Of a stretch of 52,757 nucleotides of DNA, positions 1 to 52,757 are shown piece by piece (positions within the stretch are counted from its first letter, which is position 1; each line of letters starts with the position of its first letter). The stretch comes from Escherichia phage vB_EcoM_SD350. Location of the stretch: sequence record OR911937.1, one strand, 5' to 3'. The translations under genes were made by a program, and so were the position numbers. Below the pieces are notes generated by a model. That model saw only the letters and a program-made list of their open reading frames with translations. It was not told the DNA's origin and did not search any database.

Positions 1-121
1 ACTTAGAGGCGTCTATATGTATGATCCGGTTTATCTCTTTATTAATATCAGAACCGGATGAAAAAAATTTACGCTGGCGGAAAAAATAAAAAAACCGGAT
101 TGATAAATAAATCTGTAGACG

Positions 122-150
122 TTTACACTATAAAAAAGATGTGTTACAAT
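122..150 (+). promoter_or_regulatory. sigma70-like promoter candidate
   Basis: TTTACA (122-127), 17-nt spacer, TACAAT (145-150), ~55 nt upstream of the ATG at 205. Confidence 0.35.
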
Positions 151-204
151 ATTTATCAATGTTGCTGGTTACCAAATCTTTGAATTATACGCGAGGCTGA
201 ATAA

Positions 205-636
205 ATGGTTAATATAAGACAGAAAGGACAGAACTTTGAGCGCAAAATGGCTAAGAAGTTCAATAGCTCGTTCGGATTAACTGTTGAGCGCAATCTTCAA
301 CAGTCTATTAATGGCGGGGATGACTTGCTGGGTGTACCATTTTTCAGTGTTGAACTGAAGAAGCACAATACCAAGTCTATCGGAACATGGTGGAGACAGT
401 GTGCGGCGTCGGCAAAGGCTCAGAACAAGATGCCAGTGCTTATATACGAACTACCAAGAAAACAGCCTACCGTGGTGATGAATAAGGCTGATGTGATTGA
501 CTGTTTTCCAAGTGGCACGACTTTTAACGAGGCATCGAATCGCCTCTTTGTGGGTCTAGTAGAATTAACATGGGAACAATTTTGCCGGGTCTACAACTAT
601 TACGTTGCGCCCGGCACTCAATATCACGTCAATTAA
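205..636 (+). CDS. hypothetical protein, possible PD-(D/E)xK-type nuclease
   Basis: 143-aa ORF; segment GGDDLLGVPFFSVELKK resembles a D...E-x-K nuclease core; motif-level only. Confidence 0.4.
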   Translation: MVNIRQKGQNFERKMAKKFNSSFGLTVERNLQQSINGGDDLLGVPFFSVELKKHNTKSIGTWWRQCAASAKAQNKMPVLIYELPRKQPTVVMNKADVIDCFPSGTTFNEASNRLFVGLVELTWEQFCRVYNYYVAPGTQYHVN

Positions 637-818
637 TCTTGTTTCAGCTCGTCGCAAATGACACGCTGATTTTTGGCAGGGATAATACCAAGATTTAGCA
701 GGGTGTATGGACTATCAGCGACACATTGTTCAACGGTAGTCCATTCAGGTTTGGATTCAACAATTTCGTAACTACAATCATGAGTAGCCACACATGTTGC
801 CAGGATTAAGCCAATCAC
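633..818 (-). CDS. hypothetical small protein
   Basis: 61-aa ORF at the tail of the leftward early block; short, weak support. Confidence 0.25.
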   Translation of the reverse strand: MIGLILATCVATHDCSYEIVESKPEWTTVEQCVADSPYTLLNLGIIPAKNQRVICDELKQD

Positions 819-993
819 AAGTAATCACCTTCAACCAGGAACTCAAACAGCTGGTTGTAAACGTTGCAACCTTTAGCGAAAGAGCTTTCAGCAGGTTTAC
901 CATCGCGGACGATCATCATATACTCACCGCCATGGATGTCCACCCAATATTGCATGCCACCTTTGACCGGATTACGTTGTAAGAATTTAAACA

Positions 994-1239
994 TTATTTG
1001 CTCCTTATTCCAAGTTTATTCAATAACCAAATTGTCATGTCAACCCAGGTTAACGGTACAGTTTTCGGGGGTTGATAATCCCAGCAGCTTGCAGTTCTTT
1101 GTATTTCTGCTTGGCGCCGCTCCGCTTCGCGTAATACCGCATCGTCAGAAGTGCCGGCAGAAAAAAGATCGGTAATACCAGATAAATCGCGTTGATTAAC
1201 ACGTCGAGCAATGTCATATAAATCATCCTTAGAAAACAT
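994..1239 (-). CDS. hypothetical early protein
   Basis: 81-aa ORF, co-oriented with the leftward early block. Confidence 0.35.
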   Translation of the reverse strand: MFSKDDLYDIARRVNQRDLSGITDLFSAGTSDDAVLREAERRQAEIQRTASCWDYQPPKTVPLTWVDMTIWLLNKLGIRSK

Positions 1240-1446
1240 AAGCCAATACCATAAGAATTATCATAAAGACCCCAACCAGCTTCCTCATCGCCCGACCTTC
1301 AGCATATGCAGGATTCACAACAGAATACTCAACAACATGTTTACAGCGGACCATAAGGGCCTCCACTTGTGGGTTAATTCAATCATGAGGACTTTTATCA
1401 AATCCTCATTGTTGAATCAATCACCAGCGTCAGGACTTTGTTGATA

Positions 1447-1650
1447 TTACTCAATCATTACCTGAACTACTATTATACACTCTTTATTGAAGCGAGTAAA
1501 CACTTTTCCACCATTAGTGCGTTTAGCCCCAGATTTTAGAGCTGACTGGCACCAGATATGCCACTCCTCAACTGTCAAGAATTTTTGCTCAGCTTTTGGT
1601 GGCAATCCATGGGCAAGGTCTACCGTAGTAAATTTGACTAGTGGCATCAC
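1447..1650 (-). CDS. hypothetical early protein
   Basis: 67-aa ORF; its start overlaps the stop of the upstream gene by 4 nt (coupling). Confidence 0.35.
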   Translation of the reverse strand: MMPLVKFTTVDLAHGLPPKAEQKFLTVEEWHIWCQSALKSGAKRTNGGKVFTRFNKECIIVVQVMIE

Positions 1651-2069
1651 TTGACCTCAAATTTTGACTCGTCGTATTCCGGATCAGTCACGTCCCGGGT
1701 TACACAATTTTTGATTGCTTCCCAGTATTTTTGGGCGTCATCACCATCGACGTAAACCGTCCAGTGGCCGTAACTACCTTCAAATCTGTCCCAGGCTTGT
1801 TCCCAGACTTTACCATCTTCCAGCTTGTACCAAGTTGGACGACTGTCAAACTCACGAATTGGATGGTACCCCATCAAGGGATTCATCAGGTCGATAATGT
1901 CTTCCCGACTAATCTCTTGGTTCTCCCACAACACCGTCATGAATTGCTCAAACTTGAAGGCGTTTGGCAGAACTTTGAGTACTTTACCGTCACAATATAC
2001 GGTATAGATACCATCTTCGCATTTTGCACTGTACATGTTTCTCTCTCCTGTTGATATAATTTCAATCAT
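1647..2069 (-). CDS. hypothetical early protein
   Basis: 140-aa ORF, compact co-oriented packing. Confidence 0.45.
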   Translation of the reverse strand: MIEIISTGERNMYSAKCEDGIYTVYCDGKVLKVLPNAFKFEQFMTVLWENQEISREDIIDLMNPLMGYHPIREFDSRPTWYKLEDGKVWEQAWDRFEGSYGHWTVYVDGDDAQKYWEAIKNCVTRDVTDPEYDESKFEVK

Positions 2070-2104
2070 GAACTATCACAACTTTGGATAGTTCATTGTT
2101 GAAA

Positions 2105-2293
2105 CTATACTAACTTTGTTGCGATCTGAATTGTCAGCCGGAAATCTTCCATCAAGTTATCAAACTCTTTGGAACCACCAACAGCATCAGATATTTGATC
2201 TTTCACAATTTGGGCATTTGATTCCAGTAATTCAATCAGGTGCGCCAATTCGTCTTCAGTCAATTTCAGATCTTTCATAATGCATCCACCCAA
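2105..2293 (-). CDS. hypothetical small protein
   Basis: 62-aa ORF; overlaps the neighbouring ORF by 19 nt. Confidence 0.3.
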   Translation of the reverse strand: MGGCIMKDLKLTEDELAHLIELLESNAQIVKDQISDAVGGSKEFDNLMEDFRLTIQIATKLV

Positions 2294-2532
2294 GCCATAA
2301 CTTTTGCCAGTCTTACAACGTCTTCATGGTCCCGCTCGCCATCAGAAAATTCGCTGGCGATGATACCCATAATTGACGCCAGATTCATGTTGATGATGTA
2401 TGCGTGTTGGCGCACTTCATCAATTCCTGAATCTATCACCAGTTCCGCAAATTCTTGTGAACCTTCATCCCATTCAGCCCAATACTGCTCAGCATAAAAG
2501 TCCAGTTCTTTTTTCATCTCAATGTCAGTCAT
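2275..2532 (-). CDS. hypothetical early protein (acidic)
   Basis: 85-aa ORF in the leftward early array. Confidence 0.4.
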   Translation of the reverse strand: MTDIEMKKELDFYAEQYWAEWDEGSQEFAELVIDSGIDEVRQHAYIINMNLASIMGIIASEFSDGERDHEDVVRLAKVMAWVDAL

Positions 2533-2537
2533 TTTGA

Positions 2538-2738
2538 TTACTCCTCAGAACCTGAAAATTTGTCGTCAATGGCTTCAACAATATAATCAAGAGTTGAAGT
2601 GTGAGAACTATCAGAAAAAGTGCCCATCTTCTCTAACTCAATCATCATATCACGCAAGGCCATCGCCTGGTCTTTGGTCAGTTTGATTTTAAGCATGTTT
2701 CTCTCCTGTTGATTGTGAATAATTTCAATTGATGGCAC
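2538..2738 (-). CDS. hypothetical small protein
   Basis: 66-aa ORF, 6-nt spacing to the next gene. Confidence 0.35.
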   Translation of the reverse strand: MPSIEIIHNQQERNMLKIKLTKDQAMALRDMMIELEKMGTFSDSSHTSTLDYIVEAIDDKFSGSEE

Positions 2739-2760
2739 TACTTGAGTGCCATCTCAAAAA

Positions 2761-3330
2761 TTACTCTTCAGTTTCTTGTGCTTCAGTTTCAGGTTTTACT
2801 TCAGTATCAGGTTTTTTGCCAGTTACTGATTTGCCATCAGTCACTTTACCAGATTTTACATCGTTCCGGTAGTATGACATATATGACTGGATAACACGTT
2901 TTGCCTTAATATCATCCGCTTCCATTCCGCAAGCTTTCATCGCATCAGCGAGCGCCAATTTGGAATCTTCCTTATCCATCAGGTTGTAATCTTTGAACAC
3001 CAGATAGCAGGTATCTTTGGTTGATGGACCAGATGACGATTTGCGAGAGCCACCAGCGGATGCTCGTGTTGTCGCAATTTTGACTTCTTCAACTTCCAGT
3101 TGGTTCAGCTCGTCAAACAAAGCCTTCACCAGCACTTCTTTGGAGTCTTTGACGCTTACAGTACTTTCATCATTAAGCGACTTAATCATCTTAATGATCT
3201 GGTTGTTGGCAAAGTACTGAAGACTATCCATCTGCACTACAATAGTGCCAAGACTTTCAGTAGTCAGACCAGATTTCACAGACTCGACAGAAAAAGCGGA
3301 AGTCAGGTAAACGTAGTTGATAGTTGTCAT
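2761..3330 (-). CDS. hypothetical early protein
   Basis: 189-aa ORF; GAGGA Shine-Dalgarno ~8 nt upstream of the ATG on the minus strand. Confidence 0.5.
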   Translation of the reverse strand: MTTINYVYLTSAFSVESVKSGLTTESLGTIVVQMDSLQYFANNQIIKMIKSLNDESTVSVKDSKEVLVKALFDELNQLEVEEVKIATTRASAGGSRKSSSGPSTKDTCYLVFKDYNLMDKEDSKLALADAMKACGMEADDIKAKRVIQSYMSYYRNDVKSGKVTDGKSVTGKKPDTEVKPETEAQETEE

Positions 3331-3426
3331 TTGATGTATCCTCGTTGATAGAATTTTTGATATGTGTCAATCCTTGACAAGTAAGTCCAATCATGACAAC
3401 TTTTATCAAGTTGTCATTGTTGGAAA

Positions 3427-3729
3427 TTACTTCGCGCTTGCGTTTTCAACGGCTTGTACAACTTTCAGCAAATGCCTGAAGTCATCATGATAAATTTCAT
3501 TAAAGCCATCTGCCGCAAAATTTTCGCCAATTAAGATCAGTCTTTCGCGGACCAAGTCAATCAATAGTTTATTGTCAGTTATTTCCGCACCTGTAACAAG
3601 TTCAACAAATAATTGCTGTACGTTATCACAACGGATGTTACTTTCAATACACACTTGGCGCATGTCTTCAACTATTGACATGATTGTGACTTGCATTTCT
3701 ACGTCAGAAGTGATATTATTTAGTTTCAT
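3427..3729 (-). CDS. hypothetical early protein (first gene of the leftward early operon)
   Basis: 100-aa ORF adjacent to the divergent control region. Confidence 0.45.
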   Translation of the reverse strand: MKLNNITSDVEMQVTIMSIVEDMRQVCIESNIRCDNVQQLFVELVTGAEITDNKLLIDLVRERLILIGENFAADGFNEIYHDDFRHLLKVVQAVENASAK

Positions 3730-4112
3730 AATAGTTACCTTTGTATTAGTTTCCAGGCGTGACTACTGATACCAATAGTCACTGGTTGAAACTATTACTA
3801 GTGTTACTATCAACAAGAAACATGTCACCAGATTGTTAAAGAGCAAAAGGTACCATTGACATCTACCAGATGTACCTGTTGACTGGTTAAGTACTACCTA
3901 CCTAATCTAAACCATACCAATATCCTTTAGACCAGTTAGACTGGTCAATCAGTCATCACATTCAATAAATATATAATAGACCAATCGCTATTGATTGTAC
4001 ATAAAAGAATTGCAAGTTTATGCAAGTTTTTAGAAATGATAATCACTTGCGATTGAGAGTGGTTCTCGTATGCAATTGATATAGTTTCACATGTAATTAT
4101 TCAACTCAAAAT

Positions 4113-4167
4113 GGTCGGCAGGGGTTATAATAACATAGGGGTGCCACTTAAAGGAGCCGGCGAAATT
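4113..4167. repeat. copy A of an imperfect ~55-bp direct repeat
   Basis: GGTCGGCAGGGGTTATAATAACATAGGGGTGCCACTTAAAGGAGCCGGCGAAATT; shares blocks GGC.GGGG / AGGGGTGC.AC / AGGAGCC.GC.AAATT with copy B. Confidence 0.5.
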
Positions 4168-4288
4168 ATTTCTAAAAATATAATTTCAATCTGAATTATA
4201 GACGCTTTGTACTATAACGGCCGAAGTAGTTCACACGGTAATTGTACCAATCATAATAGTTACCAGAGTAATCATTTCAATTGAAATA

Positions 4289-4343
4289 GGTGCGGCGGGG
4301 GGTAATTTCGCAGGGGTGCTACCTGCCAGGAGCCAGCAAAATT
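4289..4343. repeat. copy B of an imperfect ~55-bp direct repeat
   Basis: GGTGCGGCGGGGGGTAATTTCGCAGGGGTGCTACCTGCCAGGAGCCAGCAAAATT; both copies preceded by an ATTTCAAT..GAA motif. Confidence 0.5.
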
Positions 4344-4564
4344 TTTTATTTTTTCTCTATTTTCTCCTTATCAGGACCAATCATCATCAGATTGATACGA
4401 CAGGAGCTAACCTTTTGCTTAACACAATAATAAGTGAAGCCCCTCTAAAATTTTTTTATATTTTTCGGAAATTGTGTAGACACTCACTAAAAAGTGGTGT
4501 ACTTTCTCTCCTCCACGCGCTATCATTAATGTGAATCATCAAACGGCCTCACGGTCTCCTACTT

Positions 4565-5062
4565 GTGGGTAACATTATGAAAATTGTTCAATTAGAGCCA
4601 TATCCGCCTCAATTGGCTATTGTTTGTAGTGAAAAAGAGCACGAAGAGCTCCAAAAACTGATGGATTTGCCTGATTTTGGCAACTGGAATGACCGAGAAA
4701 CGCGTACTGCATCTACCTATACGTTCACTCGCGTTAACTACCCGTATCTGTTAATCGTCGTCGAGCTGTACCACCCGGACGACCTGAAGTACAACACCAT
4801 TTCCCACGAAGGCATTCACGTAATGTCAACGCTGATGAACTATGTTGGCCTTAAATACGACCCGGAAAACGATGAATGGTACGCATATCAGCATGATTTC
4901 ATCGTAAATGCCATTTGTAAGGCCCATGACGAGTACATTGAGCGCCAAAAAACGCCAAAAACTAAGCCAAAAATCGAAACAGGTAATCATCCTGCTATAC
5001 TGCCACAAGACGTAATGAACTCGCTTTTGACTGACACTACTGGGGACTTTTTAGGTGATTAA
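4565..5062 (+). CDS. hypothetical protein with HExxH motif (possible small zinc metallopeptidase-like)
   Basis: 165-aa ORF with HEGIH; start may be GTG at 4565 or ATG at 4577. Confidence 0.45.
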   Translation: MGNIMKIVQLEPYPPQLAIVCSEKEHEELQKLMDLPDFGNWNDRETRTASTYTFTRVNYPYLLIVVELYHPDDLKYNTISHEGIHVMSTLMNYVGLKYDPENDEWYAYQHDFIVNAICKAHDEYIERQKTPKTKPKIETGNHPAILPQDVMNSLLTDTTGDFLGD

Positions 5063-5729
5063 TATAATCTTTGCAATGGGCCAAAATGGGGAATTCGGGT
5101 TATCTCCGGAGTTTATGAAGCATCAGGTTGACTCGTGCAAGACCATGGAAGAGGTTCGTGCGCTTCCTAAATCGGGTCTGCCCTGGAAATGTCCGTCAGA
5201 CATGCTCTTTTTCAGGACTATGACTAATTCAATTGCGACAGAACCAGGCTATAATGCATATCAGCAGCTACGTGGACAATTCCCAAATGGCCAGTTGCGA
5301 AATATGATAGCAGATGTAACGGTAAAAATGGTCGGGCATAGTGTATTGTTAGCCGGTCGTAACACGTATATGACTATGAGTCTGCCTATGTCAGCCCACA
5401 GAATACTGCTGCCGGTATCTCGCCAGATTATGGCTTCAGAAGGCTACAATAATCTGGGTGAGATGGCCGCAGACCTTGAGTCCAGAGGTACTGACGTCTG
5501 GATTGTAGGTGGTGCCGAGTTGATACTTTCGGCCCTTGAAGAACACGCAAAAGACTTACTCCGTATCGACAACATGTTTATCAGTACAATCAAGCAATCA
5601 GGTCCAAGTGATATTTTAATGGATCGTAGCAAATTAATGATGTACATTGATAGCGACTTCACTTATAATGATGAATATGTTGATAACAAACAAGTTCTGA
5701 TACAACGGTACAGGAGTTTACACAAATGA
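5055..5729 (+). CDS. dihydrofolate reductase-like protein
   Basis: Motifs IIFAMGQNGEFG, LPW, LLAGRNTY..SLP and VWIVGGAEL in the order seen in DHFRs; GTG start overlapping the upstream stop; longer than typical DHFR (224 aa). Confidence 0.55.
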   Translation: MINIIFAMGQNGEFGLSPEFMKHQVDSCKTMEEVRALPKSGLPWKCPSDMLFFRTMTNSIATEPGYNAYQQLRGQFPNGQLRNMIADVTVKMVGHSVLLAGRNTYMTMSLPMSAHRILLPVSRQIMASEGYNNLGEMAADLESRGTDVWIVGGAELILSALEEHAKDLLRIDNMFISTIKQSGPSDILMDRSKLMMYIDSDFTYNDEYVDNKQVLIQRYRSLHK

Positions 5730-6232
5730 ACATCATAATCGAGGGGCCCGACAATGCTGGTAAATCTACACTTATTGAGTTCCTTAAATCTCGTACTGGC
5801 CGCAATGTTATTCATAATACTGTTGATAAAGACCCCGAATCGGTCATGGCTAAACAGGCCAAAGAAAACTCGTTGGAAGGCGATTGCATTTATGATCGTA
5901 GCGCTGTTATATCTGAGTATATCTATTGCCTGGTTCTTCAACGTACGCCTGTCATCAATATTAATGTATCACATGTAGCAGATATGTGTGACAACGCTAT
6001 CGTTATCTTTTGTATGCCGCCTGTTGAAAAGGTACTGGCAACTACAAAAGACGAAATGCCTGGTGTTGTGGAAAATCTTGAGGCGTTATACAATCAGTAT
6101 GACAACCTCATTGACGAGCTGGTTATGATGAGTAAGCAGTTCTTCATTTACGACTGGACTGTTGAAGAAGACGGTCCTGAAGCAGCTCTCGAATATATCA
6201 ATGAACGTATTAATAAGGAGTGGAACAAATGA
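5726..6232 (+). CDS. thymidylate-kinase-like P-loop nucleotide kinase
   Basis: IIIEGPDNAGKST P-loop and a DRS segment resembling the Tmk DR(Y/H) motif; 168 aa. Confidence 0.5.
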   Translation: MNIIIEGPDNAGKSTLIEFLKSRTGRNVIHNTVDKDPESVMAKQAKENSLEGDCIYDRSAVISEYIYCLVLQRTPVININVSHVADMCDNAIVIFCMPPVEKVLATTKDEMPGVVENLEALYNQYDNLIDELVMMSKQFFIYDWTVEEDGPEAALEYINERINKEWNK

Positions 6233-6921
6233 GCCCAGTATACAATACCTCAATCACACTGTCAGCAACCGTAGGGGACGTCAACAAGACCGTTACTGTG
6301 GGTTCAACTAACCCGAACCTGTCAGGCGAAGACCTGCTGCGCCTGGCCAAACGTGCTCTTGAAGATAACGAAGTGACTGGTACTGAAGGCGTCAGCATCG
6401 AAATTAACGTCGAAGGATGTCCACACAGCATCAGTATTGCGACCTCTGACAATGAAACTGAAAAGTTCAACGATGAGCTGGAATATCGTACTGGTAAGAT
6501 GTTCAGCAGTGCGTTAAACTGGTACTTGTGCAAGGCCTCGGGTTATACTGGTGCTCCTATGTCAGACCGTATGTTAGCTGATATGTCAGCTCGCGAAATT
6601 GCTAAAGGCTGGGCACATGTACAGATGCTGCAGGAGCATATCTGCAAGCTGGAAAGCTGCAATAAAGACGCGTCTGAGCTTATTACTGCCTATAAGCGAC
6701 AGATTAACGACCTGCAGCAACTGATGGGCAAACGTGCTGAAGAGTATGAGGCTGAGATTCGTAGCCTTAACGGTACAGCTGTTGCTAACAACCGTGCTTT
6801 CAGCGAAGAGCGTAAAGCGCTTATTACCCAGCGTGACGCTGAAAAACGTCGTGCAGACGACCTGGCAGATCGTCTTAACTTTATCCGTAAGCATATGGAT
6901 GCTATGGAAGGGGTAATCTGA
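6229..6921 (+). CDS. hypothetical protein (coiled-coil C-terminal half)
   Basis: ATG at 6229 with AAGGAG 8 nt upstream, overlapping the upstream stop (ATGA). Confidence 0.5.
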   Translation: MSPVYNTSITLSATVGDVNKTVTVGSTNPNLSGEDLLRLAKRALEDNEVTGTEGVSIEINVEGCPHSISIATSDNETEKFNDELEYRTGKMFSSALNWYLCKASGYTGAPMSDRMLADMSAREIAKGWAHVQMLQEHICKLESCNKDASELITAYKRQINDLQQLMGKRAEEYEAEIRSLNGTAVANNRAFSEERKALITQRDAEKRRADDLADRLNFIRKHMDAMEGVI

Positions 6922-7211
6922 TGGACCTGTTCGATATGGTCGAACATCCTGAAGTAAACGGCTTGGCTGAAGCTAAGCCGTTTAGCTGGGATGAATTCGT
7001 AGCAGGCAAACCTGCTGTAACCCACAACGGGCAGATTGCATATTACGGAGGCCATAGCGAACATCCGATGTGCACTCACCTGTACAACGCTATCACAACC
7101 ATATCCGACGAAAACGTTATTAAATACGGAAAAGAAGTAATGCCTTTTCTTGTAGATGAACGCGGTTACTTCGAAGGTAAATGGTTCCCGTTTCTGGTAG
7201 AAATGGCCTAA
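6921..7211 (+). CDS. hypothetical protein
   Basis: 96-aa ORF, start overlaps the previous stop. Confidence 0.45.
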   Translation: MDLFDMVEHPEVNGLAEAKPFSWDEFVAGKPAVTHNGQIAYYGGHSEHPMCTHLYNAITTISDENVIKYGKEVMPFLVDERGYFEGKWFPFLVEMA

Positions 7212-7327
7212 AAACCGGATAAATATAAAGGCGTCTAAGCTAGTTCTTCATCTATATAAGCTACTTATTCGCCTTTCTACTGTAGACTTTCTCATCATCT
7301 CTCTAGACACTCCATTTTTATATTCTG

Positions 7328-7356
7328 TTTACTTACTTCGCGTAACTCGTTATAAT
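7328..7356 (+). promoter_or_regulatory. late-block promoter candidate (TTTACT-N17-TATAAT)
   Basis: TTTACT 7328-7333, TATAAT 7351-7356; same architecture recurs at 10701, 12617, 18075, 20941, 49575. Confidence 0.4.
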
Positions 7357-7388
7357 CCCGACTATCCGGATTAACGAGGACGATACCC

Positions 7389-7679
7389 ATGGCAAAACCG
7401 AAAAAAACCCGTGAGGCAACAGAAGAGCTGTTGGCCACGATGCGACGTATCCAACTGGACCCGTTGGAAGTTATGCAACGGGCTATCATACTTGCTGAAC
7501 GTGAAGACGACTACAAAGCGATGATGGATGGTGCACTGGGCGTTATGCCGTACATGTATCCTAAACTGAAAGAATCCGTTGTCAAAGCAGACATCGACCA
7601 GAACCTGTCTGGTAATGGTGTCAACCTGAACATTACAATAGGCGACCAGAAAGTGGTAGATACTACTGGGGAAGAGTAA
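7389..7679 (+). CDS. terminase small subunit candidate
   Basis: 96-aa ORF immediately upstream of the large terminase, GAGGA ribosome-binding site; positional call. Confidence 0.45.
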   Translation: MAKPKKTREATEELLATMRRIQLDPLEVMQRAIILAEREDDYKAMMDGALGVMPYMYPKLKESVVKADIDQNLSGNGVNLNITIGDQKVVDTTGEE

Positions 7680-7682
7680 TAA

Positions 7683-9131
7683 ATGAATCTTGACTTTCAC
7701 CTGCATGACAGACAAGGTGCCGCTCTGCAGTCTCAGGCAACTGAGATTCTGTACGGTGGCGCCGCTGGTGGTGGTAAGTCTCACCTTATGCGTGTAATGT
7801 CAATTATCATGTGCTGCATGATACCTGACTTGCAGATTTACCTTTTCCGCCGAAACTATAACGACCTTACGGCTAACCACATGGTTGGTCCCACAAGTTA
7901 TCCTGCCTTGCTGGACGGTATGTGCAAAGCTGGCAAGTGCAAGATTAACTACTCGAGCAACACGATTAAATTCTGGAACGGTGCGAACATCAAGCTCTGC
8001 CACCTCCAGTACGAAAAAGATATTTATACATACCAGGGTGCGGAGATTCACGTTCTGCTGATGGATGAGCTTACTCACTTCACAGAAACGATGTACCGCT
8101 TCTTGCGTAACCGTGTCCGACTCGGTGCTCTCAAAGTCCCTGAGAACTTTTTCCGGCCACTGCCACTCATCTTTTGTGGGTCAAACCCCGGTGGTGTTGG
8201 TCACAACTGGGTTAAGCGCACTTTCGTAACTGCTGCTCCTCCGATGAAAATCGTTAAGCAGGAAAAACGCGAAGGCGGTATGGCGCGTCAGTACATTCCG
8301 GCTAAGATGACTGATAACCCTACGCTGATGGAAAACGACCCTGACTACGGTGACCGTCTTGAAGGTCTTGGTGACCCGGCTCTTGTTGCTGCGATGAAAG
8401 AGGGTGACTGGGATATTGTTGCAGGTGGTGCGCTTGACGACGTATGGTCAACCAAGTGTATTCTGCCGCGTATGCGTATTCCGAAAGGCTGGACTATCGA
8501 ACGTTCTCTTGACTGGGGTTCTACTCACCCGTTCTCTGTTGGTATCTGGGCTATTGCAAATGGTGCCTCGCTTACAGACGACGAAGGCAATGAGTACTTT
8601 ATTCCGCGTGGTTCAATTATACGTATAGCTGAATGGTATGGGTGCTCTGAAAAAGAAGCTAACAGGGGTATTAAATTATCTGCTGCCGAAGTCGCTCAAG
8701 GTATTATTCGTCTACAGGAAAATTTGCAGGCTGGTGGCTGGATTCAAAGCAACGTTAATCCTGGTCCGGCAGATAGTCAGATTTATGCGTGCAAGGAAAA
8801 AGACGTCGAGACTATCGCGAAGAAAATGGAAGACGAAGGCGTAACCTGGGTCAAGGCCGACAAGTCGCAAGGTTCGAGAATAAATGGCTTAGAGCTATTC
8901 CGTCAGCTTCTGAAAAATGTTAAGATGGACGAAACGGAAAAGCCGGGCATTTATTTCATGGAAAACTGTCCAGCAGCCATAAACACGTTGCCGGTTCTGC
9001 CGCGTGACAAGAACAACACGGAAGATGTCGACACGAACTCTGAGGACCACGTATACGATGATTGTCGTTACATGGTGTTGCGTGGCATCAACCGTTATAC
9101 TACCAAGCTCAAAATAAATATGGGACGGTAA
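7683..9131 (+). CDS. terminase large subunit
   Basis: 482 aa; Walker A GGAAGGGKSH near the N-terminus and acidic nuclease-like C-terminal half; followed by portal. Confidence 0.7.
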   Translation: MNLDFHLHDRQGAALQSQATEILYGGAAGGGKSHLMRVMSIIMCCMIPDLQIYLFRRNYNDLTANHMVGPTSYPALLDGMCKAGKCKINYSSNTIKFWNGANIKLCHLQYEKDIYTYQGAEIHVLLMDELTHFTETMYRFLRNRVRLGALKVPENFFRPLPLIFCGSNPGGVGHNWVKRTFVTAAPPMKIVKQEKREGGMARQYIPAKMTDNPTLMENDPDYGDRLEGLGDPALVAAMKEGDWDIVAGGALDDVWSTKCILPRMRIPKGWTIERSLDWGSTHPFSVGIWAIANGASLTDDEGNEYFIPRGSIIRIAEWYGCSEKEANRGIKLSAAEVAQGIIRLQENLQAGGWIQSNVNPGPADSQIYACKEKDVETIAKKMEDEGVTWVKADKSQGSRINGLELFRQLLKNVKMDETEKPGIYFMENCPAAINTLPVLPRDKNNTEDVDTNSEDHVYDDCRYMVLRGINRYTTKLKINMGR

Positions 9132-9132
9132 A

Positions 9133-10695
9133 ATGTCGATAACCCCAAGCAGCACGCCGAACGTCGGATACCAGCGTCCTGAGCTGACTAAGAACGCTGG
9201 TAAGTACCGAATGATTAAGGACTGCATCGAGGGTCAGGAAGCTGTTAAAGCACGCGGTGATTTTTATCTGCCTCGTCCTGACCCTACGAACTGCACAGAA
9301 GAAAACCTGATGCGGTACAATTCGTACCTGCGTCGCGCTGTGTTCTATAACGTACTACAGCGAACTCTTTCGGGTATGACTGGCCTGGTATTCCAGCAGC
9401 AGCCTGAGATGTTGATGCCTGACGATATGGAAGTGCTGAAAGTAAATATCGACGGTGCAGGCATTGGTGCTATTCAGCAAATGCGTAAGTGCTTCAAGTC
9501 TGTTCTGGCTTTTGGTCGAGCGGGTCTGTTGACTGACTTCCCTAAAGCACGTATCGGTGAGTTTGGCGAGTCCATTGGCTTTACCCGTAAAGAGCTGATG
9601 GACGGAGATGTACAGCCGACTGTAACGCTGTATATGCCATGGCAGATTATAAACTGGCGGGAAGAGTATCGCAACGGTAAAGTGATGCTCACTCAGGTTG
9701 TCATTTGCGAACAGATACCGGGGGTTACTGATGGCTTTCAGCAAGACTACACACCCGTGTGGCGTCACCTTTACCTGGATGAAGAAGGCAATTGCAACCA
9801 GTCTTTGTGGGTCAATAAGGGCGACAAGAATGCGCAGAACGTCTCCGGTGGTGCGTTGTATGTCACGCAAGAAAATGTTGTCTTACGCGACTCCAACGGC
9901 TTACCGCTGAAGTTTATTCCGTTCCAGTTTATTGGTTCTGAAACAAACAGCGCTGAGATTGACCCTCCGCCGATGTACGACTTAGCTGTGCTTAACATTG
10001 CACACTACCGTAACTCTGCTGACTACGAAGAATCATGTTTCGTAACAGGTCAACCCACAGTATGGGCATCTGGACTTACTGAGGCATGGGTTGAAGATGT
10101 TCTGAAGGGTGAACTGCGACTCGGTTCGTTTGGTGGTATTCCGCTGCCGGCTAACGCCGCTGTAGGTATTATCCAGACCAACCCTAACACCCAGCCGTTT
10201 GAAGCGATGAAGCAAAAAGAAGCACAGATGATTGCAATCGGTGCTCGTCTGATTCGTGAGAATGGTAAGGTAGAACGACGCGAAGTTGAGATTAAGAATG
10301 AAGCGGCATCTGAAGCTTCGCTTATCGTAACTGTTGCGCAGAACGTTGAAGCTGCTTATCGTAAGGCAATCGAATGGTGTGGCCTGTTCTACGGACACCC
10401 TAAAGAAGAAATTACGATTAACCTCAGCTACAACTTCATCTATAGCCAGTTGACTTATCAAGAACGTCAGCAGCTGGTTAATGAATGGATTGCCGGTGCT
10501 ATCACGTTTAGTGAAATGCGTAGCAATCTTAAACAAGCTGGCATTGCTAAGCTCACCGACGAAGAAGCCAAGAAGCTAATTGATGAAGAGCTGGCTGAAC
10601 GCGATGCGCGTGAGGTAGCAAAAGAAGCAGAAAAGAACGCTCAAGCAGCTAAGAACAGCGATGGGCAGGAAAATAATCCAGAAAAAACTGAATAA
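9133..10695 (+). CDS. portal protein
   Basis: 520-aa ORF directly after the terminase, acidic C-terminus; position and size. Confidence 0.6.
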   Translation: MSITPSSTPNVGYQRPELTKNAGKYRMIKDCIEGQEAVKARGDFYLPRPDPTNCTEENLMRYNSYLRRAVFYNVLQRTLSGMTGLVFQQQPEMLMPDDMEVLKVNIDGAGIGAIQQMRKCFKSVLAFGRAGLLTDFPKARIGEFGESIGFTRKELMDGDVQPTVTLYMPWQIINWREEYRNGKVMLTQVVICEQIPGVTDGFQQDYTPVWRHLYLDEEGNCNQSLWVNKGDKNAQNVSGGALYVTQENVVLRDSNGLPLKFIPFQFIGSETNSAEIDPPPMYDLAVLNIAHYRNSADYEESCFVTGQPTVWASGLTEAWVEDVLKGELRLGSFGGIPLPANAAVGIIQTNPNTQPFEAMKQKEAQMIAIGARLIRENGKVERREVEIKNEAASEASLIVTVAQNVEAAYRKAIEWCGLFYGHPKEEITINLSYNFIYSQLTYQERQQLVNEWIAGAITFSEMRSNLKQAGIAKLTDEEAKKLIDEELAERDAREVAKEAEKNAQAAKNSDGQENNPEKTE

Positions 10696-10700
10696 AGCTA

Positions 10701-10729
10701 TTTACTTTCGGTTTACCTGGCTATATAAT
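10701..10729 (+). promoter_or_regulatory. promoter candidate upstream of scaffold/capsid
   Basis: TTTACT 10701-10706, 17-nt spacer, TATAAT 10724-10729. Confidence 0.4.
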
Positions 10730-10872
10730 CCTTCATGTCAACCGCGCAACAGCCGGCCACGAGAGTCTGCAGGGCTCAGTGGATTTCGGATGGCTGGCTG
10801 CGCGGTTTGACCCAAACCTGTTCGGAGCCCACTTGAGTGGATTGAGCCCCTCTCATATAGGATTGTAAAATT

Positions 10873-11586
10873 ATGGCACTTAAAACAGTTGTAACTGACC
10901 TTAACGAAGTTGATGAAGGCTTCCGCGGCCTGTATATCAAAGACGACGCGTCCGGTGCGTTTCGTTTGGATGTTGAACCAGACGAAAAAACGCTGAAAGA
11001 ATTAGAAGACCTGCGCAAAGAAAAACAGCGTATGGAGCAGCACACCAAAAAACTTCTCGAAGAGAAGAAAAAAGAAGCTGAACGTGCTCGCCTCGCTGAA
11101 GAAGAACGCGCACGTCGTGAGCGTGATGTTGAATCTCTTGAGCGTTCAATCAAAGAGAAGCATCAGGCTGAACTTGAACAGTATACCAGTCGTCAGGCAC
11201 AGCTGCAAGCACAGCTGGAAGCGCAGATGGTTGATAACATCGCGTTGAACCTGGCTAACCAACTCTCTGACACCCCGGCATTAATTATGCCACACATCAA
11301 GGCCCGACTGCGCGCTCAGGAAATTGATGGTAAGTGGCGTACTATCGTCGTGGATGTTATGGGTAACCCGACTGCTACAACGCCAGATGAGCTAGTGGAG
11401 CATATGCGCGCTGATAAGCAGTTTGCACCTCTTGTGCGTGGAACCAAGGCTGGCGGTGGCGGTGCCAACGGCGGCGGAGCTAATCCTGGTGGGAACGGCG
11501 GTGGCGAACAGCACACTTTCGGGGGCGGGGATGACCGCATAGCACGTGCTCGTGCTAAAATCCAAAACACACAATGGGGCAAATAA
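10873..11586 (+). CDS. head scaffolding protein candidate
   Basis: 237 aa, charged coiled-coil-like (EEKKKEAERARLAEEERARRER), Gly-rich C-terminus, between portal and capsid. Confidence 0.5.
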   Translation: MALKTVVTDLNEVDEGFRGLYIKDDASGAFRLDVEPDEKTLKELEDLRKEKQRMEQHTKKLLEEKKKEAERARLAEEERARRERDVESLERSIKEKHQAELEQYTSRQAQLQAQLEAQMVDNIALNLANQLSDTPALIMPHIKARLRAQEIDGKWRTIVVDVMGNPTATTPDELVEHMRADKQFAPLVRGTKAGGGGANGGGANPGGNGGGEQHTFGGGDDRIARARAKIQNTQWGK

Positions 11587-11589
11587 GTT

Positions 11590-12567
11590 ATGTCACTGTA
11601 TATTTTTAACGAACAAGTACGTTCTACCGCCACCGAACTGGTCGACCAGGACGTACAGAAGTTCAACGAAGCTTCTGCAGGTACCCTTATCCTGGGTAAC
11701 CAGTACGTAATTGGTGATTACGTTGAGCAGGCAATGTGGCAGCTGGTTGACGGCATCGCTACCCGCCGTAATGCTTACGCTGGCACCAACAAAGTTGATG
11801 CGCAGACTCTGGGCCAGATTCTGGACCGCTCTGTTAAAATCGACGGCCGTGTTGGTCCTCTGAACATTACCGGTACTATGATGCGTCGCATCGGTGCAGG
11901 TGACACTGAACCAGCAGCTGTTGTTGCTGCACAGGCTTCTGCTGCAATGTTCCAGGATTACCTGAATACCACTGCTGCATGTCTGGTAGCTGCTATCGGC
12001 GCAAACGCTGATGTTGTTCTGGACGTAACTTCAGGCTCCGGTGCTGCTGCAAACATCACCATGCAGAACCTGAACAAAGTCAACGCGAAGATGGGTGACC
12101 GTTCTCAGCAGATTCGTGCGTACATCATGCACTCTACTGCGTTCCACTCCCTCATCGATCAGGCTATCAACAACACGGAACACCTGTTCCAGATTGGTGA
12201 CCTGAACGTGTACAAAGACTTCCTGGGTCGTCGTTATGTCGTTTCTGACATCCCGGCTCTGGTTGATGGCGCCGGTGCTTCCGCTAAGTACCGCACTCTG
12301 GGTCTGACCCCGTCTGCTGCAATCGTTCAGGTCGGCGGCCTGTACGACATGGTTACCTCCGAGCAAACCGGTGGTGAAAACATCCTGCGTCAGATGCAGG
12401 GTGAATACGACTTCAACGTGTCGCTGAAAGGCTACAGCTGGGTCGGTCACAAAGCTGGTCAGTCTCCGACTGATGAAGACCTGGCTGCTCAGGCTTCCTG
12501 GTCTAAAGTTGCGACTTCCAACAAAGACACCGCTGGTGTTATGTTGCTGGCTAAGTCTGCAATCTAA
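11590..12567 (+). CDS. major capsid protein candidate
   Basis: 325 aa, biased codon usage, followed directly by a strong intrinsic terminator; position after scaffold. Confidence 0.6.
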   Translation: MSLYIFNEQVRSTATELVDQDVQKFNEASAGTLILGNQYVIGDYVEQAMWQLVDGIATRRNAYAGTNKVDAQTLGQILDRSVKIDGRVGPLNITGTMMRRIGAGDTEPAAVVAAQASAAMFQDYLNTTAACLVAAIGANADVVLDVTSGSGAAANITMQNLNKVNAKMGDRSQQIRAYIMHSTAFHSLIDQAINNTEHLFQIGDLNVYKDFLGRRYVVSDIPALVDGAGASAKYRTLGLTPSAAIVQVGGLYDMVTSEQTGGENILRQMQGEYDFNVSLKGYSWVGHKAGQSPTDEDLAAQASWSKVATSNKDTAGVMLLAKSAI

Positions 12568-12585
12568 CCCACAAACGGGACTAAC

Positions 12586-12618
12586 AAAAGGCGAGCTGAC
12601 GAGCTCGCCTTTTTTATT
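12586..12618 (+). terminator. rho-independent terminator after the capsid gene
   Basis: GGCGAGC-loop-GCTCGCC stem followed by TTTTTTATTT. Confidence 0.7.
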
Positions 12619-12645
12619 TACACGTATAAAGTTCTGGTATATAAT
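12617..12645 (+). promoter_or_regulatory. promoter candidate (TTTACA-N17-TATAAT)
   Basis: TTTACA 12617-12622, TATAAT 12640-12645, just after the terminator. Confidence 0.4.
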
Positions 12646-12671
12646 CGGACTAAACTTGCTGGAGGCTTTCT

Positions 12672-13172
12672 ATGGCATACACACTTGTTGTGGAAGACGG
12701 TTCAATTGTTCCGGGTGCTAACTCGTATGTTAGCGCAGCAGAAGTTGATGAATTTATCACTAACGAAGGTATTCTCATTCAACCAGGAACTGACCCGTAC
12801 TACCAGGCTGCCAAAGCAGCTATCCGACTTGATAACCAGTTTAACTGGCTAGGTCGTAAGGTCAGCAAAACACAGAGCATGGCTTGGCCCCGTACTGGTC
12901 TCGGTGCATGCAATGTTGACATCGCGGAGTCTGTAATTCCGCGAGAAGTTAAGCTGGCACAGCTTTATATGATGGCCAGTGTATTGAGCTACGACGGTGA
13001 AGAAGGTGTGCGTAGCGACCAGGCTTTGCGCCGTAAGAAAGTTGGTAACCTGGAGATTGAATACTTCGACTCCAAATCAGGCGTTACCGGTGCAACTGAC
13101 CTTTGGACGTCAGACGTCAAGGTCATGCTCAAGCACCTTGTGGGTGCATCACTGAGAACGCGGAGAGTATAA
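12672..13172 (+). CDS. head-tail connector/adaptor protein candidate
   Basis: 166-aa ORF immediately after the capsid gene; positional. Confidence 0.45.
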   Translation: MAYTLVVEDGSIVPGANSYVSAAEVDEFITNEGILIQPGTDPYYQAAKAAIRLDNQFNWLGRKVSKTQSMAWPRTGLGACNVDIAESVIPREVKLAQLYMMASVLSYDGEEGVRSDQALRRKKVGNLEIEYFDSKSGVTGATDLWTSDVKVMLKHLVGASLRTRRV

Positions 13173-13660
13173 TGATTCGTATACGCCTTGAACGTCGCGA
13201 CAAACAAAAGTTCGAGTTCACCTACCGTGCCTTTAAGTCGTTTGAAGGTCAAGGCGTATCAGTAGGTGTTCATCCAGAGCACAACAGACGTATAAATCCC
13301 AGGGACCGTATAACAAACGCCGAGCTAGCAATGGTGCATGAGTACGGTCTTAACGGTCTGCCAGAACGAAGCTTTCTTCGTAGTGCTGTTGGTGGCAAGG
13401 GTAAAGGCCGACAGGCAATAAACAAAGCTTTCCGCGATAATGTACCTGCTGTTCTCAGAGGAAGCATGACTGCGCATGAGCTTAACGACAAAATAGGTCG
13501 TATGCTTGTTGACGCTGTTCACGACAGAATGGACAGTGACGTGCCACCTCCTAACACCGAGCTGACAGAAGAACGCAAACGCGGGCCAGGTACACTTAGA
13601 GAATCTATGCAGTTGTATGATTCGATAAGTTACAAAGTTGGCAGAAACTGGAGGCTATAA
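13172..13660 (+). CDS. head completion protein candidate
   Basis: ATG at 13172 overlaps the upstream stop, GGAGAG ribosome-binding site; track ORF 13103 trimmed to this start. Confidence 0.45.
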   Translation: MIRIRLERRDKQKFEFTYRAFKSFEGQGVSVGVHPEHNRRINPRDRITNAELAMVHEYGLNGLPERSFLRSAVGGKGKGRQAINKAFRDNVPAVLRGSMTAHELNDKIGRMLVDAVHDRMDSDVPPPNTELTEERKRGPGTLRESMQLYDSISYKVGRNWRL

Positions 13661-14037
13661 TGCTCAAGATAACTTCGCTAATGAAGGATAAAACCTTTGT
13701 AGCATTAACAGATGTTCTTCTCCGAAATGATTCACGCTTACCAAACGGCGACTTCGAAGACGAATATACAGCTGCAAAGTATCTGTGTAACATTCAACCT
13801 GGTGCAGCTACTAACCAGCCTAACCTGTTGACTAAAGACGATGGCGAGCATGAGTTCCCACGTATTGCGATATACTGTGGACAAGAGCTGAAGCTCGGAG
13901 ACTTCGTTATCTACGAAGACCAGCCATACCGTGTATTCCGTATCGACCCATGGAGTCGTCATGGCCACTACTACGTTACAGCAATTCTCCATAAAGGACC
14001 TCAGGGAGCTCGTTCAGAAGCTTTTAACATTACCTGA
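13660..14037 (+). CDS. hypothetical virion protein
   Basis: 125-aa ORF, start overlaps the previous stop, GGAGG ribosome-binding site. Confidence 0.45.
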   Translation: MLKITSLMKDKTFVALTDVLLRNDSRLPNGDFEDEYTAAKYLCNIQPGAATNQPNLLTKDDGEHEFPRIAIYCGQELKLGDFVIYEDQPYRVFRIDPWSRHGHYYVTAILHKGPQGARSEAFNIT

Positions 14038-14488
14038 TGGTTCATGCATTATTGGTGAAGAGTCTGGTACAGTTGATGGTACACCGTATGTTTATCTGCG
14101 TCCTGGTGATGCTTATGACTTCGGACCACCTAGAACCAGACAAGGCTCTGACGGCTTTGAGTACGTCAGCAAGCCAATGATGACGGCTGTACGTATTACA
14201 GCTGTCGGTAAGAATGCTGCTGAGCTAATGCGTAAGCTACACATAGCGCTGGGTAGCTCACCAGCTAAGCAGTTTAACCGTTTACGACATTATGCAATAA
14301 CCAAAATATCGAAGATTGATAATGTCGGTGGTGCTATTGGTGCAGGCTATGCGCAGAAGTCAATGATGACTGTTGACATTAGCTATGTGCATAAAGTTAA
14401 AATTGAGCAACCGTACATCTACAAGGTTGACATCACTTGTATGGATGACAACGGTAACAAAGCGACTGGTACAGTAGAGGAACCGTAA
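13961..14488 (+). CDS. hypothetical virion protein (start uncertain)
   Basis: ORF 13931-14488 overlaps the upstream gene by ~80-100 nt; internal ATG at 13961 is an alternative start. Confidence 0.35.
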   Translation: MATTTLQQFSIKDLRELVQKLLTLPDGSCIIGEESGTVDGTPYVYLRPGDAYDFGPPRTRQGSDGFEYVSKPMMTAVRITAVGKNAAELMRKLHIALGSSPAKQFNRLRHYAITKISKIDNVGGAIGAGYAQKSMMTVDISYVHKVKIEQPYIYKVDITCMDDNGNKATGTVEEP

Positions 14489-15111
14489 TGGCAACTGGAG
14501 TAGACCCGGAACTGCAAGCGCAGCTGGATAAGCTAACAACTGCTGTCCAGCTCATTCATGACTTCGGTATGTCAGACAACCCAAACATCCCTAACCCGGA
14601 AGGCGGTGTCATACGCACACTCGAAGGCATTAACGCTGCAATCAACGAAGCTATACCAAACTTTGAAAACGCTAACGAAGCTGCTATCCAGGCGCGTGCT
14701 GCTCGTGACGCGGCTATTGCAGCCAAAGAAGCTGCAGAAACGGCAGCTGAACAGGCCACAGTAGCTTCGACGTCAGCAATCTATGAGTACGGCAACGTTG
14801 CAAGTGCAGCTACAGTGACTATACCAGCTGCATCTAAAACAATTGTCAGCCTTACACTTAACCAGCCAAACACCGTAATTAATATCGGTGGTGTATCTGA
14901 CCCGTCTACTGTTGCGCGTCAGATTACTATTGCTATTAAGCAAGGCACTGGTTCTAACAAAGTGACTGCTTGGGATCCAAGAATAAAATGGGCCAACAAC
15001 AGGAAGCCCGTTCTGTCATTCCTTGTGGGTTACACAGATGTTGTTACGTTGCTGACCTTTGACTCAGGCGCAACTTGGATGGGTTTCTTTAACGGTGGAT
15101 GGATTAAATAA
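14488..15111 (+). CDS. hypothetical virion protein
   Basis: 207 aa, Ala-rich, start overlaps the previous stop. Confidence 0.45.
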   Translation: MATGVDPELQAQLDKLTTAVQLIHDFGMSDNPNIPNPEGGVIRTLEGINAAINEAIPNFENANEAAIQARAARDAAIAAKEAAETAAEQATVASTSAIYEYGNVASAATVTIPAASKTIVSLTLNQPNTVINIGGVSDPSTVARQITIAIKQGTGSNKVTAWDPRIKWANNRKPVLSFLVGYTDVVTLLTFDSGATWMGFFNGGWIK

Positions 15112-18068
15112 TGCACACGATGTTGCTTAAAGACGGATCAGACCATCGAGCTAATGTCGAAAGCCTTATCGAAGGTCACCACCATTTTCTAGAGCGTAAT
15201 ACTGGCAGAACTGACGATGCTACGCGTCAGCACTATATCTTCAACCCAGAAGGAGTAGTGTCGAACAACCGCCATTTTATTGCACACACCATGATGGAGT
15301 ATCAGCCTAACGGTGATGCTCCGTCTGAAAGTCAGTCGCTGCTAATACTCGGCGAAATTCACGCGTACCTTGCTACTAAGGAACAGCGGTACCTTGACAA
15401 AGCAATTGAGTACTTCAATGCTTACGTCAAGTACTATTACGAGGGGGACCCAATCCCTGATACTCCTCGTCGCTGGATCGCTAACTGGCTTTGTAATGGC
15501 AAAGAGCCTGTGTTAGCCAGCTTCCCAATCAACCCTGATTCACCAACACAAGGCGGCTATAAAAATGTGCCAGTTAAGTTTGTTAACGGCAAAGCACAAA
15601 TCCCTCATGGTTCTCCTTTCTGGGGCGAGTACCTGGATGTTGCTACTTGGGCCCACAGGGGACACATGGCTTGGCCTGCTATTAATGGCGGTGTCCGTGT
15701 TATTAAAAATAAAGTTGACTGGGACGATATTTACAACAATTATCGCATCACTACCATGCCAGCTGACCCGTGGAATCAGTTAGCCTGGATTGACTGGCCG
15801 AGGTATCTGGGCGAACCAAGCTACACTGTGGACTGGTCAGCTGCTGAACCTCCTGTACATCTCATCGAGTATATTGTTGCATGGACCAATAACAAGATTG
15901 GTGTTCTGCCTGGCAAAAACGATGAGCTATGGGGAGGCGAGATTCTTGAGACTGGACTGCCTAACTCTCGCAGAGGTGAGATTCAACTCCGTGACCACAC
16001 TGTTAACGGTGTGTATCTGCTTAACTATGCCGTTAAGCTTCCTGTTGAACACGGTGGTTATTTGCTTAAGCGAAATGAGGTATGGCACAACAGACCGGTA
16101 AACGTTCCACTGTACGGCGAGCTTCAACGCGGTAATGCTGCTGATGCTGAGTTGTGGTTCTGTGACTGCTGCTATATGCTGTGGCGAATTACTAAAGAGC
16201 AAAAGTATTACAACGCTTGGCAAGCTGTCCTGTTTACGCTGGAGGAGTATATTGATATTGATAAACAAGACCAGTTCTTCCGTCAAGACTCTCACGCGTC
16301 ATCTCCGTTTACTGATGGCATCTCTTATGATTGGTCTTATCCTGAACTGGCACAAGCTATATATTCACGTGATGAAAATGGTTATATAGTTCTACGCCAG
16401 AACCAAAAAGCTCAATCATCTCTGGAGCAACAGGCTGTATGGTTTAAGTGTAAGCCAACAGCTAAGATACGTACAGAGGTTGGTGGCAAAGATGATGCTG
16501 GTCAGAATATCAGTGTCAAGGTGGAAATGTACATGAACCGTGAAAAGGTTGACGTTGAGCAAAACATCTATCGTTTTGTCACACAGCTACCTGCTCTTGG
16601 TGCTTCACCTGCTAACTACGACATTCCGTTAAGCGATTTTGTCGCAGGTACTAAGCCAGATGGTTCTGAGTATATCTTAGCTGATATTCGTTCGTCCACT
16701 GATTACGGCAATGCCACTATTGCAGTGTCTTACCGTACTGACATACTTGACAACAGACGTGGCAACACTGTTCGTATGACAATACCGGATAGTTCGTCAG
16801 GTGCCATTATAGGCTTTTGGCTACTGGAATCTTCCCAGGCGCCTTTAAACTCGCTGACGTATACTTCTACAGGTCCGTTGTGCATCAAAGTAACTGACGC
16901 GCAAGGCTGGAGTTGGGTACGTGATTTACCTGCCGCACCAGGATGGGTAACTCAGCAGATTCGCACCTGGGAGTTCAGGCTGGCGTCATACCAGGAAAAC
17001 ACAGGTACACCACCAGCTAGCCCACAATTCGGCGAGATTAAGCAGTTCTCGTTTGTACTGCCTGATGGTGTTAATACGTCGACAAGTATTAGCTGGTACT
17101 GTGTGAATGATGTTCCGCCTCGCTATAACTGGCCAATCGGCTATACGATTAAGTATCGTCTTACTTTCTCGGCTGATAACCCGTACACAGCTAGACTTGG
17201 CGACTGTACTGTGCTGGACTATGAGAATGATAACCTTGCTTACACGCCAGGTGTTATTCCGTTCTCCAACATTTATAACCCTGATTCTAAGCAGTTCGAT
17301 GGTTGGCACGGTATACCTTACCCTGGCTATCAGTATCCGTTTGTCTTTACGCATGACGATACTGCAGCAGGTACAATCAGGCTGAACAACATGGTTAACT
17401 TTTTGTACGATTCTCAGCAATGGTACTATAAGAAGTTTGGTCAGCTAGGTCCTGGTGCATCTGCTTTTATCTGGAACCGTTGGGATAACTTTAAATACGG
17501 TGTACCTGATACGTTTACCATGTATCACTGGGGTAATGGTAGTGCATGGTCAGGTTACCAGCCTCGTGCTTATTTCTCCGCAGCACGTGGATGGTATGAG
17601 CTAGTAAACCGTGGTAAGCCAGTTCCGAGTAAGCTTATTGCTTATGTGGATAACTGGTCAAAATGGTTGCTTGACTTCATGGAAAGGTCAGGAGGTGTGT
17701 CGCCTTCTAACTTCCCACAAGAAGGTGTTGCTCTGCCAGTCCCTACAGACTTCACAGGTCACATGTGCGGACTATGGCTTGCTGGTGCAGCTATGTCAGC
17801 CCTTTGTGGGTCAACGGTATCAGGACTTGATAAGCTGATGGACATGCTTGTCAATGAGCTGGAAGACCACTATGACATAACTGGTATTCCAGGGCATGTA
17901 ATGGATGGTGGTTGGTCGCCAGCGTTACGTCTTGAAACTGGTACAGGACCTGAAAGCAACGCCATGTACTATGGTTTTTACTCTGGCGAAATATTACGAG
18001 GGTTGGGCTTATACCTGCTGTACAAAAACAAAGGGGCTAAAGCAGATATTTATGATTTAGGCCCGTAA
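15111..18068 (+). CDS. large virion-module protein of unknown function (985 aa)
   Basis: Single uninterrupted ORF, Trp/Tyr-rich, no motif I can assign; lies between connector genes and Ig-like proteins. Confidence 0.6.
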   Translation: MHTMLLKDGSDHRANVESLIEGHHHFLERNTGRTDDATRQHYIFNPEGVVSNNRHFIAHTMMEYQPNGDAPSESQSLLILGEIHAYLATKEQRYLDKAIEYFNAYVKYYYEGDPIPDTPRRWIANWLCNGKEPVLASFPINPDSPTQGGYKNVPVKFVNGKAQIPHGSPFWGEYLDVATWAHRGHMAWPAINGGVRVIKNKVDWDDIYNNYRITTMPADPWNQLAWIDWPRYLGEPSYTVDWSAAEPPVHLIEYIVAWTNNKIGVLPGKNDELWGGEILETGLPNSRRGEIQLRDHTVNGVYLLNYAVKLPVEHGGYLLKRNEVWHNRPVNVPLYGELQRGNAADAELWFCDCCYMLWRITKEQKYYNAWQAVLFTLEEYIDIDKQDQFFRQDSHASSPFTDGISYDWSYPELAQAIYSRDENGYIVLRQNQKAQSSLEQQAVWFKCKPTAKIRTEVGGKDDAGQNISVKVEMYMNREKVDVEQNIYRFVTQLPALGASPANYDIPLSDFVAGTKPDGSEYILADIRSSTDYGNATIAVSYRTDILDNRRGNTVRMTIPDSSSGAIIGFWLLESSQAPLNSLTYTSTGPLCIKVTDAQGWSWVRDLPAAPGWVTQQIRTWEFRLASYQENTGTPPASPQFGEIKQFSFVLPDGVNTSTSISWYCVNDVPPRYNWPIGYTIKYRLTFSADNPYTARLGDCTVLDYENDNLAYTPGVIPFSNIYNPDSKQFDGWHGIPYPGYQYPFVFTHDDTAAGTIRLNNMVNFLYDSQQWYYKKFGQLGPGASAFIWNRWDNFKYGVPDTFTMYHWGNGSAWSGYQPRAYFSAARGWYELVNRGKPVPSKLIAYVDNWSKWLLDFMERSGGVSPSNFPQEGVALPVPTDFTGHMCGLWLAGAAMSALCGSTVSGLDKLMDMLVNELEDHYDITGIPGHVMDGGWSPALRLETGTGPESNAMYYGFYSGEILRGLGLYLLYKNKGAKADIYDLGP

Positions 18069-18074
18069 CCACTA

Positions 18075-18113
18075 TTTACTTAACCGAGGCGCCAGCCTAT
18101 AATAAGCTGGCGC
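18075..18113 (+). promoter_or_regulatory. promoter candidate with the -10 hexamer inside a hairpin loop
   Basis: TTTACT 18075-18080, TATAAT 18098-18103; GCGCCAGC (18089-18096) pairs with GCTGGCGC (18106-18113). Confidence 0.4.
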
Positions 18114-18135
18114 ACCCAATAAGAGGATTCTCCAG

Positions 18136-18774
18136 ATGGCAAATCGTACTACAGCCAACCGTCCTGTTAAAGACGCAGACCTGCGTCAAGAGTCGGTTAC
18201 TCAGTTCCCGTTATCCAAGCCAACCAAGCTTGACGAGAACGGAAAATTCATTCCAACCCCAGTTACCGGTGTAACTGCTACGCCTAAGACTAAGTCGATT
18301 GCTGTTGGTGAGTTTACAACTCTGTCAGCAGCAGTAGCACCGGCAGACGCAGATGACGTCACCGTGTTGTGGGAAAGCAATGCGCCTGACAAAGCCACTG
18401 TTGATGGTTCAGGTCGTGTTCAGGGTATCAAAGTTGGTTCAGCAACTATTACTGCTAAATCCAAGCTTGACCCTTCCAAAACAGATACTGTAGCAATTAC
18501 GGTAACTGCTCCGCCGGTAGCCGTTACTGGTGTTACGTTAGCGCCTAAGTCGCCAAGCGTTGTAGTAGGCTCCACTGTACAGCTGACTGCAACTATACTG
18601 CCCGCTGGTGCTACTAACAAAGCTGTTACCTACGAATCAAACGATCAGGCTAAAGCTACCGTTAGTGCAACTGGTCTGGTGACCGGTAAAGCAGCTGGTG
18701 TCGTCACCATCACTGTCAAAACAGCTGATGGCAGCTTCACTGACACCGCGTCAGTAACTGTTACTGCTGAGTAA
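18136..18774 (+). CDS. Ig-like (BIG2-type) repeat protein
   Basis: 212 aa with repeated ~80-aa units (e.g. VTGVT...TxTVxA and A..D..V.W.S...A.V..GL..G); GGATTC ribosome-binding site. Confidence 0.5.
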   Translation: MANRTTANRPVKDADLRQESVTQFPLSKPTKLDENGKFIPTPVTGVTATPKTKSIAVGEFTTLSAAVAPADADDVTVLWESNAPDKATVDGSGRVQGIKVGSATITAKSKLDPSKTDTVAITVTAPPVAVTGVTLAPKSPSVVVGSTVQLTATILPAGATNKAVTYESNDQAKATVSATGLVTGKAAGVVTITVKTADGSFTDTASVTVTAE

Positions 18775-18782
18775 GGAGCTGA

Positions 18783-20915
18783 TTGATGTCGCTTCCGCTT
18801 AATGAGGTTGTCGACGTCCAGTTCAGTAAGAGCAACGGGGGTAAAGGTTTTACCCCCAATGTTCCGCTGGAAGGTATAATGCTTTCCAACTACGAGTACT
18901 CAATCGTCGCGGGTGATGACCCTGTTCAGCTAGTTGTGCGTTACATTCCAACCAACGCTACTGAGCGTGGTATGGCGTGGAAATCTAGCGACTCGGACAT
19001 TATCACTGTTGATGAGCTCGGATTTGTGAAGCCACTGGCGGAAGGTGTTGCATACGTGACTGGTACGTCTGTTGACGGCGGTTATACAGTACGAGCAAAG
19101 TTTAACATTGCTCGGGCACCTATACTTGTTGAATCTGTTACAGTGTCTCCCACAAGTGTGACGCTTGAAGAGGGCAAGACTCAACGCCTGACATACACCT
19201 ATTTACCTGCTAATGCAGACAAACCTGATTTCTACTGGATTTCAGACGATGAGTCTGTTGCTGTTGTTAACGACAGCGGGCTTGTCACTGCTATTGGAGA
19301 TGGTGAAACAACTGTAAACGTACAGTACGGTGTTGACAGCTCTATATTCGATAGCTGTACCGTAACTGTTATTCCGCCTGTTGTACACGTTACAGGAGTT
19401 GAGTTTCTTACTCAGTCACCTCTTAACGTTAATATCGGAAGCACAGCTGGTACCAGTATTCGTATATCGCCAGAAGATGCCACTGACAAAACAGTGACAT
19501 ACGAAAGCAGTGCGCCTGATGTAGCAACTGTGGATACTGACGGAAATGTTACTGGTATTATAGCTGGTAATGCAACTGTTACTGTTAAGACGAATGATGG
19601 TGATAAAACTGACACTCTTGACATTATAGTCAGGGTGCCTGCTGTAAATGTTACCGGTGTAAGTATTGACGAAGGCGATACAGCTTCCATGGAAGTTGGA
19701 GACACTCTCCAGCTGCATGCTACTGTGACTCCTGAAAATGCTACTGACCCGTCTGTTGTATGGAGTGCTCCTGTATCAGAAGTTGCGTCTGTGACTGAAG
19801 CTGGTTTGGTAACCGCTAACGCTGCAGGCTTAATCGATGTTACTGTTATCACTAACGACGGGAACTTTACTGACAGAATCGAGGTTAAAGTTACAGACCC
19901 CAGCATCGCAGTTACGGATGTTGCATGGGCTCCTGACTCTCCGACTAAAGTAAGCGCTGGCCATCAGGTGCAGACTAAAATTGTTATAACACCTGACAAC
20001 GCAACTAACAAAAAAGTTAGCTACAATAGTTCAAACCCAGACGCTGTTACTGTTGACACTAACGGAGTTATATACGGTCAATCTCCTGGAACTTCGACTA
20101 TTACAGTTACAACAGAAGACGGTGGACTTGAGGCTTCATTTGTAGCGACTTGCACGGAGGTTGCTGTTATTACACCAGATGGTCTTGGTGGTATTCCAAT
20201 TGGCGGCACTCAGCAGTTCACTTACACTGTTAACCAGCCTGATGCTGATCTGACTAACATTCGTTATGAATCTGCTAACCCAGATATTGCAACTGTTGAT
20301 TCGTCTGGTGTTGTAACTGGTGTTGCTAGTGGCGGATGTAACATCTGGATTTATGCAACTAGTAATGGCGCTGACATTAGCGCAGCTACTTGGGCACAAA
20401 TTTCTGAGAAGGTACAGGTATACCCTCAGTATGCCGAATGGCTTGTGGGTAACACCAAACAGCTTGATGTTGAGATTTATCCGTCGGACTCTAAGAGCGT
20501 TACCGTTACTTATGAATCGTCAAATGACGCTATCATTAGTATAGATGCAAATGGCTTGATGACTGCTAAGTCTGAAGGTTCAGCAACTATTACTGCTAAC
20601 GTTGTGATGAACGGTGTTGCTGCTTCTGGTACAACATCTCCTTACGTGTCTGAGCTTTCTGTTACTACTGACTCGTTGCCTGCACTTACTGTTGGTAACA
20701 CGCAACAGCTTGTTGTAACTGTTAGACCTGAATACGCTAAGACCGACCCAGGCTATAACGTTCAGTATACAACTACAGACGATACTGTCGCTACTGTAAG
20801 TAATACTGGTGTTATTACCGGCGTTGGTAGCGGTGGATGTCGTATTGGTGCCACAGTAACTGTGAGAAATGCTACAGCGTCGGACAGCTCTTATCAGTCC
20901 GTCGATGCAGCATAA
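18783..20915 (+). CDS. Ig-like multi-repeat protein (710 aa)
   Basis: Many tandem repeats of the same ~80-aa type (..VTGV.., A.D..V.W.S.., G..TVTV..DG); candidate decoration or fibre protein. Confidence 0.5.
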   Translation: MMSLPLNEVVDVQFSKSNGGKGFTPNVPLEGIMLSNYEYSIVAGDDPVQLVVRYIPTNATERGMAWKSSDSDIITVDELGFVKPLAEGVAYVTGTSVDGGYTVRAKFNIARAPILVESVTVSPTSVTLEEGKTQRLTYTYLPANADKPDFYWISDDESVAVVNDSGLVTAIGDGETTVNVQYGVDSSIFDSCTVTVIPPVVHVTGVEFLTQSPLNVNIGSTAGTSIRISPEDATDKTVTYESSAPDVATVDTDGNVTGIIAGNATVTVKTNDGDKTDTLDIIVRVPAVNVTGVSIDEGDTASMEVGDTLQLHATVTPENATDPSVVWSAPVSEVASVTEAGLVTANAAGLIDVTVITNDGNFTDRIEVKVTDPSIAVTDVAWAPDSPTKVSAGHQVQTKIVITPDNATNKKVSYNSSNPDAVTVDTNGVIYGQSPGTSTITVTTEDGGLEASFVATCTEVAVITPDGLGGIPIGGTQQFTYTVNQPDADLTNIRYESANPDIATVDSSGVVTGVASGGCNIWIYATSNGADISAATWAQISEKVQVYPQYAEWLVGNTKQLDVEIYPSDSKSVTVTYESSNDAIISIDANGLMTAKSEGSATITANVVMNGVAASGTTSPYVSELSVTTDSLPALTVGNTQQLVVTVRPEYAKTDPGYNVQYTTTDDTVATVSNTGVITGVGSGGCRIGATVTVRNATASDSSYQSVDAA

Positions 20916-20940
20916 AAATTAATTAACTTTGCACTGGCCA

Positions 20941-20969
20941 TTTACTTGGTTAAACTTACTGAGTATAAT
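20941..20969 (+). promoter_or_regulatory. promoter candidate upstream of the tail module
   Basis: TTTACT 20941-20946, 17-nt spacer, TATAAT 20964-20969. Confidence 0.4.
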
Positions 20970-21001
20970 GGCCGGAAAGTCCACCCAAGAGGTAAACAAA
21001 A

Positions 21002-22141
21002 ATGCCGTTGAATGTAAACCAGATTGTAAACGTTCAACTGAACAACACTCCAACTGGTATCAGCAAAGGTGACTTCGGTAAGCTGGCTCTTTTAACTCAG
21101 GACCCTGGCACTGCTTTTCCTGACAGCGACAACGGACACTATGTTGAAATCGGCAGCTACTCTGAAGCCGAGTCTTATTGGGGTACTGGTTCAGTTGTAC
21201 TTGGCGCGCTGAAGATTTTCTTTGCACAATCTCCGCGTCCTCGTTCAGTAGTTATCGCCTCATGGAGCAACACCTCTACTCTGGATGCGGCTATTAAAGC
21301 ATTCAACGATGTGTATCCTGACTGGTATGTTCTGCGTCCGCTTCCGCCTACTGGCGAGCTGTCTGACGATGACATCAGTTTGCTGGCGTCAACTGTTGCT
21401 GCTTACGATAAAAAACGTTGCAGCTACACTACCACTAAAGCAACTCATATTGAAAACAGCGACTCCAACCCGATTAAAGTTCTGGCTGGTAAAGGCTACA
21501 ACAATATGTGGCTTCAGTACGATAAGAACAACCAACACTATGCAGACATTTCTGCTATGGCGCGTGCTCTGTCTGTTAACTTCTCTGGTAACCGCACTAC
21601 GATTACCATGAAGTTCAAACAAGAGCCTGGTATTACACCGAACAACACTTTAACGCTCACTGAAGCTAACAAGTGTAAAGCGCTGGGTATTAACTGGTAC
21701 ACCTACTACAGCACCTTTGCTATGCTTGCAGAAGGTACTGTCCTCGGTACGTCCAAGCCGCCGCGCTTCTGGGATGAAGTACATGGTCTCGACTGGTTCT
21801 GTAATGCTGTCCAGACTTACGTCTTCAACTCAATCGCTACGTCACCCACGAAGGTGCCGCAGACGAACAAAGGTCACGAGCGCCTTACCGGTGCTGCAGC
21901 TGTTGCTTGTCAGCAGGCTGTCGACAACGGCTTGGTTGCGCCTGGTATCTGGTACGGTGATGAGTTTGGTACACTGTCTTATGGTGACCGACTCGAAACA
22001 GGTTTCTACATCTACATCCCTGACGTAGATGACCAGCCTCTGGATGAGCGTGAAGCTCGTCAGGCCGTTGTAATGCAAATCGCGATTAAGCTGGCTGGTG
22101 CAATCCACTCCAGCGACATCCTGATTAACTTCACTCGCTAA
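21002..22141 (+). CDS. tail sheath candidate (major tail protein)
   Basis: 379 aa, biased codon usage, first gene of the tail module; sheath versus other major tail protein not resolved. Confidence 0.4.
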   Translation: MPLNVNQIVNVQLNNTPTGISKGDFGKLALLTQDPGTAFPDSDNGHYVEIGSYSEAESYWGTGSVVLGALKIFFAQSPRPRSVVIASWSNTSTLDAAIKAFNDVYPDWYVLRPLPPTGELSDDDISLLASTVAAYDKKRCSYTTTKATHIENSDSNPIKVLAGKGYNNMWLQYDKNNQHYADISAMARALSVNFSGNRTTITMKFKQEPGITPNNTLTLTEANKCKALGINWYTYYSTFAMLAEGTVLGTSKPPRFWDEVHGLDWFCNAVQTYVFNSIATSPTKVPQTNKGHERLTGAAAVACQQAVDNGLVAPGIWYGDEFGTLSYGDRLETGFYIYIPDVDDQPLDEREARQAVVMQIAIKLAGAIHSSDILINFTR

Positions 22142-22152
22142 GGAGCAGATCA

Positions 22153-22584
22153 ATGATCATCGATTCTTCTGAATGCGTGTTGAGCCTGAATGGTGTTCAG
22201 CTGTCCGACTGGGCAGACGGTGCCGATGTCATTGACGTGCAATGGGTGGACCCAGCTTCCACCTATCTTGCAGGTGCAGATGGCAATGGCATTCAGATTA
22301 TGAACCCGTCCAAAGCCATTAAGCTAACTATCAAGGTTAAGCAAAATGGTCCGGATGCCAAATGGCTTAACGACCAGTACAACCTGCAGCGTAACAACAT
22401 TCGTGGATTTGTCCCGTTTGTGCTGCAAGCCAAAGACCTGCTAAACCAGGATTTGGCATGGGGTAAAAAAGGTTACTTTACCGATGGTTCCCCGTGGACT
22501 CGCGGTAACGGCCATAACCCGACTACCTTCGCTATTGTGTTCCACCAAGGTGGTATGCAGTTGACTGAAGGCTTTGACCAGTAA
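22153..22584 (+). CDS. tail tube candidate
   Basis: 143-aa ORF directly after the sheath candidate; positional. Confidence 0.4.
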   Translation: MIIDSSECVLSLNGVQLSDWADGADVIDVQWVDPASTYLAGADGNGIQIMNPSKAIKLTIKVKQNGPDAKWLNDQYNLQRNNIRGFVPFVLQAKDLLNQDLAWGKKGYFTDGSPWTRGNGHNPTTFAIVFHQGGMQLTEGFDQ

Positions 22585-22602
22585 CAATAGAGGAAAGCAC
22601 AA

Positions 22603-23031
22603 ATGACTGAGCCCAAATCATTTGACATCGACGACGTAACGTACAACATGACACTCGCAAACGCGCTGCAAGCCTGGACGGTCCTGAAAAAAGCAGGTAA
22701 GCTGTTCAAAGGCATTGGTAACGCTGACATTGTGGGTAAAGACGGCAAAGTGGACGGTAAGAAAGCAATGCTGGTCCTGTTGGACGCTGTTCTGGAGAAC
22801 GCAGGTTCTGACGAGATGACAGCTATTGAGGAGCTAATCTTCCGCAATACTGTTGTTGTAGTTGATGGCAAACCGCGTAAGCTGTCTGACTGTAAAGACC
22901 AACACTTCAACGCACATCGTAGCCATATCTTCGGTGTGCTCAAGGAGGGATTGGTATATCAGTTCGCGGATTTTTTCAAAGGGAATGGCCTGTCAGGTCT
23001 AGCGGGTCTAGCCACGCCCTTGACGAAATAA
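22603..23031 (+). CDS. tail assembly chaperone
   Basis: 142-aa ORF immediately upstream of tape measure; contains slippery heptamer T_TTT_TTC at 22971-22977. Confidence 0.55.
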   Translation: MTEPKSFDIDDVTYNMTLANALQAWTVLKKAGKLFKGIGNADIVGKDGKVDGKKAMLVLLDAVLENAGSDEMTAIEELIFRNTVVVVDGKPRKLSDCKDQHFNAHRSHIFGVLKEGLVYQFADFFKGNGLSGLAGLATPLTK

Positions 23032-23213
23032 AACGCAAGCAACAGTCAGGGACGCAAGAAACTGACTGGTTCGTTTGGCTTCCTATTCTCAAGGGTCATG
23101 TGACCCTTGCAGAATTAAAGACGTCCTACAGCTTGTGTGATTTGTGCGACCTGCATATTGCTATTCTGGACTATGCCGAGTTAGAGGAAATCCATGGCGA
23201 CCATAATCGATAG
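22603..23213 (+). CDS. tail assembly chaperone, extended isoform by programmed -1 frameshift
   Basis: -1 frame downstream of the slippery site is open for 79 codons (22977-23213) and stops just inside the tape-measure start; it has no ATG of its own. Confidence 0.5.
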
Positions 23214-24876
23214 CTTTCTGGTAACGCTTGAGAGTAAAGCCGATAGTTCTGGCTTTGACCTCTTCGACCAGCTGTCCCGCCGTTTTGTGATTACCCTCGG
23301 CGATGTGATCAATCTTGCTGAGCGTGCCGCTGGTGCGCTTGGTAAGATGTTTGCGCCTGCGTTAGAGGCTGACGTACTCGCCGCCAAGATTAAAGGCTTC
23401 GGCTACGACGTTGAGTCGACGTGGAAAACGCTGATGGATATGTCTCTGCAAATGGGTACACCATTCCAGGAGGCACTAGACGGCTTTACTAAACTTAAAT
23501 CGTATGGCGTTGACCCGTTAAACGGTTCGCTACAAATGCTCAAAACAATCACTGCTGCAACAGGCGGTGATTTGGCACGTACCATTGTTGCGTATGGCCA
23601 GGCGTCTGCGATGGGTTCATTGCAGGGCCAGGAAAAGAACCAGTTCATTAACGCCGGTGTTGACATCTGGGGCGCATTGTCCCGCTACACTGGTAAGAAG
23701 CTTGGCGAGCTTCAGGATATGATGCGGCAGAAGCAAATCACTGCCGACATACTGACTAGCGCGCTCAAACAAGAAGCCGAACGTTTAAAACCAATTGCCC
23801 ACGAAGTGTCTCAGACACTCAAAGCGCAGTTAACTAACCTGAGCACAATTTGGTATGCTGCTCGTTCTAAGATTGCCCAGACCAGAGTATGGGATGAGGT
23901 AACTAAAGGCGCGATAAGTATGGTTAAGTCACTCACAGCAGTGCTTAACGATACCACACTTACTGCGGCGTTTAAAAAGTTCGACGAAGTTGTATTCAAT
24001 ACAATTGAAAACGTAAAACGACTTATCTACGTTATCGGGGATAACTTCCCGTTAATGGTTGCGATAACCTCATACGCACTGCTGTCACTTATTCCCGTGC
24101 TGGCGGCACTTATTCCCTGGCTAGCTAAGGTCGGCAACGCCTTTGTGGGTTTAGCTACCAAAATGCTTATGAACCCGCTCACGTGGTATGCACTGGCTAT
24201 CGGCACAGTTGTTGCTGTACTCACTGACCTCGATGACGCTCTGGCAGGACGTGAGACAGTTGTTAAGTGGTCAAAAGATGTTGTAGCCGCATGGGGAATT
24301 GTCAAGCAGTATATCGTAGTTATTGCAGACTTTATTCTGTCAATATTTGACGGTCGTTTATGGAACAAACTCGGTAACTGGTGGCAAGGTTTCCTTGTTG
24401 AAGTTAAGCAAGGCATAGAGCAGATAAAGCTTTGGTTGTCTGAAGCTCTTTACCAGCTACCTGGCGGTAAGTTCCTGATGGCGTTGTTTGGTAAGCTCGA
24501 TTCTACGCTTGGCTTTGCGGGCAATAAACTAGTGGCTGGTGCTGAAGCTACTGCTAACGCTGTGTCGCCTACCACTGAGCAGGGTGGAAGCTTCTGGAGT
24601 AGGGCACTCAACTGGTCTATGCGTAACTTCAACCCTATCACAGGGGAGATGACAGCTGGCGGTCAGGCTATGCAGTCAGCCATAAATACTGCTAAGCAAA
24701 ACCAACAGCAGAACGCAACTGTTATTCACCAGGATAATAGCGTTAAAGTTGATGCTACTATTACCGGTGTACAGAACCCACAAGAAGTAGGCCGTGAAGT
24801 CAACGACCAGGTCAAACAGGCGCAGAAAGAGAATGCTACTGTAAGGGCTAACAACAAAACGGCGGTAACACAATGA
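23194..24876 (+). CDS. tail tape measure protein
   Basis: 560 aa, helix-rich with hydrophobic segments (LLSLIPVLAALIPWLAKV...), directly after the chaperone pair. Confidence 0.6.
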   Translation: MATIIDSFLVTLESKADSSGFDLFDQLSRRFVITLGDVINLAERAAGALGKMFAPALEADVLAAKIKGFGYDVESTWKTLMDMSLQMGTPFQEALDGFTKLKSYGVDPLNGSLQMLKTITAATGGDLARTIVAYGQASAMGSLQGQEKNQFINAGVDIWGALSRYTGKKLGELQDMMRQKQITADILTSALKQEAERLKPIAHEVSQTLKAQLTNLSTIWYAARSKIAQTRVWDEVTKGAISMVKSLTAVLNDTTLTAAFKKFDEVVFNTIENVKRLIYVIGDNFPLMVAITSYALLSLIPVLAALIPWLAKVGNAFVGLATKMLMNPLTWYALAIGTVVAVLTDLDDALAGRETVVKWSKDVVAAWGIVKQYIVVIADFILSIFDGRLWNKLGNWWQGFLVEVKQGIEQIKLWLSEALYQLPGGKFLMALFGKLDSTLGFAGNKLVAGAEATANAVSPTTEQGGSFWSRALNWSMRNFNPITGEMTAGGQAMQSAINTAKQNQQQNATVIHQDNSVKVDATITGVQNPQEVGREVNDQVKQAQKENATVRANNKTAVTQ

Positions 24877-25769
24877 GTGACATCTTTGCTGGAATTACTG
24901 ATGCTGCCAATAACTTGTACCAGGACGCCCGTGACAGGCTCATGGGCGACGGTACAACCACCTTACGCTTCCGCAACTGCGGAGGTATTAAGATGGATGC
25001 TGTCACAAATGAAGAGCATCAGTCTGACCTTGACATCGCTGACAACGAACTTGAGTCCGGGGCTAAGGCTTCGGACCATGCTGCAGTACAACCAAAAGTT
25101 ATTACTGTAACTGGTGTGGTAGTTGGCTATATTGACGAGTCGATTCAAGAGTCAACAGTTAACGACGTAACCGGCTTACGGTCTATGGATTTCTTGGATG
25201 ATATTCAGCTTCCACAGGTAGTGTCTACTGTCCTCGAAGGAACAAGGGACTTTGCTGTTAACAAGCTAGTCTCATTCATAGACTGGGGCGGTTTAGACGC
25301 TACCATTTCACGCTCTTTAGTTCCATGGCTTCCTGACTTTAGTATAGCTGAACAACTTAAGTCTTCGGACAACATGAGGATTGAACAGGTATACCGTACA
25401 CTGCTGGATTTACAGAAAAACGTTATTTACTGTGACGTTGATACTGGTATCTTCAAGTATACGAATATGCTTTTGAAGTCCGTTCGTGTTGTACAGGAGA
25501 AAGATGGTTCAGCTACGTTTACCCTTACGTTCCGTGAAGTCATTGAAGTACCGATTGTAGTTACAAACGCTGTAGCCGCTAAGTCGACAGGTCGCCCTGC
25601 TAATAACGGCACCAAGAAAAGCGGACGAGCTCAAGGCCAGGGTGACGCCACCAGTAAGAAGGATATAAACACAACTACACCGATTAGCGAGAAGCGTGTA
25701 AACGATAACCGCGGTTTTGGTGTAACACTCGGTGACATGTTTGGCTTTAACTTACGAGGCATATTCTGA
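24873..25769 (+). CDS. tail/baseplate protein
   Basis: 298-aa ORF, start overlaps the tape-measure stop; positional. Confidence 0.4.
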   Translation: MSDIFAGITDAANNLYQDARDRLMGDGTTTLRFRNCGGIKMDAVTNEEHQSDLDIADNELESGAKASDHAAVQPKVITVTGVVVGYIDESIQESTVNDVTGLRSMDFLDDIQLPQVVSTVLEGTRDFAVNKLVSFIDWGGLDATISRSLVPWLPDFSIAEQLKSSDNMRIEQVYRTLLDLQKNVIYCDVDTGIFKYTNMLLKSVRVVQEKDGSATFTLTFREVIEVPIVVTNAVAAKSTGRPANNGTKKSGRAQGQGDATSKKDINTTTPISEKRVNDNRGFGVTLGDMFGFNLRGIF

Positions 25770-26161
25770 TGATATTTACCACAACTGCTTTCCTTGACAT
25801 TATAGGTAATGATGGTTCTGGTATTTACGACTTAGAACCTACCTCCGAAGGTAAGCAATCAATATCAATTTCTATCGCTGGATATACGTATAACATTGAG
25901 TTGTACTATAACACGGTAGGTCAGCTCTGGCAGGCTACAGTGACTGACATATCAAGTAATGCTGTACTTTGTTCCAGTTATGCTTTACAATATGGGCGTA
26001 TTGCTTTTGGTAACTGGGACACGCGTATAGCGTTGCTGGTAAGTGACAAATCCTCCAGCCGCATCGGTCCTATGACTACAGATGACATGGGAGGACGTTG
26101 CAGTGTCTACATCGTCGACAAAACAGCCTACCCGTCAGTTTGGCCGCGCGTTAAAGCTTGA
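25769..26161 (+). CDS. tail/baseplate protein (small)
   Basis: 130-aa ORF, overlapping start/stop with neighbours. Confidence 0.4.
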   Translation: MIFTTTAFLDIIGNDGSGIYDLEPTSEGKQSISISIAGYTYNIELYYNTVGQLWQATVTDISSNAVLCSSYALQYGRIAFGNWDTRIALLVSDKSSSRIGPMTTDDMGGRCSVYIVDKTAYPSVWPRVKA

Positions 26162-27062
26162 GGTCAGCAACGGTAAAGATGAAGGCATAATCATCTCAAA
26201 TCTTCGTGTTACCTTTGACATTCAAAAGGGTAACACGAAGCATCCGAATAAAGCGACAATCACAGTGTTTAACTTGACTGAATCCAACCGTTATAAGTTG
26301 GCGTCAGGTACCTGGGATTACGTCCGTCTCTCTGTGGGCTACGGTCTTGATAACATAGTTTATCGTTTGATATTCGAAGGCGATATTACTCGAGCTAACG
26401 ACCAACGAAACGGTCTTGACATACAGACTGTCCTCGAATGTGGCGATGCCCGTAAGTCTTACAACGATGGCTTTGTTAATACGACACTAGCTGCTGGTTC
26501 TACCTACGACAGTGTTGTTGATGTTTGCCTGGCCAGTATGCCAAAAGTTGAAGAAGGGTACGTCTGCCTTGACAGCAATAAACCAGCTTTCCTGCGAGCA
26601 CGTACTCTGTTCGGACAAACACACAACATACTCGACCAGGTTGCTGCTGCCAACAAGGCTACCTGGTCTATACAAGACAATAAACTCAATATCATTCCTA
26701 ACGACTCTGTTACTGACTACGACGTTGTTGTGCTGTCAGAATCGTCTGGTATGATTGGTGCTCCTCGCGGCACAGACAAAGGTCTTGAGGTTACTTGCAA
26801 CCTGAATCCTTCTCTGGCCATCGGTGGTCTTGTACAAGTAAATTCTATGTTTACACAGTACAACGGACAGTATAAAATCGACACTATAAGATTTCGGGGT
26901 GACAATAAACCGAAAGGACCGTGGCGTGCTGATTTGACGGTTCTCGGTGGACAGTTTGCGAAGAAAGTTCGTCGACTCAAGAAGCCACGCAAACTGTCGA
27001 AGATTGAGTACGACTATGTTACTGAACCCGGTGTTGACCATACAGTAGGCGGAGGTAGCTGA
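26082..27062 (+). CDS. baseplate hub-like protein (start uncertain)
   Basis: 326-aa ORF; ATG at 26082 overlaps the upstream gene by 80 nt; alternative GTG at 26103 has GGAGG 9 nt upstream. Confidence 0.4.
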   Translation: MTWEDVAVSTSSTKQPTRQFGRALKLEVSNGKDEGIIISNLRVTFDIQKGNTKHPNKATITVFNLTESNRYKLASGTWDYVRLSVGYGLDNIVYRLIFEGDITRANDQRNGLDIQTVLECGDARKSYNDGFVNTTLAAGSTYDSVVDVCLASMPKVEEGYVCLDSNKPAFLRARTLFGQTHNILDQVAAANKATWSIQDNKLNIIPNDSVTDYDVVVLSESSGMIGAPRGTDKGLEVTCNLNPSLAIGGLVQVNSMFTQYNGQYKIDTIRFRGDNKPKGPWRADLTVLGGQFAKKVRRLKKPRKLSKIEYDYVTEPGVDHTVGGGS

Positions 27063-27709
27063 TGTCAGCTATTGACTATAATACAGCAACACTTGATGAG
27101 GCCATTGAGGCTGCACTGTTTGCTGCAATGATTGGTAAGCGCCACTGTTTACCTGGCCGCATAGTATCGTTTAACAGCAACCTACAGACTGTTGTTGTTG
27201 AACCTATGGTTAGTGCCGAAAACGAAGATGGTTCAATGAGACCGCTACCACCAGCAGCTGATGTTCCTTTGTTCCAGCTAGGCGGTGGTGATTTTGTTAT
27301 AACGCTTGAACCAAAGAAAGGCGACCCGTGCTTACTTCTTGTTGCCGACAGGTGTATTGATGTATGGTACGAGCTGGCTGAAAACGCTATACCAGGTGAC
27401 TTCCGACAGAATGACCTGTCAGACTGCTTCTGTCTTGTGGGCTTCAGACCTAAGCCTCTGAAGATAACAAACTGGATGGAAGGCGTAACTATACGTAAGG
27501 TTGACGGAAGTCACTATATCAATATTAATAATGCTGGCAAGGTATCGATAAAGGCCACAGCAGTAGACTTGCTTGATACGCCAACACTTAATGCACCAAA
27601 CACAGAAGCCAAGTTTAAAGAAGTTGACATTGGCGGCGTTAAGATGTCCAAACACAGACACCAAGAAAATGGTGACGGTGGCGGTATTACTAATGGCCCG
27701 CAAAACTAG
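27062..27709 (+). CDS. baseplate spike-like protein (V-like)
   Basis: 215 aa, Gly-rich C-terminal tip (GDGGGITNG); position before the W/J-like genes. Confidence 0.4.
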   Translation: MSAIDYNTATLDEAIEAALFAAMIGKRHCLPGRIVSFNSNLQTVVVEPMVSAENEDGSMRPLPPAADVPLFQLGGGDFVITLEPKKGDPCLLLVADRCIDVWYELAENAIPGDFRQNDLSDCFCLVGFRPKPLKITNWMEGVTIRKVDGSHYININNAGKVSIKATAVDLLDTPTLNAPNTEAKFKEVDIGGVKMSKHRHQENGDGGGITNGPQN

Positions 27710-27719
27710 GTAACCCACA

Positions 27720-28091
27720 ATGCGAACAAGACGACTCGATTCAAACTGGGACTGGAATTTTGGGCGTGGCCGACTTGACTACGCCGATACGTCTGAGTCC
27801 ATTGAACAACGCATCGTGCAGATACTCCGCTGCTATACTATGGACTGGGTACATGACCTGGACTATGGCATTGACTGGTTCGGACTAATGGAGAAGCCTG
27901 TTCGATGGGCTGACCTTGAGGCTGCAATCAAGACAGCAATACTTGCGGAGTATGGAGTTAGTTCTATCGAGAGCTTTACCCTAAGCTTCGACCCTGACTC
28001 ACGTCACGCTGTTTATTCGGTTGAGGTTAATGATATTTACCACAACACAACCTCTATTAACAGAAGTATTAATTTAACCGGAGAAAACTGA
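27720..28091 (+). CDS. baseplate wedge protein (W/gp25-like)
   Basis: 123-aa ORF preceding the J-like gene; size and position. Confidence 0.4.
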   Translation: MRTRRLDSNWDWNFGRGRLDYADTSESIEQRIVQILRCYTMDWVHDLDYGIDWFGLMEKPVRWADLEAAIKTAILAEYGVSSIESFTLSFDPDSRHAVYSVEVNDIYHNTTSINRSINLTGEN

Positions 28092-29263
28092 TGGGCTCTG
28101 TAACTAGCACAGGCTATGTTCCCGTCAAGCTCGACGACTGGATCAGCAGATTCGAAACGCTCTTCCGTCGTGTGTACGGCGCGGATATTGATTTGTCAGC
28201 TAAGTCTGCTGACGGACAAATGGTTGGTATTCTGGCGCAGATGTTTGCAGACCAGGACGAGCAAGTTGCAATTCTGTTTTCTATGCTTGACCCTAACCAG
28301 GCATCTGGTGTATACGTAGACCAGTTCCTTGCCTACGTAGCGCTTCAGCGTAAAGGCGAGATGTCAACGCTGTTGACCAGGGTTAAGATCGAAGGTGACC
28401 GTAACACTATTATACGTACTCCTTACTATGTAACTGACAGCTCGAATAACGTGTACCAGCTTAACTCCACTGTTGCGCTGGACGATAACGGTGTAGTCGA
28501 AACAAGCTTCAGCTCTGTTAAGACTGGCCGCTTTGTCGTACTTGCAAACGATGAGCTTAAACCACAGACCATCGTTTCTGGTGTGCGTAAAGTTACCAAC
28601 ATGCAAGTGTCGTCTGGCGGTGCGTCCACTGAGCTCGACTCTGAGGCGATAGACCGTGCGTATAACTCTTACGGCAAACCTGGCACGAACAGCTTAGACG
28701 GTATTGTTGCTGAGATTCGTCAGATGACTGATGTTATCGCGTGTAACGGTTACGAGAACGAAGAAGATACTCGGGACCCATTAACTGGCTTACCTCCTCA
28801 CAGTATGCAGATTGTTGTGGATGGTGGTTCGCCTGCTGCTATTGCTGACTGTATCTTCCGCCGTAAGACTAATGGCTGTAAGCAGATTGGCACTGTGTCT
28901 TATCAGATTACGGATAAGTCAGGTACACAGCGCACAATGAAATGGAGTCAGCCTACTTATGTTGAGGCTTATGCTTCACTTGTTGTAGCCCGTAAGGAAC
29001 TGTTTACCGACGTTTCCGAGGAACTTATTAAGAATGCTATTCTGTCCAAGGTATACAATATCGGTGAAGAGGTATCAACCTACGAACTGGGTCAGCTGAT
29101 TCAAGAAGCGAATGGCGTAAGCCCTAACTTCTACATCAAGACTTTCTTTGTGGGTAAATCAGCTAATCCGTCGACAGATACGATTCTGCGTATCACTGCT
29201 CTTGAGCGTGCAATATTCGCTGCAGACCGTATCACTATTGCAGTGGTGAATGCTGATGGCTGA
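28091..29263 (+). CDS. baseplate J-like protein
   Basis: 390-aa ORF in the conserved V-W-J-I order. Confidence 0.45.
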   Translation: MGSVTSTGYVPVKLDDWISRFETLFRRVYGADIDLSAKSADGQMVGILAQMFADQDEQVAILFSMLDPNQASGVYVDQFLAYVALQRKGEMSTLLTRVKIEGDRNTIIRTPYYVTDSSNNVYQLNSTVALDDNGVVETSFSSVKTGRFVVLANDELKPQTIVSGVRKVTNMQVSSGGASTELDSEAIDRAYNSYGKPGTNSLDGIVAEIRQMTDVIACNGYENEEDTRDPLTGLPPHSMQIVVDGGSPAAIADCIFRRKTNGCKQIGTVSYQITDKSGTQRTMKWSQPTYVEAYASLVVARKELFTDVSEELIKNAILSKVYNIGEEVSTYELGQLIQEANGVSPNFYIKTFFVGKSANPSTDTILRITALERAIFAADRITIAVVNADG

Positions 29264-29909
29264 ATATCATAAACTACTTATTCAACAGTACGCTGATAAA
29301 CCAAAAGCTGTTGCAACTATTAAGGGCTTCGATGATGCAATTCAAGGTATCTGGGACGGCGCCCAACAAGTTGTTGATAGCCTTAATATCGATAAAGCTT
29401 TTGGTAAAGGTCTTGATAATGTTGCAGCCCGCGTCGGCGCATCTCGTGTTCTCAAGAAAGGCGTAGACCGTAAGTTCTTCGGCTTTACTAACAAAGTACC
29501 AGACGTGCTTGGCTTCGGTGGTTCGTCTGGTAATAAAGGTGGCCCGTTCTATCGCTACGGCGCATCAGTATGGGACCCGGTAATTCTTGACGACATTGAC
29601 CTGCGTACTTACATCAAGATGAAAATCTGGAAGAACATGCAAGATGGTACTATGCCGTATCTAATTGACTTCCTGATTGAATTCTTCGGAATGAATAACT
29701 TCGTTATAACTGACAACGAAGATATGACAATGACTCTGGAGATATACAGTACTCTGACACCACTTAAGCAAGTGCTGATTCAGAACTACGATATACTTCC
29801 GCGCCCCACAGGGGTGAAGATTGAACTTAACACGAGCGTTGACGTCACGGATAGTCTGTACCGTTACGCTACTGTAAACTTACCAGCACAGGTGAATGTA
29901 TATGGCTGA
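29256..29909 (+). CDS. baseplate/tail protein (I-like)
   Basis: ATG at 29256 overlaps the upstream stop within ATGGCTGA; track start 29250 also possible. Confidence 0.4.
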   Translation: MAEYHKLLIQQYADKPKAVATIKGFDDAIQGIWDGAQQVVDSLNIDKAFGKGLDNVAARVGASRVLKKGVDRKFFGFTNKVPDVLGFGGSSGNKGGPFYRYGASVWDPVILDDIDLRTYIKMKIWKNMQDGTMPYLIDFLIEFFGMNNFVITDNEDMTMTLEIYSTLTPLKQVLIQNYDILPRPTGVKIELNTSVDVTDSLYRYATVNLPAQVNVYG

Positions 29910-31236
29910 TGTACAAACAAGACCCGATAACGACATCTTCGCCAGCTCTGCGGGTACTGGTGAACTGCTGCCGTTCGGTGACCTTGCTCGAGGCTGGGGT
30001 GCAACCCTTGGCTACTCGGAAGGTATTCCTCCGATGGAGTGGTTTAACTTTATCGGTAACCGTACTGACAAAGGTATCCACTACATCCTTCAGCAGGGTG
30101 TTGATACATGGGTAGAAACTGAGACCTACCCGGTTGGTGCACTGGTTAAAGTTAACGCCGACAATATGCTGTACCGTTGTCTGGTGCAGAACATTAATAT
30201 GCCACCGTCTGCTAACCCTACACAGTGGCGCCCTGTACTTGACCTGACTGCTGCAACTGCTGCAGCACGACAGGTTGGTAAGGCCTCTGGTAACGTAATC
30301 CAGGTCGGTGCATTTGGCTTAGGTGGCAACGCTGAGGTAGTTACTAATGCTAACAGCATTGTAAACGACGGTATCTACCAGCTTCCAGCGTCAGGTACGG
30401 GCGGACCTACTAACGGTGTTGAGACTGAGATTCTGCATATCAACTGGGATGAGAAAAACGCTTCACAGTGGGGACGCACCAAGGGTAAGCGCGTAATAGC
30501 CATGCGCGAGAAGGTTAATAATACCTGGGGCGAATGGTCGTACTCTTACGGGCCTGATAATAAACCTACAGCAGCTGAGCTGGGTATTAACCAGGACTTC
30601 ATCCCTATGGATGGTTCTGACTCAATCCGCGGTAACTTAGGTACTGTTGGCTGGCTGCATATTGCACGTACTACTTCCGACTTGCTACGTGCTGCTAACT
30701 CCGCCGGCGTAGGTACTGTTGAGTACTCTGGCAACATCGCAGGTGGTACTGCTGTTCAGGAGTTGCTTACTTCAGTTTCTGTCGCGGCCAACAGTAACGT
30801 TGTCACTGCGGCTCGCTGGGGGTCTGTACCTATGTCGCACATCCAGCACATCCTTGTGGCTGGCGGTGCTACGCAGATTAACATGGCGGTATGTCGTCCT
30901 GGTGGTATTGCCGACCGCCGTACAGTAGCTTTACAGGTGGATGGTCTTAACAGCCGAGTAACTACCACAAATAGCTTTATTTTATGTGAGAATGGTGTTA
31001 GAGTATATTCACCTAACAACCCGCAGCCTATCGATACTTCAGCCGGTAACGTTCGGGGTATTCGACTCGGCGCTCGTATTGCAGCTGGTGTATCTGAGTC
31101 AACGTTCTACCCAGGCCATGTAATGACTGGCTGGCGCTTCGGCAATAAGAAAGAGCTGCGCGGTGGTACATACTGGTCAGCGCCGTTACAGTATTATATC
31201 AACGGCACTTGGATTAACGTAAGCAACGTATCGTAA
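29902..31236 (+). CDS. tail fibre protein
   Basis: ~445 aa, Gly/Ala/Thr-rich; ATG at 29902 overlaps the upstream stop in the same ATGGCTGA context; followed by two fibre-assembly-like genes. Confidence 0.5.
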   Translation: MADVQTRPDNDIFASSAGTGELLPFGDLARGWGATLGYSEGIPPMEWFNFIGNRTDKGIHYILQQGVDTWVETETYPVGALVKVNADNMLYRCLVQNINMPPSANPTQWRPVLDLTAATAAARQVGKASGNVIQVGAFGLGGNAEVVTNANSIVNDGIYQLPASGTGGPTNGVETEILHINWDEKNASQWGRTKGKRVIAMREKVNNTWGEWSYSYGPDNKPTAAELGINQDFIPMDGSDSIRGNLGTVGWLHIARTTSDLLRAANSAGVGTVEYSGNIAGGTAVQELLTSVSVAANSNVVTAARWGSVPMSHIQHILVAGGATQINMAVCRPGGIADRRTVALQVDGLNSRVTTTNSFILCENGVRVYSPNNPQPIDTSAGNVRGIRLGARIAAGVSESTFYPGHVMTGWRFGNKKELRGGTYWSAPLQYYINGTWINVSNVS

Positions 31237-31244
31237 AGGTTACT

Positions 31245-31787
31245 ATGACTAAGCATAAAGTGTTCCGTAATTTTACCATGTACCATCCTGAGGTAACAGA
31301 AGAGAACGAGAACATTGTAAATGCTGGTGCAATCTTCCTCAAGGATGAGGAAGGTCGCGACTGGTATAATCTCGCAAAAGAATTCGCTATCAAATACGAA
31401 GGCGCAACGTTCTTGCAGGTAGATAAGAACGGAGTTGTAATTGCGGCACATACCGACCCGACTATGTTCCATCCTGTGGGTTGCGATATGGTTGTGACAT
31501 ACGACCCGCCTTTCAACATCTTCGAGACTGTTGGCGAATGGCTGTTCGATGGTAAAGAGTTTACGCTTAACGCACCAATGATGAAGGAGATCGCTCGTGA
31601 GCGTAAAGAACAAGCTCTGTCCATCGCTTCGACCAAGGTCAGTGTTTTACGTGACACAGTTGATAGTGGCAATGCTACCGATGAAGAAAAAGAGCTATTT
31701 GCTAAATGGCGTGATTACAGGATTGCTGTCAATCGTCTTGACATTAACCTTGGTTCCGCTATGGTTGTTCCACCTATGCCGGAGTAA
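31245..31787 (+). CDS. tail fibre assembly chaperone-like protein (paralogue 1)
   Basis: 180 aa; shares N-terminal pattern F.NFT.Y.P....E.....G..F.KD..G.DW..LAKE with the next ORF. Confidence 0.5.
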   Translation: MTKHKVFRNFTMYHPEVTEENENIVNAGAIFLKDEEGRDWYNLAKEFAIKYEGATFLQVDKNGVVIAAHTDPTMFHPVGCDMVVTYDPPFNIFETVGEWLFDGKEFTLNAPMMKEIARERKEQALSIASTKVSVLRDTVDSGNATDEEKELFAKWRDYRIAVNRLDINLGSAMVVPPMPE

Positions 31788-31790
31788 ACC

Positions 31791-32294
31791 ATGCAACTGT
31801 CATTTTTCAACTTTACAGAATACAACCCACAAAGGACGGCGGAGACGCTTCCGCTGATTAAGCAAGGCGTTGTATTCATCAAGGATAACAATGGTAATGA
31901 CTGGCGCAAGCTGGCTAAAGAGCTGGCTAAGAATAAAGAGCTGGTTCATTACATTGTTGTGGACAAGTACAATGCTGTTGCCGCGTATGCTAACGATCCT
32001 ACGCTACTGTTTCCTGTTAATTGCGATTTGCATATTGTTGAGTCTGTCCCTGTTGCTAAGTTTGCGGATTGCTATTACGAATGGTCGTACGTTAATGGCA
32101 AGTTTGTTAAGCACTCTGAACTGCAGAAGGTGATTGCAGAAGAACGCCTGCAGGAAGAACAGGCTTGGGTTGAAGGACAACTCGACACTGAAGAAGATGA
32201 GGAACGTATTATCGCTCTCCATAAATTCCGTGCCGATTTGTTGCTGCTTGTTATGTCAGATGCGCCGCATATCGACTGGCCTGTACGACCGTAA
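31791..32294 (+). CDS. tail fibre assembly chaperone-like protein (paralogue 2)
   Basis: 167 aa, paralogous to 31245-31787. Confidence 0.5.
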   Translation: MQLSFFNFTEYNPQRTAETLPLIKQGVVFIKDNNGNDWRKLAKELAKNKELVHYIVVDKYNAVAAYANDPTLLFPVNCDLHIVESVPVAKFADCYYEWSYVNGKFVKHSELQKVIAEERLQEEQAWVEGQLDTEEDEERIIALHKFRADLLLLVMSDAPHIDWPVRP

Positions 32295-32301
32295 CTAATT
32301 G

Positions 32302-32341
32302 CTACCAGCAAGCTTGTGCAGTTGCTGGTAGTGTTTCTTTT
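32302..32341 (+). terminator. rho-independent terminator after the tail module
   Basis: CTACCAGCAA (32302-32311) pairs with TTGCTGGTAG (32322-32331), then TGTTTCTTTT. Confidence 0.6.
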
Positions 32342-32396
32342 ACGCTTGAGTCGTGCTATAATCCACTCTGGGTATACAATAAACCGGAGATATGGG

Positions 32397-32657
32397 ATGT
32401 TTGACTACAACGACAAGTCTTCCCTTATTGGCCAGTTTGTGGCTTGGGTAACAATAACAGTAAGTACTTTATCACTAAGTGATTGGGGTACTCTTATCGG
32501 TATACTCAGTTCCTTGGTGATGCTGATTGTTGTTACGTATAACCAAACACGGCGAACCAAAATTATGTCGGATTATTACAATCGTAAGAAGCCGATAGAG
32601 GATGAAGTCGCATCGAAAGAAGAGGTGTTGCGTGAGTCTGAAATCAGCAGCGACTAA
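32397..32657 (+). CDS. holin candidate
   Basis: Start moved to ATG 32397 (GGAGA upstream); two hydrophobic helices (LIGQFVAWVTITVSTLSL, WGTLIGILSSLVMLIVV), charged C-terminus. Confidence 0.5.
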   Translation: MFDYNDKSSLIGQFVAWVTITVSTLSLSDWGTLIGILSSLVMLIVVTYNQTRRTKIMSDYYNRKKPIEDEVASKEEVLRESEISSD

Positions 32658-33177
32658 AGGAGGTTGTAGCGTGCTCGCTATCATCGGGCTTGTATTGTCG
32701 ATGACAAGTACGCATGTACGTACTAATAAAGAAGGTCTTGAAATAATCGGTAATGCAGAAGGTTGTATGCGCAACCCGTATGTATGCCCTACTGGTTATT
32801 TAACAGTTGGCATTGGTAGCCGCATCTACAGCGATGAGCCCGCTGTACGGCGCGAAGGCCTGACAGACCAGGAGATTGCTGACCGCTGGGTCAAGAATAT
32901 TCAAGAGGCCGAAAAATGTGTTAATGACTGGTTCCACGGTAAAGATATGAACACGAACCAGTTCAGCGCCATGACCTCTATGGTATTTAACCATGGTTGC
33001 ACTAGACTCCGTAAGAACAAGGATGGTTCACCTACCAAAATATATACTGCTGCTCGTAAACAAAACTGGACTGAAATGTGTAACAGCATAACTGACTGGG
33101 ATATGGGTGGTAAGTACAGGGGCTTGACAATACGTAAGCAAAAGGAAAAAGCGCTATGTCTAAAACCGGTGCAATAA
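32602..33177 (+). CDS. endolysin, T4-lysozyme-like with N-terminal SAR-like hydrophobic segment
   Basis: GLEIIGNAEGC...TGYLTVGIG lysozyme core; N-terminal KGGCSVLAIIGLVLSM hydrophobic stretch; overlaps the holin 3' end. Confidence 0.6.
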   Translation: MKSHRKKRCCVSLKSAATKGGCSVLAIIGLVLSMTSTHVRTNKEGLEIIGNAEGCMRNPYVCPTGYLTVGIGSRIYSDEPAVRREGLTDQEIADRWVKNIQEAEKCVNDWFHGKDMNTNQFSAMTSMVFNHGCTRLRKNKDGSPTKIYTAARKQNWTEMCNSITDWDMGGKYRGLTIRKQKEKALCLKPVQ

Positions 33178-33485
33178 TTGCAGTTATTCTCGGCCTCGCC
33201 ATTGTGTTCCTGTCTTTGTGGGTACGTGAGCTGAAAGGTGATATTACCGACCGCGACGGTATAATCAAACAGCTTAACAAGACTAATGGCGAGTTGTCTG
33301 CTGCTAATCAAACGCTGATTAATTCTGTAAAGGATGAACGTGAGGCTTCAGCCAAACGCGCCAGTAAGATAGCTGAACTTGAACAACAACTGCGTGATAA
33401 GAAGGGTAAATATGACGAAGCAACAAAAGATGATTCGTGCGCTAATACCGTTGCTCCTTCTGCCGTTCTTGAACTCATGCGCTGA
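33156..33485 (+). CDS. inner-membrane spanin (Rz-like)
   Basis: 109 aa: N-terminal transmembrane helix (AIIAVILGLAIVFLSLW) then coiled-coil region. Confidence 0.55.
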   Translation: MSKTGAIIAVILGLAIVFLSLWVRELKGDITDRDGIIKQLNKTNGELSAANQTLINSVKDEREASAKRASKIAELEQQLRDKKGKYDEATKDDSCANTVAPSAVLELMR

Positions 33486-33687
33486 TAAGCCTGAAGTTGT
33501 TTATGTTGACAGGGTAGTCAAGGTTTATCCGCCTGGTGCATACCTGGTTAAATGCCATAAGCCTGAATTAACAGGTAACACCTGGAAGGCAATAGGTCAG
33601 TTAGCTATTGAACGTGGAACAGCTCTTGATGATTGTGCAGACAAGATGGACAGCATAATTAACTGGAGTAACAAAGGGGCCGAGTGA
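33412..33687 (+). CDS. outer-membrane lipoprotein spanin (Rz1-like)
   Basis: Starts inside the Rz-like gene in another frame; signal peptide with lipobox LLLLPFLNSC. Confidence 0.5.
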   Translation: MTKQQKMIRALIPLLLLPFLNSCADKPEVVYVDRVVKVYPPGAYLVKCHKPELTGNTWKAIGQLAIERGTALDDCADKMDSIINWSNKGAE

Positions 33688-33701
33688 TGGCCCCTTTATT
33701 T
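33676..33701. terminator. bidirectional intrinsic terminator between convergent blocks
   Basis: GGGGCC-gagtgat-GGCCCC followed by TTTATTT; separates the rightward lysis genes from the leftward replication block. Confidence 0.65.
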
Positions 33702-33703
33702 GA

Positions 33704-33982
33704 TTAAGCCTGCAGGAAGCCTGGGAACATATCAGCGCGTAAAGCAGCGCCCTTCAGTAACCAGATTTGGTCTTTAGCCTGTGCAAGCGCATTGTCCTGA
33801 GCTACTTGTTTGCCGATGTCTGCATTGAACTCTGCAGGGTCAACACAACCAGAAGTACCTACACCTAACTGGAAGCCATCCAGCGTTGCCACACATACAG
33901 TTACAGTTGTATTCGGTACCTGCCAGAAATGATACTCCAGTTTATCAACAAGAGCATTAACTTCTTTAAAATCTACTTTCAT
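33704..33982 (-). CDS. small phage protein, Gp49-like family (function unknown)
   Basis: 92 aa; TVTVCVATLDGFQLGVGTSGCVDPAEFNADIGKQVAQDNALAQAKDQIW resembles a conserved small phage protein family I recall as N4 gp49/Sf6 gp66-like. Confidence 0.45.
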   Translation of the reverse strand: MKVDFKEVNALVDKLEYHFWQVPNTTVTVCVATLDGFQLGVGTSGCVDPAEFNADIGKQVAQDNALAQAKDQIWLLKGAALRADMFPGFLQA

Positions 33983-34206
33983 TATCGCTTTCCTTTCAGC
34001 TCATTATACTGCGCACATGCAGCACACAGCACTGTACCGGGTAAAAGCTGACGTCGTTTTTCTTCAATGTCTTCCCCACACTGGTAGCACGTCAGCGGGC
34101 TTACTCCGGTGTATCTTACTCGGTTCGATAGTGCTGCGTCCCGGGCAACTTGTTCAGCTTCAGAAGCCATATCAGTAATGTCCGATGTGCGCATAGTCTC
34201 AATCAT
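33982..34206 (-). CDS. DksA/TraR-type C4 zinc-finger protein
   Basis: 74 aa with CYQCGEDI...CAAC four-Cys arrangement. Confidence 0.5.
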   Translation of the reverse strand: MIETMRTSDITDMASEAEQVARDAALSNRVRYTGVSPLTCYQCGEDIEEKRRQLLPGTVLCAACAQYNELKGKR

Positions 34207-34481
34207 TATTTTCCCTCTTCTTCACAATACAGGGTTTCTAATTCGTCGCATAGCTGTTGCGTCCAGCAATCATCCTCACCACGTATCTGGAAGCACAGCA
34301 CAGGAATATCCTGTCGTAAAATATCGCTCTTGTAAATCTTTTTGGCAACAGCTTCTGGTTCTTCCTGGAATATCTTCATAAACCAGTCCAGGCCTGACGT
34401 GCAGCCTGAGGCGTCTAGTATCTCCTTCGCCCTTAACTTAAGCGTTTCATCTGCCTCATACTCTAAACCTATCTTAGACAT
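34206..34481 (-). CDS. hypothetical protein
   Basis: 91-aa ORF with AAAGG ribosome-binding site, upstream of the Zn-finger gene. Confidence 0.45.
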   Translation of the reverse strand: MSKIGLEYEADETLKLRAKEILDASGCTSGLDWFMKIFQEEPEAVAKKIYKSDILRQDIPVLCFQIRGEDDCWTQQLCDELETLYCEEEGK

Positions 34482-34496
34482 ATTATAGACCTTTAA

Positions 34497-36464
34497 TTAG
34501 TGTGCCTCTGCCCAGTTACTTTCTATCTTAGCATCAGTAAGAACAGGCACACGAAGCGGTAGTACAGTTTCCATGACCCGTACGAAATCATAGAATCCAT
34601 CTTCTGCTTGCTTACCGGTTGGTAGAGAGAAGTTAAGCTCATCGTGTACCGTCAGGCGAGGTACGCCAATCACGTCAAAGTAACCGTCTTCATACCCTTT
34701 CAGCATTGCAGACTTCATCTGGTCTGCTGACGACCCTTGCAGCACTCGGTTGATTGCTTTGTGGGTGTCTGCCAGTTTAATGTTTGGACCATACTCCTGA
34801 CGTGCTTCTTCAAATGGCAAAGGCATCTTCCCGAATCCACCACGTTTTGGGACCCATTTGTTGAACCACGTCTTCCGGCCCATAAAGGTTTCTACATACC
34901 CCTGGCTATAGCATAAATCTTCATAATGCTTCATGGTAGCACCAATGAATGGTGCACCCTGATGGTACGCCTTCAGAACAGGTTCTGCTTCTTCAGGCGT
35001 CATTGCTAACTTACGGGCAAGAGCATTAAGCATCATGCCGTACAACAAACCAAAGTTAATGGTCTTAGCCGGTTTACGCTCTATAACGTGACCTGAGGCT
35101 TCCTTGATAATATCGACCATAACATTGTGGTAATCTGCTTCCGGGTTAGCCGCGAAAATTGCTCGTAACTCATCAGCGCCCGGGCCGACTGCAAAATGCG
35201 CCATGAATCGATATTCAATTTGGGCGTAGTCTGCTGATCCCCATCTGTGTCCGACATCCGGTACGAAACAAGCACGAAGGAGTGGTCCCAGTATTTTGTG
35301 TCGAGACGGTATATTCTGCAGATTAGGGTCAGATGAGCTAAACCGACCACTAACGGTTCCGCCGTCATCACCGCGCATTTGATGGAATTGACCGTGAAGG
35401 AAGCCATTTGTATTCATCCCCAAGATATAGCCACGAATAAACGTGGACTGTATTTTCTCATAAGACTTAATCTCAGACACCAGTTCCGCAAACGGATGGT
35501 GTAAGCCTGCTAAGAAGTCTGCCGTAAACGACGGATTGCCCGCCGCTGTTCTGAAGTACTCCAGACCTAAATGGTCAAATGCAAGAGCTAAGTCCGGACC
35601 TGAGTTAACGTTAATGTTAAAGCCAATCTGGTCTTTAATCTGCTGGTGCATTTTCCTTATTTCAGCGCTAAGCGTATCATCCGCCTCTTTGGCCTTGTCA
35701 AGGTCAACACGCACACCTGCAAAACGCATCTTAAGCATTAATGGAATGAGCTTGCACTCCATATAGAATACGTCTGTTAAACACCAGCGACTTAACAATG
35801 GCCACTGGGCTTTGATAATGTGTATTGGTAAGTCGGCATCAGATTCAGCATAGTAACCCACAAGACGAGGAGGCGTTTTGTAGATGTACTTTCTGGCTTC
35901 ACCTGTTGGCTTACAGCCATAAGCATCTGAAATCCATTGGTACATCTCGGCTGAGTCTTTACCTTCGCCTACATATTTTCGTCCAAGTCCTTCAAGTGCA
36001 ACACGCGCGCCTGGGTCAAGTAATGCTTCCGCGAATTGTACATCCATGCACAATCCTTTAACTTCCACGCCTTCTGCTGCAAGCCAGCCCAAGTCATATG
36101 TGATGTTAGCACCGACTTTAACTTGGTTAGGTCGCGAGAGTTCGAGCCGAAGCCAACCAAGTACTTCCTCAGCTGGAAGGTTATCCTCTTCGCCGAGCTC
36201 GTGTCTGATTGGGTAGTAAGCTTTGAAGCCGTTGTCCGTAGCGATACTAACTCCAACGATATGACCCTCCCTCCTGGCCCAACCACTACCATTTGTATCC
36301 ATCCCTGGGTCGTATGTTTCACAGTCAAGACCGATAATCTTTGCAGAAGACAGGTCTGGGTAATGCGCGCGCGGCCGCCATCCAGTATCCCTGACGTATG
36401 GGATAGGACGGTTGATAGGTTTAACATTCTTTGCACCTTCGAAGCTATCGAATAAAAAGCTCAT
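34497..36464 (-). CDS. DNA polymerase, family A, with 3'-5' exonuclease domain
   Basis: 655 aa; exo motif LDCETY; polymerase motifs DYAQIEYR (A), KPAKTINFGLLYGM (B), VHDEL (C); no 5'-3' exonuclease domain. Confidence 0.8.
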   Translation of the reverse strand: MSFLFDSFEGAKNVKPINRPIPYVRDTGWRPRAHYPDLSSAKIIGLDCETYDPGMDTNGSGWARREGHIVGVSIATDNGFKAYYPIRHELGEEDNLPAEEVLGWLRLELSRPNQVKVGANITYDLGWLAAEGVEVKGLCMDVQFAEALLDPGARVALEGLGRKYVGEGKDSAEMYQWISDAYGCKPTGEARKYIYKTPPRLVGYYAESDADLPIHIIKAQWPLLSRWCLTDVFYMECKLIPLMLKMRFAGVRVDLDKAKEADDTLSAEIRKMHQQIKDQIGFNINVNSGPDLALAFDHLGLEYFRTAAGNPSFTADFLAGLHHPFAELVSEIKSYEKIQSTFIRGYILGMNTNGFLHGQFHQMRGDDGGTVSGRFSSSDPNLQNIPSRHKILGPLLRACFVPDVGHRWGSADYAQIEYRFMAHFAVGPGADELRAIFAANPEADYHNVMVDIIKEASGHVIERKPAKTINFGLLYGMMLNALARKLAMTPEEAEPVLKAYHQGAPFIGATMKHYEDLCYSQGYVETFMGRKTWFNKWVPKRGGFGKMPLPFEEARQEYGPNIKLADTHKAINRVLQGSSADQMKSAMLKGYEDGYFDVIGVPRLTVHDELNFSLPTGKQAEDGFYDFVRVMETVLPLRVPVLTDAKIESNWAEAH

Positions 36465-37459
36465 CAGTCCCCTCTCACATACGCAATTACAACTGTACGA
36501 GTTGAGTTTTCCATTTTGAGCGCCTGACTACCAAGTCCTATTCTTTCCATGCCTTTAGCCAGTTTACTCATCTGACTAATAACACAGTTGAACGGTTTAC
36601 TAAACTTAGTCGACTGGAACTTAATGTCGACGGACATCTTTGGAATAATCTTATCTGGTAAGTCTGCCTTTGCAGTTGACTCGCCTGTTATCTCCAGAAT
36701 AGCCTGACCTTCGTCGTACCCAGTAAGCTGGTCCATGACTTCCAGGAACTCAGGAGTGATGGCCTGCATATCCATTTCCATATTGAAGAACTTAGATACG
36801 TCTGGCCATTTGGCCGCAAGTACCGGAGCATCCATCTGTACACCATCCGCAAAGCCGAAGAACATCTGGCCGCGGGCGTATCCTACACTTGTGGGTTCCA
36901 TCTTCAGCTTAACCAGAGCCTCAAGCATTGGTTTGGCTATGGCACATTCAAATTCAAAATCTACGTTCAACTTCTCACGTATCATATACTTACCGTTAGT
37001 TGCGTAAGCATAACCATCGCGCAGAAGTAAAGATGTCGCCCATACCTGCGGTGCTTCGTTAGGTACCCACTTGGCTAAGGCAGTTAATACCGGGAGTAAT
37101 TCGCCATGCGCTGAATACCAGTTGTTAACTGTAGCAAGTGGCGGTATTGGTTCATTAAGCGCTTGCATTCTTGTTTTAAGTACACCTGCTGTGACTGTGA
37201 GGTTTCCAGCGGCTGTAATGTTAAAAGTAATCTGTTCAGTTCTTGCCGCATTAACGGCCTTACGAAATGATTCAGCATCCACTTGCAGGTCTGGAAATCC
37301 TTTACATGGCGCTCGTAGTAATACGTTCTTGTAGTATGAATGGATTGTTCCGTCTGCAATCCATATTTTGCCCATAAGACCACTATCAGTATACTTGATG
37401 GGACGAGCTTGTTGAACGGCAGTCTGTATTTGTTTGGTGTCATAGTTAAACTTGCTCAT
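36464..37459 (-). CDS. hypothetical protein between the TS-family gene and polymerase
   Basis: 331 aa, no motif assigned; stop overlaps the polymerase start (ATGA). Confidence 0.5.
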   Translation of the reverse strand: MSKFNYDTKQIQTAVQQARPIKYTDSGLMGKIWIADGTIHSYYKNVLLRAPCKGFPDLQVDAESFRKAVNAARTEQITFNITAAGNLTVTAGVLKTRMQALNEPIPPLATVNNWYSAHGELLPVLTALAKWVPNEAPQVWATSLLLRDGYAYATNGKYMIREKLNVDFEFECAIAKPMLEALVKLKMEPTSVGYARGQMFFGFADGVQMDAPVLAAKWPDVSKFFNMEMDMQAITPEFLEVMDQLTGYDEGQAILEITGESTAKADLPDKIIPKMSVDIKFQSTKFSKPFNCVISQMSKLAKGMERIGLGSQALKMENSTRTVVIAYVRGD

Positions 37460-37467
37460 AGTATAAC

Positions 37468-37481
37468 GGGGCCGAAGCCCC
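37468..37481 (-). other. intercistronic GC hairpin with UUCG tetraloop on the transcript
   Basis: GGGGC-cgaa-GCCCC on the plus strand (UUCG loop on the minus-strand RNA); identical core at 43912-43925. Confidence 0.45.
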
Positions 37482-37489
37482 GCTCCATC

Positions 37490-38374
37490 TTATACGGCCA
37501 TTTGGAGTTTGATGTTTGGCATTGGTTTGTACTTCTCAACCATTGGCGTAACATCGGCAGGAGTGAAGTCAAACACTGACACGTCATAAATTGCATTAAT
37601 GTCAGGACGACCTTCAAAGTTAGTGTCCAGTGTAGTATCAGAATTGCTTACGATACGTTGCAGGAAAATCTTTGCCGCATCGATATGATTCTGATAGATG
37701 TGATAATCACCCAGCGTAACAGTCATATCACCTACCCCAGTACCCAGCTCAGCAGCAATGGTAATCTGCAACATCTGATGCAGCAGAATATCGTGAGGCA
37801 GGCCAAGAATAACATCCGCGCTACGCATGTGGAACATCAGCTCTAACTCATTACGGTTATTAATGAACAGCTGAAAGCCATGGTAACAAGGCGGAAGGGC
37901 CATGGCGTCCATCTCTTGTGGGTTCCATGCCGTAATGTATGCCCGGCGGTCAGTAGGCTTAACCTTCAGCGTTTCAATAACATCTTTAAGCTGGTTAGTA
38001 AGAACACCATTCTTATAGAATGGCTTAATCCATTGCACGCCGTACACAGGACCTAAGTCACGGTTGTCTGGCGTACCCCAACGTTTGTTTGCGTCCTGCA
38101 GGTTACCTTCCCACCAGTTGCAGCCAAAGCCTTTTAGCGTGTCGACGTTTGAAATACCGTTGATAAAGCAGTAAAGCTCAGCAGCAACAGCTTTGATGTT
38201 AACAGGCTTAAACACCGGCACCATCAGTTTGTTGTCGTTGAAAGCCAGCTTAAATGCTGTACCAAAACAACGGCGGGTACCAACACCTGTACGGTCTACA
38301 ACATCCTCACCTTTACGCAGGATAAAAGAAATGATGTCGCTGTAAAGAGAATCGACAGTGCTGTATGTTTTCAT
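37490..38374 (-). CDS. thymidylate-synthase-family pyrimidine C5-modifying enzyme, predicted dCMP-specific
   Basis: DRTGVGT, LGPVYGVQW, DRRAYITAWN, ALPPC (catalytic Cys), GDYHIY align to ThyA motifs; LGLPHD has Asp where ThyA has Asn177 (LGLPFN); Tyr follows the catalytic Cys instead of His. Confidence 0.75.
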   Translation of the reverse strand: MKTYSTVDSLYSDIISFILRKGEDVVDRTGVGTRRCFGTAFKLAFNDNKLMVPVFKPVNIKAVAAELYCFINGISNVDTLKGFGCNWWEGNLQDANKRWGTPDNRDLGPVYGVQWIKPFYKNGVLTNQLKDVIETLKVKPTDRRAYITAWNPQEMDAMALPPCYHGFQLFINNRNELELMFHMRSADVILGLPHDILLHQMLQITIAAELGTGVGDMTVTLGDYHIYQNHIDAAKIFLQRIVSNSDTTLDTNFEGRPDINAIYDVSVFDFTPADVTPMVEKYKPMPNIKLQMAV

Positions 38375-38967
38375 TAAAACAGTTCCTTTTGAGCCGGGTT
38401 AACGTGTGCGTCGATGATGGACTGGATGTCAGGTGCTTTCCACCCTTCAGGCTTAACAATATCCTGACCAGACTTATGCTTGCTGTTGCTTGCATCAGGC
38501 TTAGCGCGTTCTTTCGCCATGTTAGCAGCCTGTACCGCATCCCATGCTGCGTCAAGTGGCCAGTTATTGTTTGCACACCAGGTAATCAGGTGGATAATTA
38601 ACTGGGCCAGACGGTCGCAATGAGTGTCTTCAGTATCCTTAACATATACAATAAGGCCATCAGCATCGAAACGGTCCATAAATCCGCATGGCGTAGTTAA
38701 CAGAATCGGATACTCAAATTCGTTGGTGAACCATGCAGTCTGGTCATACAAGTATAACGTACCTGCGGCAATGTAAATTAAATCTACAATACCATCTAAG
38801 AAGCCAGCTTTGTCGCCGTCCTTCTTAGCTTGTTTAATTTCTTCCATCTCCTCAATAAGACGGTCGTAACGAAGCTTGAACTCAGGTTTACCGCCTTGAC
38901 TAACAGGCTTGAGGTCAAACTTCTCATGAAAAGCGGTAACGCCTGCAGCAATTTTACTGAATCGCAT
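38374..38967 (-). CDS. MazG-like all-alpha NTP pyrophosphohydrolase
   Basis: 197 aa; acidic helix RLIEEMEEIKQA...DGIVDLIYIA typical of MazG-like pyrophosphatases; adjoins the TS-family gene. Confidence 0.5.
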   Translation of the reverse strand: MRFSKIAAGVTAFHEKFDLKPVSQGGKPEFKLRYDRLIEEMEEIKQAKKDGDKAGFLDGIVDLIYIAAGTLYLYDQTAWFTNEFEYPILLTTPCGFMDRFDADGLIVYVKDTEDTHCDRLAQLIIHLITWCANNNWPLDAAWDAVQAANMAKERAKPDASNSKHKSGQDIVKPEGWKAPDIQSIIDAHVNPAQKELF

Positions 38968-39352
38968 TTCGTAACTCCTTACAAACAGTTTCGATAAACT
39001 TACGCTTAATTTCTGTAGACCAGATAATATGACGAGCCTGTTCTAAAGTGTCCCAACGTTCTTTACCCACAGGAAAGGGAACAATGAAAAGGCCGGTACG
39101 GGATATGCGCTTGATAAACGGGAATTTACAGCGCATGGTTGTTTCAAACTTGATAAAGTTTGTTTGCACATCGCGTGTAAACTTGACCTTATCAAATTCA
39201 TGTTCAAGAGTTTGAGCAATGTTGCATACTTCCTGGAAAGAAGATGCAGGCAAGTAATCTTCGCGGCCGACGGTGTTCACGTAGTCGATTTGGCCTTCTA
39301 GTCGAAGTATCCAAATCCTGTAATAAGCTTCAGCAACACGTTGTAGATTCAT
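38954..39352 (-). CDS. hypothetical protein, coupled to the MazG-like gene
   Basis: 132-aa ORF whose stop overlaps the MazG-like start by 14 nt; first gene after the 39377-39407 promoter. Confidence 0.5.
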   Translation of the reverse strand: MNLQRVAEAYYRIWILRLEGQIDYVNTVGREDYLPASSFQEVCNIAQTLEHEFDKVKFTRDVQTNFIKFETTMRCKFPFIKRISRTGLFIVPFPVGKERWDTLEQARHIIWSTEIKRKFIETVCKELRNAIQ

Positions 39353-39376
39353 TGTATCTCTCCTCTAAAAGATAAC

Positions 39377-39407
39377 TTATTATACCACATCACTCTCTAG
39401 TGGTAAA
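39377..39407 (-). promoter_or_regulatory. leftward promoter with CCAC/GTGG inverted repeat and extended -10
   Basis: Minus strand reads TTTACCAC-N-GTGGTATAAT (TTTACC-N17-TATAAT); related copies at 42505-42533, 45745-45770, 48865-48897. Confidence 0.45.
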
Positions 39408-39432
39408 GCACTTTTTACGCTTCTGGTAAAAA

Positions 39433-39462
39433 TAAAAAGGACCAGCGTTAACTGGTCCTTTT
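39433..39462. terminator. bidirectional intrinsic terminator
   Basis: AAAAGGACCAG-cgttaa-CTGGTCCTTTT: perfect 7-bp GC-rich stem flanked by A and T runs. Confidence 0.65.
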
Positions 39463-40029
39463 GGCAGGGTGGCGTAAGGAGATACAAGGCATCGTAACTA
39501 TGCAACCAGGCAGCGCATATGAGATTGGCCAAAAGACTTACCATTTTAATCCCCGCGACGAGACGAAAGGAGGTGTTATCGAGTAGCCAATCACATATGC
39601 GTTACTTGCTGTGTGCTCTCACCGCGGAAAGTATAGAGCGTTGCACTTATCACACCGATGGAGTGGCAAAAGCACACAGCAAGTACAACCTTAGTTGTGG
39701 TGTCTTAGCACCTGAGTTATTGTGGATAACCTGCACCCGACGGGTGTCAAAAAAGATACGCCAAAACACCACAACTAAAATTGTGACCGCCGTCTACACC
39801 AGGCGCCTGGGGTCAAGGTAGCGAGCCAATACCCTTTTCAGCGTCGGAGGAATCGAACCTCACACATCACGGCTTTTACCAAATCTCGGTCAGCGAGCAG
39901 AATTGAACTGCATTCACTGGACACCCTCACTGTTTCAACACACCAGGCTTAATTGATTGTTGATAAGAAGAGAGATGTAAGGATGTCCATTGAATGCACC
40001 TCCGTAGAGGTGCGTTCAGATCAGCGCTA
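39463..40029. other. noncoding island inside the replication operon; candidate structured RNA or origin
   Basis: ~570 bp without a credible ORF; perfect 15-bp inverted repeat (39602-39616 / 39670-39684, 53-nt spacer); 12-bp palindrome CCAGGCGCCTGG (39800-39811); two T-arm-like stem-loops (~39846-39862, ~39896-39912). Confidence 0.4.
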
Positions 40030-40497
40030 TTATTCAGCAACTTCTTCGTTGTCGCCTTCGATCGCGCCAGCCAGTTTAGCAGCTTCAGCTTTAGCAGCTT
40101 CTGCTTTCTGGCGAGCTTTTTCAGCTTTCTCTTCAGCTTTGCGAATCTGCTCAGCAGCTTTCGCTTCGGCTTTTTCAGCTTTGATGCGAGCACGCTCTTC
40201 AGCTTTACGCTGTTTTTCAGCGGCTTTAGCAGCATCGCGTTCTGCTTTAGCGGTATCAACACGCTTAGCCAGAACTTTACCAGTGGCTTTACGCCAGTAG
40301 GTCAGCTGGGAAGAAACAGTACCACGGGACATTTCGGTAGTGGCAACAACTTCGTCCATAACGTCAGAGCTGGACTTGCCTTCTTCATGGGCTTTATCAG
40401 CCAGGTCCCATACATAACGTGCACCAGTACCAGCTGCCGGATACAGTACGCCGTTAACTTCTTCTTTACCAGTTACAAAAGTCAGTTTCTCGCTCAT
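40030..40497 (-). CDS. protein with Lys/Ala/Glu-rich low-complexity C-terminal tail
   Basis: Start set at MSEKL (GAGGA upstream); C-terminal ~70 aa is AKAERDAAKAAEKQRKAEERARIKAEKAEAKAAEQIRKAEEKAEKARQKAEAAKAEAAK. Confidence 0.5.
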   Translation of the reverse strand: MSEKLTFVTGKEEVNGVLYPAAGTGARYVWDLADKAHEEGKSSSDVMDEVVATTEMSRGTVSSQLTYWRKATGKVLAKRVDTAKAERDAAKAAEKQRKAEERARIKAEKAEAKAAEQIRKAEEKAEKARQKAEAAKAEAAKLAGAIEGDNEEVAE

Positions 40498-40603
40498 AAT
40501 TTTTTCCTCGTCTACAGGGCTTAATGTTTGTTCGTTACGTGAGTTAATATACGTCATTTAAAAGAGTGTGTAAACACCTTTTTTAAACTTTTTTCATTAG
40601 TGT

Positions 40604-40825
40604 CTAGAAAGGCACATCATAGTCAAAAAGTTTACATCCGGAAGACAGGACTGCCGGCGGTGGTGTTTTGCCTCCGGATAACAGGCAACCTCCTGCCTGA
40701 AAACTACGGCAGTTCGCACAGCTCATATCCTGCAAGTATATAATAAGCTGTCGGCGAACATGCCGGGGTAAAGCTTTAGCCTGGGTTGCTACCCGTTCAA
40801 ATAGTTCTCTGTCATCGAGCGCCAT
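40604..40825 (-). CDS. small Cys-containing hypothetical protein
   Basis: 73-aa ORF with CANC...C...C; overlaps the helicase 3' end by 14 nt. Confidence 0.4.
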   Translation of the reverse strand: MALDDRELFERVATQAKALPRHVRRQLIIYLQDMSCANCRSFQAGGCLLSGGKTPPPAVLSSGCKLFDYDVPF

Positions 40826-42482
40826 AACCGTTTCCCCAGTCGTAGTTCATGATTTGTGGGTAGGGTCGTTTAATCCATACCTTGATGCGCTTAGGAATAG
40901 CCAGCTCACCCTTACGGCGAATAAACTCATCGCATGTTTCAGGCGGTTCTGTTCCTGCAGCATTGCGCCACCAGGCATCTGCCATTTGCTTAGCATTGCC
41001 ATGGGCCTCTATATTTACCCATGTTGTATACACTTCCAGGTTTGAGTAGTACACAACCTTTATACTGTCTGGCCGTCCCTGCTTCTGGAATAAAGAATAG
41101 TTTACCAGCGTAACATCTTTATCCACAACACGAAGCTGACCGTTAGTCATTACCTCTTCTTCTGATGAAGTGAAGGCAATGGCAGGTCCGTTAACTGTAA
41201 ACTCAAATTCATGTCCGCACATCGGATATACACCATTCTCGTCTGGCGTACTTCCTTTAGCCGGATGCTTACACGTACGTGCGGCATAGCCACTTACCTG
41301 GTGACAGATAGGGCACTCTTTACCGCCAGGTGTTTTCTCTGACCGTTTCTTTTTCTTCTTACCAAGACGTGGCGGAACAGCCGGGTCGTCAATAGGCCCA
41401 AGGTCAATGGTGTTAGATGTGAAGTCCATAACAAGACAGTCATGCTTACCAGGCGCTGTACGTAATCCTCGACCGAGTATCTGCACCCACAAAGCAACAG
41501 ACGTGGACGGGCGCAAGATGCCGAGCATATCAATCTCAGGATAGTCAAATCCTGTCGTCAATACGTTTACGTTTACACAGACTCGTGCTCGTCCGCTTGT
41601 AAACTCTTCCAGTGTGGCTTCACGTTCTTTCTTCGTAAGACCGCCATGCACAACTACAGTCTGCCACCCTCGCAGATTAAATTCGTCTGCTATGTTGTGG
41701 GCGTGCTCAACACTTGTGGCAAATACAAGAACGTGGTTCCTGTCTTTACCGTAGTGCATCATCTCACGAATAGCCGCGACTGTTATACTATGCTGGTTGG
41801 CTACCTTCTCAAGCTCTGACGGGATGTAGTCACCCATCCTTTCGCCAACATTACTAGTGTCAATCTTGGTTAACACTTTCTTGTTGACCAGGCGTGACAG
41901 GAAGCCTTCATTTACCAGTCGGGTAAATGCGTCAGGTGTTGTAAGGTCATAACAGATGTCGGTAAATATACCACAGTCCAGCAAGTGACCACCTGCCAGG
42001 CGATACGGAGTTGCCGTAAGTCCTGTTACCTTTACCTTAGGATTAAGCTCTTTGAAGTGAGCAATAACCTTACGGTATGTTGTTTCAGACTTCTCAGGAA
42101 CAAGATGGGCTTCGTCAATGAATATAAGATTGAACTTGCCAGCTTCTTCCAGGTTCTTAATAATTGACTGTACCGACGCTACAACGATACGACCTGAAAA
42201 GTCTTTGTGTCCTGCTCCTGAAGAGTAGATAGATACTGGGGCTTGTGGCCAGTGGCGTACAATCGCTTTGGCGTCTTGTTCTACCAGCTCCTTGACGTGT
42301 GTCAATATAAGAATGCGCTGACGGGGATAGCTGGTAAGAATATCCTTCATCAGCATACCAAGCACAGGTGATTTACCTGAACCTGTCGGCATGACAATAA
42401 GTGGATTACCACTATAAGAATTGAAGTACGACCACCAGGCTGTGACCGCTTCAGTTTGGTACCAGCGAGCTTCAAAAGCCAT
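40812..42482 (-). CDS. SF2 (DEAH-type) DNA helicase with C-terminal zinc ribbon
   Basis: 556 aa; Walker A MPTGSGKS, Walker B FIDEAH, C-terminal CPICH...CKHP...MCGHE. Confidence 0.7.
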   Translation of the reverse strand: MAFEARWYQTEAVTAWWSYFNSYSGNPLIVMPTGSGKSPVLGMLMKDILTSYPRQRILILTHVKELVEQDAKAIVRHWPQAPVSIYSSGAGHKDFSGRIVVASVQSIIKNLEEAGKFNLIFIDEAHLVPEKSETTYRKVIAHFKELNPKVKVTGLTATPYRLAGGHLLDCGIFTDICYDLTTPDAFTRLVNEGFLSRLVNKKVLTKIDTSNVGERMGDYIPSELEKVANQHSITVAAIREMMHYGKDRNHVLVFATSVEHAHNIADEFNLRGWQTVVVHGGLTKKEREATLEEFTSGRARVCVNVNVLTTGFDYPEIDMLGILRPSTSVALWVQILGRGLRTAPGKHDCLVMDFTSNTIDLGPIDDPAVPPRLGKKKKKRSEKTPGGKECPICHQVSGYAARTCKHPAKGSTPDENGVYPMCGHEFEFTVNGPAIAFTSSEEEVMTNGQLRVVDKDVTLVNYSLFQKQGRPDSIKVVYYSNLEVYTTWVNIEAHGNAKQMADAWWRNAAGTEPPETCDEFIRRKGELAIPKRIKVWIKRPYPQIMNYDWGNGYGAR

Positions 42483-42504
42483 TTATCATCTCCTCATTAA
42501 CTTT

Positions 42505-42533
42505 ATATATTATACCACTTCCTTGTGGTAAAG
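42505..42533 (-). promoter_or_regulatory. leftward promoter candidate (CCAC-N6-GTGGTATAAT on the minus strand)
   Basis: Plus strand ATTATACCACTTCCTTGTGGTAAAG; minus strand reads TTTACCACaaggaaGTGGTATAAT. Confidence 0.45.
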
Positions 42534-42540
42534 TATACTT

Positions 42541-43419
42541 TTATTTTAAGGAAAGTTTAACGGGCTTCTCATCCTGCGGGAAGACATCAGCAGGGCGATA
42601 ATCATCACAAGCTGCTAATTGCTCTTCGAGTGTTTCGAGTTCTTTCTGGTGCTTGTTGCAATACCACACTTTGCCCTGAAGCGGTTTACTGTAATGGCAG
42701 GTTCTGCAGTTCCTGTCTGGCATTGCTCCTTTGTGGCACAGGTGATGGTATTCGCACATCCCTGGTTTGCACTCCCACCAAATAGGCGATTCAGAAATCT
42801 TCGGCATATCCAAACCAGATTCCGCATATACAACAGCCTCCGCTTTACTCAGTTGTATGTCGCTTTCCAGTAAGTCAATCTCGACCACCTCAAAATACAT
42901 CTCGTCGGTGTTCTTATTGATTGCGATGTACACAGCTTGATTCAGCTTAAGCTTCCGCATGTATACCTGCATCTGGGCATAGTGTACCGGCTTACTTGCT
43001 TTAACAGACTTGAGCTTGACTAACTCTTTAAACGACTTATCGCCATGCGTCTTGAATTCAGCAAGTGCCCATACGCCTTTGTATTTAATTACACAGTCAC
43101 AAGACCCAGAGAAGATGCCATTGAATTCGTGTATGCGCCACTGCTTACCAGTCTTGGGATTGACGTCCAGCACTTCGTCACATACGGAACGAAGCCACTT
43201 TACAATTCTGCTTTCTTCAAGGTTACCACGTTCAAACAGACGAAGTTGCTTAGCTGTAAACTTCTCCTTGAACGACCAGTGCAGAACGTGCCAAAGATAG
43301 CGATAGCAGTTGTGTCCTATCTGTGATGCTCCAAGATGCCCGCGTCGTTCTTCTCTTTCGTGGGCTTCAACTATCTTGATGTCAATACGTTTCTGCAGGT
43401 CGTCAAACGGACTTGGCAT
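42541..43419 (-). CDS. PD-(D/E)xK exonuclease, RecB/Cas4-like with Cys cluster
   Basis: EFK and QMQVY nuclease motifs plus C-terminal Cys cluster (CKPGMC, C, C..C); start set at MPSPFDD (GAGGAG upstream), not the track start 43536. Confidence 0.55.
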   Translation of the reverse strand: MPSPFDDLQKRIDIKIVEAHEREERRGHLGASQIGHNCYRYLWHVLHWSFKEKFTAKQLRLFERGNLEESRIVKWLRSVCDEVLDVNPKTGKQWRIHEFNGIFSGSCDCVIKYKGVWALAEFKTHGDKSFKELVKLKSVKASKPVHYAQMQVYMRKLKLNQAVYIAINKNTDEMYFEVVEIDLLESDIQLSKAEAVVYAESGLDMPKISESPIWWECKPGMCEYHHLCHKGAMPDRNCRTCHYSKPLQGKVWYCNKHQKELETLEEQLAACDDYRPADVFPQDEKPVKLSLK

Positions 43420-43888
43420 TGTTAAACTCCTCAACGCTGAATTCATCGTACACAATATTATGAGCCCACAAGTGAGCGACGGCATTTGCCATGCTGTCCT
43501 TCCATTTGGATTGAGAAGCGGTATGTGCCAATGCAACTACACGTACCAGGTTAAGGTTGGCTATCAGCATGTCAGCACAATGTTCGCACGGCGGGTAGGT
43601 TATGTAGATGGTAACCGGGCCTAAAGAAGGAGTGTCTAACTCACTCCTTATGTTAGCTAAGGTGTTTATCTCGCTATGAATAGTTAGAGCGTTCTTAAGG
43701 CTATTAGGCACTATTCTTATAGAGTCTAGCTGCGTAGGTAGACCGTTATATCCAGTGGAAATGATACGCTTGTTCTGGTCCACAAGAACGCTACCGACTT
43801 GACGTTTAGGGTCCTTCGACCAGCTCGCAACTTCACAAGCTATGCGCATAAACCGCCTATCCCACTTGTCCATCTTCTTCTTTTGCAT
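43403..43888 (-). CDS. dCMP deaminase-family zinc deaminase
   Basis: 161 aa; HSE and PCEHC zinc-binding motifs of the cytidine/dCMP deaminase fold. Confidence 0.65.
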   Translation of the reverse strand: MQKKKMDKWDRRFMRIACEVASWSKDPKRQVGSVLVDQNKRIISTGYNGLPTQLDSIRIVPNSLKNALTIHSEINTLANIRSELDTPSLGPVTIYITYPPCEHCADMLIANLNLVRVVALAHTASQSKWKDSMANAVAHLWAHNIVYDEFSVEEFNNAKSV

Positions 43889-43910
43889 GGTAGTCTCCGT
43901 ATACGAAAAT

Positions 43911-43926
43911 AGGGGCCGAAGCCCCT
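43911..43926 (-). other. intercistronic GC hairpin with UUCG tetraloop, second copy
   Basis: AGGGGC-cgaa-GCCCCT; on the transcript followed by AUUUUCG and a GGAGAC ribosome-binding site before the deaminase ATG. Confidence 0.45.
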
Positions 43927-43949
43927 ATTGAATATCTACTCGGCAGGGA

Positions 43950-44495
43950 TTATTCTTCCCAAGGAGCTGCTGCACCGTCGTCAGCACCAGGTGCCGTTGC
44001 AGTAGCACTCGCCTTCGTTGAAGTACCCGCACCTGCACCTACTTTCTTCGTCGTCGATGCAGTTGCTTGAGAATGACCACCTACTGCAGTAGTTGCTTCA
44101 GTTGACGCTTTGTATTCGCGAATATCGTTCTGCGGATCGTATTCACCGGTCTTGTCGATACGAACACCAACTTTACCAGCTACAATACGGTTTTCCAGTA
44201 AGTCGGTAGAAGTCAGCTCAACAATACCCAGCGCACGACACAACGCAGACAGTTTGCGATGACCGATTTCAACAGCTTGCGCATTAGGGTTGGAGTAGGT
44301 AATCATGTCAAATACAACACGGTTAGCGAACTCACCTTCCTGCACTTTCAGACGCAGGGACAGGTAAGAACCAGTGCCTGCTTTAGTCGGCTTCAGCTCA
44401 ACCTCTTCAATCATGAAGTTGTACCAGCCTTTCGGGATCGGGTCAAAAGACTGTTGCGGTTCGACGGTAGAGCTGTTGAAGTTTAATTCAGCCAT
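43950..44495 (-). CDS. hypothetical protein, possible ssDNA-binding partner of the ATPase
   Basis: 181 aa, beta-rich N-terminal domain plus Ala/Thr/Gly-rich acidic tail ending PWEE; family guess (DUF669-like) from memory. Confidence 0.4.
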   Translation of the reverse strand: MAELNFNSSTVEPQQSFDPIPKGWYNFMIEEVELKPTKAGTGSYLSLRLKVQEGEFANRVVFDMITYSNPNAQAVEIGHRKLSALCRALGIVELTSTDLLENRIVAGKVGVRIDKTGEYDPQNDIREYKASTEATTAVGGHSQATASTTKKVGAGAGTSTKASATATAPGADDGAAAPWEE

Positions 44496-44602
44496 TGTTT
44501 GGTATCCTGTTTAAGTTTAGTTTAATTTCGTTTAACGCTTTACCGGCAGCGTTCGGCCGTGATGCTTATTATACGCCACTTTTTATCATGGCGTAAACAC
44601 TT

Positions 44603-45487
44603 TTATTCGCTGGTTCCTTTCTCAGCTTGAGCGGCTTTCTTCGCCATCCAGGCTTGGTGCTTATCTTTCGATTCGTCCGAACCGATTTTAGTGAGTTGCA
44701 CGTTCGGGTCGTCGTTCTGCATCTGTTCTGCAGCTCGACCTGTCAGAAGCAGGTAGCTGTCTGACTCCGGATGGTAGTACCACAGCTGGTAAGGATGATA
44801 ACCTTGCAGCTTGTCATAAATCCAGCCCAGGTCTGCAGGTTCACGTGCATCCAGTTCACGGCCTGGTGCGTTACGGCACTTAGCTTCCCATTGGTAGTCT
44901 GGTTGTGTCTGGATGTAGCGCTCGCTATTACCATTGGCGTCAGGCGCAGTCATACGTAAAGCAAGTACAGCATCCATAAGATACGGCAGTTGTTTAGGTA
45001 GCTGCTGGCCAGGCATGAGAGGTGAATACAACATTGCACCAGTAACCTCGTCCTTGTTCTTCTCAAGCTTGCAAAGGTATGCAACGCTGAAAGGCAAGTC
45101 ACGGAACTGACGCATGATATACATCATCTTGTCGTTGGTATTACCATAAGCCTGTCGTTTGTCGTTGACCTGCGACTTCTCATAGTCCAGACAAACTTCA
45201 GCAACGTCCGATAGTGAGTCGAAAATAAGATGCTCGTACTTCTGCGCATCCTTACTTTCGGTAAGCCATTTGTATAGCGCCAGAATGTCGTTGAACGTAT
45301 TGATTGGCGTAGAGTCGATGTCAGCATCTGCAATCGACATCAAACCGCCTTCAGCGTTAATGACAAGAACCTTATCGTGAGGCAAGGTCTTAGCCAGGCT
45401 GGTTTTACCAACACCTGATGCGCCGTAAATAGCGACCTTAGGTCGCTTATTTTCTACGGCTTGTTTAGTAGATACAATCTGAACCAT
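44603..45487 (-). CDS. Sak4-like RecA-fold ATPase (recombination)
   Basis: 294 aa; Walker A VAIYGASGVGKTS near the N-terminus, Walker B-like LIFDSLSD. Confidence 0.55.
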   Translation of the reverse strand: MVQIVSTKQAVENKRPKVAIYGASGVGKTSLAKTLPHDKVLVINAEGGLMSIADADIDSTPINTFNDILALYKWLTESKDAQKYEHLIFDSLSDVAEVCLDYEKSQVNDKRQAYGNTNDKMMYIMRQFRDLPFSVAYLCKLEKNKDEVTGAMLYSPLMPGQQLPKQLPYLMDAVLALRMTAPDANGNSERYIQTQPDYQWEAKCRNAPGRELDAREPADLGWIYDKLQGYHPYQLWYYHPESDSYLLLTGRAAEQMQNDDPNVQLTKIGSDESKDKHQAWMAKKAAQAEKGTSE

Positions 45488-45717
45488 TAATGATAGTCCT
45501 CGTAAAGTGATTCTTCATCGCAGTACATACGATAAAGAGCTTCTTCGGCTTCTGCCAGGGTGTCAAACTCCTCGCCACAGACGGAGTATTTTGTGGGTTC
45601 ATCGAATGACTCGACGATGTGCCAGTCATGATGAATACCATATGTCCACAAGTCGCAGTCATCTTTTGCAACAAGCTTACGTGTGGAACGAAATTGTGCT
45701 AGAGTATTGATGCTCAT
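45487..45717 (-). CDS. hypothetical small protein
   Basis: Start set at MSINT (AGGAGAGAG upstream) rather than track start 45756; promoter-like motif at 45745-45770. Confidence 0.4.
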   Translation of the reverse strand: MSINTLAQFRSTRKLVAKDDCDLWTYGIHHDWHIVESFDEPTKYSVCGEEFDTLAEAEEALYRMYCDEESLYEDYH

Positions 45718-45777
45718 ATTCTCTCTCCTCATGTGTATAGAGGTATTATACACCACTTACATGGGGTAAGTACACTA

Positions 45778-46224
45778 CTATTTTACACTAACAGCTTGAC
45801 ACGATAGCCGTGACAAACCGAGGTTGGCTATGACACCATCGAGCAATACTCCTGCATGTTCTTCGTTGTATGCTTCTACCCACAAAGGGATGGTGACGCC
45901 CTTCAGATGGTCGCTGTACACGTTGAACCTATATACCTGTTTGTGTGCTTTGTCAACACGTACAACAGTAAGGTTACCATCTTCGTAAGGAGGAAGCTCA
46001 ACGCCTTTCTTGCTCCAGAAGTTACGGAACTCAGCACTATTAACAATGCCGTGCACAACACGTTCTGTAAGTTCTGTTTTGAGGTCTGCACGTGCCTTTG
46101 TACTGATAAAGAAACGACAAGAGAAGAAAGCATTGACGTTTATCACATCAACCGCATACACAACGTTATGCTCTTCAGTAGTTGGTGCTTTATAAACAAT
46201 GTATTTAGTTTTGAACAGGTCCAT
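45778..46224 (-). CDS. hypothetical protein
   Basis: Start set at MDLFK (GGAGAG upstream); 148 aa. Confidence 0.45.
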   Translation of the reverse strand: MDLFKTKYIVYKAPTTEEHNVVYAVDVINVNAFFSCRFFISTKARADLKTELTERVVHGIVNSAEFRNFWSKKGVELPPYEDGNLTVVRVDKAHKQVYRFNVYSDHLKGVTIPLWVEAYNEEHAGVLLDGVIANLGLSRLSCQAVSVK

Positions 46225-46272
46225 AGTACTCTCCAGGGAGGAAGACTGGCGGGCTTGCACCCGCCTAAGTTA

Positions 46273-47178
46273 TTACAGCAGTTCTGCTTTCAGCGCAGCG
46301 ATACCATCGAGCAATGCTTTGATGTCCGGGTTAGATGCCGCCAGGTCAGCAACAACTGTCTGACGACGACGTTCCAGTTCTTTCTCAACTTCCAGGTCGA
46401 GGCGTGCTGACGCTTCACGCAGTAAGTCTTCAACCTGCTGACGACGCTGATACTTGTTAAAGTCAGGCACATCAACCAGCCATTTGAGAGTTGCAGTGTT
46501 GTAGCCAGAAGTGTTTGCTGCACTTACAGACACAACATCAACGAGCTTGGTACCGTTCAGCTCCGGATAGTTAACATTGCGAACGTCAACAACCGCTTTG
46601 TCACCTACACTTACTTTGCCGATGTACTTGTAAGTGTACACACGACCATTCGGTTCAAACTTAACACCAACAAACTTCAGTTTGTCGTCTGCAATAACCT
46701 CTTCCTCAACTTTGAAGTTGATTGCAGTGTTCTTGACAGGTGCAGCCGCTTTGAGCTTAGCGACCATGTACTGTTCTGAATGAGACGGACGGCACAGACG
46801 GAAGACGTCCTCATTGTAGGTCAGCCAGTTACCGGTCTCATCCACGCATGCAATCTGATTAGTGCCATCCAGTGAACGAACACCCGGGCGATTCTTCTCA
46901 ACACGATACAGCTTACCTTCTTTCAGGTTAGCGTAAGAACGGCGGGCGATACCCCAGTTGTGTTTTTCAGATTCGTACTTAGCGAAACGATCAACGCTGA
47001 AGTTCTGCTTCAGACCACGGTCGTCGATTACCCATAAGTTATCGTAAGCCCCGCCGAAAGAACCTAGGTTGGCATACACTTTGCCCTGCGTCAACAGGGA
47101 AGTGTTTCCCTCGTCAACACAGATAACAAAACCCAGAGCTTCGTGTGCTTTACCGCTGCGGTCAAATACTGTAGTCAT
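46273..47178 (-). CDS. hypothetical protein (301 aa)
   Basis: Long ORF, beta-rich internal repeats, coiled-coil C-terminus; no motif assigned. Confidence 0.55.
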   Translation of the reverse strand: MTTVFDRSGKAHEALGFVICVDEGNTSLLTQGKVYANLGSFGGAYDNLWVIDDRGLKQNFSVDRFAKYESEKHNWGIARRSYANLKEGKLYRVEKNRPGVRSLDGTNQIACVDETGNWLTYNEDVFRLCRPSHSEQYMVAKLKAAAPVKNTAINFKVEEEVIADDKLKFVGVKFEPNGRVYTYKYIGKVSVGDKAVVDVRNVNYPELNGTKLVDVVSVSAANTSGYNTATLKWLVDVPDFNKYQRRQQVEDLLREASARLDLEVEKELERRRQTVVADLAASNPDIKALLDGIAALKAELL

Positions 47179-47292
47179 TTCTTGTTTCCTTGTATACCAG
47201 TTTAATTGTATGCCAGAGTTATTCCCTGCGCATGTGCTTTATTGCTTAACCGTTAAAGACATTATATCATTAGTGAGTGATGACGTACACAT

Positions 47293-47583
47293 TTATTTTA
47301 AGGCAGAAGTGCAAATAGCATCACACAAACAATAATGAGCACGGTCGTAGTCTTCAAACAAGAACACTTCGCCATTGGCGACAACTTCATTACTGTTGAC
47401 CTGCAGGCTAATACCTGAATGCAGAAGCACATCCATAGCCTGGTCCTTGTTCTTGTACGGGTCCCAAATAAGCTGGAAGCCTGACCCGCAAAGGAGACAT
47501 CCCTTGAGCTCCGGAAGAGTTGACTCCTTCACAGTCACATTACAAATCTTAGCCAGTTTAGCACGAGAATCGAGAGTACTCAT
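47293..47583 (-). CDS. hypothetical Cys-rich small protein
   Basis: 96 aa with CLLC...C.C..C; stop overlaps the next gene's start. Confidence 0.4.
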   Translation of the reverse strand: MSTLDSRAKLAKICNVTVKESTLPELKGCLLCGSGFQLIWDPYKNKDQAMDVLLHSGISLQVNSNEVVANGEVFLFEDYDRAHYCLCDAICTSALK

Positions 47584-47870
47584 TTACGTTTACCTTTACG
47601 TTTGTGTAGCGGAGTATATGTTTTCTTTGGTACGCCAAACATGGCCGCATATGTACCGACTTCTTTCTTTGTTGGCTTATCCACAATCTCGTCAATCACG
47701 ATTAAGTCATGGTTGATATTGCGAAAGACTTCAGCCGCTCTTTTCTCAACAGGAGTAAAGTCAATAACCAGCTCTTTGCCTATCAGGCTTTCTTTGAACT
47801 TGTCAAACAGCCATTTGTCACGCGGACCAGGATTGCCCATAAACATAACACGCATCTGCTTATTGTCCAT
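47580..47870 (-). CDS. hypothetical small basic protein
   Basis: 96 aa, basic C-terminus (KRKGKRK). Confidence 0.4.
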   Translation of the reverse strand: MDNKQMRVMFMGNPGPRDKWLFDKFKESLIGKELVIDFTPVEKRAAEVFRNINHDLIVIDEIVDKPTKKEVGTYAAMFGVPKKTYTPLHKRKGKRK

Positions 47871-47938
47871 GGATGATATACCCCGTTATTTGTGTTGCCA
47901 GGTACAAACCGTATACCACACACCCAACAAGTATGGCA

Positions 47939-48280
47939 TCAAGAATCAGATGAGCTATCTTCACGTTTGACCTCCGGAAGTAATGAGTTATCAACCTTGA
48001 TCAGTACGTTACGGCTGTTAACCACTTCCAGGCTGGTGCCATCCTTTTTGTGGGTTACACGAATAAATGCAACACCCTCAGCCTGTGCCTGCTCAATAGC
48101 TTTATTCAGCACAACATTATCCTGTACCATATGACGTACGCGAGGAAGGATATTGCAAAGAGGTTCCATCTCGTCCATTCCTGCAGTACGCATGACGGAC
48201 TTGAGAATGCCAAGATGATGCTTGTAACGGTCTTCAAGATTATACTTCTTGCTGTTATCTGATGCCATGTAAGTCTCCAA
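47939..48280 (-). CDS. hypothetical protein
   Basis: 113 aa; preceded on the transcript by a GC hairpin (48287-48305) and GGAGAC ribosome-binding site. Confidence 0.45.
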   Translation of the reverse strand: METYMASDNSKKYNLEDRYKHHLGILKSVMRTAGMDEMEPLCNILPRVRHMVQDNVVLNKAIEQAQAEGVAFIRVTHKKDGTSLEVVNSRNVLIKVDNSLLPEVKREDSSSDS

Positions 48281-48312
48281 AAGTTAAGGGGCTTGTGCTA
48301 AGCCCCGTTTAA

Positions 48313-48762
48313 TTACTCGGCTTCTTCCGTAGCTGCCGGGGTGAATGTTACAGTCGGAATACCAGGCGAGGTCTTCACAACAGGGTCGACGATAGCCAGT
48401 TGTTCTGGTGTCAGGTTACGGTATGCAGTAACTGACATTTCATACTTGGTTTTAAACAGCTTGGCAACAACAGTCTTCGGTAACTTCTTCATTACGTCAG
48501 GCACAAGCTTCTGGTCTAGTGAGCGGTTAACCTTCTGCTCAACCTTGAGTTTACCAGGTACGCCATGCATGCTGAACTCAACCGTTTGTGTACCTTCTTT
48601 ACCACGATTGATAATCATGTCACGTTCAAGACGTGCTTTAATGGTCCGGCGCAACGTCTCCTGGTCAGCTTTCGCTTGTGCCATCCAGCGGTTCAGATTC
48701 GCCAGCTTGTCGTACAGCTGTTCCGTATCCATCGATTCCAGTTCTTGTGGGTTCAATGCCAT
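48313..48762 (-). CDS. hypothetical protein
   Basis: Start set at MALNP (GAGGAA upstream); promoter-like motif 48865-48897 lies upstream. Confidence 0.45.
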   Translation of the reverse strand: MALNPQELESMDTEQLYDKLANLNRWMAQAKADQETLRRTIKARLERDMIINRGKEGTQTVEFSMHGVPGKLKVEQKVNRSLDQKLVPDVMKKLPKTVVAKLFKTKYEMSVTAYRNLTPEQLAIVDPVVKTSPGIPTVTFTPAATEEAE

Positions 48763-49033
48763 CAGTTGTTTCCTCAGGTTGCATGTGCATAGTTGCACCT
48801 ATTAGTAGACAATAGTTATTGAACATTGTACGTAGTGCCTGGCCCGCAACAATATCCGTTATGTCTATTATACCACTTTTAGTGGTGACGCGTAAAGCTT
48901 TTTCTTTCTTTGTTTTCTCCACAAATGCAATGCTGATGATTTCTTCCGCATGAATTACGTGGATGGTACCTGCAAACTCACCAGTCTTAGCTGGTGCCTG
49001 GTACACTAACGACATAGACGGTTGGTTACTCAC
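48665..49033 (-). CDS. alternative overlapping ORF (uncertain)
   Basis: 122-aa ORF with GTG start and GGAG 7 nt upstream, but overlaps 48313-48762 by ~100 nt and contains the promoter-like motif. Confidence 0.3.
   Translation of the reverse strand: MSNQPSMSLVYQAPAKTGEFAGTIHVIHAEEIISIAFVEKTKKEKALRVTTKSGIIDITDIVAGQALRTMFNNYCLLIGATMHMQPEETTDGIEPTRTGIDGYGTAVRQAGESEPLDGTSES
48865..48897 (-). promoter_or_regulatory. leftward promoter candidate (TTTACG-N18-TATAAT with CCAC/GTGG inverted repeat)
   Basis: Minus strand reads GCTTTACGCGTCACCACTAAAAGTGGTATAAT. Confidence 0.4.
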
Positions 49034-49043
49034 TTAATTACTC

Positions 49044-49481
49044 CTATTTATATAAGTCCATCCAGTTACGATACTCGTCATAAAACCGGTCAAACTCGTT
49101 TTTGGTGAGTGCAATAGCAACACCATTTACCAGATGCATGGTTCGTGTTTTGATGTTGACATACATGACGTTGCTGTACGGGAACAAGCTACCGTCATTG
49201 TCAGTGAAGTAAGTCGGTGTGATATGAAGCGCATCACGCAATGCAACCAGTGATTCAACAGCTTCAGCGTGCCATTCACGTCTGAAGGTCATGCAAGGCG
49301 GTACACCGTCTTCGTCCTGGGTACCGCGCAAAGTAAGATATACAATTTCGGCAGTATCATTGTGTACAATTACGCTAATGTCAACGATGTCGCTGGTACG
49401 AAAGGTAACAAAGTGCTCTTCAATTACTTGTTCGTCGGTATTAGGACTGACGCCCTGAAAGGTCTTGAGTGTGTGAAACAT
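49044..49481 (-). CDS. hypothetical protein
   Basis: Start set at MFHTLK (AAGGAG 9 nt upstream); the track's N-terminal 28 aa read like translated AT-rich promoter DNA. Confidence 0.45.
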   Translation of the reverse strand: MFHTLKTFQGVSPNTDEQVIEEHFVTFRTSDIVDISVIVHNDTAEIVYLTLRGTQDEDGVPPCMTFRREWHAEAVESLVALRDALHITPTYFTDNDGSLFPYSNVMYVNIKTRTMHLVNGVAIALTKNEFDRFYDEYRNWMDLYK

Positions 49482-49574
49482 TGGTTGTATCTCCTTAACA
49501 GAATGTAAGTCTATTATGTATATAAAGGAGGGGAAAGTAAATAGATATAAATGTATAAAATACATAAAAGTCTA

Positions 49575-49604
49575 TTTACTCTGGTTTAATAACGTGTATA
49601 TAAT
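49575..49604 (+). promoter_or_regulatory. promoter candidate for the right-end rightward genes
   Basis: TTTACT 49575-49580, ~18-nt spacer, TATAAT 49599-49604; AGGAGAG ribosome-binding site before ATG 49635. Confidence 0.4.
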
Positions 49605-49634
49605 GAGAGCCTCACAAACAAGAGGAGAGACTCA

Positions 49635-49967
49635 ATGATAAAGCCAAAACTGTTGCGGCATATTCGCAACGGTATTAAGCTACTCGCCGAAGGCAATGAA
49701 TATGCCTGCAAGCAACGCGGTATTACAAAAGTCGGCCTGTTCAATAAAGAGTTACCGACTCGCTACTTTACCAAATCACCATTAACACTCGTACCTGCAG
49801 CGGAGTATTATAAAGACCCCGAAGCAGCCCGGGCTAAAATCAAGGAAGGTCTTGACCGACTTGTAGAGGAAGGCTATTTGACAGTACGTCAACACACTGA
49901 ATCATCTTATTACTACAAGCCAACTTCTAAGGTAACCAGCAATGACAATGACGAGTCAGCCGAGTGA
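49635..49967 (+). CDS. hypothetical protein
   Basis: 110-aa ORF coupled to the downstream primase-like gene. Confidence 0.45.
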   Translation: MIKPKLLRHIRNGIKLLAEGNEYACKQRGITKVGLFNKELPTRYFTKSPLTLVPAAEYYKDPEAARAKIKEGLDRLVEEGYLTVRQHTESSYYYKPTSKVTSNDNDESAE

Positions 49968-52476
49968 TATTCTCGGTCTGAAATACTTTAAGCCAGAAGG
50001 GATTCCCCAAGTCTTCAAAGATATGAAGCGCTGGGCTATCTTTGAGCTAACGTACGAAGACGAGACTCTTGAAGTTCAATCCAAACCGAAAAAACCTGCA
50101 AGAGCGCCATCAGGCCGTTCCTTCAGCACAACTGTGCCTGAAGAGTGGATGACTTTCGACGACGCCCTGACACGTTGTATTCGCAATCGTGAAATGAAGA
50201 TTAAAGCTGTACAGGGTAACATCACCTTTGTGCCGGCTTTGATTGTTCCTCGCCAGTGGTACTTTGTTGACCTGGACAACCATGATGATAATCCAGACAT
50301 TGAAGCAACCCACAAAGCGATAATTGAGGGGACCCGTGGTGCTTATGCCGAGACGTCAATCTCTGGCAAAGGGCAACACATTGCAATCCCTTTACCCTGG
50401 ACTGCAGCAACGTCTAAAGAGAAAGACGAACAGCTGGACATCAAAATCCAGAAGGCTGAGATGTTCCTGGTAATGACAGGCAATGTATTGAGTGAGTTCA
50501 ATGCTAATCCTGTTTCAGCCCGTGAGTGGCATGCGGCAATTGAGAAGTTCTTTCTTGAAGCAAGCGCGCCTGATATTGATGTTGAGTTTGAACAAGACGA
50601 AGACCGTGGCGAAGAGTATGACAAAGAGCTGTACGAACAGTTAGCCGACAATACTCGCTGGGCTTTAGAGCACTATCTGAATGAGCATGCACCAGACGGT
50701 GTTGGTGTGAGTAATGACGGTTCAGAACGGTTAAGCCGCATACTCAAAGACTTGCTTCGTGTAACCCGTAACTATGAAGTTACACAACGCATCTTCATGG
50801 CCAGCAAAGCTGCAGCATACGAAGGTCGCAGACCAAGTCGACACAACTTGTCTGTTGATAAGTATCACCAGTGGTTCAGTCGTGTCGGTAAGACTGTGCT
50901 GAAAGAAATGCAACGTGACGGCTTATTCGTTAAAACCAAGTTTGCTCTTGACATCAACAAAGAGTTAGCCAAGAATTCAGGTGTCTCCCTGGCTGAGAAT
51001 GTTGAGTTCAAAGTCAACGACGATATTCTGCCTTCTGATGTATTCGTCAGAACGGCCCCGTCCGGGTTTAAACGGCTTATTGCTGAGATACAGGATAACA
51101 TATCTCCTGCTAACAGGGTTAACGACTATGCCATCGGCACAGCTCTTAACATCCTGAGCAACTGCGCTGGTCGCAAGTATGTTTGTCCAGTAGGCGGTCA
51201 TGCTAACTTCCTGGTAACCAACATCATTCTTGTGGGTGGTTCATCAATCGGTAAATCGTTGTATACTGAGATGTTCCCACAAATCCAGGCAAGCTTACCT
51301 GATACATCGCCTATCAGCCTTAACCGTATCCCAAGGGAACAGACTTTTGCAACCAGGACGTTTGCTGAACTGATGTCCAACCCGTCATACCATTCAGTCC
51401 AGTTGTTCTACCCTGAATTTGGTCTGGCTTTAGGTTCTGGCTTACGCATGAATCCTAATAACCCGGACAACTTTCAGAAAGCTCTGATGGACGCTTCAAC
51501 CAAGCGTAAGGTTGGCGGTATTCTGACAGGTATCAAACGTGCTAATGCTGACAATGATGTTAAGACAGTAAGCGAACCGTGTTACTCTATCCTGGGTGAC
51601 TCCACTCAAGAACTTATCCTTGACAACACCCGGAAGCAAGACTTCTCAAGTGGCTTTTTGCCCCGCTTCCTGTTCATCCCTAACTATGAACGAGCGGAGT
51701 TTGCCAAACCTGAGAAGGTAGGACGCCGACAGCAGATTCGCCGTACTCAATTCTCCAAAGAGCTGATTGAGAAGCTGGAAGCAATCGCTTATGTGAATGC
51801 TATCCCGCCTAACGGTAAACTAAGGCACGACCCGATTCCTATTTACGACGAATCGGACGACGATGACTTCCTGTATGAGTACCAGTGCAATATTAATGAC
51901 ATGCGCAAGTATTACAGGGACAACGAAGTAGCATCCGCCTTTGTGGGCCGAATGGGTGAGTATGTATTCAATATAGCAGCACTGATTGGATTACTCGACA
52001 ACTGGGATGCTCCTGTAATGACCAGGGACAACATTGAATGGGCTTACAAATATGTTCTTCGTTGTATAACCGCCTGGGTCAATAACACAAGCAGGATAGT
52101 CGCACCACCAACTACCAACGCCGAAGTAGTGGACGGCTTCCTCAAAGTCTACAGGGACATTTTGGCCCTTTACACCAAACGAGGATGGTCTGGCATTGTC
52201 AAGCATTATCCCGAAGGTGTTGTAAGAAGTATCCGGGAGGAGCACCTCCAGATGAATGGTTTAAGCATATATGCTATTCGTCAGTCTTTGAGCTGGTTTA
52301 AATCGAATTACGGTTTTAATATTACAGCTAATAACAAAGTCATTGACGGTATGTTACAGGATATGATTGACCAGGACTATTTAGCAGTACAAGTATATAA
52401 GCCCACAAGAGGCCGATCTGCTAACATTTACTGCCTGACAGAGCGAGGATATGACACTGCTAAGAAGTTAAAATAA
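49942..52476 (+). CDS. DNA primase (primase-polymerase-like N-terminal domain) fused to a P-loop NTPase domain
   Basis: 844 aa; N-terminal acidic YFVDLDNHDD (DxD-like) and GKGQHIAIP segments; central P-loop GGSSIGKS. Confidence 0.5.
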   Translation: MTMTSQPSDILGLKYFKPEGIPQVFKDMKRWAIFELTYEDETLEVQSKPKKPARAPSGRSFSTTVPEEWMTFDDALTRCIRNREMKIKAVQGNITFVPALIVPRQWYFVDLDNHDDNPDIEATHKAIIEGTRGAYAETSISGKGQHIAIPLPWTAATSKEKDEQLDIKIQKAEMFLVMTGNVLSEFNANPVSAREWHAAIEKFFLEASAPDIDVEFEQDEDRGEEYDKELYEQLADNTRWALEHYLNEHAPDGVGVSNDGSERLSRILKDLLRVTRNYEVTQRIFMASKAAAYEGRRPSRHNLSVDKYHQWFSRVGKTVLKEMQRDGLFVKTKFALDINKELAKNSGVSLAENVEFKVNDDILPSDVFVRTAPSGFKRLIAEIQDNISPANRVNDYAIGTALNILSNCAGRKYVCPVGGHANFLVTNIILVGGSSIGKSLYTEMFPQIQASLPDTSPISLNRIPREQTFATRTFAELMSNPSYHSVQLFYPEFGLALGSGLRMNPNNPDNFQKALMDASTKRKVGGILTGIKRANADNDVKTVSEPCYSILGDSTQELILDNTRKQDFSSGFLPRFLFIPNYERAEFAKPEKVGRRQQIRRTQFSKELIEKLEAIAYVNAIPPNGKLRHDPIPIYDESDDDDFLYEYQCNINDMRKYYRDNEVASAFVGRMGEYVFNIAALIGLLDNWDAPVMTRDNIEWAYKYVLRCITAWVNNTSRIVAPPTTNAEVVDGFLKVYRDILALYTKRGWSGIVKHYPEGVVRSIREEHLQMNGLSIYAIRQSLSWFKSNYGFNITANNKVIDGMLQDMIDQDYLAVQVYKPTRGRSANIYCLTERGYDTAKKLK

Positions 52477-52487
52477 GTAGGTAAATC

Positions 52488-52530
52488 AAGGGCTTGGGTA
52501 ATTGTAAAAATCCTAAGCCCTTATTTTTTA
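52488..52530 (+). terminator. rho-independent terminator after the primase gene
   Basis: AAGGGCTT (52488-52495) pairs with AAGCCCTT (52515-52522), then ATTTTTTAAG. Confidence 0.55.
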
Positions 52531-52629
52531 AGCTTATTTTACAAACTGATTAATATTTAAACTATAATTAAATATATGGACCCTAAGAGTATGATTTTAT
52601 TACTTTTTTACTAATCATAATATATGGCC

Positions 52630-52745
52630 TCGATAAATAAAAATAAAGGGGGTAATAAAGGGGATACAAGTACCGGATAAAGGGGGGTATATATTTATTT
52701 TATTATTATTATTATTATTATATATTATTAATTATATTAGAAGTA
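52630..52745. repeat. AT-rich right-end region with ATAAAGGGG iterons and (ATT)n microsatellite
   Basis: ATAAAGGGG(G) at 52643, 52655, 52677 (12- and 22-nt spacing); TTATTATTATTATTATTATT at ~52701-52720; CCGGAT at 52673 echoes CCGGAT at 54-59 and 99-104. Confidence 0.5.
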
Positions 52746-52757
52746 ATAAAAACAGCT

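Follow-up and report, generated by a model that had tools for sequence, protein, structure and literature searches.

At the concatemer junctions of phages T7 and T3, terminase cut sites lie at both edges of the terminal repeat, with a binding site nearby; the repeats are 160-230 bp long, and in T7 the processing is coupled to the RNA polymerase of the phage. The cos region of phage lambda (cosQ-cosN-cosB) combines a cut site of partial dyad symmetry with accessory recognition and termination sites, all within ~200 bp. To our knowledge, the choice and duplication of ends in phages with long, exact terminal repeats are poorly understood outside T7. Phages of the Bacillus cereus group with direct terminal repeats (DTRs) show the same short sequence, inverted, at their two termini (5'-AGGTTTT... 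and ...AAAAACCT-3'), which has been read as the recognition or cleavage site of the terminase (PMC5418689). In phage T5, the non-coding stretch over the inner boundary of the terminal repeat holds two 66-bp direct repeats, and an array of DnaA boxes is the feature that has been proposed to define the T5 signal (bioRxiv 10.1101/866236). Long DTRs have already been published for the phage group considered here, namely for fHy-Eco03 in 2021 and for AEV23 in 2026, and DTR ends with a specific sequence are nothing new as such; what we did not find described is the boundary motif of this group, its presence at both edges of the repeat, and a conserved internal duplicate at a fixed spacing.

The DNA analysed here (the window) is the 52,757-nucleotide record OR911937.1 of Escherichia phage vB_EcoM_SD350, which is a complete genome of the BP63-like genus Rosemountvirus (myoviruses, 52-53 kb) with a single copy of the terminal repeat. 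A sequence-only reading of the window had pointed to an imperfect direct repeat, with two copies of ~55 bp lying ~175 bp apart. Both copies, A and B below, are where that reading had placed them, and the blocks that they share are real; the repeat unit, however, is longer than was thought, at ~92 nt (4080-4171 and 4255-4347), with a start-to-start distance of 176 bp, and begins with ATAGTT in both copies. The locus lies in ~850 bp of untranslated DNA, flanked by an ORF that runs leftward (3427-3729) and one that runs rightward from 4577. It had been described as a divergent early control region, a designation that does not hold for a separate unit: the region is the untranslated right end of the DTR. 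The features of the locus and of the opposite end of the repeat are as follows.

4080..4171, plus strand: copy A, full unit, as defined by local alignment with copy B; orthologues in four clades.
4117..4131, plus strand: G-box of copy A, GGCAGGGGTTATAAT; GGGG(G)T is kept in every copy of every clade.
4137..4147, plus strand: central block of copy A, AGGGGTGCCAC; a GGTG/GTG block stands here in nearly all copies.
4152..4167, plus strand: GC island and A/T tract of copy A, AGGAGCC|GGCGAAATT; the position equivalent to the cut is 4158|4159.
4255..4347, plus strand: copy B, full unit, by local alignment; orthologues in four clades.
4293..4308, plus strand: G-box of copy B, CGGCGGGGGGTAATTT, by clade comparison.
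4312..4322, plus strand: central block of copy B, AGGGGTGCTAC, a shared block.
4328..4343, plus strand: GC island of copy B, AGGAGCC|AGCAAAATT, with the right DTR boundary at 4334|4335, from the ends of Sz, fHy-Eco03 and AEV23.
4342..4355, plus strand: T6AT6C tract just outside the DTR, conserved in all clades.
76..4334, no strand assigned: inferred DTR of 4259 bp, from the homologous boundaries of Sz, fHy-Eco03 and AEV23.
71..80, plus strand: left DTR boundary, GC island ACGCT|GGCGG with the cut at 75|76, from the Sz junction, clade conservation and the position weight matrix (PWM) described below.

In each copy, a G-run stands ahead of two shared blocks, AGGGGTGCYAC (at 4137 and 4312) and AGGAGCCRGCRAAATT (at 4152 and 4328). 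Local alignment of 4060-4200 with 4236-4380 gives a score of 44, which was reached by none of 2000 dinucleotide shuffles (16.9±2.5, maximum 32). The pattern GGGG-N6-18-GGGG-N10-30-GCYRGC occurs at only two loci in 52.7 kb, namely copies A and B, as compared to 0.06 expected; this composite pattern was derived from these very data, and the alignment against shuffles is the unbiased test. The motif ATTTCAAT..GAA, which had been said to precede each copy, does so at copy B (4274) but not at copy A, where its occurrence at 4183 lies 3' of the copy; what precedes copy A is a diverged homologue, ATTATTCAACTCAAAAT. Another motif, GTAATAGTTAC, was considered as an iteron and rejected, being enriched genome-wide and weakly clustered here (4 of its 38 matches fall in the region). 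The ORF 4316-4534, which overlaps copy B and had been suspected of being spurious, indeed lacks conservation: its frame is broken in other clades, leaving at most 36-46 codons in KE25, SOI901 and the fHy clade, and is truncated in Sz.

The 901 bases round the repeats match ~60 phage records, with the Escherichia phage vB_EcoM_swi3 as the best match (97.6%). Beyond Rosemountvirus, the locus is ~78% identical in Loughboroughvirus (S144, ZCSE2, SE4 and Klebsiella phage AEV23), ~74% in the clade of KE25 and Erwinia phage SOI901, and ~68% in the clade of fHy-Eco03 and SE1_KM. Both copies are found in all four clades, in keeping with the earlier view of a genuine duplicated non-coding element made of conserved blocks and variable spacers, and the order of the blocks is invariant: GAAA, G-box GGGG(G)T, GGTG block, GC island, A/T tract. 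The core of copy A, GCCGGC, is palindromic, and CGGCG(A/C)AATT(A/T)TT is nearly invariant between clades. Measured between corresponding points, copies A and B stand 175-177 bp apart in 10 genomes, while the spacer DNA is just 64-72% identical between clades and other distances vary (3699-4263 bp for the DTR, 242-267 bp from copy B to the next gene). The constancy of this ~176-bp spacing speaks for a constraint of a geometric kind. When IMG/VR was searched with the 14-mer GCCGGCGAAATTAT, most matches were due to chance, the module being found only in SE13 and ZCSE2, both of which were already known. One of the records, PP583539.1, is named 'Listeria phage 220426122051' and is ~95% identical to the Rosemountvirus region, so that its host label is probably wrong.

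The surroundings of the repeats have conserved sequences of their own. The best conserved stretch of the whole intergenic region is 3985-4090, with 0.9-0.95 majority identity over the four clades, above that of copies A and B; it holds a tandem pair TGCAAGTTT/TGCAAGTWT, followed by GATAATCAC and TTGCGATTGA, and is probably a core early promoter with its operator. A (T)GTAGAC box is conserved at 113-121 (left end +38), at 4196-4205 (copy A +40) and at 4474-4482, the last of these preceding the rightward operon within a segment that is 100% conserved (TAGACA-17-TACTTT, 4476-4504); the three boxes are probably the -35 elements of as many rightward early promoters. To the right of the DTR, the nearest gene (4577-5062) is called 'putative Ku protein' in the S144 annotation; it has no Pfam match, and its sole PHROG is of unknown function. 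No tRNA or tmRNA genes were found.

One suggestion of the sequence-only reading was that the blocks are a structured element, such as a small RNA or a leader. On this view, the repeats would be the genes of two paralogous small RNAs, or else a structured leader, and the conserved non-coding blocks of ~55-90 nt, the T-rich run 3' of copy B, and an outer stem GUCGGC/GCCGGC that copy A of the window can form are all compatible with this. However, a search of Rfam at E up to 10 yielded no family (noise only, with snoRNA and miRNA models far below gathering scores), and a comparison of RNA folds, which had been put forward as a check, gave z between -0.5 and +0.3 against shuffles for both copies on both strands. 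RNAalifold predicted 0 pairs on 17 aligned copies; for copy B, it gave no consensus structure on either strand, with a 3-pair stem of -1.4 kcal/mol at most. The only stem of copy A is the one just mentioned, which is invariant in two clades but loses pairs in those of KE25 and fHy, with no compensating change. With no family, no folding beyond that of shuffles, no consensus structure and no compensatory changes in its favour, an RNA function seems very improbable indeed. Two further structural candidates were dropped: a central CAC..GTG dyad (a hairpin or dimer site), which 11 of 20 copies have and both copies of the window lack, and a G-quadruplex, judged by eye, since four G-runs are not conserved and copy B of Loughboroughvirus has two. 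Pairing among the conserved G-runs and the GC island is impossible, which speaks for a protein that recognizes double-stranded DNA. Of the three possibilities that had been offered (small RNA, leader, regulator-binding module), the last thus comes closest, in that a protein-recognized DNA signal appears to be right in spirit.

The nature of this signal is suggested by the termini of related phages, in which copy B holds the right physical end of the chromosome wherever termini have been determined. Salmonella phage vB_SalM_Sz (95% identity to the window) is represented by a record of 57,020 bp that includes both repeats, and its ends share 4263 bp. The record starts with GGCGAAAAAAAT..., reads ...TTTACGCT at the internal junction ahead of the repeat, and ends with ...CCAGGAGCC; after its last bases, ...GGGGTGCTACCTGCCAGGAGCC, the internal copy goes on with AGCGGAATTTTTTT. 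Since the 60 nt left of the Sz end are identical in the window, the right boundary falls at 4334|4335 (GGAGCC|AGC). For fHy-Eco03, the termini were determined with PhageTerm and confirmed by restriction digestion, giving a DTR of 3699 bp (PMC8145870). The last base of the annotated 'left terminal repeat 1..3699' of this phage lies within its copy B (...TTAAGCCCC|GGCAAATTTTTT), and the end of the repeat reads ...AAGCCCC|GGCAAA. For Klebsiella phage AEV23, PhageTerm yielded a DTR of 3,915 bp (PMC12918118); in the record, the stretch from |GGCGGAAAATTT to the end of copy B, ...TTTTAAGCGCC|, is exactly 3915 bp, as compared to 3740 bp when counted to copy A, and the copy-B end reads ...AAGCGCC|. 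In S144, restriction mapping placed a physical end in the same intergenic gap and excluded cohesive ends, the digests showing no cos behaviour upon heating and cooling (PMC7432712). The record of LPSEYT was opened 7 nt to the right of the copy-B boundary. Thus, three independent determinations in three clades converge on the same nucleotide, which places the right DTR edge within copy B, a coincidence with the physical end of relatives that the sequence-only reading had missed. Copy A matches no reported terminus in any relative, though its palindromic core is the best and its sequence the most conserved of the sites. In the AEV23 record (OR810919, 53,900-55,637), an E. coli-like IS5 transposase and a methyltransferase gene are fused directly onto the left physical end, apparently a chimeric assembly at the terminus.

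The left ends of Sz, fHy-Eco03 and AEV23 all begin with GGCG... and are preceded internally by ...ACGCT, ...TTGCC and ...ACGCC, respectively. The left end accordingly maps to ACGCT|GGCGG in the window (75|76), which sets the DTR of the window at 76-4334 (4259 bp) and means that the window starts 75 nt further left; both boundaries of the window, 75|76 and 4334|4335, are presumed from those of the relatives. The left GC island lies between A7T3 (61-70) and A6TA7 (81-94), and the site is kept as (C)GCC|GGCG in all clades; in several of them, the cut lies at the centre of a perfect palindrome, CGCC|GGCG. Hence, the left end, copy A and copy B each present a GC island of 10-12 bp with partial dyad symmetry, approximately (C)GCC|GGCG, set between A/T tracts. 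The core GCYRGCRRAAW occurs four times in 52.7 kb, as compared to 0.84 expected; the left end, copy A and copy B account for three of these occurrences. When a PWM was trained on the copy A and copy B cut sites of relatives, copy A proved the top-scoring site of the genome, and the left boundary ranked 6th of ~105,000 positions in inverted orientation with the same cut register, while scoring poorly in direct orientation. In addition, an exact inverted match of 14 nt flanks the two boundaries (TTTTTTATTTTTTC at 4342-4355 and GAAAAAATAAAAAA at 80-93; score 28, reached by 7 of 1000 shuffles). Apart from the A/T tract, copies A and B show no significant overall alignment with the left junction, and the G-box and GGTG blocks are absent immediately upstream of the left boundary; since neither the upstream blocks nor a significant alignment is shared, the idea that both ends carry one and the same signal depends on a short core. 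There is, then, moderate evidence that the two edges of the DTR may represent inverted versions of one signal.

Several other sequences round the left end deserve mention. G-rich boxes, AAAGGGGGTAATAAAGGGGATAC...GGGGGGTATAT at 52645-52695, precede the left boundary by ~150 bp and look like the copy-B G-box; they are kept in Rosemountvirus, S144 and AEV23, partly kept in KE25 and fHy-Eco03, and absent from ZCSE2, SOI901 and SE1_KM. A third full copy of the module at the left boundary was considered and rejected: G-boxes, GGGGGTAAT, do occur ~150 bp left of the cut, but they are lost in ZCSE2, SOI901 and SE1_KM, and the alignment with copies A and B is not significant. On its rightward side, the left end also resembles copy A (TAGACG..ACTATAA, +40), though not significantly, the score being reached by 142 of 2000 shuffles. 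Between the G-boxes and the left boundary, 52697-52735 is a microsatellite-like AT tract, (ATT)n / (TA)n, which varies in length among relatives and carries the annotation repeat_region in the records of brunost and birk. Four of the eight ACCGGAT heptamers of the genome lie within ~190 bp round the left boundary (52672-52678, 24-30 on the minus strand, 53-59 and 94-100), two of them forming an 8-bp inverted repeat, ATCCGGTT/AACCGGAT, and (G/T)CGGAT boxes flank the left cut in other clades too; the clustered heptamers are candidates for a left-end-specific recognition element. Two other good PWM matches inside the DTR, on the minus strand at 586 (GACCC|GGCAAAATT) and 2355 (TCGCC|AGCGAATTTT), are possibly due to chance.

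The reading that we favour, and hold to be reasonably probable, is that the repeats are tandem copies of a cis-acting DNA module that forms the chromosome end by combining terminase cleavage with recognition. The phage would package a linear genome with a DTR of ~4.26 kb (76-4334 of the window). The terminase, together with a recognition subunit, would recognize the upstream blocks, that is, GAAA, the G-box GGGGGTA and the GGTG block, and would then cut or nick the GC island of copy B upon finishing or processing of a concatemer junction. The inverted core at the left boundary would fit a symmetric processing of the edges, for example by staggered nicks as in T7 and subsequent copying of the repeat. 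That the left site points the other way would also explain why it is left uncut by the translocating complex, which would meet it 4.3 kb before copy B. Copy A, with less certainty, is probably a second binding site that assembles or positions the cutting complex, or else might serve as a backup or minor cut site; its role as a partner is suggested by its nearly invariant core and its fixed distance of 175-177 bp from copy B. A more specific version, possible if rather doubtful, is a bipartite, length-calibrated termination signal in which copy A is bound and not cut and copy B is cut, so that copy A would act as a brake or an assembly platform ~176 bp (~17 helical turns) ahead of copy B. If true, this would be a logic of packaging termination that is undescribed for DTR phages and would explain how the terminase ignores the left site. 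A related possibility is that both copies are cut, yielding two populations of genomes whose repeats differ by 176 bp.

As to the proteins involved, the gene of the large terminase subunit is found at 7683-9131, with a distant match to the T4-type N-domain. The search for a small terminase subunit identified none, which counts against the terminase reading. The 96-aa ORF upstream of the large-subunit gene (7389-7679), whose homologue was proposed as the small terminase by the authors of S144 too, from its position, has no Pfam family, a PHROG of unknown function and no relative in the PDB, and its AlphaFold model (pLDDT 66) has no fold match. The first gene inside the DTR, beside the left boundary (205-636), encodes a PDDEXK_15 / RusA-like nuclease (Pfam E = 5e-18), the homologue of which in fHy-Eco03 has been reported to be virion-associated; a nuclease gene in this position, adjacent to the end of the chromosome, could have a bearing on how the ends are processed.

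Alternatively, the repeats could be promoters, operators or terminator-like elements of a divergent early region, their position at the DTR edge being coincidental: a regulator, of the phage or of the host, would bind the G-box and GGTG blocks, or a -10-like TATAAT/TAATTT would fire rightward transcripts. TATAAT is indeed present in copy A (4126-4131) and in copy B of Loughboroughvirus, TTGAAA-16-TAATTT can be read at copy B (4281-4308), predicted promoters are annotated over both G-boxes in the S144 record, and the surrounding intergenic region is plainly regulatory, highly conserved and endowed with promoter-like sites. However, a sigma-70 scan finds no match at either block, in line with the earlier remark that the blocks do not look like plain promoters, and the total of sites in the region equals the shuffle expectation. 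Nor is the -10-like hexamer of the G-box kept, being TAAACG or TAATTG in other clades, and there is no usable -35 upstream of copy A. The conserved T6AT6 tract after copy B might suggest a terminator, but a scan for rho-independent terminators found none at either copy; copy B does not qualify as an intrinsic terminator, since no hairpin abuts the tract and 7-8 nt (AGCAAAA) separate it from any stem, and copy A is without a T tract. Above all, control of transcription would leave unexplained why three independently mapped termini fall on the same nucleotide of copy B. We therefore regard this possibility as unlikely.

If the repeats are indeed the end-forming module of these phages, the boundary sequences, the internal duplicate and its fixed spacing are now defined to the nucleotide in ~60 sequenced phages of Salmonella, E. 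coli, Klebsiella and Erwinia hosts, which are under development for biocontrol. This provides a concrete substrate for terminase biochemistry. Many records of 52-53 kb, circular or arbitrarily opened, can be re-annotated with their true ends, corresponding to ~57 kb of virion DNA, and correct ends are needed for phage engineering and rebooting. In addition, a false lead to a small RNA and a spurious ORF are removed.

Among the known systems, T5 offers both a parallel and a rival explanation. As in the phages considered here, T5 has a long DTR with small early genes and a non-coding stretch of direct repeats over the inner boundary. By this analogy, the repeats would belong to a cis region located at the inner end of the terminal repeat and serving DNA entry or replication rather than packaging, for instance as an injection-stop signal, as an end-protection signal or in fold-back priming that duplicates the repeat. 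The general layout speaks for it: the DTR makes up ~8% of the genome, small early genes fill it, and at its end an untranslated region rich in repeats straddles the boundary; also, the S144 homologue of the nuclease at 205-636 is annotated as similar to T5 protein D14. In contrast to the T5 region, which has DnaA boxes, there are none (TTWTNCACA) in 3730-4577, their genome-wide count being that expected by chance, and there is no sequence similarity to T5. The foldable CAC..GTG dyad is absent from the copies of the window, although 11 of 20 copies have it, and we know of no two-step DNA entry in these myoviruses, which further detracts from a T5-like function. On balance, such a function appears quite improbable.

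For the end-forming module that we favour, the relevant comparisons are with sites of DNA packaging. With lambda cos, it shares a partly dyad-symmetric cut site with flanking sites; unlike lambda, which has 12-nt overhangs, the ends here are repeat boundaries, and cohesive ends have been excluded for the relative S144 (PMC7432712). The phages of the Bacillus cereus group resemble the present ones in the inverted likeness of their ends, in that both 5' ends here start with GGC and the boundaries match best when inverted; they differ in sequence and lineage, and no internal duplicate of the site has been described for them (PMC5418689). With T7 and T3, the present phages have in common exact, sequence-specific DTR ends, putative cut sites at both edges, repeated elements by the edge, and a repeat that would be duplicated or processed symmetrically. 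They differ from T7 and T3 in that the repeat is 4.26 kb long, the sequences are not similar, the genome encodes no phage RNA polymerase, and the large terminase subunit is a distant match to the T4-type N-domain; moreover, the module that adjoins the edge is here a near-copy of the cut site itself.

Follow-up and report, generated by a model that had tools for sequence, protein, structure and literature searches.

A genome-wide set of putative sigma70-type promoters in Escherichia phage vB_EcoM_SD350

Promoter-like sites and the genes they precede

The window analysed here, the whole 52,757-nucleotide stretch of Escherichia phage vB_EcoM_SD350 (OR911937.1), is a complete genome of a Rosemountvirus-type Salmonella/E. 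coli phage. Its promoter-like sites and associated features are collected in Table 1. The first-pass annotation had placed near-identical promoters before the rightward operons, with a related site at the left end. All of its coordinates were confirmed, including those of the left-end site, as were the genes that follow (terminase/portal, scaffold/major capsid, head-tail adaptor, Ig-like, sheath, and a right-end small ORF with DUF3987); the spacer of promoter F, given as 17 nt, is corrected to 18 nt.

Sites A–E would divide the 26-kb rightward structural block into transcription units, within which D and E, located in very short intergenic gaps, may act as internal boosters. Promoter B and the terminator after the major capsid gene would delimit a separate scaffold/capsid mRNA whose 5' leader is structured, and promoter C would restart transcription right after the terminator. 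The terminator possesses both a G+C-rich stem-loop and a U-tract, and its stem letters vary between clades with the pairing kept. The leader shows 88% mean column identity across clades, with a minimum free energy (MFE) of -54 kcal/mol (z = -2.6), and the changes between clades are wobble-compatible only. Its core sequence was found only in this phage group, and a comparison of the leader with Rfam gave no match.

Table 1. Predicted promoters and associated features of the window
Feature	Position	Strand	Sequence and context	Evidence
Promoter (122)	122..150	+	TTTACA-N17-TACAAT, upstream of RusA-like/PDDEXK gene (205-636)	conserved BP63, KE25, SOI901; annotated BP63
Promoter (1472)	1472..1500	-	exact TTTACT-N17-TATAAT among left-arm small genes	conserved BP63; orthologue not found in KE25
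Promoter (3973)	3973..4001	-	TGTACA-N17-TATTAT, head of left-arm small-gene cluster, ~240-nt leader here	-10 is TATAAT in BP63, CATAAT in SOI901
Promoter (4498)	4498..4526	+	aaaaagtgg-TGTACT-N17-TATCAT, nucleotide-metabolism operon (4565-7211)	block conserved in BP63, PK3, SOI901, fHy-Eco03
Promoter (5641)	5641..5669	+	TGTACA-N17-TATAAT inside DHFR-like gene, upstream of thymidylate kinase gene	present BP63, PK3; annotated S144
Promoter A	7328..7356	+	TTTACT-N17-TATAAT, before small terminase, TerL, portal	motif, conservation; S144 orthologue annotated
Site A inverted repeat	7346..7378	+	CTCGTTA (7346-7352) pairs with TAACGAG (7372-7378); -10 in loop	sequence
Promoter B	10701..10729	+	TTTACT-N17-TATAAT, before scaffold and major capsid genes	motif, conservation; S144 orthologue annotated
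Structured leader of scaffold/capsid mRNA	10737..10872	+	long hairpin from about the predicted +1	conservation, folding
Intrinsic terminator	12586..12613	+	after major capsid gene; T-run enters promoter C -35	terminator scan
Promoter C	12617..12645	+	TTTACA-N17-TATAAT, before head-tail adaptor/neck/tail operon	motif, conservation; annotated in BP63, S144
Promoter D	18075..18103	+	TTTACT-N17-TATAAT, before Ig-like protein gene	motif, conservation; annotated in BP63, S144
D hairpin	18089..18113	+	promoter D -10 in loop; 8-bp stem, 9-nt loop	folding, covariation
E hairpin	20934..20975	+	embeds whole promoter E; -35 in 5' arm, -10 in 3' arm	folding, consensus pairs
Promoter E	20941..20969	+	TTTACT-N17-TATAAT, before sheath, then tail/baseplate/lysis genes	motif, conservation; S144 orthologue annotated
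TraR/DksA-like zinc-finger protein	33982..34206	-	74 aa	Pfam zf-dskA_traR 6.3e-10; phrog_54
Promoter L1	39379..39407	-	aaaaagtgc-TTTACC-N17-TATAAT; terminator (39462-39435) before it	annotated BP63
Promoter L2	40546..40574	-	TTTACA-N17-TATATT	conservation; annotated BP63
Promoter L3	42509..42537	-	TATACT-N17-TATAAT, before helicase gene	conservation; spacer hairpin z = -2.7
Promoter L4	44568..44597	-	TTTACG-N18-TATAAT, before SSB gene	motif, conservation
Promoter L5	45745..45774	-	TGTACT-N18-TATAAT	motif, conservation
Promoter (47261)	47261..47289	-	TGTACG-N17-TATAAT, before 301-aa gene (46273-47178)	motif, conservation
Promoter L6	48867..48896	-	TTTACG-N18-TATAAT, inside coding region	motif, conservation
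Promoter L7	49513..49541	-	TTTACT-N17-CATAAT, head of leftward arm, back-to-back with F	conservation
Promoter F	49575..49604	+	TTTACT-N18-TATAAT, before 110-aa ORF and DUF3987 primase/helicase-type gene	motif, conservation

Six matches to TTTAC[AT]-N17-TATAAT lie in the window, with 0.01 expected and none of 100 shuffles reaching the count. Five are on the plus strand (7328, 10701, 12617, 18075, and 20941) and one is on the minus strand (1500-1472). The minus-strand copy had been missed earlier. Ten more sites of this type, either weaker or on the minus strand, would serve the replication arm, so the motif is specific to neither rightward nor late genes. The generalised motif T[GT]TAC-N17/18-TATAAT has 13 exact matches against ~0.15 expected (two scans, 9 versus 0.08 and 4 versus 0.07, with 0 of 100 shuffles reaching the counts). 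Six of the 13 are on the minus strand, and gene orientation agrees locally at all 13. The total set reaches ~19 once sites with weaker -10 hexamers are added. The -10 hexamer is exactly TATAAT at 13 sites and TACAAT, TATCAT, TATATT, CATAAT, or TATTAT at the others, with a spacer of 17 nt at 15 sites and 18 nt at four. Compared with TTGACA, the -35 hexamer TTTACA matches at five of six positions and TTTACT or TGTACA at four; the canonical TTGACA occurs at no site of the set, and position 3 is T everywhere. A loose TTGACA-based scan returned 46 matches versus 30.7 expected in 1-20000, a modest enrichment, and 26 versus 22.7 in 38000-52757, which is no enrichment. Because this generic scan stays near chance, the strong signal belongs to the T[GT]TAC-type motif specifically.

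Conservation and dependence on the host RNA polymerase

Conservation of the promoters was compared in relatives down to ~78% DNA identity. In the PK3, KE25, and SOI901 orthologues, identity to the window is 98% in the -10 hexamer and 86% in the -35 hexamer, compared with 62% in the spacer, 67% in the upstream flank, and 56% in the downstream flank. Nearly all orthologous sites keep the spacer length, while spacer sequence drifts; promoter F carries TGTACA as its -35 in PK3, KE25, and fHy-Eco03. The sites combine a -10 near TATAAT, a TTGACA-related -35 at 17 +/- 1 bp, co-orientation with genes, and purifying selection, and judged on these sequence features they are very probably functional, near-consensus sigma70-type promoters. 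That they are chance AT-rich hexamers without function is virtually untenable: sigma70-like matches are common in general, as the loose scan illustrates, but this reading is already refuted by the shuffles, the uniform co-orientation, and the conservation of the hexamers far above flanks and spacers.

The core finding is already known, as orthologous promoters are annotated in two Salmonella phages. In BP63 (NC_031250, Rosemountvirus), the orthologues of the 122 site, C, D, and four leftward promoters are marked, and S144 (MT663719, Loughboroughvirus; PMC7432712) has promoter features, each 29 nt long, where the orthologues of A, B, C, D, E, and 5641 lie. These annotations are software or consensus predictions made without conservation analysis, and they say nothing of the T[GT]TAC consensus, of how constant the spacer length is, of the flank differences described below, or of the hairpins embedding D and E. 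No transcription start site or RNA-seq/expression data for any member of the phage group were found in the literature searched. The present set amounts to a near-complete, conservation-backed promoter map for Rosemountvirus, Loughboroughvirus, and relatives. Phages of this group have been widely put forward for the biocontrol of Salmonella and E. coli, and the map can help with annotation, engineering, and reasoning about host range.

Pfam and PHROGs searches of ~56 ORFs, including every ORF above 550 aa, revealed no RNA polymerase or sigma factor, confirming that a phage RNA polymerase gene is missing. The large ORFs encode a DUF3987/primase (844 aa), a tail protein (985 aa, phrog_2871), an Ig-repeat tail protein (710 aa), and a family A DNA polymerase (655 aa). 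Transcription dependent on a phage polymerase of the T7-, N4-, or phiKZ-like type was rejected, as no RNA polymerase family matched any scanned ORF. In the scanned ORFs, Pfam also detected no HTH domain and no member of the AsiA, MotA, gp55, or gp33-type families. The T4-type late motif TATAAATA occurs twice (2.03 expected), neither time upstream of a late gene; with no excess of the motif and no sigma-like Pfam match, gp55/gp33-type late promoters were likewise rejected. No other repeated motif was found in the late region. The lack of a polymerase or sigma factor of the phage's own suggests that host RNA polymerase transcribes everything; host sigma70 transcription, which the first-pass annotation had proposed for late genes, is well supported. 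The S144 paper likewise reported no phage RNA polymerase and the use of the host enzyme, and raised the possibility that later genes are regulated by a DksA-like protein (PMC7432712). Such complete reliance on host RNA polymerase is useful to know, though not surprising.

Taken on these sequence comparisons, we consider it likely that the ~19 sites, with the consensus T(T/G)TAC(W)-N17/18-TATAAT, form one genome-wide set of strong sigma70 host promoters. The set would serve every module, from the left-arm small genes and nucleotide metabolism through packaging/head/tail/lysis to the leftward replication arm and the primase operon. T4 early promoters also have a GTTTAC-like -35 consensus. A near-consensus -10 and 17-nt spacing are shared with T4 early promoters ('UP/-35/TGn/-10'; PMC2988021), T7 A1, lambda PL, and T5, and the A-rich upstream tract of strong promoters of the T4 early type is found here at the leftward class. 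The sigma70 holoenzyme of the host reads T4 early promoters in its unmodified form, and these promoters win out over those of the host (PMC2988021). T4 restricts such promoters to early genes and relies on MotA/AsiA and gp55/gp33 for its middle and late genes; in this phage, by contrast, the same core type also precedes structural genes, and neither pair is detectable in the scanned ORFs.

Hairpins at promoters A, D, and E

The hairpin at promoter D lies exactly where the first-pass annotation had placed it. Its arms, 18089-18096 GCGCCAGC and 18106-18113 GCTGGCGC, enclose the loop cTATAATaa, and seven of the eight base pairs are G-C pairs. The MFE is -16.8 kcal/mol (z = -3.4, 2 of 300 shuffles), and at least three compensatory double changes with no broken pair across four clades indicate that the hairpin is real and under selection for pairing. 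The hairpin at promoter E is stronger, with ~17 bp and an MFE of -21.6 kcal/mol (z = -4.8, 0 of 300 shuffles). Its 15 consensus pairs in nine sequences include one compensatory and several G.U-compatible changes. In the leftward arm, the L4 spacer contains an inverted repeat, TACGCCA/TGGCGTA (z = -2.6), which is TACATCA/TGGTGTA in SOI901.

The D and E hairpins would form in read-through RNA. They were rejected as intrinsic terminators: each has a G+C-rich stem-loop, but the D stem is followed by ACCCAAUAAG and the E stem by AAAGUCCACC, neither of which is a U-tract, and the terminator scan listed neither. Because a U-tract is missing, the D and E hairpins are most likely 3'-end protection or processing elements, an RNA-level role for which the G.U-compatible changes and the missing U-tract are the sole indications.

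The arrangement resembles the T4 e/soc/49/I-TevI hairpins (PMC3014915), in which a promoter overlies the 5' strand or loop of a conserved intercistronic hairpin. At A and D the loop holds the -10 and the spacer supplies the 5' arm; at E, the 5' arm contains the -35. The embedded promoters here are sigma70-type, rather than TATAAATA. On the T4 model, the hairpin would block translation of the next gene in read-through RNA, and RNA started at the embedded promoter, without the 5' arm, would be translated. The T4 precedent (PMC3014915) and the layout of site A favour this model, which we nevertheless regard as unlikely. At A, the 5' arm is the conserved spacer end (CCTCGT), the -10 and start site fall in the loop, and the 3' arm carries the Shine-Dalgarno (SD) sequence (CGAGGA; GAGGA at 7376-7380), as in T4 gene e; in SOI901 the pairing reaches as much as 13 bp and -24 kcal/mol. 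However, the predicted SD/AUG accessibility differs between read-through and promoter-initiated RNA by 1.1-2.3-fold at A, no larger than at the control promoters L1 (1.5-5.8) and F (1.3-3.9). Moreover, there is no compensatory pair at A, and the SD lies outside the stem at D and E.

Timing of the structural genes

The first-pass annotation had treated the promoters as a late set, but this is not supported: F would drive the primase operon, the 122 site would drive the RusA-like/PDDEXK nuclease gene, and the 1500 site on the minus strand lies among left-arm small genes. Nor is the motif late-specific, since T[GT]TAC-N17/18-TATAAT is also found ahead of leftward replication genes, among them those for the helicase and SSB. 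Because the same hexamers occur at all gene classes, the hexamers cannot explain late timing. The structural promoters look as strong as the replication promoters. Such near-consensus promoters should fire immediately on naked DNA, which counts against a host-only explanation. Leads on timing are the flanks of the promoters, a TraR-like gene, and the covarying promoter-embedding hairpins.

Comparison of the flanks revealed that the discriminators of the structural promoters are G/C-rich and that these promoters lack an upstream A-tract, whereas the others have A/T-rich discriminators and an A-tract that resembles a proximal UP element. This dichotomy appears in each of four lineages (discriminator GC, p = 0.001-0.007; A-tract, p = 0.008-0.025), although it is post hoc, having been noticed and then tested, compares five with 9-11 promoters, and draws on lineages that are not independent. 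Class-specific signals would reside only in the flanks, and flank features of this kind are known to govern open-complex kinetics and how a promoter responds to secondary-channel factors.

The TraR-like gene is the sole transcription-related gene found among the ~56 ORFs and is conserved in BP63, KE25, fHy-Eco03, and S144. Its product matches PF01258 above the cut-off and F-plasmid TraR (6N57/5W1S) with E = 1.3e-6. It shares with F TraR and lambda Orf73 (PMC9239242; PDB 6N57, 5W1S) its size (74 aa versus 72-73 aa), a C4 zinc finger (C40xxC43...C61xxC64) and an N-terminal DxxDxA motif (D9-I-T-D12-M-A14), which has been defined as needed for activity (PMC9239242). The phage protein differs in a six-residue N-terminal extension before DxxDxA and in the position of its gene, which lies at the far end of the replication operon in a virulent myovirus.

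We hypothesise a link between the TraR-like protein and the two flank classes. In its full form, A-E would be a distinct kinetic class timed by this protein. Its binding in RNA polymerase's secondary channel would act differently on the G/C-rich discriminators of A-E and the A/T-rich ones of the replication arm, would shut down host rRNA promoters, and would produce an early-to-late switch without a sigma factor or DNA-binding activator. Besides the reproduced dichotomy and the conserved motifs of the protein, it is favoured by the reprogramming of host RNA polymerase by phage TraR homologues (PMC9239242) and by the correlation of discriminator composition with the direction of the DksA/ppGpp response (PMC9304144). 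The full form is nonetheless doubtful. A published rule ties AT-rich discriminators to activation and GC-rich ones to inhibition (PMC9304144), and it predicts that TraR would inhibit the G/C-rich late promoters, the wrong direction for late activation. In addition, lambda Orf73 barely affected lambda's own lytic promoters (PMC9239242), a promoter with a perfect -10 and a 17-nt spacer usually forms complexes that are stable with any discriminator, a review regards the response as difficult to predict from sequence (PMC9304144), and the statistics are post hoc.

Alternatively, the late promoters may need an unrecognised phage factor, whether an activator, an anti-sigma/co-activator pair, or a repressor, with TTTAC or the D/E palindromes as its binding sites, either in place of sigma70 region 4 contacts or in addition to them. 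At least 25 ORFs have no known function, and a repressor, activator, or sigma-appropriation factor could be concealed among them; the -35 is nowhere canonical; and the palindrome arms at D and E extend over core promoter elements. We consider this quite unlikely, as the 17/18-nt spacing is classical sigma70 geometry, the same -35 serves all gene classes, and none of the factor families searched in Pfam was matched. The D stem letters vary between clades with the pairing kept, and SOI901 uses a G.U-type pair, a pattern more in keeping with a nucleic-acid structure than with a protein site; TGGCCA, TGTAGAC, and TAGACAC do not stand out as motifs in this genome.

A broader proposal, which we find improbable, is that structural-gene timing is set purely by promoter kinetics and RNA structure. 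Two kinetic tiers of otherwise identical sigma70 promoters, distinguished by UP-like A-tract and discriminator composition, would be read differently by RNA polymerase carrying the TraR-like protein, and the D and E hairpins would couple read-through to processing or promoter use. DNA from fHy-Eco03, a relative, is resistant to restriction enzymes and is presumed to carry modifications, which could alter promoter recognition.

Promoter motif and its distribution

The window is the complete genome of a Rosemountvirus-type myovirus (52.7 kb), with 98-99% identity over 13 kb to the Salmonella phages vB_SalM_Sz and LSE7621 and the Escherichia phage swi3, and the BP63 RefSeq genome is collinear with it from base 1. 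The motif TTTAC[AT]-N17-TATAAT has six exact matches in this genome, compared with 0.01 expected, and none of 100 dinucleotide shuffles reached this number. Five of the six are promoters A-E, which the first-pass annotation had reported with the correct downstream genes, while the sixth, overlooked there, lies on the minus strand at 1500. The related site at 122 was also confirmed. The uniform 17-nt spacer that had been proposed holds for the five exact sites but not for promoter F, where the spacer is 18 nt. When position 2 of the -35 element is relaxed, T[GT]TAC-N17-TATAAT occurs nine times (0.08 expected) and T[GT]TAC-N18-TATAAT four times (0.07 expected). All 13 relaxed-motif sites have the same orientation as the local genes, and six of them precede replication-arm genes on the minus strand, so the motif is not restricted to rightward genes. 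The whole set reaches approximately 19 sites once sites with a one-off -10 element that are conserved in relatives are counted. A loose TTGACA-based scan showed modest enrichment in 1-20000 (46 versus 30.7 expected) and none in 38000-52757 (26 versus 22.7), indicating that the strong signal belongs specifically to the T[GT]TAC-type motif. Other repeated motifs in the late block (7.2-33.7 kb) were at chance level or derived from Ig-domain repeats.

Positions of promoters and other features in the window
Feature	Position	Strand	Details
Small leftward genes	0.6-3.7 kb	-	
Promoter 122	122		TTTACA-N17-TACAAT; nuclease gene
Promoter 1500	1500-1472	-	exact match
Divergent non-coding region	3730-4564		830 nt, after the small leftward genes; no plausible ORF
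Promoter 4001	4001-3973	-	-10 TATTAT; long leader
Promoter 4498	4498-4526	+	-10 TATCAT; nucleotide-metabolism genes
Rightward block	4.6-33.7 kb	+	order: nucleotide metabolism, terminase, portal, scaffold, capsid, neck, tail, baseplate, fibres, lysis
Promoter A	7328	+	exact match; small terminase, TerL, portal
Promoter B	10701	+	exact match; scaffold, capsid
B leader	10737-10872		before the scaffold gene
Terminator	12586-12613		canonical, just upstream of promoter C
Promoter C	12617	+	exact match; head-tail adaptor
Promoter D	18075	+	exact match; Ig-like
D stem	18089-18096/18106-18113		GCGCCAGC/GCTGGCGC; loop cTATAATaa contains the -10
Promoter E	20941	+	exact match; sheath
Gp49/gene 66 family gene	33704-33982	-	PF13876 (9.5e-16)
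TraR-like gene	33982-34206	-	74 aa
Replication arm	49.5 back to 33.7 kb	-	
Pyrimidine-metabolism genes	5055-6232; 37490-38967; 43403-43888		
Non-coding gap	39353-40029		~680 nt, in the replication arm
Promoter L1	39379-39407	-	spacer inverted repeat
Promoter 40574	40574		-10 TATATT
Leftward promoter	42509-42537 (L3)	-	spacer inverted repeat
Leftward promoter	44568-44597 (L4)	-	spacer inverted repeat
Leftward promoter	48867-48896 (L6)	-	spacer inverted repeat
Promoter L7	49541-49513	-	-10 CATAAT
L7/F palindrome	49551-49565		ATGTAT-AAA-ATACAT
Promoter F	49575-49604	+	TTTACT-N18-TATAAT
Primase operon	49.6-52.5 kb	+	served by promoter F
Right extremity	52690-52757		very AT-rich, low-complexity: ttattattattattat...

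Orthologous upstream regions were compared in four further lineages: PK3 (Loughboroughvirus, approximately 86% DNA identity), KE25 and fHy-Eco03 (approximately 79%), and the Erwinia phage SOI901 (approximately 78%). Each of the 6 rightward and 8 leftward sites examined is found at the same position in nearly every lineage, with the promoter spacer length unchanged at nearly every site. Identity to the window is 98% in the -10 and 86% in the -35, the variation of the latter being almost confined to positions 2 (T/G) and 6, compared with 62% in the spacer, 67% in the 20 nt upstream, and 56% in the 12 nt downstream. Hexamers that are conserved while spacers and flanks drift are what functional -35/-10 promoters should show.

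Probable use of the host polymerase, a TraR-like protein and the promoter flanks

Pfam and PHROGs scans of approximately 56 ORFs, including all those longer than 550 aa, detected neither an RNA polymerase nor a sigma factor, and likewise no factor of the AsiA/MotA/gp55 type and no HTH regulator, in agreement with the earlier claim that no phage RNA polymerase gene is present. The 844-aa ORF adjoining promoter F was rejected as a T7-like polymerase, being a DUF3987 primase/helicase-type protein, and the ORFs of 985, 710, and 655 aa encode a tail protein, an Ig-repeat tail protein, and a family A DNA polymerase, respectively. The T4-type late motif TATAAATA occurs at chance level in the window, and TGTAGAC/TAGACAC, considered as a regulator site upstream of 122, 4498, and A, is not enriched (11 versus 7.7 and 6 versus 7.7 expected). 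The promoters are very likely read by the host sigma70 RNA polymerase. This part of the proposed late transcription by the host enzyme stands, while its late specificity does not: promoters F, 122, and 4498 serve primase, nuclease, and nucleotide-metabolism genes, which rules the motif out as a signature of late genes.

This core finding was already known. Promoters are marked in the BP63 RefSeq record where 122, C, D, and four leftward sites have their orthologues, and in the S144 record features of 29 nt mark the promoters orthologous to A, B, C, D, E, and 5641. According to the S144 paper, the phage has no RNA polymerase of its own, promoters of host type are found in every cluster, and later genes may be under the control of a DksA-like protein (PMC7432712). 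These annotations and statements are predictions, and the literature searched yielded no transcript mapping for this phage group. What we did not find described there are the T[GT]TAC consensus with its fixed spacing and footprint, a dichotomy of the promoter flanks, and covarying hairpins that embed promoters D and E.

The sole transcription-related gene detected encodes a 74-aa protein with a dksA/traR C4 zinc finger (Pfam 6.3e-10; phrog_54), which matches F-plasmid TraR with E = 1.3e-6; TraR has been solved within the RNA polymerase secondary channel (6N57, 5W1S). The protein has an N-terminal DxxDxA motif (D9-A14), which is needed for activity (PMC9239242). Approximately 25 ORFs have no assigned function, and an unrecognised regulator may therefore be among them. 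Next to the TraR-like gene is a member of the N4 Gp49/Sf6 gene 66 family, and the two genes are located at the distal end of the leftward operon, abutting a bidirectional terminator annotated in BP63.

Comparison of the promoter flanks revealed two classes with no difference in their hexamers. In the structural promoters A-E, the discriminators are rich in G/C (ccc, cct, cgg, aagctggcgc, ggcc) and no A-tract lies upstream, while the remaining promoters have A/T-rich discriminators, mostly with A first, and an aaaaaRtg-like tract, similar to a proximal UP element, against the -35. Mann-Whitney tests in each of four lineages gave p = 0.001-0.007 for discriminator GC and p = 0.008-0.025 for the A-tract; since these tests were post hoc, with few promoters and related lineages, the difference is a lead only. 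The lead is meaningful because the composition of the discriminator is correlated with whether a promoter is activated (AT-rich) or inhibited (GC-rich) in the DksA/ppGpp/TraR response, according to a review that also cautions that the response of a promoter is difficult to predict (PMC9304144). The naive prediction for A-E would be inhibition, contrary to the expectation for a late-gene activator. In the case of lambda Orf73, lambda's own promoters are scarcely affected (PMC9239242).

Hairpins embedding promoters D and E

Each promoter region was folded and compared with 300 dinucleotide shuffles. The clear outliers are D (-16.8 kcal/mol, z = -3.4, 2/300 shuffles) and E (-21.6 kcal/mol, z = -4.8, 0/300 shuffles), with weaker folds at the leftward promoters L3 and L4 (z of about -2.65, 3/300 shuffles each). 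At D, the hairpin that the first-pass annotation had described, with the -10 in its loop, is present exactly at 18089-18113. Its stem reads TGCCAGC/GCTGGCA in KE25, GTGCCTGC/GCAGGCAC in fHy-Eco03 and an IMG/VR contig, and AGCCAGU/GCUGGCU in SOI901; the sequence thus differs across clades while the pairing is constant: at least three double substitutions are compensatory, one pair is U.G, and none is broken. The E hairpin encloses the entire promoter, CTGGCCATTTAC... pairing with ...GTATAATGGCCRG, and in nine sequences it shows 15 consensus pairs, one compensatory change, and several changes paired only as G.U. Distant sheath homologues (33-47% amino acid identity), considered as an outgroup, did not match the motif in the stretches fetched and thus gave no help with covariation.

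No U-tract follows the stem at D or at E, and neither hairpin contains a Shine-Dalgarno (SD) sequence. By contrast, site C has a canonical terminator just upstream, whose stem varies between clades with the pairing kept. The D and E hairpins probably serve 3'-end protection or processing of the mRNA of the upstream cistron. The intergenic gaps, 67 nt at D and 86 nt at E, would have to fit a hairpin acting in the read-through RNA as well as a restart promoter, so that the two elements would overlap. Alternatively, the hairpins may act at the DNA level or bind a regulator; the changes at E that are paired only as G.U point to the plus-strand RNA rather than a DNA or protein site. The TGGCCA pair around E was rejected as a protein site, as this sequence is common (19 versus 12.5 expected) and the window has TGGCCG as its downstream copy.

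At site A, CCTCGT, the one stretch of the spacer that is conserved, pairs with CGAGGA, the SD region of the small-terminase gene, placing the -10 and the start site within the loop, a layout shared with the T4 genes e, soc, 49, and I-TevI (PMC3014915). The computed accessibility of the SD/AUG differs 1.1-2.3-fold between read-through and promoter-initiated RNA, differences at control promoters being at least as large, and no compensatory pairs were found. We therefore do not claim SD sequestration of the T4 gene e type at A, where it remains a weak rival.

The B leader has 88% mean column identity, higher than the surrounding coding DNA, and forms a long hairpin from about the predicted +1 (-54 kcal/mol, z = -2.6). 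Rfam gave no match for it or elsewhere in the window, and its core was found in the same lineages only, with none outside this phage group. A conserved small ORF is made less likely by two 1-nt indels between clades that offset each other. The leader may act as a stabilising element at the 5' end of the scaffold/capsid mRNA, which ends at the terminator upstream of C.

In the spacer repeats of several leftward promoters, the -35 TAC and the next bases pair with bases before a GTA running into the -10. The repeat at L4, TACGCCA...TGGCGTA, covaries in SOI901 as TACATCA...TGGTGTA, and that at L3, L1, and L6 is ACCAC...GTGGT. The palindrome exactly between the divergent promoters L7 and F could be a candidate operator for both arms, and similar palindromes occupy this position in PK3, KE25, and SOI901.

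Genome ends, non-coding regions and nucleotide metabolism

The fHy-Eco03 counterpart of window positions 1 to about 3700 is a 3699-bp direct terminal repeat (PhageTerm). The window, like BP63, probably carries this left-arm repeat collapsed to one copy, and promoters 122 and 1500 and the left-arm genes may therefore be double in virion DNA. The AT-rich right extremity and the A-runs at the left end (60-110) are possibly tied to the genome termini. The divergent non-coding region, which lies between the left-arm and rightward blocks and holds promoters 4001 and 4498, also contains G-runs, such as gcggcgggggggtaa near 4290. ARAGORN found no tRNA in the window; at the position of the replication-arm gap, SOI901 has tRNA-Gln and tRNA-Pro. 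The GenBank record PP583539.1 ('Listeria phage 220426122051') is 97% identical to the window phage over 13 kb, and its host label, Listeria monocytogenes, is probably wrong.

The pyrimidine-metabolism genes comprise a DHFR-like protein, thymidylate kinase, a thymidylate synthase family member, nucleotide pyrophosphohydrolase, and dCMP deaminase. Many restriction enzymes are reported to be unable to cut fHy-Eco03 DNA, with an unknown modification given as the cause. A thymidine-type modification, if present, would fall in the T-rich promoter hexamers.

Follow-up and report, generated by a model that had tools for sequence, protein, structure and literature searches.

A pseudoknotted leader RNA with its own promoter ahead of the scaffold and capsid genes of Rosemountvirus-type phages

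The 177-bp gap between the portal and scaffold genes of Escherichia phage vB_EcoM_SD350 (10696-10872) holds a promoter and, before the scaffold gene, an untranslated leader of 137 nt (~137 bases). The leader RNA is a previously undescribed family, with four helices and a pseudoknot, within a known kind, the structured cis-acting leaders of phage late mRNAs. Coordinates refer to the window, the whole stretch of 52,757 nt that was analyzed (OR911937.1), and features lie on its + strand unless stated. Its place ahead of the scaffold and capsid genes makes it most reasonable to read the leader as acting in cis on translation or mRNA stability. We think it rather probable that promoter and leader make up a new cis-acting 5'-UTR element of the scaffold-capsid mRNA, one that protects the 5' end and gates or tunes scaffold translation. 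The evidence for structure is strong and that for function indirect; the regulatory role is one that we infer.

The window comes from a Rosemountvirus-type phage. The region around the leader is 100% identical to Phage PEA2-3, 95-99.7% identical to many Salmonella and E. coli Rosemountvirus phages and 88% identical to Loughboroughvirus (ZCSE2, S144). DNA searches returned 61 phage records with related sequence, in which the gap is 99% identical within Rosemountvirus and, against Loughboroughvirus, is better kept than the flanking genes (92.5% vs 88%). At close range the gap again exceeds its coding flanks, with 93.8% vs 78-84% in ZCSE2 and 81.9% vs 73.5-76.6% in L008 (L numbers are our labels for the loci of relatives), and it is also better conserved than the next intergenic region. 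With the scaffold protein as query, homologues were found in a graded series down to 30% identity, and the contigs encoding them were then compared. The set used for covariation comprises 16 distinct leaders with scaffold identity down to 52%, from about five lineages: the window with S144 and SE4; KE25 with fHy-Eco03, SOI901, L008 and L028-31; L020; L021 with L022, L038 and L039; and L023. The L031 lineage was added by a pattern scan of the invariant core. A covariance model finds one copy of the leader per genome.

The leader folds into two domains. The first is a 5' hairpin of ~75 nt (10737-10811) made of helices P1, P2 and P2c, with a folding energy of -42.2 kcal/mol by itself; in the second, helix P4 encloses hairpin P3 and a single-stranded UGAGCCC. 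Compared with shuffled sequence, the gap folds with z = -2.2 on the + strand and z = -1.3 on the - strand. The transcript 10736-10875 reaches -54.2 kcal/mol (z = -2.8), and four divergent homologous leaders reach z = -3.3 to -6.6 with the same architecture. P1, P2, P2c and the 8-nt apical loop are found in 5/5 single-sequence folds of divergent leaders, and P4 is in the minimum-free-energy structure of four of the five, being missing in L020.

P1, the basal helix of the 5' hairpin, pairs GUCAACCGCGCA (10737..10748) with UGCGCGGUU-U-GAC (10799..10811), leaving one bulged U among 10806-10808. It is paired in 99% of cells, and six of its pairs show compensatory double changes: CCGCGC/GCGCGG in the window becomes CAGCAC/GUGCUG in L021, GUGCGG/CCGCAC in L020 and GGCUCC/GGAGUC in L023. 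A 3-nt bulge, ACA (10749-10751), separates P1 from P2, in which GCCGGCC (10752..10758) pairs with GGCUGGC (10792..10798). The middle pair of P2 is G·U, G-C or A-U across lineages, a series that is, at the level of sequence comparison, a signature of RNA; the other P2 pairs are invariant. Above P2 stands the G·U-rich apical helix P2c, in which GAGUCUGC (10763..10770) pairs with GUGGAUUU (10779..10786). P2c is nearly invariant: its closing pair changes from C-G to U-A, the next from G·U to G-C and the 34-53 pair from G·U to A-U, and 96% of cells are paired over the seven pairs examined in the model-made alignment. The helix is capped by the 8-nt loop AGGGCUCA (10771..10778), which is unpaired with a probability of 0.95 in nested folds.

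Loop positions 10772-10778 form the 5' strand of a pseudoknot, seven contiguous Watson-Crick pairs with UGAGCCC at 10843-10849 (duplex energy -13.2 kcal/mol). The 3' strand, which with the invariant C10850 and U10851 spans 10843..10851, has 7/8 columns invariant and sits 9 nt upstream of the Shine-Dalgarno sequence. GGGCUCA/UGAGCCC in the window becomes GGGUUCA/UGAACCC in the clade of L021, L022, L023, L038 and L039, where a compensatory G-to-A change in the 3' strand matches loop position 10775. The pairing is kept in 100% of cells; the covariation of the pseudoknot and of the P2c closing pair represents one evolutionary event, in that single clade. By chance, a complement to the loop of at least 7 nt occurs within the downstream 61 nt in 0.5% of shuffles, and TGAGCCCC has a single occurrence in the window, i.e. 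the loop has no further complement there. The leader thus shows what is expected of a translational-operator pseudoknot, a hairpin loop that pairs beside the ribosome-binding site with support from covariation.

In the second domain, P4 was revealed by a duplex search of the linker against the region of the ribosome-binding site. Its 5' strand (10813..10821) comprises CAA (10813-15), a mismatched A10816 and a core, CCUGU (10817-21), that resembles an anti-Shine-Dalgarno sequence; its 3' strand, AUAGG-A-UUG (10857..10865), holds the Shine-Dalgarno sequence AGGA (10859-10862). The core pairs 10817-21 with 10857-61 and the extension pairs 10813-15 with 10863-65. The core covaries, being CCUGU/AUAGG in the window and in L022, CUUGU/AUAAG in the close relative L021 and CCAAU/AUUGG in L023. 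In the L021-23/38/39 clade, a separate Shine-Dalgarno sequence lies 0-5 nt 3' of the P4-homologous strand, outside P4. The enclosed P3 (AGCCCAC-UUGA-GUGGAUU, 10826..10843) is a hairpin in every lineage, with sequence and register that differ between lineages, conserved basal A-U and G·U pairs and 76% of cells paired; support for P3 and for a further helix, P2b, is weak, and both are poorly conserved. An 8-nt direct repeat, AGTGGATT, lies at 10778-10785 and 10836-10843, in the 3' strands of P2c and P3, and could let CCAC (10829-32) pair with either copy. The repeat is exact only in the window's own group, reads GCGGATT in group 2 and is absent in L021-23.

Covariation was counted in two alignments. 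In a model-made one (A6), 89-90% of cells are paired, compared with 30-43% when the partners are slid, and 11-12 pairs are changed on both sides, a number that 0/500 shuffles reach. Because P4 and, in group 1, the base of P1 came out of register in MAFFT and model-made alignments, a second alignment was curated by hand (A7). It gives 88% of cells paired against 25-42% with partners slid, and 16 pairs in which both partners have changed; as A7 was made to fit the structure model, its counts lean toward that model and are to be read alongside those of A6. G·U pairs make up 7/49 of those modelled, and the covariance model gives 95-154 bits for the + strand and 12-25 bits for the reverse strand; together these show the + strand RNA to be the functional form. 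P1 changes in sequence but keeps its pairing, there is hardly any variation in P2, P2c, the loop or the pseudoknot strand, and the linkers vary freely, a pattern of conservation that is, judged on the alignments, typical of functional RNA.

A first-pass annotation of this DNA had described a GC-rich leader with a long imperfect hairpin and had named covariation as a check on the pairing. The GC fraction is indeed 0.62 at 10750-10849, against ~0.45 in the flanks. The hairpin is a real, covarying + strand RNA with arms AACCGCGCA at 10740-10748 and TGCGCGGTT at 10799-10807, and the 5' arm had been set one base off, at 10741-10749. Covariation bears out the pairing, in that one fold is kept through compensatory changes across the 16 leaders (none of 500 shuffles matches the count in A7). 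P2c, the pseudoknot and P4 were absent from that earlier description.

The promoter had also been noted there, as TTTACT at 10701 and TATAAT at 10724, and both hexamers stand where they were placed and are conserved in all relatives. A promoter scan calls a sigma-70 promoter with a -35 hexamer at 10701..10706, a -10 hexamer at 10724..10729, a 17-bp spacer and 10/12 matches. The -35 hexamer is TTTACA in most relatives, with ATTTAC invariant in the alignments, and the -10 hexamer is TATATT in the L021-23 clade. The alignments show TTTAC(T/A)-17-TATA(A/T)T kept in all lineages, with a spacer of 17 bp in every leader parsed (14 of the 16, leaving out L023 and L038). An independent PhagePromoter annotation of the same promoter is found in the record of phage S144, an annotation made by the authors of the S144 paper, which does not mention the leader (PMC7432712). 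A literature search found no transcriptome study of this genus. In all lineages, 6-7 nt separate the -10 element from the start of P1, so the RNA would begin with the helix, or within 1-2 bases of it, and we predict that transcription starts at about 10735-10737. Given this predicted start site, a stable helix would begin within the ~0-4 nt of the 5' end that mark a 5'-terminal stem-loop.

Upstream of the gap lie the terminase (7683-9131) and portal (9133-10695) genes, both assigned from the open reading frames and the annotations of relatives. The scaffold protein gene (10873..11586), assigned from the open reading frames with annotation and homologues in relatives, is the first cistron after the leader. 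The major capsid protein gene (11590..12567), with a Gp13-like Pfam match in homologous loci, is the second. The unit ends in an intrinsic terminator (12586..12613), a 12-bp stem followed by a T run, and the next promoter, a near-consensus TTTACA-17-TATAAT found by the promoter scan (12617-12645), begins 4 bp past it. The same arrangement of terminator and promoter 3' of the capsid gene is found in L008 and L020, with terminator stems that covary, which argues that scaffold and capsid genes form an insulated, high-expression cassette: strong promoter, leader, scaffold and capsid genes, and the strong terminator at 12586. No other head proteins are as abundant as scaffold and capsid. From the portal stop (10695) to the leader promoter, neither the sequence nor a terminator scan shows a terminator, so read-through RNA must exist. 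In L022, the leader keeps to the scaffold gene though another open reading frame parts it from the portal gene; this extra frame (L022 2462-2782) encodes 106 aa without a Pfam match and lies downstream of the portal gene and ahead of promoter and leader. On the + strand of the window, promoters of the form T(T/G)TAC(T/A)-17-TATAAT number five, at 5641, 7328, 10701, 12617 and 18075. The leaders after 7328 and 12617 are only ~20-26 nt, and among the promoters at 7328, 10701 and 12617 a long structured leader follows only that at 10701.

In the model we favor, the 7-bp kissing contact between the apical loop and UGAGCCC would hold both domains together as one compact fold. This fold and the 5'-terminal helix would shield the heavily used scaffold-capsid mRNA from 5'-end-dependent decay by RNase E. 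The pseudoknot would also dock the first domain onto the P4 module that holds or abuts the Shine-Dalgarno sequence, and the docked P4 and pseudoknot would set the accessibility of the scaffold ribosome-binding site, acting as a translational operator or tuner that is possibly read by a protein. Stabilization, translational control and any trans-acting factor are all elements of the model that we infer.

5'-terminal stem-loops, such as those of the E. coli ompA 5' UTR and the phage T7 gene 10 leader, stabilize mRNA. The phage leader shares with these a hairpin at or a few nucleotides from the 5' end of a very abundant mRNA, an untranslated leader of ~130-140 nt and a second structure beside the ribosome-binding site. 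The T7 phi10-gene10-Tphi cassette likewise joins promoter, leader, capsid gene and terminator in one unit. However, neither ompA nor T7 gene 10 has sequence or structural homology to the phage leader, which adds an invariant loop with a 7-bp pseudoknot to domain 2 and places the Shine-Dalgarno sequence in a helix. Autoregulatory leader pseudoknots bound by their own gene product are known from T4 gene 32 and E. coli rpsO/S15. There too, a pseudoknotted leader precedes the gene for an abundant structural or stoichiometric protein, and an operator logic would be plausible here, but there is no homology, and the rpsO pseudoknot includes the Shine-Dalgarno sequence and AUG whereas that of the phage leader lies 9 nt upstream of the Shine-Dalgarno sequence.

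For control at the ribosome-binding site, the closest mechanistic precedent would be, by analogy, repZ of the IncI1 and IncB plasmids, where initiation of translation is under the control of a long-range pseudoknot (Asano & Mizobuchi 1998, as described in PMC8053102). In that account, the loop of an upstream stem-loop pairs just 5' of the ribosome-binding site of the regulated gene, as it does in the leader. In the same account, the repZ pseudoknot is short, needs translation of a leader peptide and is blocked by an antisense RNA (PMC8053102), whereas the phage leader has no conserved leader peptide and the promoter scan shows no antisense promoter.

Several observations sit uneasily with the model. 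A plain stabilizer would need neither an invariant loop nor an invariant G·U-rich helix nor a pseudoknot, so that stabilization alone leaves part of the function unaccounted for. For a gene expressed at a very high level, it is odd that P4 should contain the Shine-Dalgarno sequence, and the position of that sequence just outside P4 in the L021-23/38/39 clade shows that occlusion is not universal. Protection of the 5' end would be inapplicable in transcripts reading through from the portal gene, which would carry the leader internally. If the model is right, stabilization or gating by the leader would show post-transcriptional dosing, and perhaps timing, of scaffold and capsid protein, a control of dose in phages that rely only on host sigma-70 promoters. 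These phages are widely isolated for biocontrol of Salmonella and E. coli, and the leader could find a second use as a compact module for expression or stability.

That loop and G·U-rich helix do not vary suggests, as far as sequence can, a specific partner, possibly a protein. It is tempting to speculate, as a specific version of the translational part of the model and one that we hold to be possible but unlikely, that the leader is an autogenous operator: free scaffold or capsid protein would bind P2c, loop and pseudoknot and stop scaffold translation, thereby coupling synthesis to head assembly. With similar reserve, one can imagine unassembled scaffold (or capsid) protein recognizing the G·U-rich helix and the kissing complex and stabilizing the P4 that hides the Shine-Dalgarno sequence, so that scaffold synthesis would be tuned to assembly. 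The invariant helix and loop do resemble a sequence-specific recognition site, the leader lies directly before the scaffold gene with the scaffold Shine-Dalgarno sequence in P4, and it stays with that gene when the upstream neighbor differs (L022). Autoregulation by the P22 scaffold, documented by Casjens & Adams 1985 and Wyckoff & Casjens 1985 (as given in the reference list of PMC5529062), would be a precedent. However, the RNA core is invariant over a range in which scaffold identity falls to 52%, and the P22 operator is undefined, so that the two do not lend themselves to comparison. If a protein-responsive switch of this kind operates, it would give scaffold autoregulation its first defined RNA operator, on a new pseudoknotted RNA family; P22 scaffold autoregulation has been known since the 1970s-80s but, to our knowledge, with no mapped RNA target.

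Less likely still is that the hairpin is a processing site for RNase III or another endonuclease, at which candidate cleavage would split the scaffold-capsid mRNA from portal read-through RNA and set its stability. RNase III sites of phage T7 are a precedent for such processing. The imperfect hairpin of ~30 bp, in which P1, P2 and P2c stack coaxially into a long helix interrupted by a small bulge and an internal loop, would suit the enzyme, and read-through RNA is expected from the absence of a terminator between the portal stop and the promoter. But the leader has its own promoter, placed so that P1 begins at about +1, and a processing site leaves the pseudoknot, P4 and the invariance of the loop unexplained.

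We consider it improbable that the leader acts like the put RNA of phage HK022, binding RNA polymerase as a nascent transcript and conferring resistance to terminators. Both are phage-encoded, structured and conserved cis RNAs that follow directly on a sigma-70 promoter, as with putL (PMC9378689). By its description, put is ~70 nt and consists of two stem-loops that form a V, stem I containing a triplex; it lacks a pseudoknot reaching a site near a ribosome-binding site (PMC9378689), whereas the leader runs to 137 nt, with one 75-nt hairpin, a second domain and a pseudoknot. Downstream there is only one strong terminator (12586); a new promoter starts right behind it, in relatives too, and such a conserved arrangement speaks for a terminator that is supposed to act. 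A put-type antiterminator was set aside on architecture and terminator context. The leader was also considered as an intrinsic terminator or attenuator and rejected, the hairpin being followed by CCCAAACC with no U tract and no terminator being called at 10696-10872.

A riboswitch, or a switch answering to a ligand or to temperature by alternating P1 with a second stem, is slightly more improbable again. A two-domain pseudoknotted architecture with the Shine-Dalgarno sequence in a helix would fit such a device, and a hairpin at 10804-10818 that competes with P1 does exist in the window and its closest groups. The earlier description had listed it as a second stem, GGTTTG/CAAACC; the letters are present at 10804-10809 and 10813-10818, but they overlap the 3' strand of P1 and the stem is not conserved. 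The two closest groups retain it, but it is broken in SOI901, L029 and L031, and the L020-L023 lineages lack it; as an alternative structure under conservation it was rejected on these grounds. A single change in L031, U to C, makes a G·U pair of P1 into G-C and breaks the second stem; by this comparison, P1 and not the second stem is what selection maintains. Further, there is no expression platform of the terminator type. Junctions and internal loops, the usual ligand pockets, are the variable parts of the leader, which makes a riboswitch unlikely, and the conserved bases are in the helices and the loop-loop pair. A search of Rfam 15 over the whole window gave no family at gathering thresholds, and one of 10600-10950 with E up to 10 gave only a chance snoRNA match inside a coding sequence; the variable junctions, the unconserved stem and the lack of an Rfam match speak against the riboswitch class. 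ARAGORN finds 0 tRNA or tmRNA genes in the window.

That the conserved feature is no RNA at all, being a small protein gene (the frame of 33 codons at 10735-10836 that the KE24 record annotates) or a DNA site (pac, an origin, a repressor operator), is hardly credible: the DNA is highly conserved and some GenBank records annotate short frames here, but the ATG at 10735 becomes TTG or ACG, indels shift the frame, L021 and L022 share no open frame and have none above 28 codons on either strand, the compensatory changes keep pairing and not sequence, and the G·U to G-C to A-U exchanges and the seven G·U pairs fit a + strand RNA only. Small frames over the leader are annotated in KE24 (L002 736-837) and KE25 (L011 731-829), and on the minus strand in SOI901_45 (L013 652-786) and PK3 (L003 738-1298); because start codons and frames are not conserved, these calls are probably spurious. 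Flagging such spurious small frames inside the leader RNA in several GenBank records is a practical use of the present analysis.

The covariance model finds no leader in the distant relatives L009, L010, L025-27 and SPHG1, and the leader is absent where the scaffold protein is at most 38% identical (L025-27) or the portal 30% (L009, L010). A scan of viral, metagenome and genome collections for a degenerate 21-nt core returned only this phage family and five chance matches, and a scan of IMG/VR with the divergent scaffold protein P0021 gave no matches. Regarding origin in or mimicry of the host, blastn against 5,426 complete E. coli genomes returned only the phage itself, filed as 52-53 kb 'plasmids'.

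In L026, whose scaffold protein is 38% identical, the scaffold gene is preceded by a 237-nt gap (2764-3000) with a terminator and a promoter-like site; this gap holds a different, non-homologous hairpin leader, GGGGUUUUAGG...CCUAACCC. Scaffold genes may thus be preceded recurrently by structured leaders that are not homologous. The surroundings of the scaffold gene are rearranged in Salmonella phage SPHG1 (L040, MW413353.1): there are two fragments named 'major head capsid protein', the portal gene is on the opposite strand and the leader motif is absent. This 47-kb record is probably a misassembly. The records MT074434-MT074446 (birk, brunost, ciri and others) are linearized at the boundary of portal stop and promoter, at about 10697 of the window, which puts the leader at their very end. 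Record PP583539.1, 'Listeria phage 220426122051', is labelled a Listeria monocytogenes phage and is 96.7% identical across portal, leader and scaffold; its host label looks doubtful. Two RefSeq E. coli 'plasmids', NZ_JBVNBN010000003.1 (52,771 bp) and NZ_CP067310.1 (53,474 bp), carry the leader at 99-100% identity and, having the size of a phage genome, are presumably genomes of Rosemountvirus-type phages. A 'Bacillota' MAG contig (L035, JAEWER010000021.1) is of the KE24/SE13 type, differing from the window by 1 nt over the ~150 bases that were compared, and the occurrences in 'plasmids' and in this MAG point to a carrier state, contamination or binning error.

Follow-up and report, generated by a model that had tools for sequence, protein, structure and literature searches.

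A phi92 gp141-family tail protein with a predicted GH8-like six-hairpin barrel, translationally coupled to a fibre-like adaptor in a Rosemountvirus genome

Background

What is the role of a 985-residue protein, rich in aromatic amino acids, that is encoded among the neck genes of a tailed phage? The question is raised by a stretch of DNA of 52,757 nucleotides (the window, meaning the whole of the sequence analysed) from a Rosemountvirus, a BP63-like myovirus of Salmonella and E. coli, in which the gene for this protein corresponds to BP63 gp29. The original prediction, derived from the nucleotide sequence, described a single ORF in an odd place and proposed a glycan-degrading or cell-wall-binding virion protein, an ejection protein or a decoration protein. 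Here we examine the gene, its partner, its relatives and its predicted fold.

Results

The locus contains two genes and two promoter-like sites:

12617..12645, plus strand: promoter-like site TTTACA-N17-TATAAT, by consensus match only; candidate start of a unit that runs from Ad1 through the 207-aa adaptor gene to the 985-aa gene
14488..15111, plus strand: partner gene, encoding a 207-aa (21.7 kDa) fibre-like adaptor with anchor, helix and C-terminal domain (CTD)
15111..18068, plus strand: 985-aa gene, encoding a phi92 gp141-like tail protein (PHROG 2871) of 111.7 kDa; stop codon at 18066-18068
18075..18103, plus strand: promoter-like site of the same type, by consensus match, directly 3' of the 985-aa gene; candidate start of the Ig-repeat unit

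The ORF at 15111-18068 is the sole long one at its locus, with the coordinates and length originally given, and its ATG at 15111 is supported as the start because M1 is almost invariant among homologues. It is preceded by neck genes (Ad1, Neck1, tail terminator) and followed by two Big_2 Ig-repeat proteins and the sheath; the BP63 record carries an annotated promoter at the place equivalent to 12617..12645. The aromatic richness for which the ORF had been singled out is borne out by its composition (W 3.65%, Y 6.40%, F 3.55%, against 1.46%, 3.08% and 2.94% in a pool of 17 neighbouring structural ORFs), the Trp/Tyr content being about twice that of the neighbours; the four aromatic motifs quoted as examples lie at residues 274, 349, 771 and 806, and the protein has no P-loop, as had been stated. 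The description as a single ORF, by contrast, has to be replaced: the stop codon of the 207-aa gene overlaps the ATG of the 985-aa gene (TAATG), and the two form a translationally coupled pair. The adaptor consists of a lineage-specific N-terminal anchor, which is not shared with the other tail genes of the window, a long Ala-rich, coiled-coil-like helix (residues 59-97) and a C-terminal beta-sandwich (the CTD, residues ~100-207). No paralogues of either gene were found within the window.

A search of the PHROG profiles matched residues 3-980 to phrog_2871 at E=0, placing the protein in the family of phi92 gp141, rV5 gp42 and S144 gp17 (PHROG 2871, 'tail protein'), that is, in a known, widespread and long-predicted phage family for which a glycan function is predicted. 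Identity amounts to 82% with S144 gp17 and 29% with rV5 gp42, both full-length homologues, and to 42% over 96% of the length with phi92-like gp141 homologues; full-length identities of 42-52% extend across phages of Salmonella, Pseudomonas, Acinetobacter, Gluconobacter, Erwinia and Aeromonas. Family members were found in 532 GenBank phage records, some of which call them 'tail fiber protein', and range over rV5-like, phi92-like, phAPEC8-like, Seoulvirus jumbo, Erwinia Ea21-4-like and Rosemountvirus phages as well as prophages. Some carry additional C-terminal modules, namely a Gp77 fibre-tail adaptor domain, N4 gp65-like sheath domains or Big_2. S144 gp17 has been detected in virions by ESI-MS/MS (PMC7432712), and a published listing (PMC5380687, citing Schwarzer 2012) gives phi92 gp141 as a predicted glycosidase; a 2026 cryo-EM study of phi92 left gp141 unplaced (PMC13450770).

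The gene pairing recurs in the family: an ORF encoding the CTD precedes the family gene in all 67 testable loci (phi92 gp140, rV5 gp43 and S144 gp16 being the counterparts of the 207-aa gene), and in ten loci the family protein is instead fused to a baseplate Tail_P2_I (P2 gpI) domain. In the window and in S144 the cassette lies between the tail terminator and the Ig-repeat/sheath genes, unlike in phi92 and rV5, where it directly follows the baseplate hub, spike and neighbouring genes in a large multi-fibre locus. The position between connector genes and Ig-like proteins that had been noted is thus correct here, while homologues elsewhere reside in baseplate/tail-fibre modules; in every other lineage examined, the cassette has genes of the baseplate or distal tail beside it, or else carries a fused gpI baseplate domain.

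Sequence searches beyond the family returned little. Neither the full protein nor its inserts nor the spliced toroid matched Pfam (at E up to 10 for the full protein and the spliced toroid), the 985-aa protein had no match in NCBIfam or, by sequence, in the PDB, and the family profile run against PDB sequences gave only a faint GH76 helix-hairpin match (E 0.027). Our literature search found no family member with measured enzymatic activity, and nothing relevant on characterised six-hairpin phage tail enzymes. A conserved 'deacetylase' tail fibre has been stated to lie near the equivalent position in rV5 (BASEL, PMC8594841), but an N4 gp64-like 'glycan deacetylase' lateral tail fibre was rejected as an identity for the protein: the family HMM does not match N4 gp64, which matches the neighbouring phi92 gp142 homologue (E 9e-31).

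Structure prediction and a fold search for an alpha/alpha toroid, one of the checks originally proposed, yielded a model with an (alpha/alpha)6 barrel of six helical hairpins (about 12 helices) and beta-sandwiches. Three stretches of the sequence make up the modelled barrel, and they are kept apart by two beta-rich inserts:

15111..15488, plus strand: toroid segment 1, aa 1-126, helices a1-a3
15489..16094, plus strand: insert 1, beta-rich domain, aa 127-328
16095..16316, plus strand: toroid segment 2, aa 329-402, helices a4-a5
16317..17306, plus strand: insert 2, beta-sandwich domains, in part CBM11-like, aa 403-732; holds D596
17307..18065, plus strand: toroid segment 3, aa 733-985, helices a6-a12; holds WNRWDNFKYGVPD and E960

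On the basis of this model, the core of the protein is a GH8-like barrel of the superfamily of six-hairpin glycosidases. The same six-hairpin fold also occurs among the matches in epimerases, isomerases and terpene cyclases, and 4mu9_B, the single match that bears the label 'family 73', is a putative, uncharacterised glycosylhydrolase that has this fold. Insert 2 resembles CBM11 in Foldseek (probability 1.0, TM to target 0.51-0.57), but at 13-15% identity and with no Pfam match. The barrel is more strongly conserved than the surface inserts, and residues ~200-280 of insert 1 are the most variable, gap-rich part of the family. In agreement with the original statement that no beta-helix was obvious, none appears among the top fold matches, and the modelled alpha/alpha barrel with beta-sandwiches does not fit a classical tailspike depolymerase, a trimeric parallel beta-helix. 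A lower structural match, and one without sequence relation, is the tail protein VP4 of the archaeal spindle virus SSV19 (PDB 7xdi_F), which belongs to another virus realm and infects another domain of hosts.

The residues that could form an active site are these:

15321..15338, plus strand: motif PSESQS with E73 (candidate general acid) and Q75; most members of the family have T[TS]EGQ[SA]
16134..16157, plus strand: motif NAADAELW (D345, E347, W349) at the N-terminus of helix a4; family form AxDxE.W
16896-16898, plus strand: D596 in insert 2, conserved in 35/35 sequences
17472-17510, plus strand: WNRWDNFKYGVPD with D792, a candidate base, in toroid segment 3

The most conserved polar residues of the family are E73 and Q75 in T[TS]EGQ and D345 in AxDxE.W. 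In a set of 35 members that reaches down to 19% identity, Q75 never varies and the conservation of E73 is 90% or more, a level that D345 also attains across the family; position 74, a G in most members, is S in the window protein, and SESQ in place of [ST]EGQ distinguishes the Rosemount- and Loughborough-type proteins from the others. When the spliced toroid was aligned with a 10-sequence GH8 alignment by hhalign, the register was the predicted one: T[TS]EGQ fell on the GH8 'TSEGQ' with BcsZ E55, which we take to be the catalytic acid (PDB 3qxq has Q at BcsZ position 55), and the D345 motif fell on the BcsZ 'SASDGDVW' region (D116/D118), presumably the PROSITE GH8 signature, in an alignment whose P of 0.083 is not significant. 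Against a thin BcsZ profile, the spliced toroid could not be aligned in any meaningful way. Despite the expected register, this P value, together with the Pfam result, is the reason why we do not claim membership in GH8 (Pfam PF01270 / CAZy GH8). In the same alignment the stretch 'GYQPRAYFSA' provides no acid at the position of the GH8a catalytic base (BcsZ D243); D596, D792 and E960 are other candidates for the base. The family further differs from GH8 of clan GH-M (BcsZ, CelA, CPF_2247), which is periplasmic or secreted, in being virion-borne and in having its barrel interrupted by two beta-domain insertions of ~200 and ~330 aa.

Discussion

We favour, with a probability of roughly 0.6, a carbohydrate-active member of the phi92 gp141 family as the product of the gene: mounted on the tail by the adaptor, it would process glycans with its GH8-like barrel, as a side appendage that is probably hydrolytic. 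The family, the modelled fold, the gene pairing and the virion presence of a close relative come from this analysis or the literature; from them we infer catalysis, its residues and substrate, and the geometry of attachment. Coupled translation would yield the two proteins together. We read the partner as a short fibre whose N-terminal anchor is specific to the phage, whose stalk is a coiled coil and whose C-terminal knob is conserved. Gene linkage suggests that this knob contacts the 985-aa protein and fixes it to the tail; the baseplate periphery is the likeliest site, even though the gene itself lies in the neck operon. At adsorption, the barrel cleft may bind a host surface or matrix polysaccharide, which would probably be hydrolysed by an acid/base mechanism in which E73 donates the proton and D345 helps to keep the sugar in place. 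Clearing the glycan layer, or tracking along it, would allow the Mu-type tail fibre to reach its receptor. Branched tailspike systems such as CBA120 TSP2/TSP4 and G7C gp66-gp63.1 differ in that their enzymes are trimeric beta-helix or SGNH proteins, whereas the cassette of the window combines a predicted six-hairpin barrel with a distinct, conserved 110-aa beta-sandwich as the putative docking domain.

The part of the original prediction that concerned a glycan-degrading virion protein gains from the glycosidase-type fold of the model and from the 82%-identical relative in virions, but not from sequence, where no GH family is matched significantly. That last result, with the base position that lacks an acid and the C-terminal Gp77, N4 gp65-like and Big_2 modules that would suit a scaffold or hub, leaves some room for a lectin-like adhesin or fibre scaffold that binds glycans or is purely structural and cleaves no bond. 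We consider this unlikely, since the best conserved polar residues coincide exactly with the acid and signature positions of GH8 and the greater conservation of the barrel is that expected for an enzyme. A neck or collar appendage, or a capsid decoration near the head-tail joint, is suggested by the gene position after the neck genes; the baseplate or distal-tail context (or gpI fusion) of the cassette in all other lineages examined makes this improbable, the originally proposed decoration protein included.

The 'tail fiber protein' annotations, and the 96.9% identity between the copies of phages SPLA2 and SPLA11 as against 98-99% for other structural proteins, with changes clustered in the inserts, could point to a receptor-binding fibre or tailspike that determines host range. 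Such a role is quite improbable given full-length identities of 42-52% across phages of six host genera, unlike those of receptor-binding tips, a modelled fold that is neither trimeric beta-helix nor fibre, and the presence in the genus of a separate Mu gpS-like fibre with chaperones (PMC7432712). Least credible by far is an ejection protein or peptidoglycan-degrading penetration enzyme: a universal substrate such as peptidoglycan would account for the high conservation across hosts, yet the top fold matches include no characterised peptidoglycan hydrolase, the gene has peripheral neighbours (adaptors and fibres, not tape measure or spike), and the phage has a separate endolysin.

A narrower proposal on the substrate, which we regard as doubtful, is that CTD adaptor and GH8-like barrel constitute a portable plug-in enzyme module, which would have spread through many Proteobacteria, in prophages and in phages with contractile or non-contractile tails, because it acts on a widely shared beta-linked exopolysaccharide, the best candidate being bcs-type (phosphoethanolamine-)cellulose. 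Short-tailed phages may possess the family as well, as is hinted at by fusions to podophage-type domains. If so, the 985-aa protein would be a virion-borne cellulase-like enzyme, which would account for the identification by TraDIS of cellulose-synthesis genes as susceptibility genes for the Rosemountvirus SPLA2 (PMC10949491). The substitutions between the proteins of SPLA2 (cellulose-dependent) and SPLA11 (LPS-dependent) cluster at residues 200-249; the tail fibres and Ig proteins of the two phages are slightly different too, and the comparison does not discriminate on cellulose.

Conclusions

Few large tail proteins of Gram-negative phages are as widespread and as conserved as this family. 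The BASEL work describes the rV5-like lateral tail-fibre locus as mostly conserved and probably aimed at conserved host glycans, and the identity of the substrate would reveal the role of this part of the adsorption apparatus. The family could supply a broadly active enzyme against biofilm or matrix that is not a beta-helix, and the pairing of adaptor and enzyme suggests a rule, open to test, for the attachment of accessory enzymes to tails of widely differing kinds.

Position and expression of the large gene

The open reading frame on which the original prediction rested is intact: it runs on the plus strand from an ATG at 15111 to a stop codon at 18066-18068 and encodes 985 amino acids (calculated mass 111.7 kDa, pI 5.35). 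Its ATG overlaps the TAA of the preceding gene (TAATG), so that the two genes are translationally coupled, and since the initial methionine is, in addition, nearly invariant in homologues, the start is sound. All four motifs quoted earlier occur in the protein, which lacks a P-loop, as had been stated, and is rich in tryptophan and tyrosine (W 3.65%, Y 6.40%, F 3.55%, compared with 1.46%, 3.08% and 2.94% in 17 neighbouring structural ORFs, pooled). Promoter-like sites in the following list fit ATTTAC[AT]-N17-TATAAT and are consensus matches only.

12586-12613, strong terminator-like hairpin
12617-12645, plus strand, promoter-like site before Ad1
12672-13172, Ad1
14488-15111, plus strand, 207-aa protein
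15111-18068, plus strand, 985-aa protein
18075-18103, plus strand, promoter-like site immediately behind the 985-aa gene and ahead of the first Ig-repeat gene
18136-18774, Big_2 Ig-repeat protein, 212 aa
18783-20915, Big_2 Ig-repeat protein, 710 aa, 8 repeats
20941-20969, plus strand, promoter-like site before the sheath gene

The placement of the gene inside a head/connector module has to be revised. The local order is terminase, portal, scaffold, major capsid protein, Ad1, Neck1, head protein and tail terminator, followed by the 207-aa and 985-aa proteins and the two Ig-repeat proteins, then sheath, tube, chaperone, tape measure, baseplate and a Mu gpS-like tail fibre with two chaperones; the large gene therefore lies at the neck/tail boundary, outside the head module. 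Its DNA is 97–99% identical to that of Rosemountvirus genomes (among them Salmonella phages BP63 and PA13076 and E. coli phage swi3), which are myoviruses of ~52 kb, and it corresponds to BP63 gp29, annotated "tail protein". The promoter-like consensus matches that flank the unit suggest that the 985-aa gene would be the last of a transcription unit starting at Ad1. The three sites are near-identical, each with an AGAGG Shine-Dalgarno sequence ~16 nt after it; the terminator-like hairpin precedes the first, and the second has its -10 element within a hairpin loop, the hairpin (about 18090-18115) being GC-rich. Ad1 is named differently by two libraries, as a head-tail adaptor (PHROG 477) and as a "putative DnaT-like ssDNA binding protein" (Pfam DnaT_2, E 1.7e-44). 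Close relatives differ in the repeat number of the larger Ig-repeat protein, which has 709 aa in SPLA2, 622 in SPLA11 and 624 in S144.

A widespread family of tail proteins

Searches of Pfam, NCBIfam and PDB sequences with the 985-aa protein gave zero matches, and PHROG 2871, "tail protein", matches it with E=0. A search of 5.8 billion proteins recovered 310 homologues, the best 120 of which are 44–99% identical, nearly all across almost the full query (a few longer variants cover 66–80%), and include chromosomal copies in Pseudomonas, Acinetobacter, Brenneria and Gluconobacter that are probably prophage. Of 1.84 billion cluster representatives, only 374 matched in a profile search with E up to 1e-3. 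By tblastn the protein is found in 532 GenBank phage records, near full length in 520; the window encodes a single copy, with no paralogues.

Identity of relatives to the window protein
Rosemountvirus / Loughboroughvirus: 79-99%
Erwinia Ea21-4-like: 45-48%
Seoulvirus jumbo phages: 47%
Phapecoctavirus / Justusliebigvirus (phi92 gp141): 42%
Aeromonas Atoyac ("glycosidase superfamily protein"): 42%
Vibrio phages: about 30%
Vequintavirus (rV5 gp42): 29%

Some host labels look wrong: the DNA of PP583539, "Listeria phage 220426122051", is 97% identical to this Salmonella/E. coli phage gene, and many records named "Campylobacter phage" (MG065650, MG065661, MG065653, MG065690) carry rV5- or phAPEC8-type copies. 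The second gene downstream of the family member in the Gluconobacter kondonii prophage codes for a GGDEF-domain protein (L004 13305-14459), within what looks like a prophage tail/lysis region.

S144 ORF17 is 82% identical, and its annotation cites phi92 gp141. S144 gp17 (111 kDa) was detected in purified virions by ESI-MS/MS (25 peptides, 33% coverage), as was its partner gp16; its authors reported that HHpred hinted at hydrolase activity and that the model resembled neither spike nor fibre (PMC7432712). Citing Schwarzer et al. 2012, a review includes phi92 gp141 among predicted glycosidases (PMC5380687), and a 2026 cryo-EM study of phi92 left fibre II unassigned, naming gp140 a fibre-like candidate and never mentioning gp141 (PMC13450770). 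Our literature searches turned up no member that had been characterised biochemically or structurally.

Predicted fold and candidate catalytic residues

From a 50-sequence alignment, AlphaFold2 gave a confident model (mean pLDDT 88.1, pTM 0.83), with long helices at 13–29, 72–109, 344–381 and 752–974 and beta-rich regions at 127–326 and 404–702. The best fold match is 3ren, of GH8 type (score 30.9; 324/332 residues, 2.9 Å), followed by GH105 (27.4), GH76 (26.3), the P. putida GH8 endoglucanase (26.3; 14% identity), CelA (24.6), GH48 (24.5) and a Komagataeibacter endoglucanase (22.9); Foldseek also returned GH48 cellulases and matched CBM11 to part of the second insert (TM to target 0.51–0.57). 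On the basis of these helices, beta regions and matches, an (alpha/alpha)6 barrel is predicted to be pieced together from residues about 1–126, 329–402 and 733–985 and interrupted by two inserted beta domains. The guess of a carbohydrate-active alpha/alpha toroid was a good one. Conservation is highest in the barrel segments and lowest in the inserts, residues 200–280 being the most variable.

In 35 members, which reach down to 19% identity, Q75 and D596 never vary, and conservation is at least 90% at E73, D345, R819, W788 and Q769, among other positions. E73 lies in T[TS]EGQ in most members (SESQ in Rosemount and Loughborough types) and D345 in A-x-D-x-E-x-W; composition predicts 0.02 copies of [ST]EGQ per protein, yet 46 of 50 members have exactly one. 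Both [ST]EGQ and SASDGDVW-like motifs are present in the GH8 protein BcsZ, whose catalytic acid and base are E55 and D243, and in nine other GH8 sequences; PDB 3qxq has Q at BcsZ position 55 and PDB 7f82 has A at the position aligned with D243. When the spliced-toroid profile (84 sequences) was aligned by hhalign to a 10-sequence GH8 profile, E73 fell on E55 and D345/E347 on D116/D118 in a register of ~300 columns, a result that is not significant (P 0.083), and in this alignment no acid occupies the position of the GH8a base D243. We therefore do not assign the protein to GH8; its candidate bases are D596, D792 and E960. Overall, we consider it moderately probable that the protein acts in the manner of a GH8-type hydrolase.

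A proposed adaptor gene paired with the large gene

The last 110 residues of the 207-aa protein form a conserved C-terminal domain (CTD; E 1e-16 to 1e-23) that is also found at the end of the gene product encoded just before the large protein in four further settings: a P2/HP1-like Pseudomonas prophage, a siphovirus-like Gluconobacter prophage, rV5 (gp43) and a phi92-like phage (gp140). The N-termini of these proteins are unrelated to each other, that of rV5 gp43 matching Pfam Tail_spike_N, and only 23 clusters contain the full-length 207-aa type. Among 80 IMG/VR loci, the large gene was unfused and its upstream sequence usable in 67, and in every one of these an ORF of 151–568 aa bearing the CTD ends at most 30 nt from the large gene's start; three lacked upstream flank, and the 10 without a CTD ORF have a P2 gpI (Tail_P2_I) domain fused to the large protein's N-terminus. 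Other fusions, all C-terminal, involve the Gp77 fibre-tail adaptor domain, N4 gp65-like sheath domains and Big_2. Most simply, the CTD would hold the putative enzyme, and the variable N-terminus would fix both proteins to whichever tail bears them, usually at the baseplate rim; we infer both the interaction and the tail site in Rosemountvirus.

In one IMG/VR lineage (L065-L088), upstream adaptor ORFs of ~565 aa hold two CTDs ~200 residues apart, which may be docking sites for two cargo proteins. Several records (MT768059, OM313460, MN158218) label the 207-aa gene "diguanylate cyclase (GGDEF/EAL)"; since no family search agrees, this looks like a propagated misannotation.

Possible substrates

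The "poly-GlcNAc deacetylase" fibre of BASEL, an N4 gp64 homologue, is not the 985-aa protein; it matches the phi92 gp142 homologue in the phi92-like phage PD06 (gp104, L007 13936-14694; tblastn E 9e-31), immediately downstream of the gp141 homologue. Phi92-like phages thus string several different glycan-active modules after the adaptor; in rV5, no N4 gp64 match was found within the stretch examined. For the large protein, cellulose is one lead: TraDIS with Rosemountvirus SPLA2 identified the cellulose-synthesis genes yhjL/N/Q/R/S/U among those for susceptibility, SPLA11 being, by contrast, LPS-dependent (PMC10949491). Cellulose would fit the modelled closeness to GH8 endoglucanases and the CBM11-like insert. 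The SPLA2 and SPLA11 versions share 96.9% identity, their 31 differences being concentrated in the inserts, but the tail fibres and Ig proteins differ too, so the comparison speaks neither for nor against such a link.

The family is thus an already recognised, widely distributed and uncharacterised one of probable virion tail proteins predicted as glycosidases, to which we add a confident predicted fold with split-barrel architecture, the invariant pairing with a putative adaptor gene and candidate catalytic residues. In BASEL, the rV5-like lateral-fibre locus is mostly conserved and probably aimed at conserved glycans (PMC8594841). The high conservation of the large protein across hosts argues that its substrate would be a glycan common to many hosts and not O-antigens or capsules.

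What the first reader, a model, noticed from the sequence alone, without database searches (positions are those of the whole stretch)
22971..23213. Programmed -1 frameshift site in the tail assembly chaperone
The canonical slippery heptamer T_TTT_TTC lies in frame at 22971-22977, 54 nt before the chaperone stop. The -1 frame from there stays open for 79 codons with no ATG of its own and ends at TAG 23211-23213, just inside the tape-measure start (23194). This is the conserved G/GT-type arrangement and supports the chaperone and tape-measure calls. The six-frame track misses it because it has no start codon.
Basis: seen in the sequence. Interest (0 to 1): 0.4.

Follow-up and report, generated by a model that had tools for sequence, protein, structure and literature searches.

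The report
Tail chaperone programmed -1 frameshift site
This is a real but ordinary feature: a conserved "slippery" run of T's near the end of a phage tail-assembly chaperone gene lets some ribosomes slip back one base and make a longer second protein, as in phages lambda and P2; public records of this phage genus have simply not annotated it.

Summary
TTTTTTC (22971-22977) lies in X_XXY_YYZ register in the 142-aa ORF 22603-23031, a Pfam Phage_TAC_9 tail assembly chaperone. That ORF sits between the sheath/tube genes and the tape measure gene (23194-24876). The -1 frame is open from 22923 to TAG 23211-23213.

The window is a Rosemountvirus (BP63-like) myophage genome. I examined 58 related loci and reduced them to 25 lineages with under 90% chaperone identity. 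All 25 have T_TTT_TTN at the homologous codons. This holds even though TTT and GAT are minority codons elsewhere in this gene. In each, a -1 frame continues for 44-62 codons past the chaperone stop and encodes a conserved peptide (DW..x.P....L..L+..Y.L.D...H).

Downstream of the chaperone stop, substitutions fall mostly on third positions of the -1 frame. In 20 of the 25 lineages no start codon precedes the conserved motif. The distant homologue Aaphi23 already carries an annotated joined CDS (ORF54-54'), and P2 uses TTTTTTG in the same way.

I found no conserved downstream RNA structure. The best explanation is a lambda/P2-type -1 ribosomal frameshift giving a 203-aa GT fusion. This is a new member of a known kind, of low interest, and useful mainly as an annotation correction.

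The parts
21002..22141 (+). Tail sheath gene (379 aa), upstream context
   Evidence: phrog_205 tail sheath, 2.8e-93. Pfam DUF3383, 4.5e-72. Annotated as tail sheath in BP63.
22153..22584 (+). Probable tail tube gene (143 aa), immediately upstream of the chaperone
   Evidence: phrog_280 virion structural protein, 3.6e-31. Weak, sub-threshold Pfam hits to KPP10_Orf10 and E217_Gp32. The S144 record calls its homologue 'putative tube protein'.
22603..23031 (+). Tail assembly chaperone ORF ('G'): 142 aa, 15.4 kDa, the product of standard decoding
   Evidence: Pfam Phage_TAC_9, 2.2e-31 (residues 8-126), and Phage_TAC_15, 5.2e-16. phrog_6419, 1e-48, and phrog_1613 tail assembly chaperone. Translation; mass.
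22923..23031 (+). Overlap window in which frame 0 and the -1 frame are both open, so a -1 shift here would be productive
   Evidence: The -1 frame opens at 22923, after an upstream stop. There is only one in-register X_XXY_YYZ heptamer inside it.
22971..22977 (+). Slippery heptamer T_TTT_TTC (zero-frame codons GAT TTT TTC)
   Evidence: T_TTT_TTN is conserved at the homologous codons in all 25 representative lineages. Elsewhere in this gene TTT:TTC is 1:5 and GAT:GAC is 1:10; pooled over the family both are close to 1:1.
22977..23213 (+). 'T' segment: -1 frame continuation, 78 sense codons plus TAG 23211-23213. Joined to codons 1-125 of G it gives a 203-aa, 22.8-kDa GT fusion (...QFADFF|QREWPVR...).
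   Evidence: Translation; fusion sequence and mass. tblastn finds the peptide conserved at 83%, 59% and 36-45% identity in other genera. Third-position substitution bias in this frame: 11/5/24, 11/0/21 and 4/1/16, p = 8e-4 to 3e-5. Invariant D30, W31, P36, L47 and L53.
23100..23213 (+). 37-codon GTG-started tail of the T frame, annotated as a separate 'hypothetical protein' in several relatives; most likely a mis-call
   Evidence: Homologous small CDSs: BP63 gp35, KE24 CDS0018 and vB_SenM-1 gp69, and the slightly longer ZCSE2 gp14, KE25 CDS0030 and SOI901 gp59. The conserved DWFxWxPI motif lies upstream of this GTG.
23194..24876 (+). Tape measure protein gene (560 aa); its first 19 nt overlap the end of the T frame
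   Evidence: Pfam TMP_3, 3.3e-20. phrog_29251 tail length tape measure protein, full length, 1309 bits. Overlap shown.

Best explanation
This is a programmed -1 ribosomal frameshift of the lambda G/GT and P2 E/E+E' type.

Most ribosomes translating the chaperone gene (22603-23031) terminate at TAA 23029-23031 and make the 142-aa chaperone G. A minority pause with tRNA-Phe in the P site on UUU and in the A site on UUC (22972-22977). Both tRNAs slip back one base and re-pair with UUU UUU (22971-22976). Decoding then continues at CAA (22977) in the -1 frame for 78 more codons to TAG 23211-23213. The product is a 203-aa fusion (G residues 1-125 plus a 78-residue T domain).

By analogy with lambda, G and the G part of GT coat the tape measure protein, which is encoded immediately downstream. 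The rare T domain recruits the tube protein so that the tail polymerises around the tape measure. Neither protein ends up in the virion.

Shown here: the site, its register, the open frame, family-wide nucleotide-level conservation of the heptamer, purifying selection on the -1 frame, and the lack of an independent start.

Inferred: the slip is ribosomal, its efficiency is a few percent, and the T domain binds the tube protein.

No stimulatory RNA element appears to be needed, as in P2.
For: Site and frames.

Gene identities and order (sheath - tube - TAC - gap - TMP).

Conservation: the same in-register T_TTT_TTC/T/G at the homologous '..[DG]-F-[FL]' codons, with a -1 ORF ending 13-19 nt inside the tape measure gene, is present in:
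- Loughboroughvirus S144
- KE25, SOI901 and vB_SE1_KM
- Proteus phage ZX7
- Aaphi23
- Pasteurella phage Pmp3.
Erwinia phage LS-2018a shows the same G-then-T, -1 frame arrangement in its six-frame translation. Its near-identical IMG/VR locus L047 has TTTTTTG in register. The arrangement is also present in 48 of 50 IMG/VR loci retrieved with degenerate peptide patterns that do not constrain codon choice. In ZX7 a -1 frame stop (TGA) directly abuts the heptamer, so that heptamer is the 5'-most point at which a productive shift could occur.

Nucleotide-level selection: all 25 lineages (<90% identity) have NNT TTT TTN. Elsewhere in the same genes TTT:TTC is 75:71 and GAT:GAC is 94:82; in this window's gene the ratios are 1:5 and 1:10. 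The wobble T is kept even where Asp is replaced by Gly (GGT).

Coding in the -1 frame: substitutions downstream of the G stop concentrate on the third position of the -1 frame, synonymous codon differences outnumber non-synonymous ones in the closer pairs, and indels come in whole codons. The T core is the best-conserved part of the fusion.

No independent start: there is no ATG, GTG or TTG in the -1 frame before the conserved DW motif in 20 of 25 lineages, including this window.

Precedent: Aaphi23 has the joined CDS ORF54-54'. P2 E+E' is annotated with a -1 frameshift. The literature states that P2 shifts at TTTTTTG without downstream structure (PMC3091744). It also describes the lambda G/GT mechanism, the 30:1 ratio and wide conservation among long-tailed dsDNA phages (PMC5009743).
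Against: There is no experimental evidence for the fusion product in this phage or genus. None of the eight Rosemountvirus/Loughboroughvirus GenBank records I inspected annotates it. No paper in the searchable library links Rosemountvirus with frameshifting.

No stimulatory element was found. Downstream folds are no more stable than shuffled sequence (z -1.2 to +0.5). The alignment fold shows zero compensatory pairs. The upstream SD-like AAGGAGGG is 21 nt away and is not conserved.

The T domain has no Pfam family and no significant profile similarity to lambda T or P2 E'. Its tube-binding role therefore rests on analogy only.

Sequence alone cannot separate ribosomal from transcriptional slippage on the T run.
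Confidence: 0.87

Rival explanations
1. Transcriptional slippage. RNA polymerase occasionally inserts one extra U while copying the T6 run, and standard translation of those mRNAs yields the same GT protein (D-F-F-Q...).
For: What is invariant across all 25 lineages is the homopolymeric T6 run, while the seventh base varies (C, T or G). An inserted U would give exactly the same protein, so protein data cannot discriminate. No RNA stimulator of ribosomal shifting was found.
Against: From my own knowledge of bacterial and phage cases (not tested here), productive transcriptional slippage generally needs runs of about 8-9 or more A/T; T6 to T7 is short. The run is always in the exact X_XXY_YYZ register relative to frame 0, which matters for tRNA re-pairing but not for polymerase slippage. 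P2's TTTTTTG site in the equivalent gene is described as a translational -1 frameshift.
Confidence: 0.06
2. The -1 frame ORF is an independent small gene (or genes) translated from its own start, for example the GTG at 23100 as annotated in BP63 gp35. On this reading the heptamer is just the codons for a conserved Asp-Phe-Phe.
For: Gene callers have annotated 37-45 aa 'hypothetical proteins' here in several records.
Against: The conserved DW..x.P motif and the third-position substitution bias begin upstream of any start-type codon. In 20 of 25 lineages no ATG, GTG or TTG precedes the motif. The position of the called start is not conserved between records. Synonymous codon choice at the heptamer is fixed against the local codon bias, which amino-acid conservation alone does not explain. 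The upstream edge of conservation runs back to the heptamer: (R/K)-(E)-W is conserved right after the junction.
Confidence: 0.03
3. Chance or artefact. Either the open -1 frame and heptamer are coincidental, or a homopolymer sequencing error has split a single chaperone ORF.
For: In-register heptamers are not rare (28 in about 16,000 codons). Homopolymer runs are error-prone; one IMG/VR locus (L022) does show an indel nearby.
Against: The identical frame relationship and T6 run appear in 57 of the 58 related loci examined, which are independent assemblies from many genera and platforms. There is strong evidence of selection on both frames. A single fused ORF would remove the separate G product, whereas a stop codon closes frame 0 after the heptamer in all 57 loci that carry it.
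Confidence: 0.02

Closest known systems
Phage P2 E / E+E' (-1 frameshift at TTTTTTG in the FETUD tail operon)
   Same: Both are contractile-tailed phages with the gene order sheath - tube - chaperone - tape measure. [quoted passage not shown] In both, the -1 product ends a few nucleotides inside the tape measure gene: 8 nt in P2 and 19 nt here. Some members of this family (ZX7, the LS-2018a-like loci, L045-L060) use exactly TTTTTTG.
   Different: The chaperone family differs: Phage_TAC_9/TAC_15 here, with no detectable relationship to P2 E. hhalign of the T-domain profile against P2 E' is not significant (probability 1%), although a W-x-P...(S/T)-L-x-E-L pattern looks similar by eye. G is 142 aa against 91 aa, and the extension is 78 aa against 57 aa.
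Phage lambda G / GT (-1 frameshift at G_GGA_AAG)
   Same: The functional architecture is the same: a chaperone ORF between the major tail gene and the tape measure gene; a -1 extension without its own start that fills the apparent gap and overlaps the tape measure start; two products sharing an N terminus.
   Different: Lambda is a siphovirus and uses a different heptamer. Its T extension is 144 aa. There is no significant sequence similarity in the T domain (hhalign probability 0.3%). Lambda's efficiency (G:GT about 30:1) and protein partners are measured; here they are inferred.
Aggregatibacter/Haemophilus phage Aaphi23 ORF54 / ORF54-54' (annotated joined CDS)
   Same: This is a true homologue. 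The chaperone is 44% identical and the T peptide about 41% identical over the core. The heptamer sits at the same codons (..ADFF) and the -1 ORF ends 13 nt inside the tape measure gene. The GenBank record already annotates the frameshift product.
   Different: The heptamer is TTTTTTT rather than TTTTTTC. Aaphi23 is a temperate phage of Pasteurellaceae. As far as I could find, its annotation is also computational; the original paper was not retrievable.

Membership tests
G/GT-type programmed frameshift in tail assembly chaperone genes (Xu, Hendrix & Duda 2004 class) | Two overlapping ORFs located between the major tail (tube) gene and the tape measure gene | tested here: met
   Gene order: sheath 21002-22141, tube 22153-22584, G 22603-23031, -1 ORF to 23213, TMP 23194-24876.
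G/GT-type programmed frameshift in tail assembly chaperone genes (Xu, Hendrix & Duda 2004 class) | The upstream ORF is a tail assembly chaperone | tested here: met
   Pfam Phage_TAC_9, 109 bits against a cut-off of 25; Phage_TAC_15, 59.8 bits against a cut-off of 22.
G/GT-type programmed frameshift in tail assembly chaperone genes (Xu, Hendrix & Duda 2004 class) | A slippery X_XXY_YYZ sequence in the correct register inside the overlap of the two frames | tested here: met
   T_TTT_TTC at 22971-22977 is the only in-register heptamer in 22923-23031.
G/GT-type programmed frameshift in tail assembly chaperone genes (Xu, Hendrix & Duda 2004 class) | The downstream ORF lacks its own initiation signal and is conserved as protein | tested here: met
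   No ATG in the frame, and no start-type codon before the conserved DW motif in 20 of 25 lineages. Third-position substitution bias in the -1 frame. Invariant D, W, P, L, L.
G/GT-type programmed frameshift in tail assembly chaperone genes (Xu, Hendrix & Duda 2004 class) | The arrangement and shift site are conserved in related phages | tested here: met
   57 of the 58 related loci examined, reduced to 25 lineages at <90% identity, have T_TTT_TTN at the homologous codons.
G/GT-type programmed frameshift in tail assembly chaperone genes (Xu, Hendrix & Duda 2004 class) | A fusion protein is made at a low, fixed ratio to the short product; both are required for tail assembly and absent from virions | not testable with these tools
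   Needs proteomics, reporter assays and genetics. No published data were found for this genus.
G/GT-type programmed frameshift in tail assembly chaperone genes (Xu, Hendrix & Duda 2004 class) | The shift is ribosomal (tRNA re-pairing), not transcriptional | not testable with these tools
   The fixed register favours a ribosomal shift. cDNA sequencing is needed to settle it.
Pfam Phage_TAC_9 (PF10876) chaperone family | Score above the Pfam gathering threshold over most of the model | tested here: met
   109.2 bits against a cut-off of 25; residues 8-126 on model positions 2-127 of 144.
Lambda T / P2 E' extension domains (sequence homology of the T domain) | Detectable sequence or profile similarity of the -1 encoded domain | tested here: not met
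   No Pfam hit at E <= 10. hhalign probability 0.3% against lambda T and 1.1% against P2 E'. The templates were single sequences, so this test has low power.
Stimulated -1 PRF (dnaX/IS-type, with a downstream hairpin or pseudoknot and an upstream SD-like element) | A conserved, stable downstream structure 5-9 nt from the heptamer, or a conserved SD-like element about 10-14 nt upstream | tested here: not met
   Fold z-scores range from -1.3 to +0.5. None of the 13 predicted pairs shows a compensatory change. The AAGGAGGG is 21 nt upstream and not conserved.

The most novel reading that the evidence does not exclude
The most novel reading my evidence leaves open is that the shift has a second, regulatory role.

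In most lineages the GT reading frame terminates 13-19 nt inside the tape measure ORF (8 nt in P2). Ribosomes that have shifted are therefore delivered right onto the tape measure start. The other ribosomes terminate 163 nt upstream.

The frameshift could thus also couple tape measure translation to GT synthesis through termination-reinitiation, setting the GT:TMP stoichiometry.

Separately, the T6 run might act through transcriptional rather than ribosomal slippage.

In addition, the DW..x.P...L..L+..Y.L.D...H T domain is an unmodelled domain family (no Pfam entry) specific to TAC_9-type myophage chaperones.
Probability: 0.1. Interest if true: 0.4.

Novelty: new member of a known kind. Interest (0 to 1): 0.2.

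Why it matters
The value is mainly in annotation.

Megablast found 56 GenBank records with this region. All eight that I inspected lack the GT product. Six of those eight carry a spurious 37-45 aa 'hypothetical protein' in its place, and the chaperone is usually left unnamed. Several of these phages are being developed as Salmonella and E. coli biocontrol agents.

Recognising the frameshift confirms the chaperone and tape measure calls, removes a phantom gene, and adds one essential tail-assembly protein.

It also documents that the whole Phage_TAC_9 chaperone family, from Enterobacteriaceae to Pasteurellaceae phages and prophages, uses one fixed T6 slippery site with no detectable RNA stimulator. 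This is a clean natural data set for heptamer-only -1 frameshifting. It does not change any concept.

Tried and rejected
1. Downstream stimulatory RNA structure. Single-sequence folds of this window and six relatives and an alignment fold of six sequences gave no stability beyond shuffled sequence and no covariation. The strong nucleotide conservation of 22981-23014 is better explained by dual coding.

2. Upstream SD-like stimulator (AAGGAGGG, 22942-22949). The spacing is wrong (21 nt) and it is not conserved.

3. +1 frame alternative. The +1 frame is open for only 14 codons around the G stop.

4. Independent initiation of T. Rejected on start-codon positions.

5. Homology of the T domain to lambda T or P2 E'. 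There is no Pfam hit and hhalign is not significant. A by-eye resemblance (W.P...SL.EL; D.L.DMH) remains unproven.

6. Solved structure for the chaperone. Sequence search of the PDB found nothing meaningful.

7. Literature. No paper links Rosemountvirus with frameshifting. Papers on S1/S144 list only the short chaperone. The Aaphi23 genome paper (PMC490939) is not held.

8. Phage-encoded tRNA that might modulate slippage. None is present in the window.

9. Genome-wide heptamer screen as a chance control. My greedy gene set wrongly preferred the antisense ORF 22473-22943 over the chaperone, so those numbers are approximate.

10. I did not run the large protein-database searches or structure prediction, because they could not change the verdict.

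Full report
**Observation.** The sequence reads ...CAG TTC GCG GAT TTT TTC AAA GGG... in the frame of ORF 22603-23031. TTTTTTC occupies 22971-22977, and its register relative to that ORF is T|TTT|TTC, the X_XXY_YYZ arrangement needed for tandem tRNA slippage. The ORF stops at TAA 23029-23031, which is 51 nt after the heptamer, or 54 nt to the end of the stop. Reading from 22977 in the -1 frame gives 78 sense codons and TAG at 23211-23213. The frame contains no ATG, only GTG 23100 and TTG 23133 and 23142. The -1 frame is open only from 22923, so the productive shift window is 22923-23031, and TTTTTTC is the only in-register heptamer inside it. The +1 frame is closed after 14 codons.

**What the genes are.** The 142-aa ORF is a tail assembly chaperone: Pfam Phage_TAC_9 at 2.2e-31, Phage_TAC_15 at 5.2e-16, and phrog_1613 'tail assembly chaperone'. 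Upstream lie a tail sheath gene (phrog_205, 2.8e-93) and a small virion structural protein that the S144 record calls the tube protein. Downstream, ORF 23194-24876 is a tape measure protein (TMP_3, 3.3e-20; phrog_29251 full length, 1309 bits), followed by baseplate genes (Dit_like, Pam3_gp18, E217_GP41). The window is a Rosemountvirus (BP63-like) myophage genome. The region is 98-99% identical to Salmonella and Escherichia phages PA13076, LPSEYT, 8-19, BP63, UPF_BP2 and others.

**Is it more than chance?**
- *Within the window.* In-register heptamers occur about once per 570 codons, and only 1.2% of in-frame positions are followed by 78 or more open -1 codons (the gene set is approximate). The one other heptamer in that set followed by a long -1 ORF is simply an ordinary gene boundary with its own ATG (33982-34206 minus strand).
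- *T peptide conserved.* tblastn with the -1 peptide finds it at 83% identity in Loughboroughvirus, and at 59% in KE25, SOI901 and vB_SE1_KM. It is found at 36-45% identity in Proteus, Pasteurella, Aggregatibacter and Erwinia phages.
- *Same arrangement in relatives.* Seven annotated relatives have an in-register T_TTT_TTC, TTTTTTT or TTTTTTG at the homologous codons (..[DG]-F-[FL]). In each, the -1 ORF runs on to 13-19 nt inside the tape measure gene. Erwinia phage LS-2018a shows the same frame arrangement, and its near-identical locus L047 has TTTTTTG. A scan of IMG/VR with degenerate peptide patterns returned 50 loci, of which 48 show the same arrangement. The exceptions are L022, with an indel next to the site, and L061, a partial match.
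- *Codon choice is fixed.* Reduced to 25 lineages below 90% chaperone identity, all 25 have NNT TTT TTN. Elsewhere in the same genes TTT:TTC is 75:71 and GAT:GAC is 94:82; in this window's gene the ratios are 1:5 and 1:10. The wobble T before the run is kept even where Asp is replaced by Gly (GGT). So the nucleotides, not just the amino acids, are under selection.
- *The -1 frame is coding.* Downstream of the chaperone stop, where frame 0 is non-coding, substitutions fall mainly on the third position of the -1 frame. The counts are 11/5/24 for window vs S144, 11/0/21 for KE25 vs SE1_KM, and 4/1/16 for SOI901 vs SE1_KM (chi-square p = 8e-4 to 3e-5). Synonymous differences outnumber non-synonymous ones in the closer pairs, and length differences come in whole codons.
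- *The T core is the best-conserved part of the fusion.* Its motif is DW..x.P....L..L(R/K)..Y.L.D...H, with D, W, P, L and L invariant in 19 diverse sequences.
- *No independent start.* In 20 of 25 lineages, including this one, no ATG, GTG or TTG exists in the -1 frame before that motif, so it cannot be translated on its own.
- *The site is pinned in ZX7.* In Proteus phage ZX7 a -1 frame TGA directly precedes the heptamer, so that heptamer is the 5'-most point at which a productive shift could occur.

**Mechanism.** The best explanation is a -1 ribosomal frameshift. With tRNA-Phe on UUU (P site) and on UUC (A site), both slip back to UUU UUU and decoding resumes at CAA 22977. The result is a 203-aa, 22.8-kDa fusion (...EGLVYQFADFF|QREWPVR...) alongside the 142-aa, 15.4-kDa chaperone.

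I looked for stimulators and found none:
- Downstream folds are no more stable than shuffled controls in this phage or six relatives.
- The alignment fold of six sequences has no compensatory pair.
- The near-invariance of 22981-23014 is what a dual-coding overlap predicts.
- An SD-like AAGGAGGG lies 21 nt upstream, but it is too far away and not conserved.
- The phage encodes no tRNA.

Heptamer-only shifting matches P2, whose E/E+E' shift occurs at TTTTTTG with no hairpin (PMC3091744; P2 record). It also fits the low level of shifting that lambda needs (G:GT about 30:1; PMC5009743).

The functional model comes from lambda, not from this phage. G and the G part of GT bind the tape measure, the T domain recruits the tube subunit, and both proteins leave the finished tail.

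**Rivals.**
- *Transcriptional slippage on the T6 run.* It would give the same protein and cannot be excluded from sequence. However, the run is short for that mechanism (my own knowledge), and its invariant register relative to frame 0 is needed only for tRNA re-pairing (about 0.06).
- *An independent small gene,* as annotated in BP63 gp35 and its counterparts. This is contradicted by the position of the conserved motif upstream of any start and by the fixed codon choice at the heptamer (about 0.03).
- *Chance or a homopolymer sequencing error.* This is excluded by the same arrangement in 57 of the 58 related loci examined (about 0.02).

**Comparison with what is known.**
- The class is the conserved tail-chaperone frameshift of long-tailed dsDNA phages (Xu et al. 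2004, as cited).
- All sequence-level defining features were tested and met. The product, its ratio and its requirement cannot be tested with these tools.
- The nearest true homologue with the frameshift already annotated is Aaphi23 ORF54-54' (joined CDS; 44% chaperone identity).
- P2 E/E+E' is the closest well-studied analogue: a myovirus with a T6G heptamer, no structure, and an extension ending inside the tape measure gene.
- The T domain has no Pfam model and no significant profile similarity to lambda T or P2 E'. I therefore claim functional analogy with those domains, not membership.

**Novelty and verdict.** None of the eight Rosemountvirus/Loughboroughvirus records I opened annotates the fusion, and six of them call a 37-45 aa phantom ORF instead (SOI901, which has no genus assignment, does the same). 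I found no paper mentioning the frameshift for these genera. It is therefore an unannotated new member of a thoroughly known kind. Interest is low (0.2); the practical value is in correcting annotations.

Noticed in passing
window 23100-23213 (+); L001 2448-2561; L002 2448-2561; L062 724-837; L063 706-840; L004 897-1034; L005 900-1028: Several GenBank records annotate a 37-45 aa 'hypothetical protein' that is just the 3' end of the T reading frame. Examples are BP63 gp35, KE24 CDS0018, vB_SenM-1 gp69, ZCSE2 gp14, KE25 CDS0030 and SOI901 gp59. These are probably phantom genes created by missing the frameshift.
   Followed up: yes
window 22473-22943 (-): An antisense ORF of 156 aa (TTG start) overlaps the tube and chaperone genes and is longer than the chaperone ORF itself. 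The PK3 record annotates a 270-aa minus-strand hypothetical protein in the same place (L010 30-839). It is probably spurious, since the plus strand has strong family hits.
   Followed up: partly
window 33982-34215 (-): An in-register GGGAAAA heptamer lies one codon before the stop of the minus-strand gene 34206-34481 and is followed by 75 open -1 codons. This is simply the next gene (33982-34206) with its own ATG overlapping the upstream stop. It served as a negative control for the heptamer screen.
   Followed up: yes
window 22981-23014 (+): A 34-nt stretch just after the heptamer (GGGAATGGCCTGTCAGG..T.GCGGGTCT.GCCA) is nearly invariant at nucleotide level between clades whose chaperones are only about 60% identical. 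It can form a weak hairpin (UGGCC...GGCCA) starting 8 nt after the heptamer. There is no covariation and no excess stability, so dual coding is the simpler explanation.
   Followed up: partly
window 22942-22949 (+): A perfect Shine-Dalgarno-like AAGGAGGG lies inside the chaperone ORF (codons K-E-G), 21 nt upstream of the heptamer. It is not conserved in S144, KE25, SOI901, SE1_KM or L016.
   Followed up: partly
window 23194-23213 (+); relatives; P2 L065 851-858: The stop of the T frame falls 13-19 nt inside the tape measure ORF in most lineages (8 nt in P2). Frameshifted ribosomes therefore terminate right at the tape measure start. Possible translational coupling was not tested.
   Followed up: no
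L022 (IMGVR_UViG_2843849862_000001), about 1560-1581: In this one relative, an indel in the G-run just after the heptamer puts the T domain in the +1 frame and truncates the chaperone (..ADFFIGGADC*). This is probably a homopolymer assembly error or a defective prophage.
   Followed up: no
record PP583539.1: A record named 'Listeria phage 220426122051' (host Listeria monocytogenes) is 98.6% identical over this region to these Salmonella/Escherichia Rosemountviruses. The host label looks doubtful.
   Followed up: no
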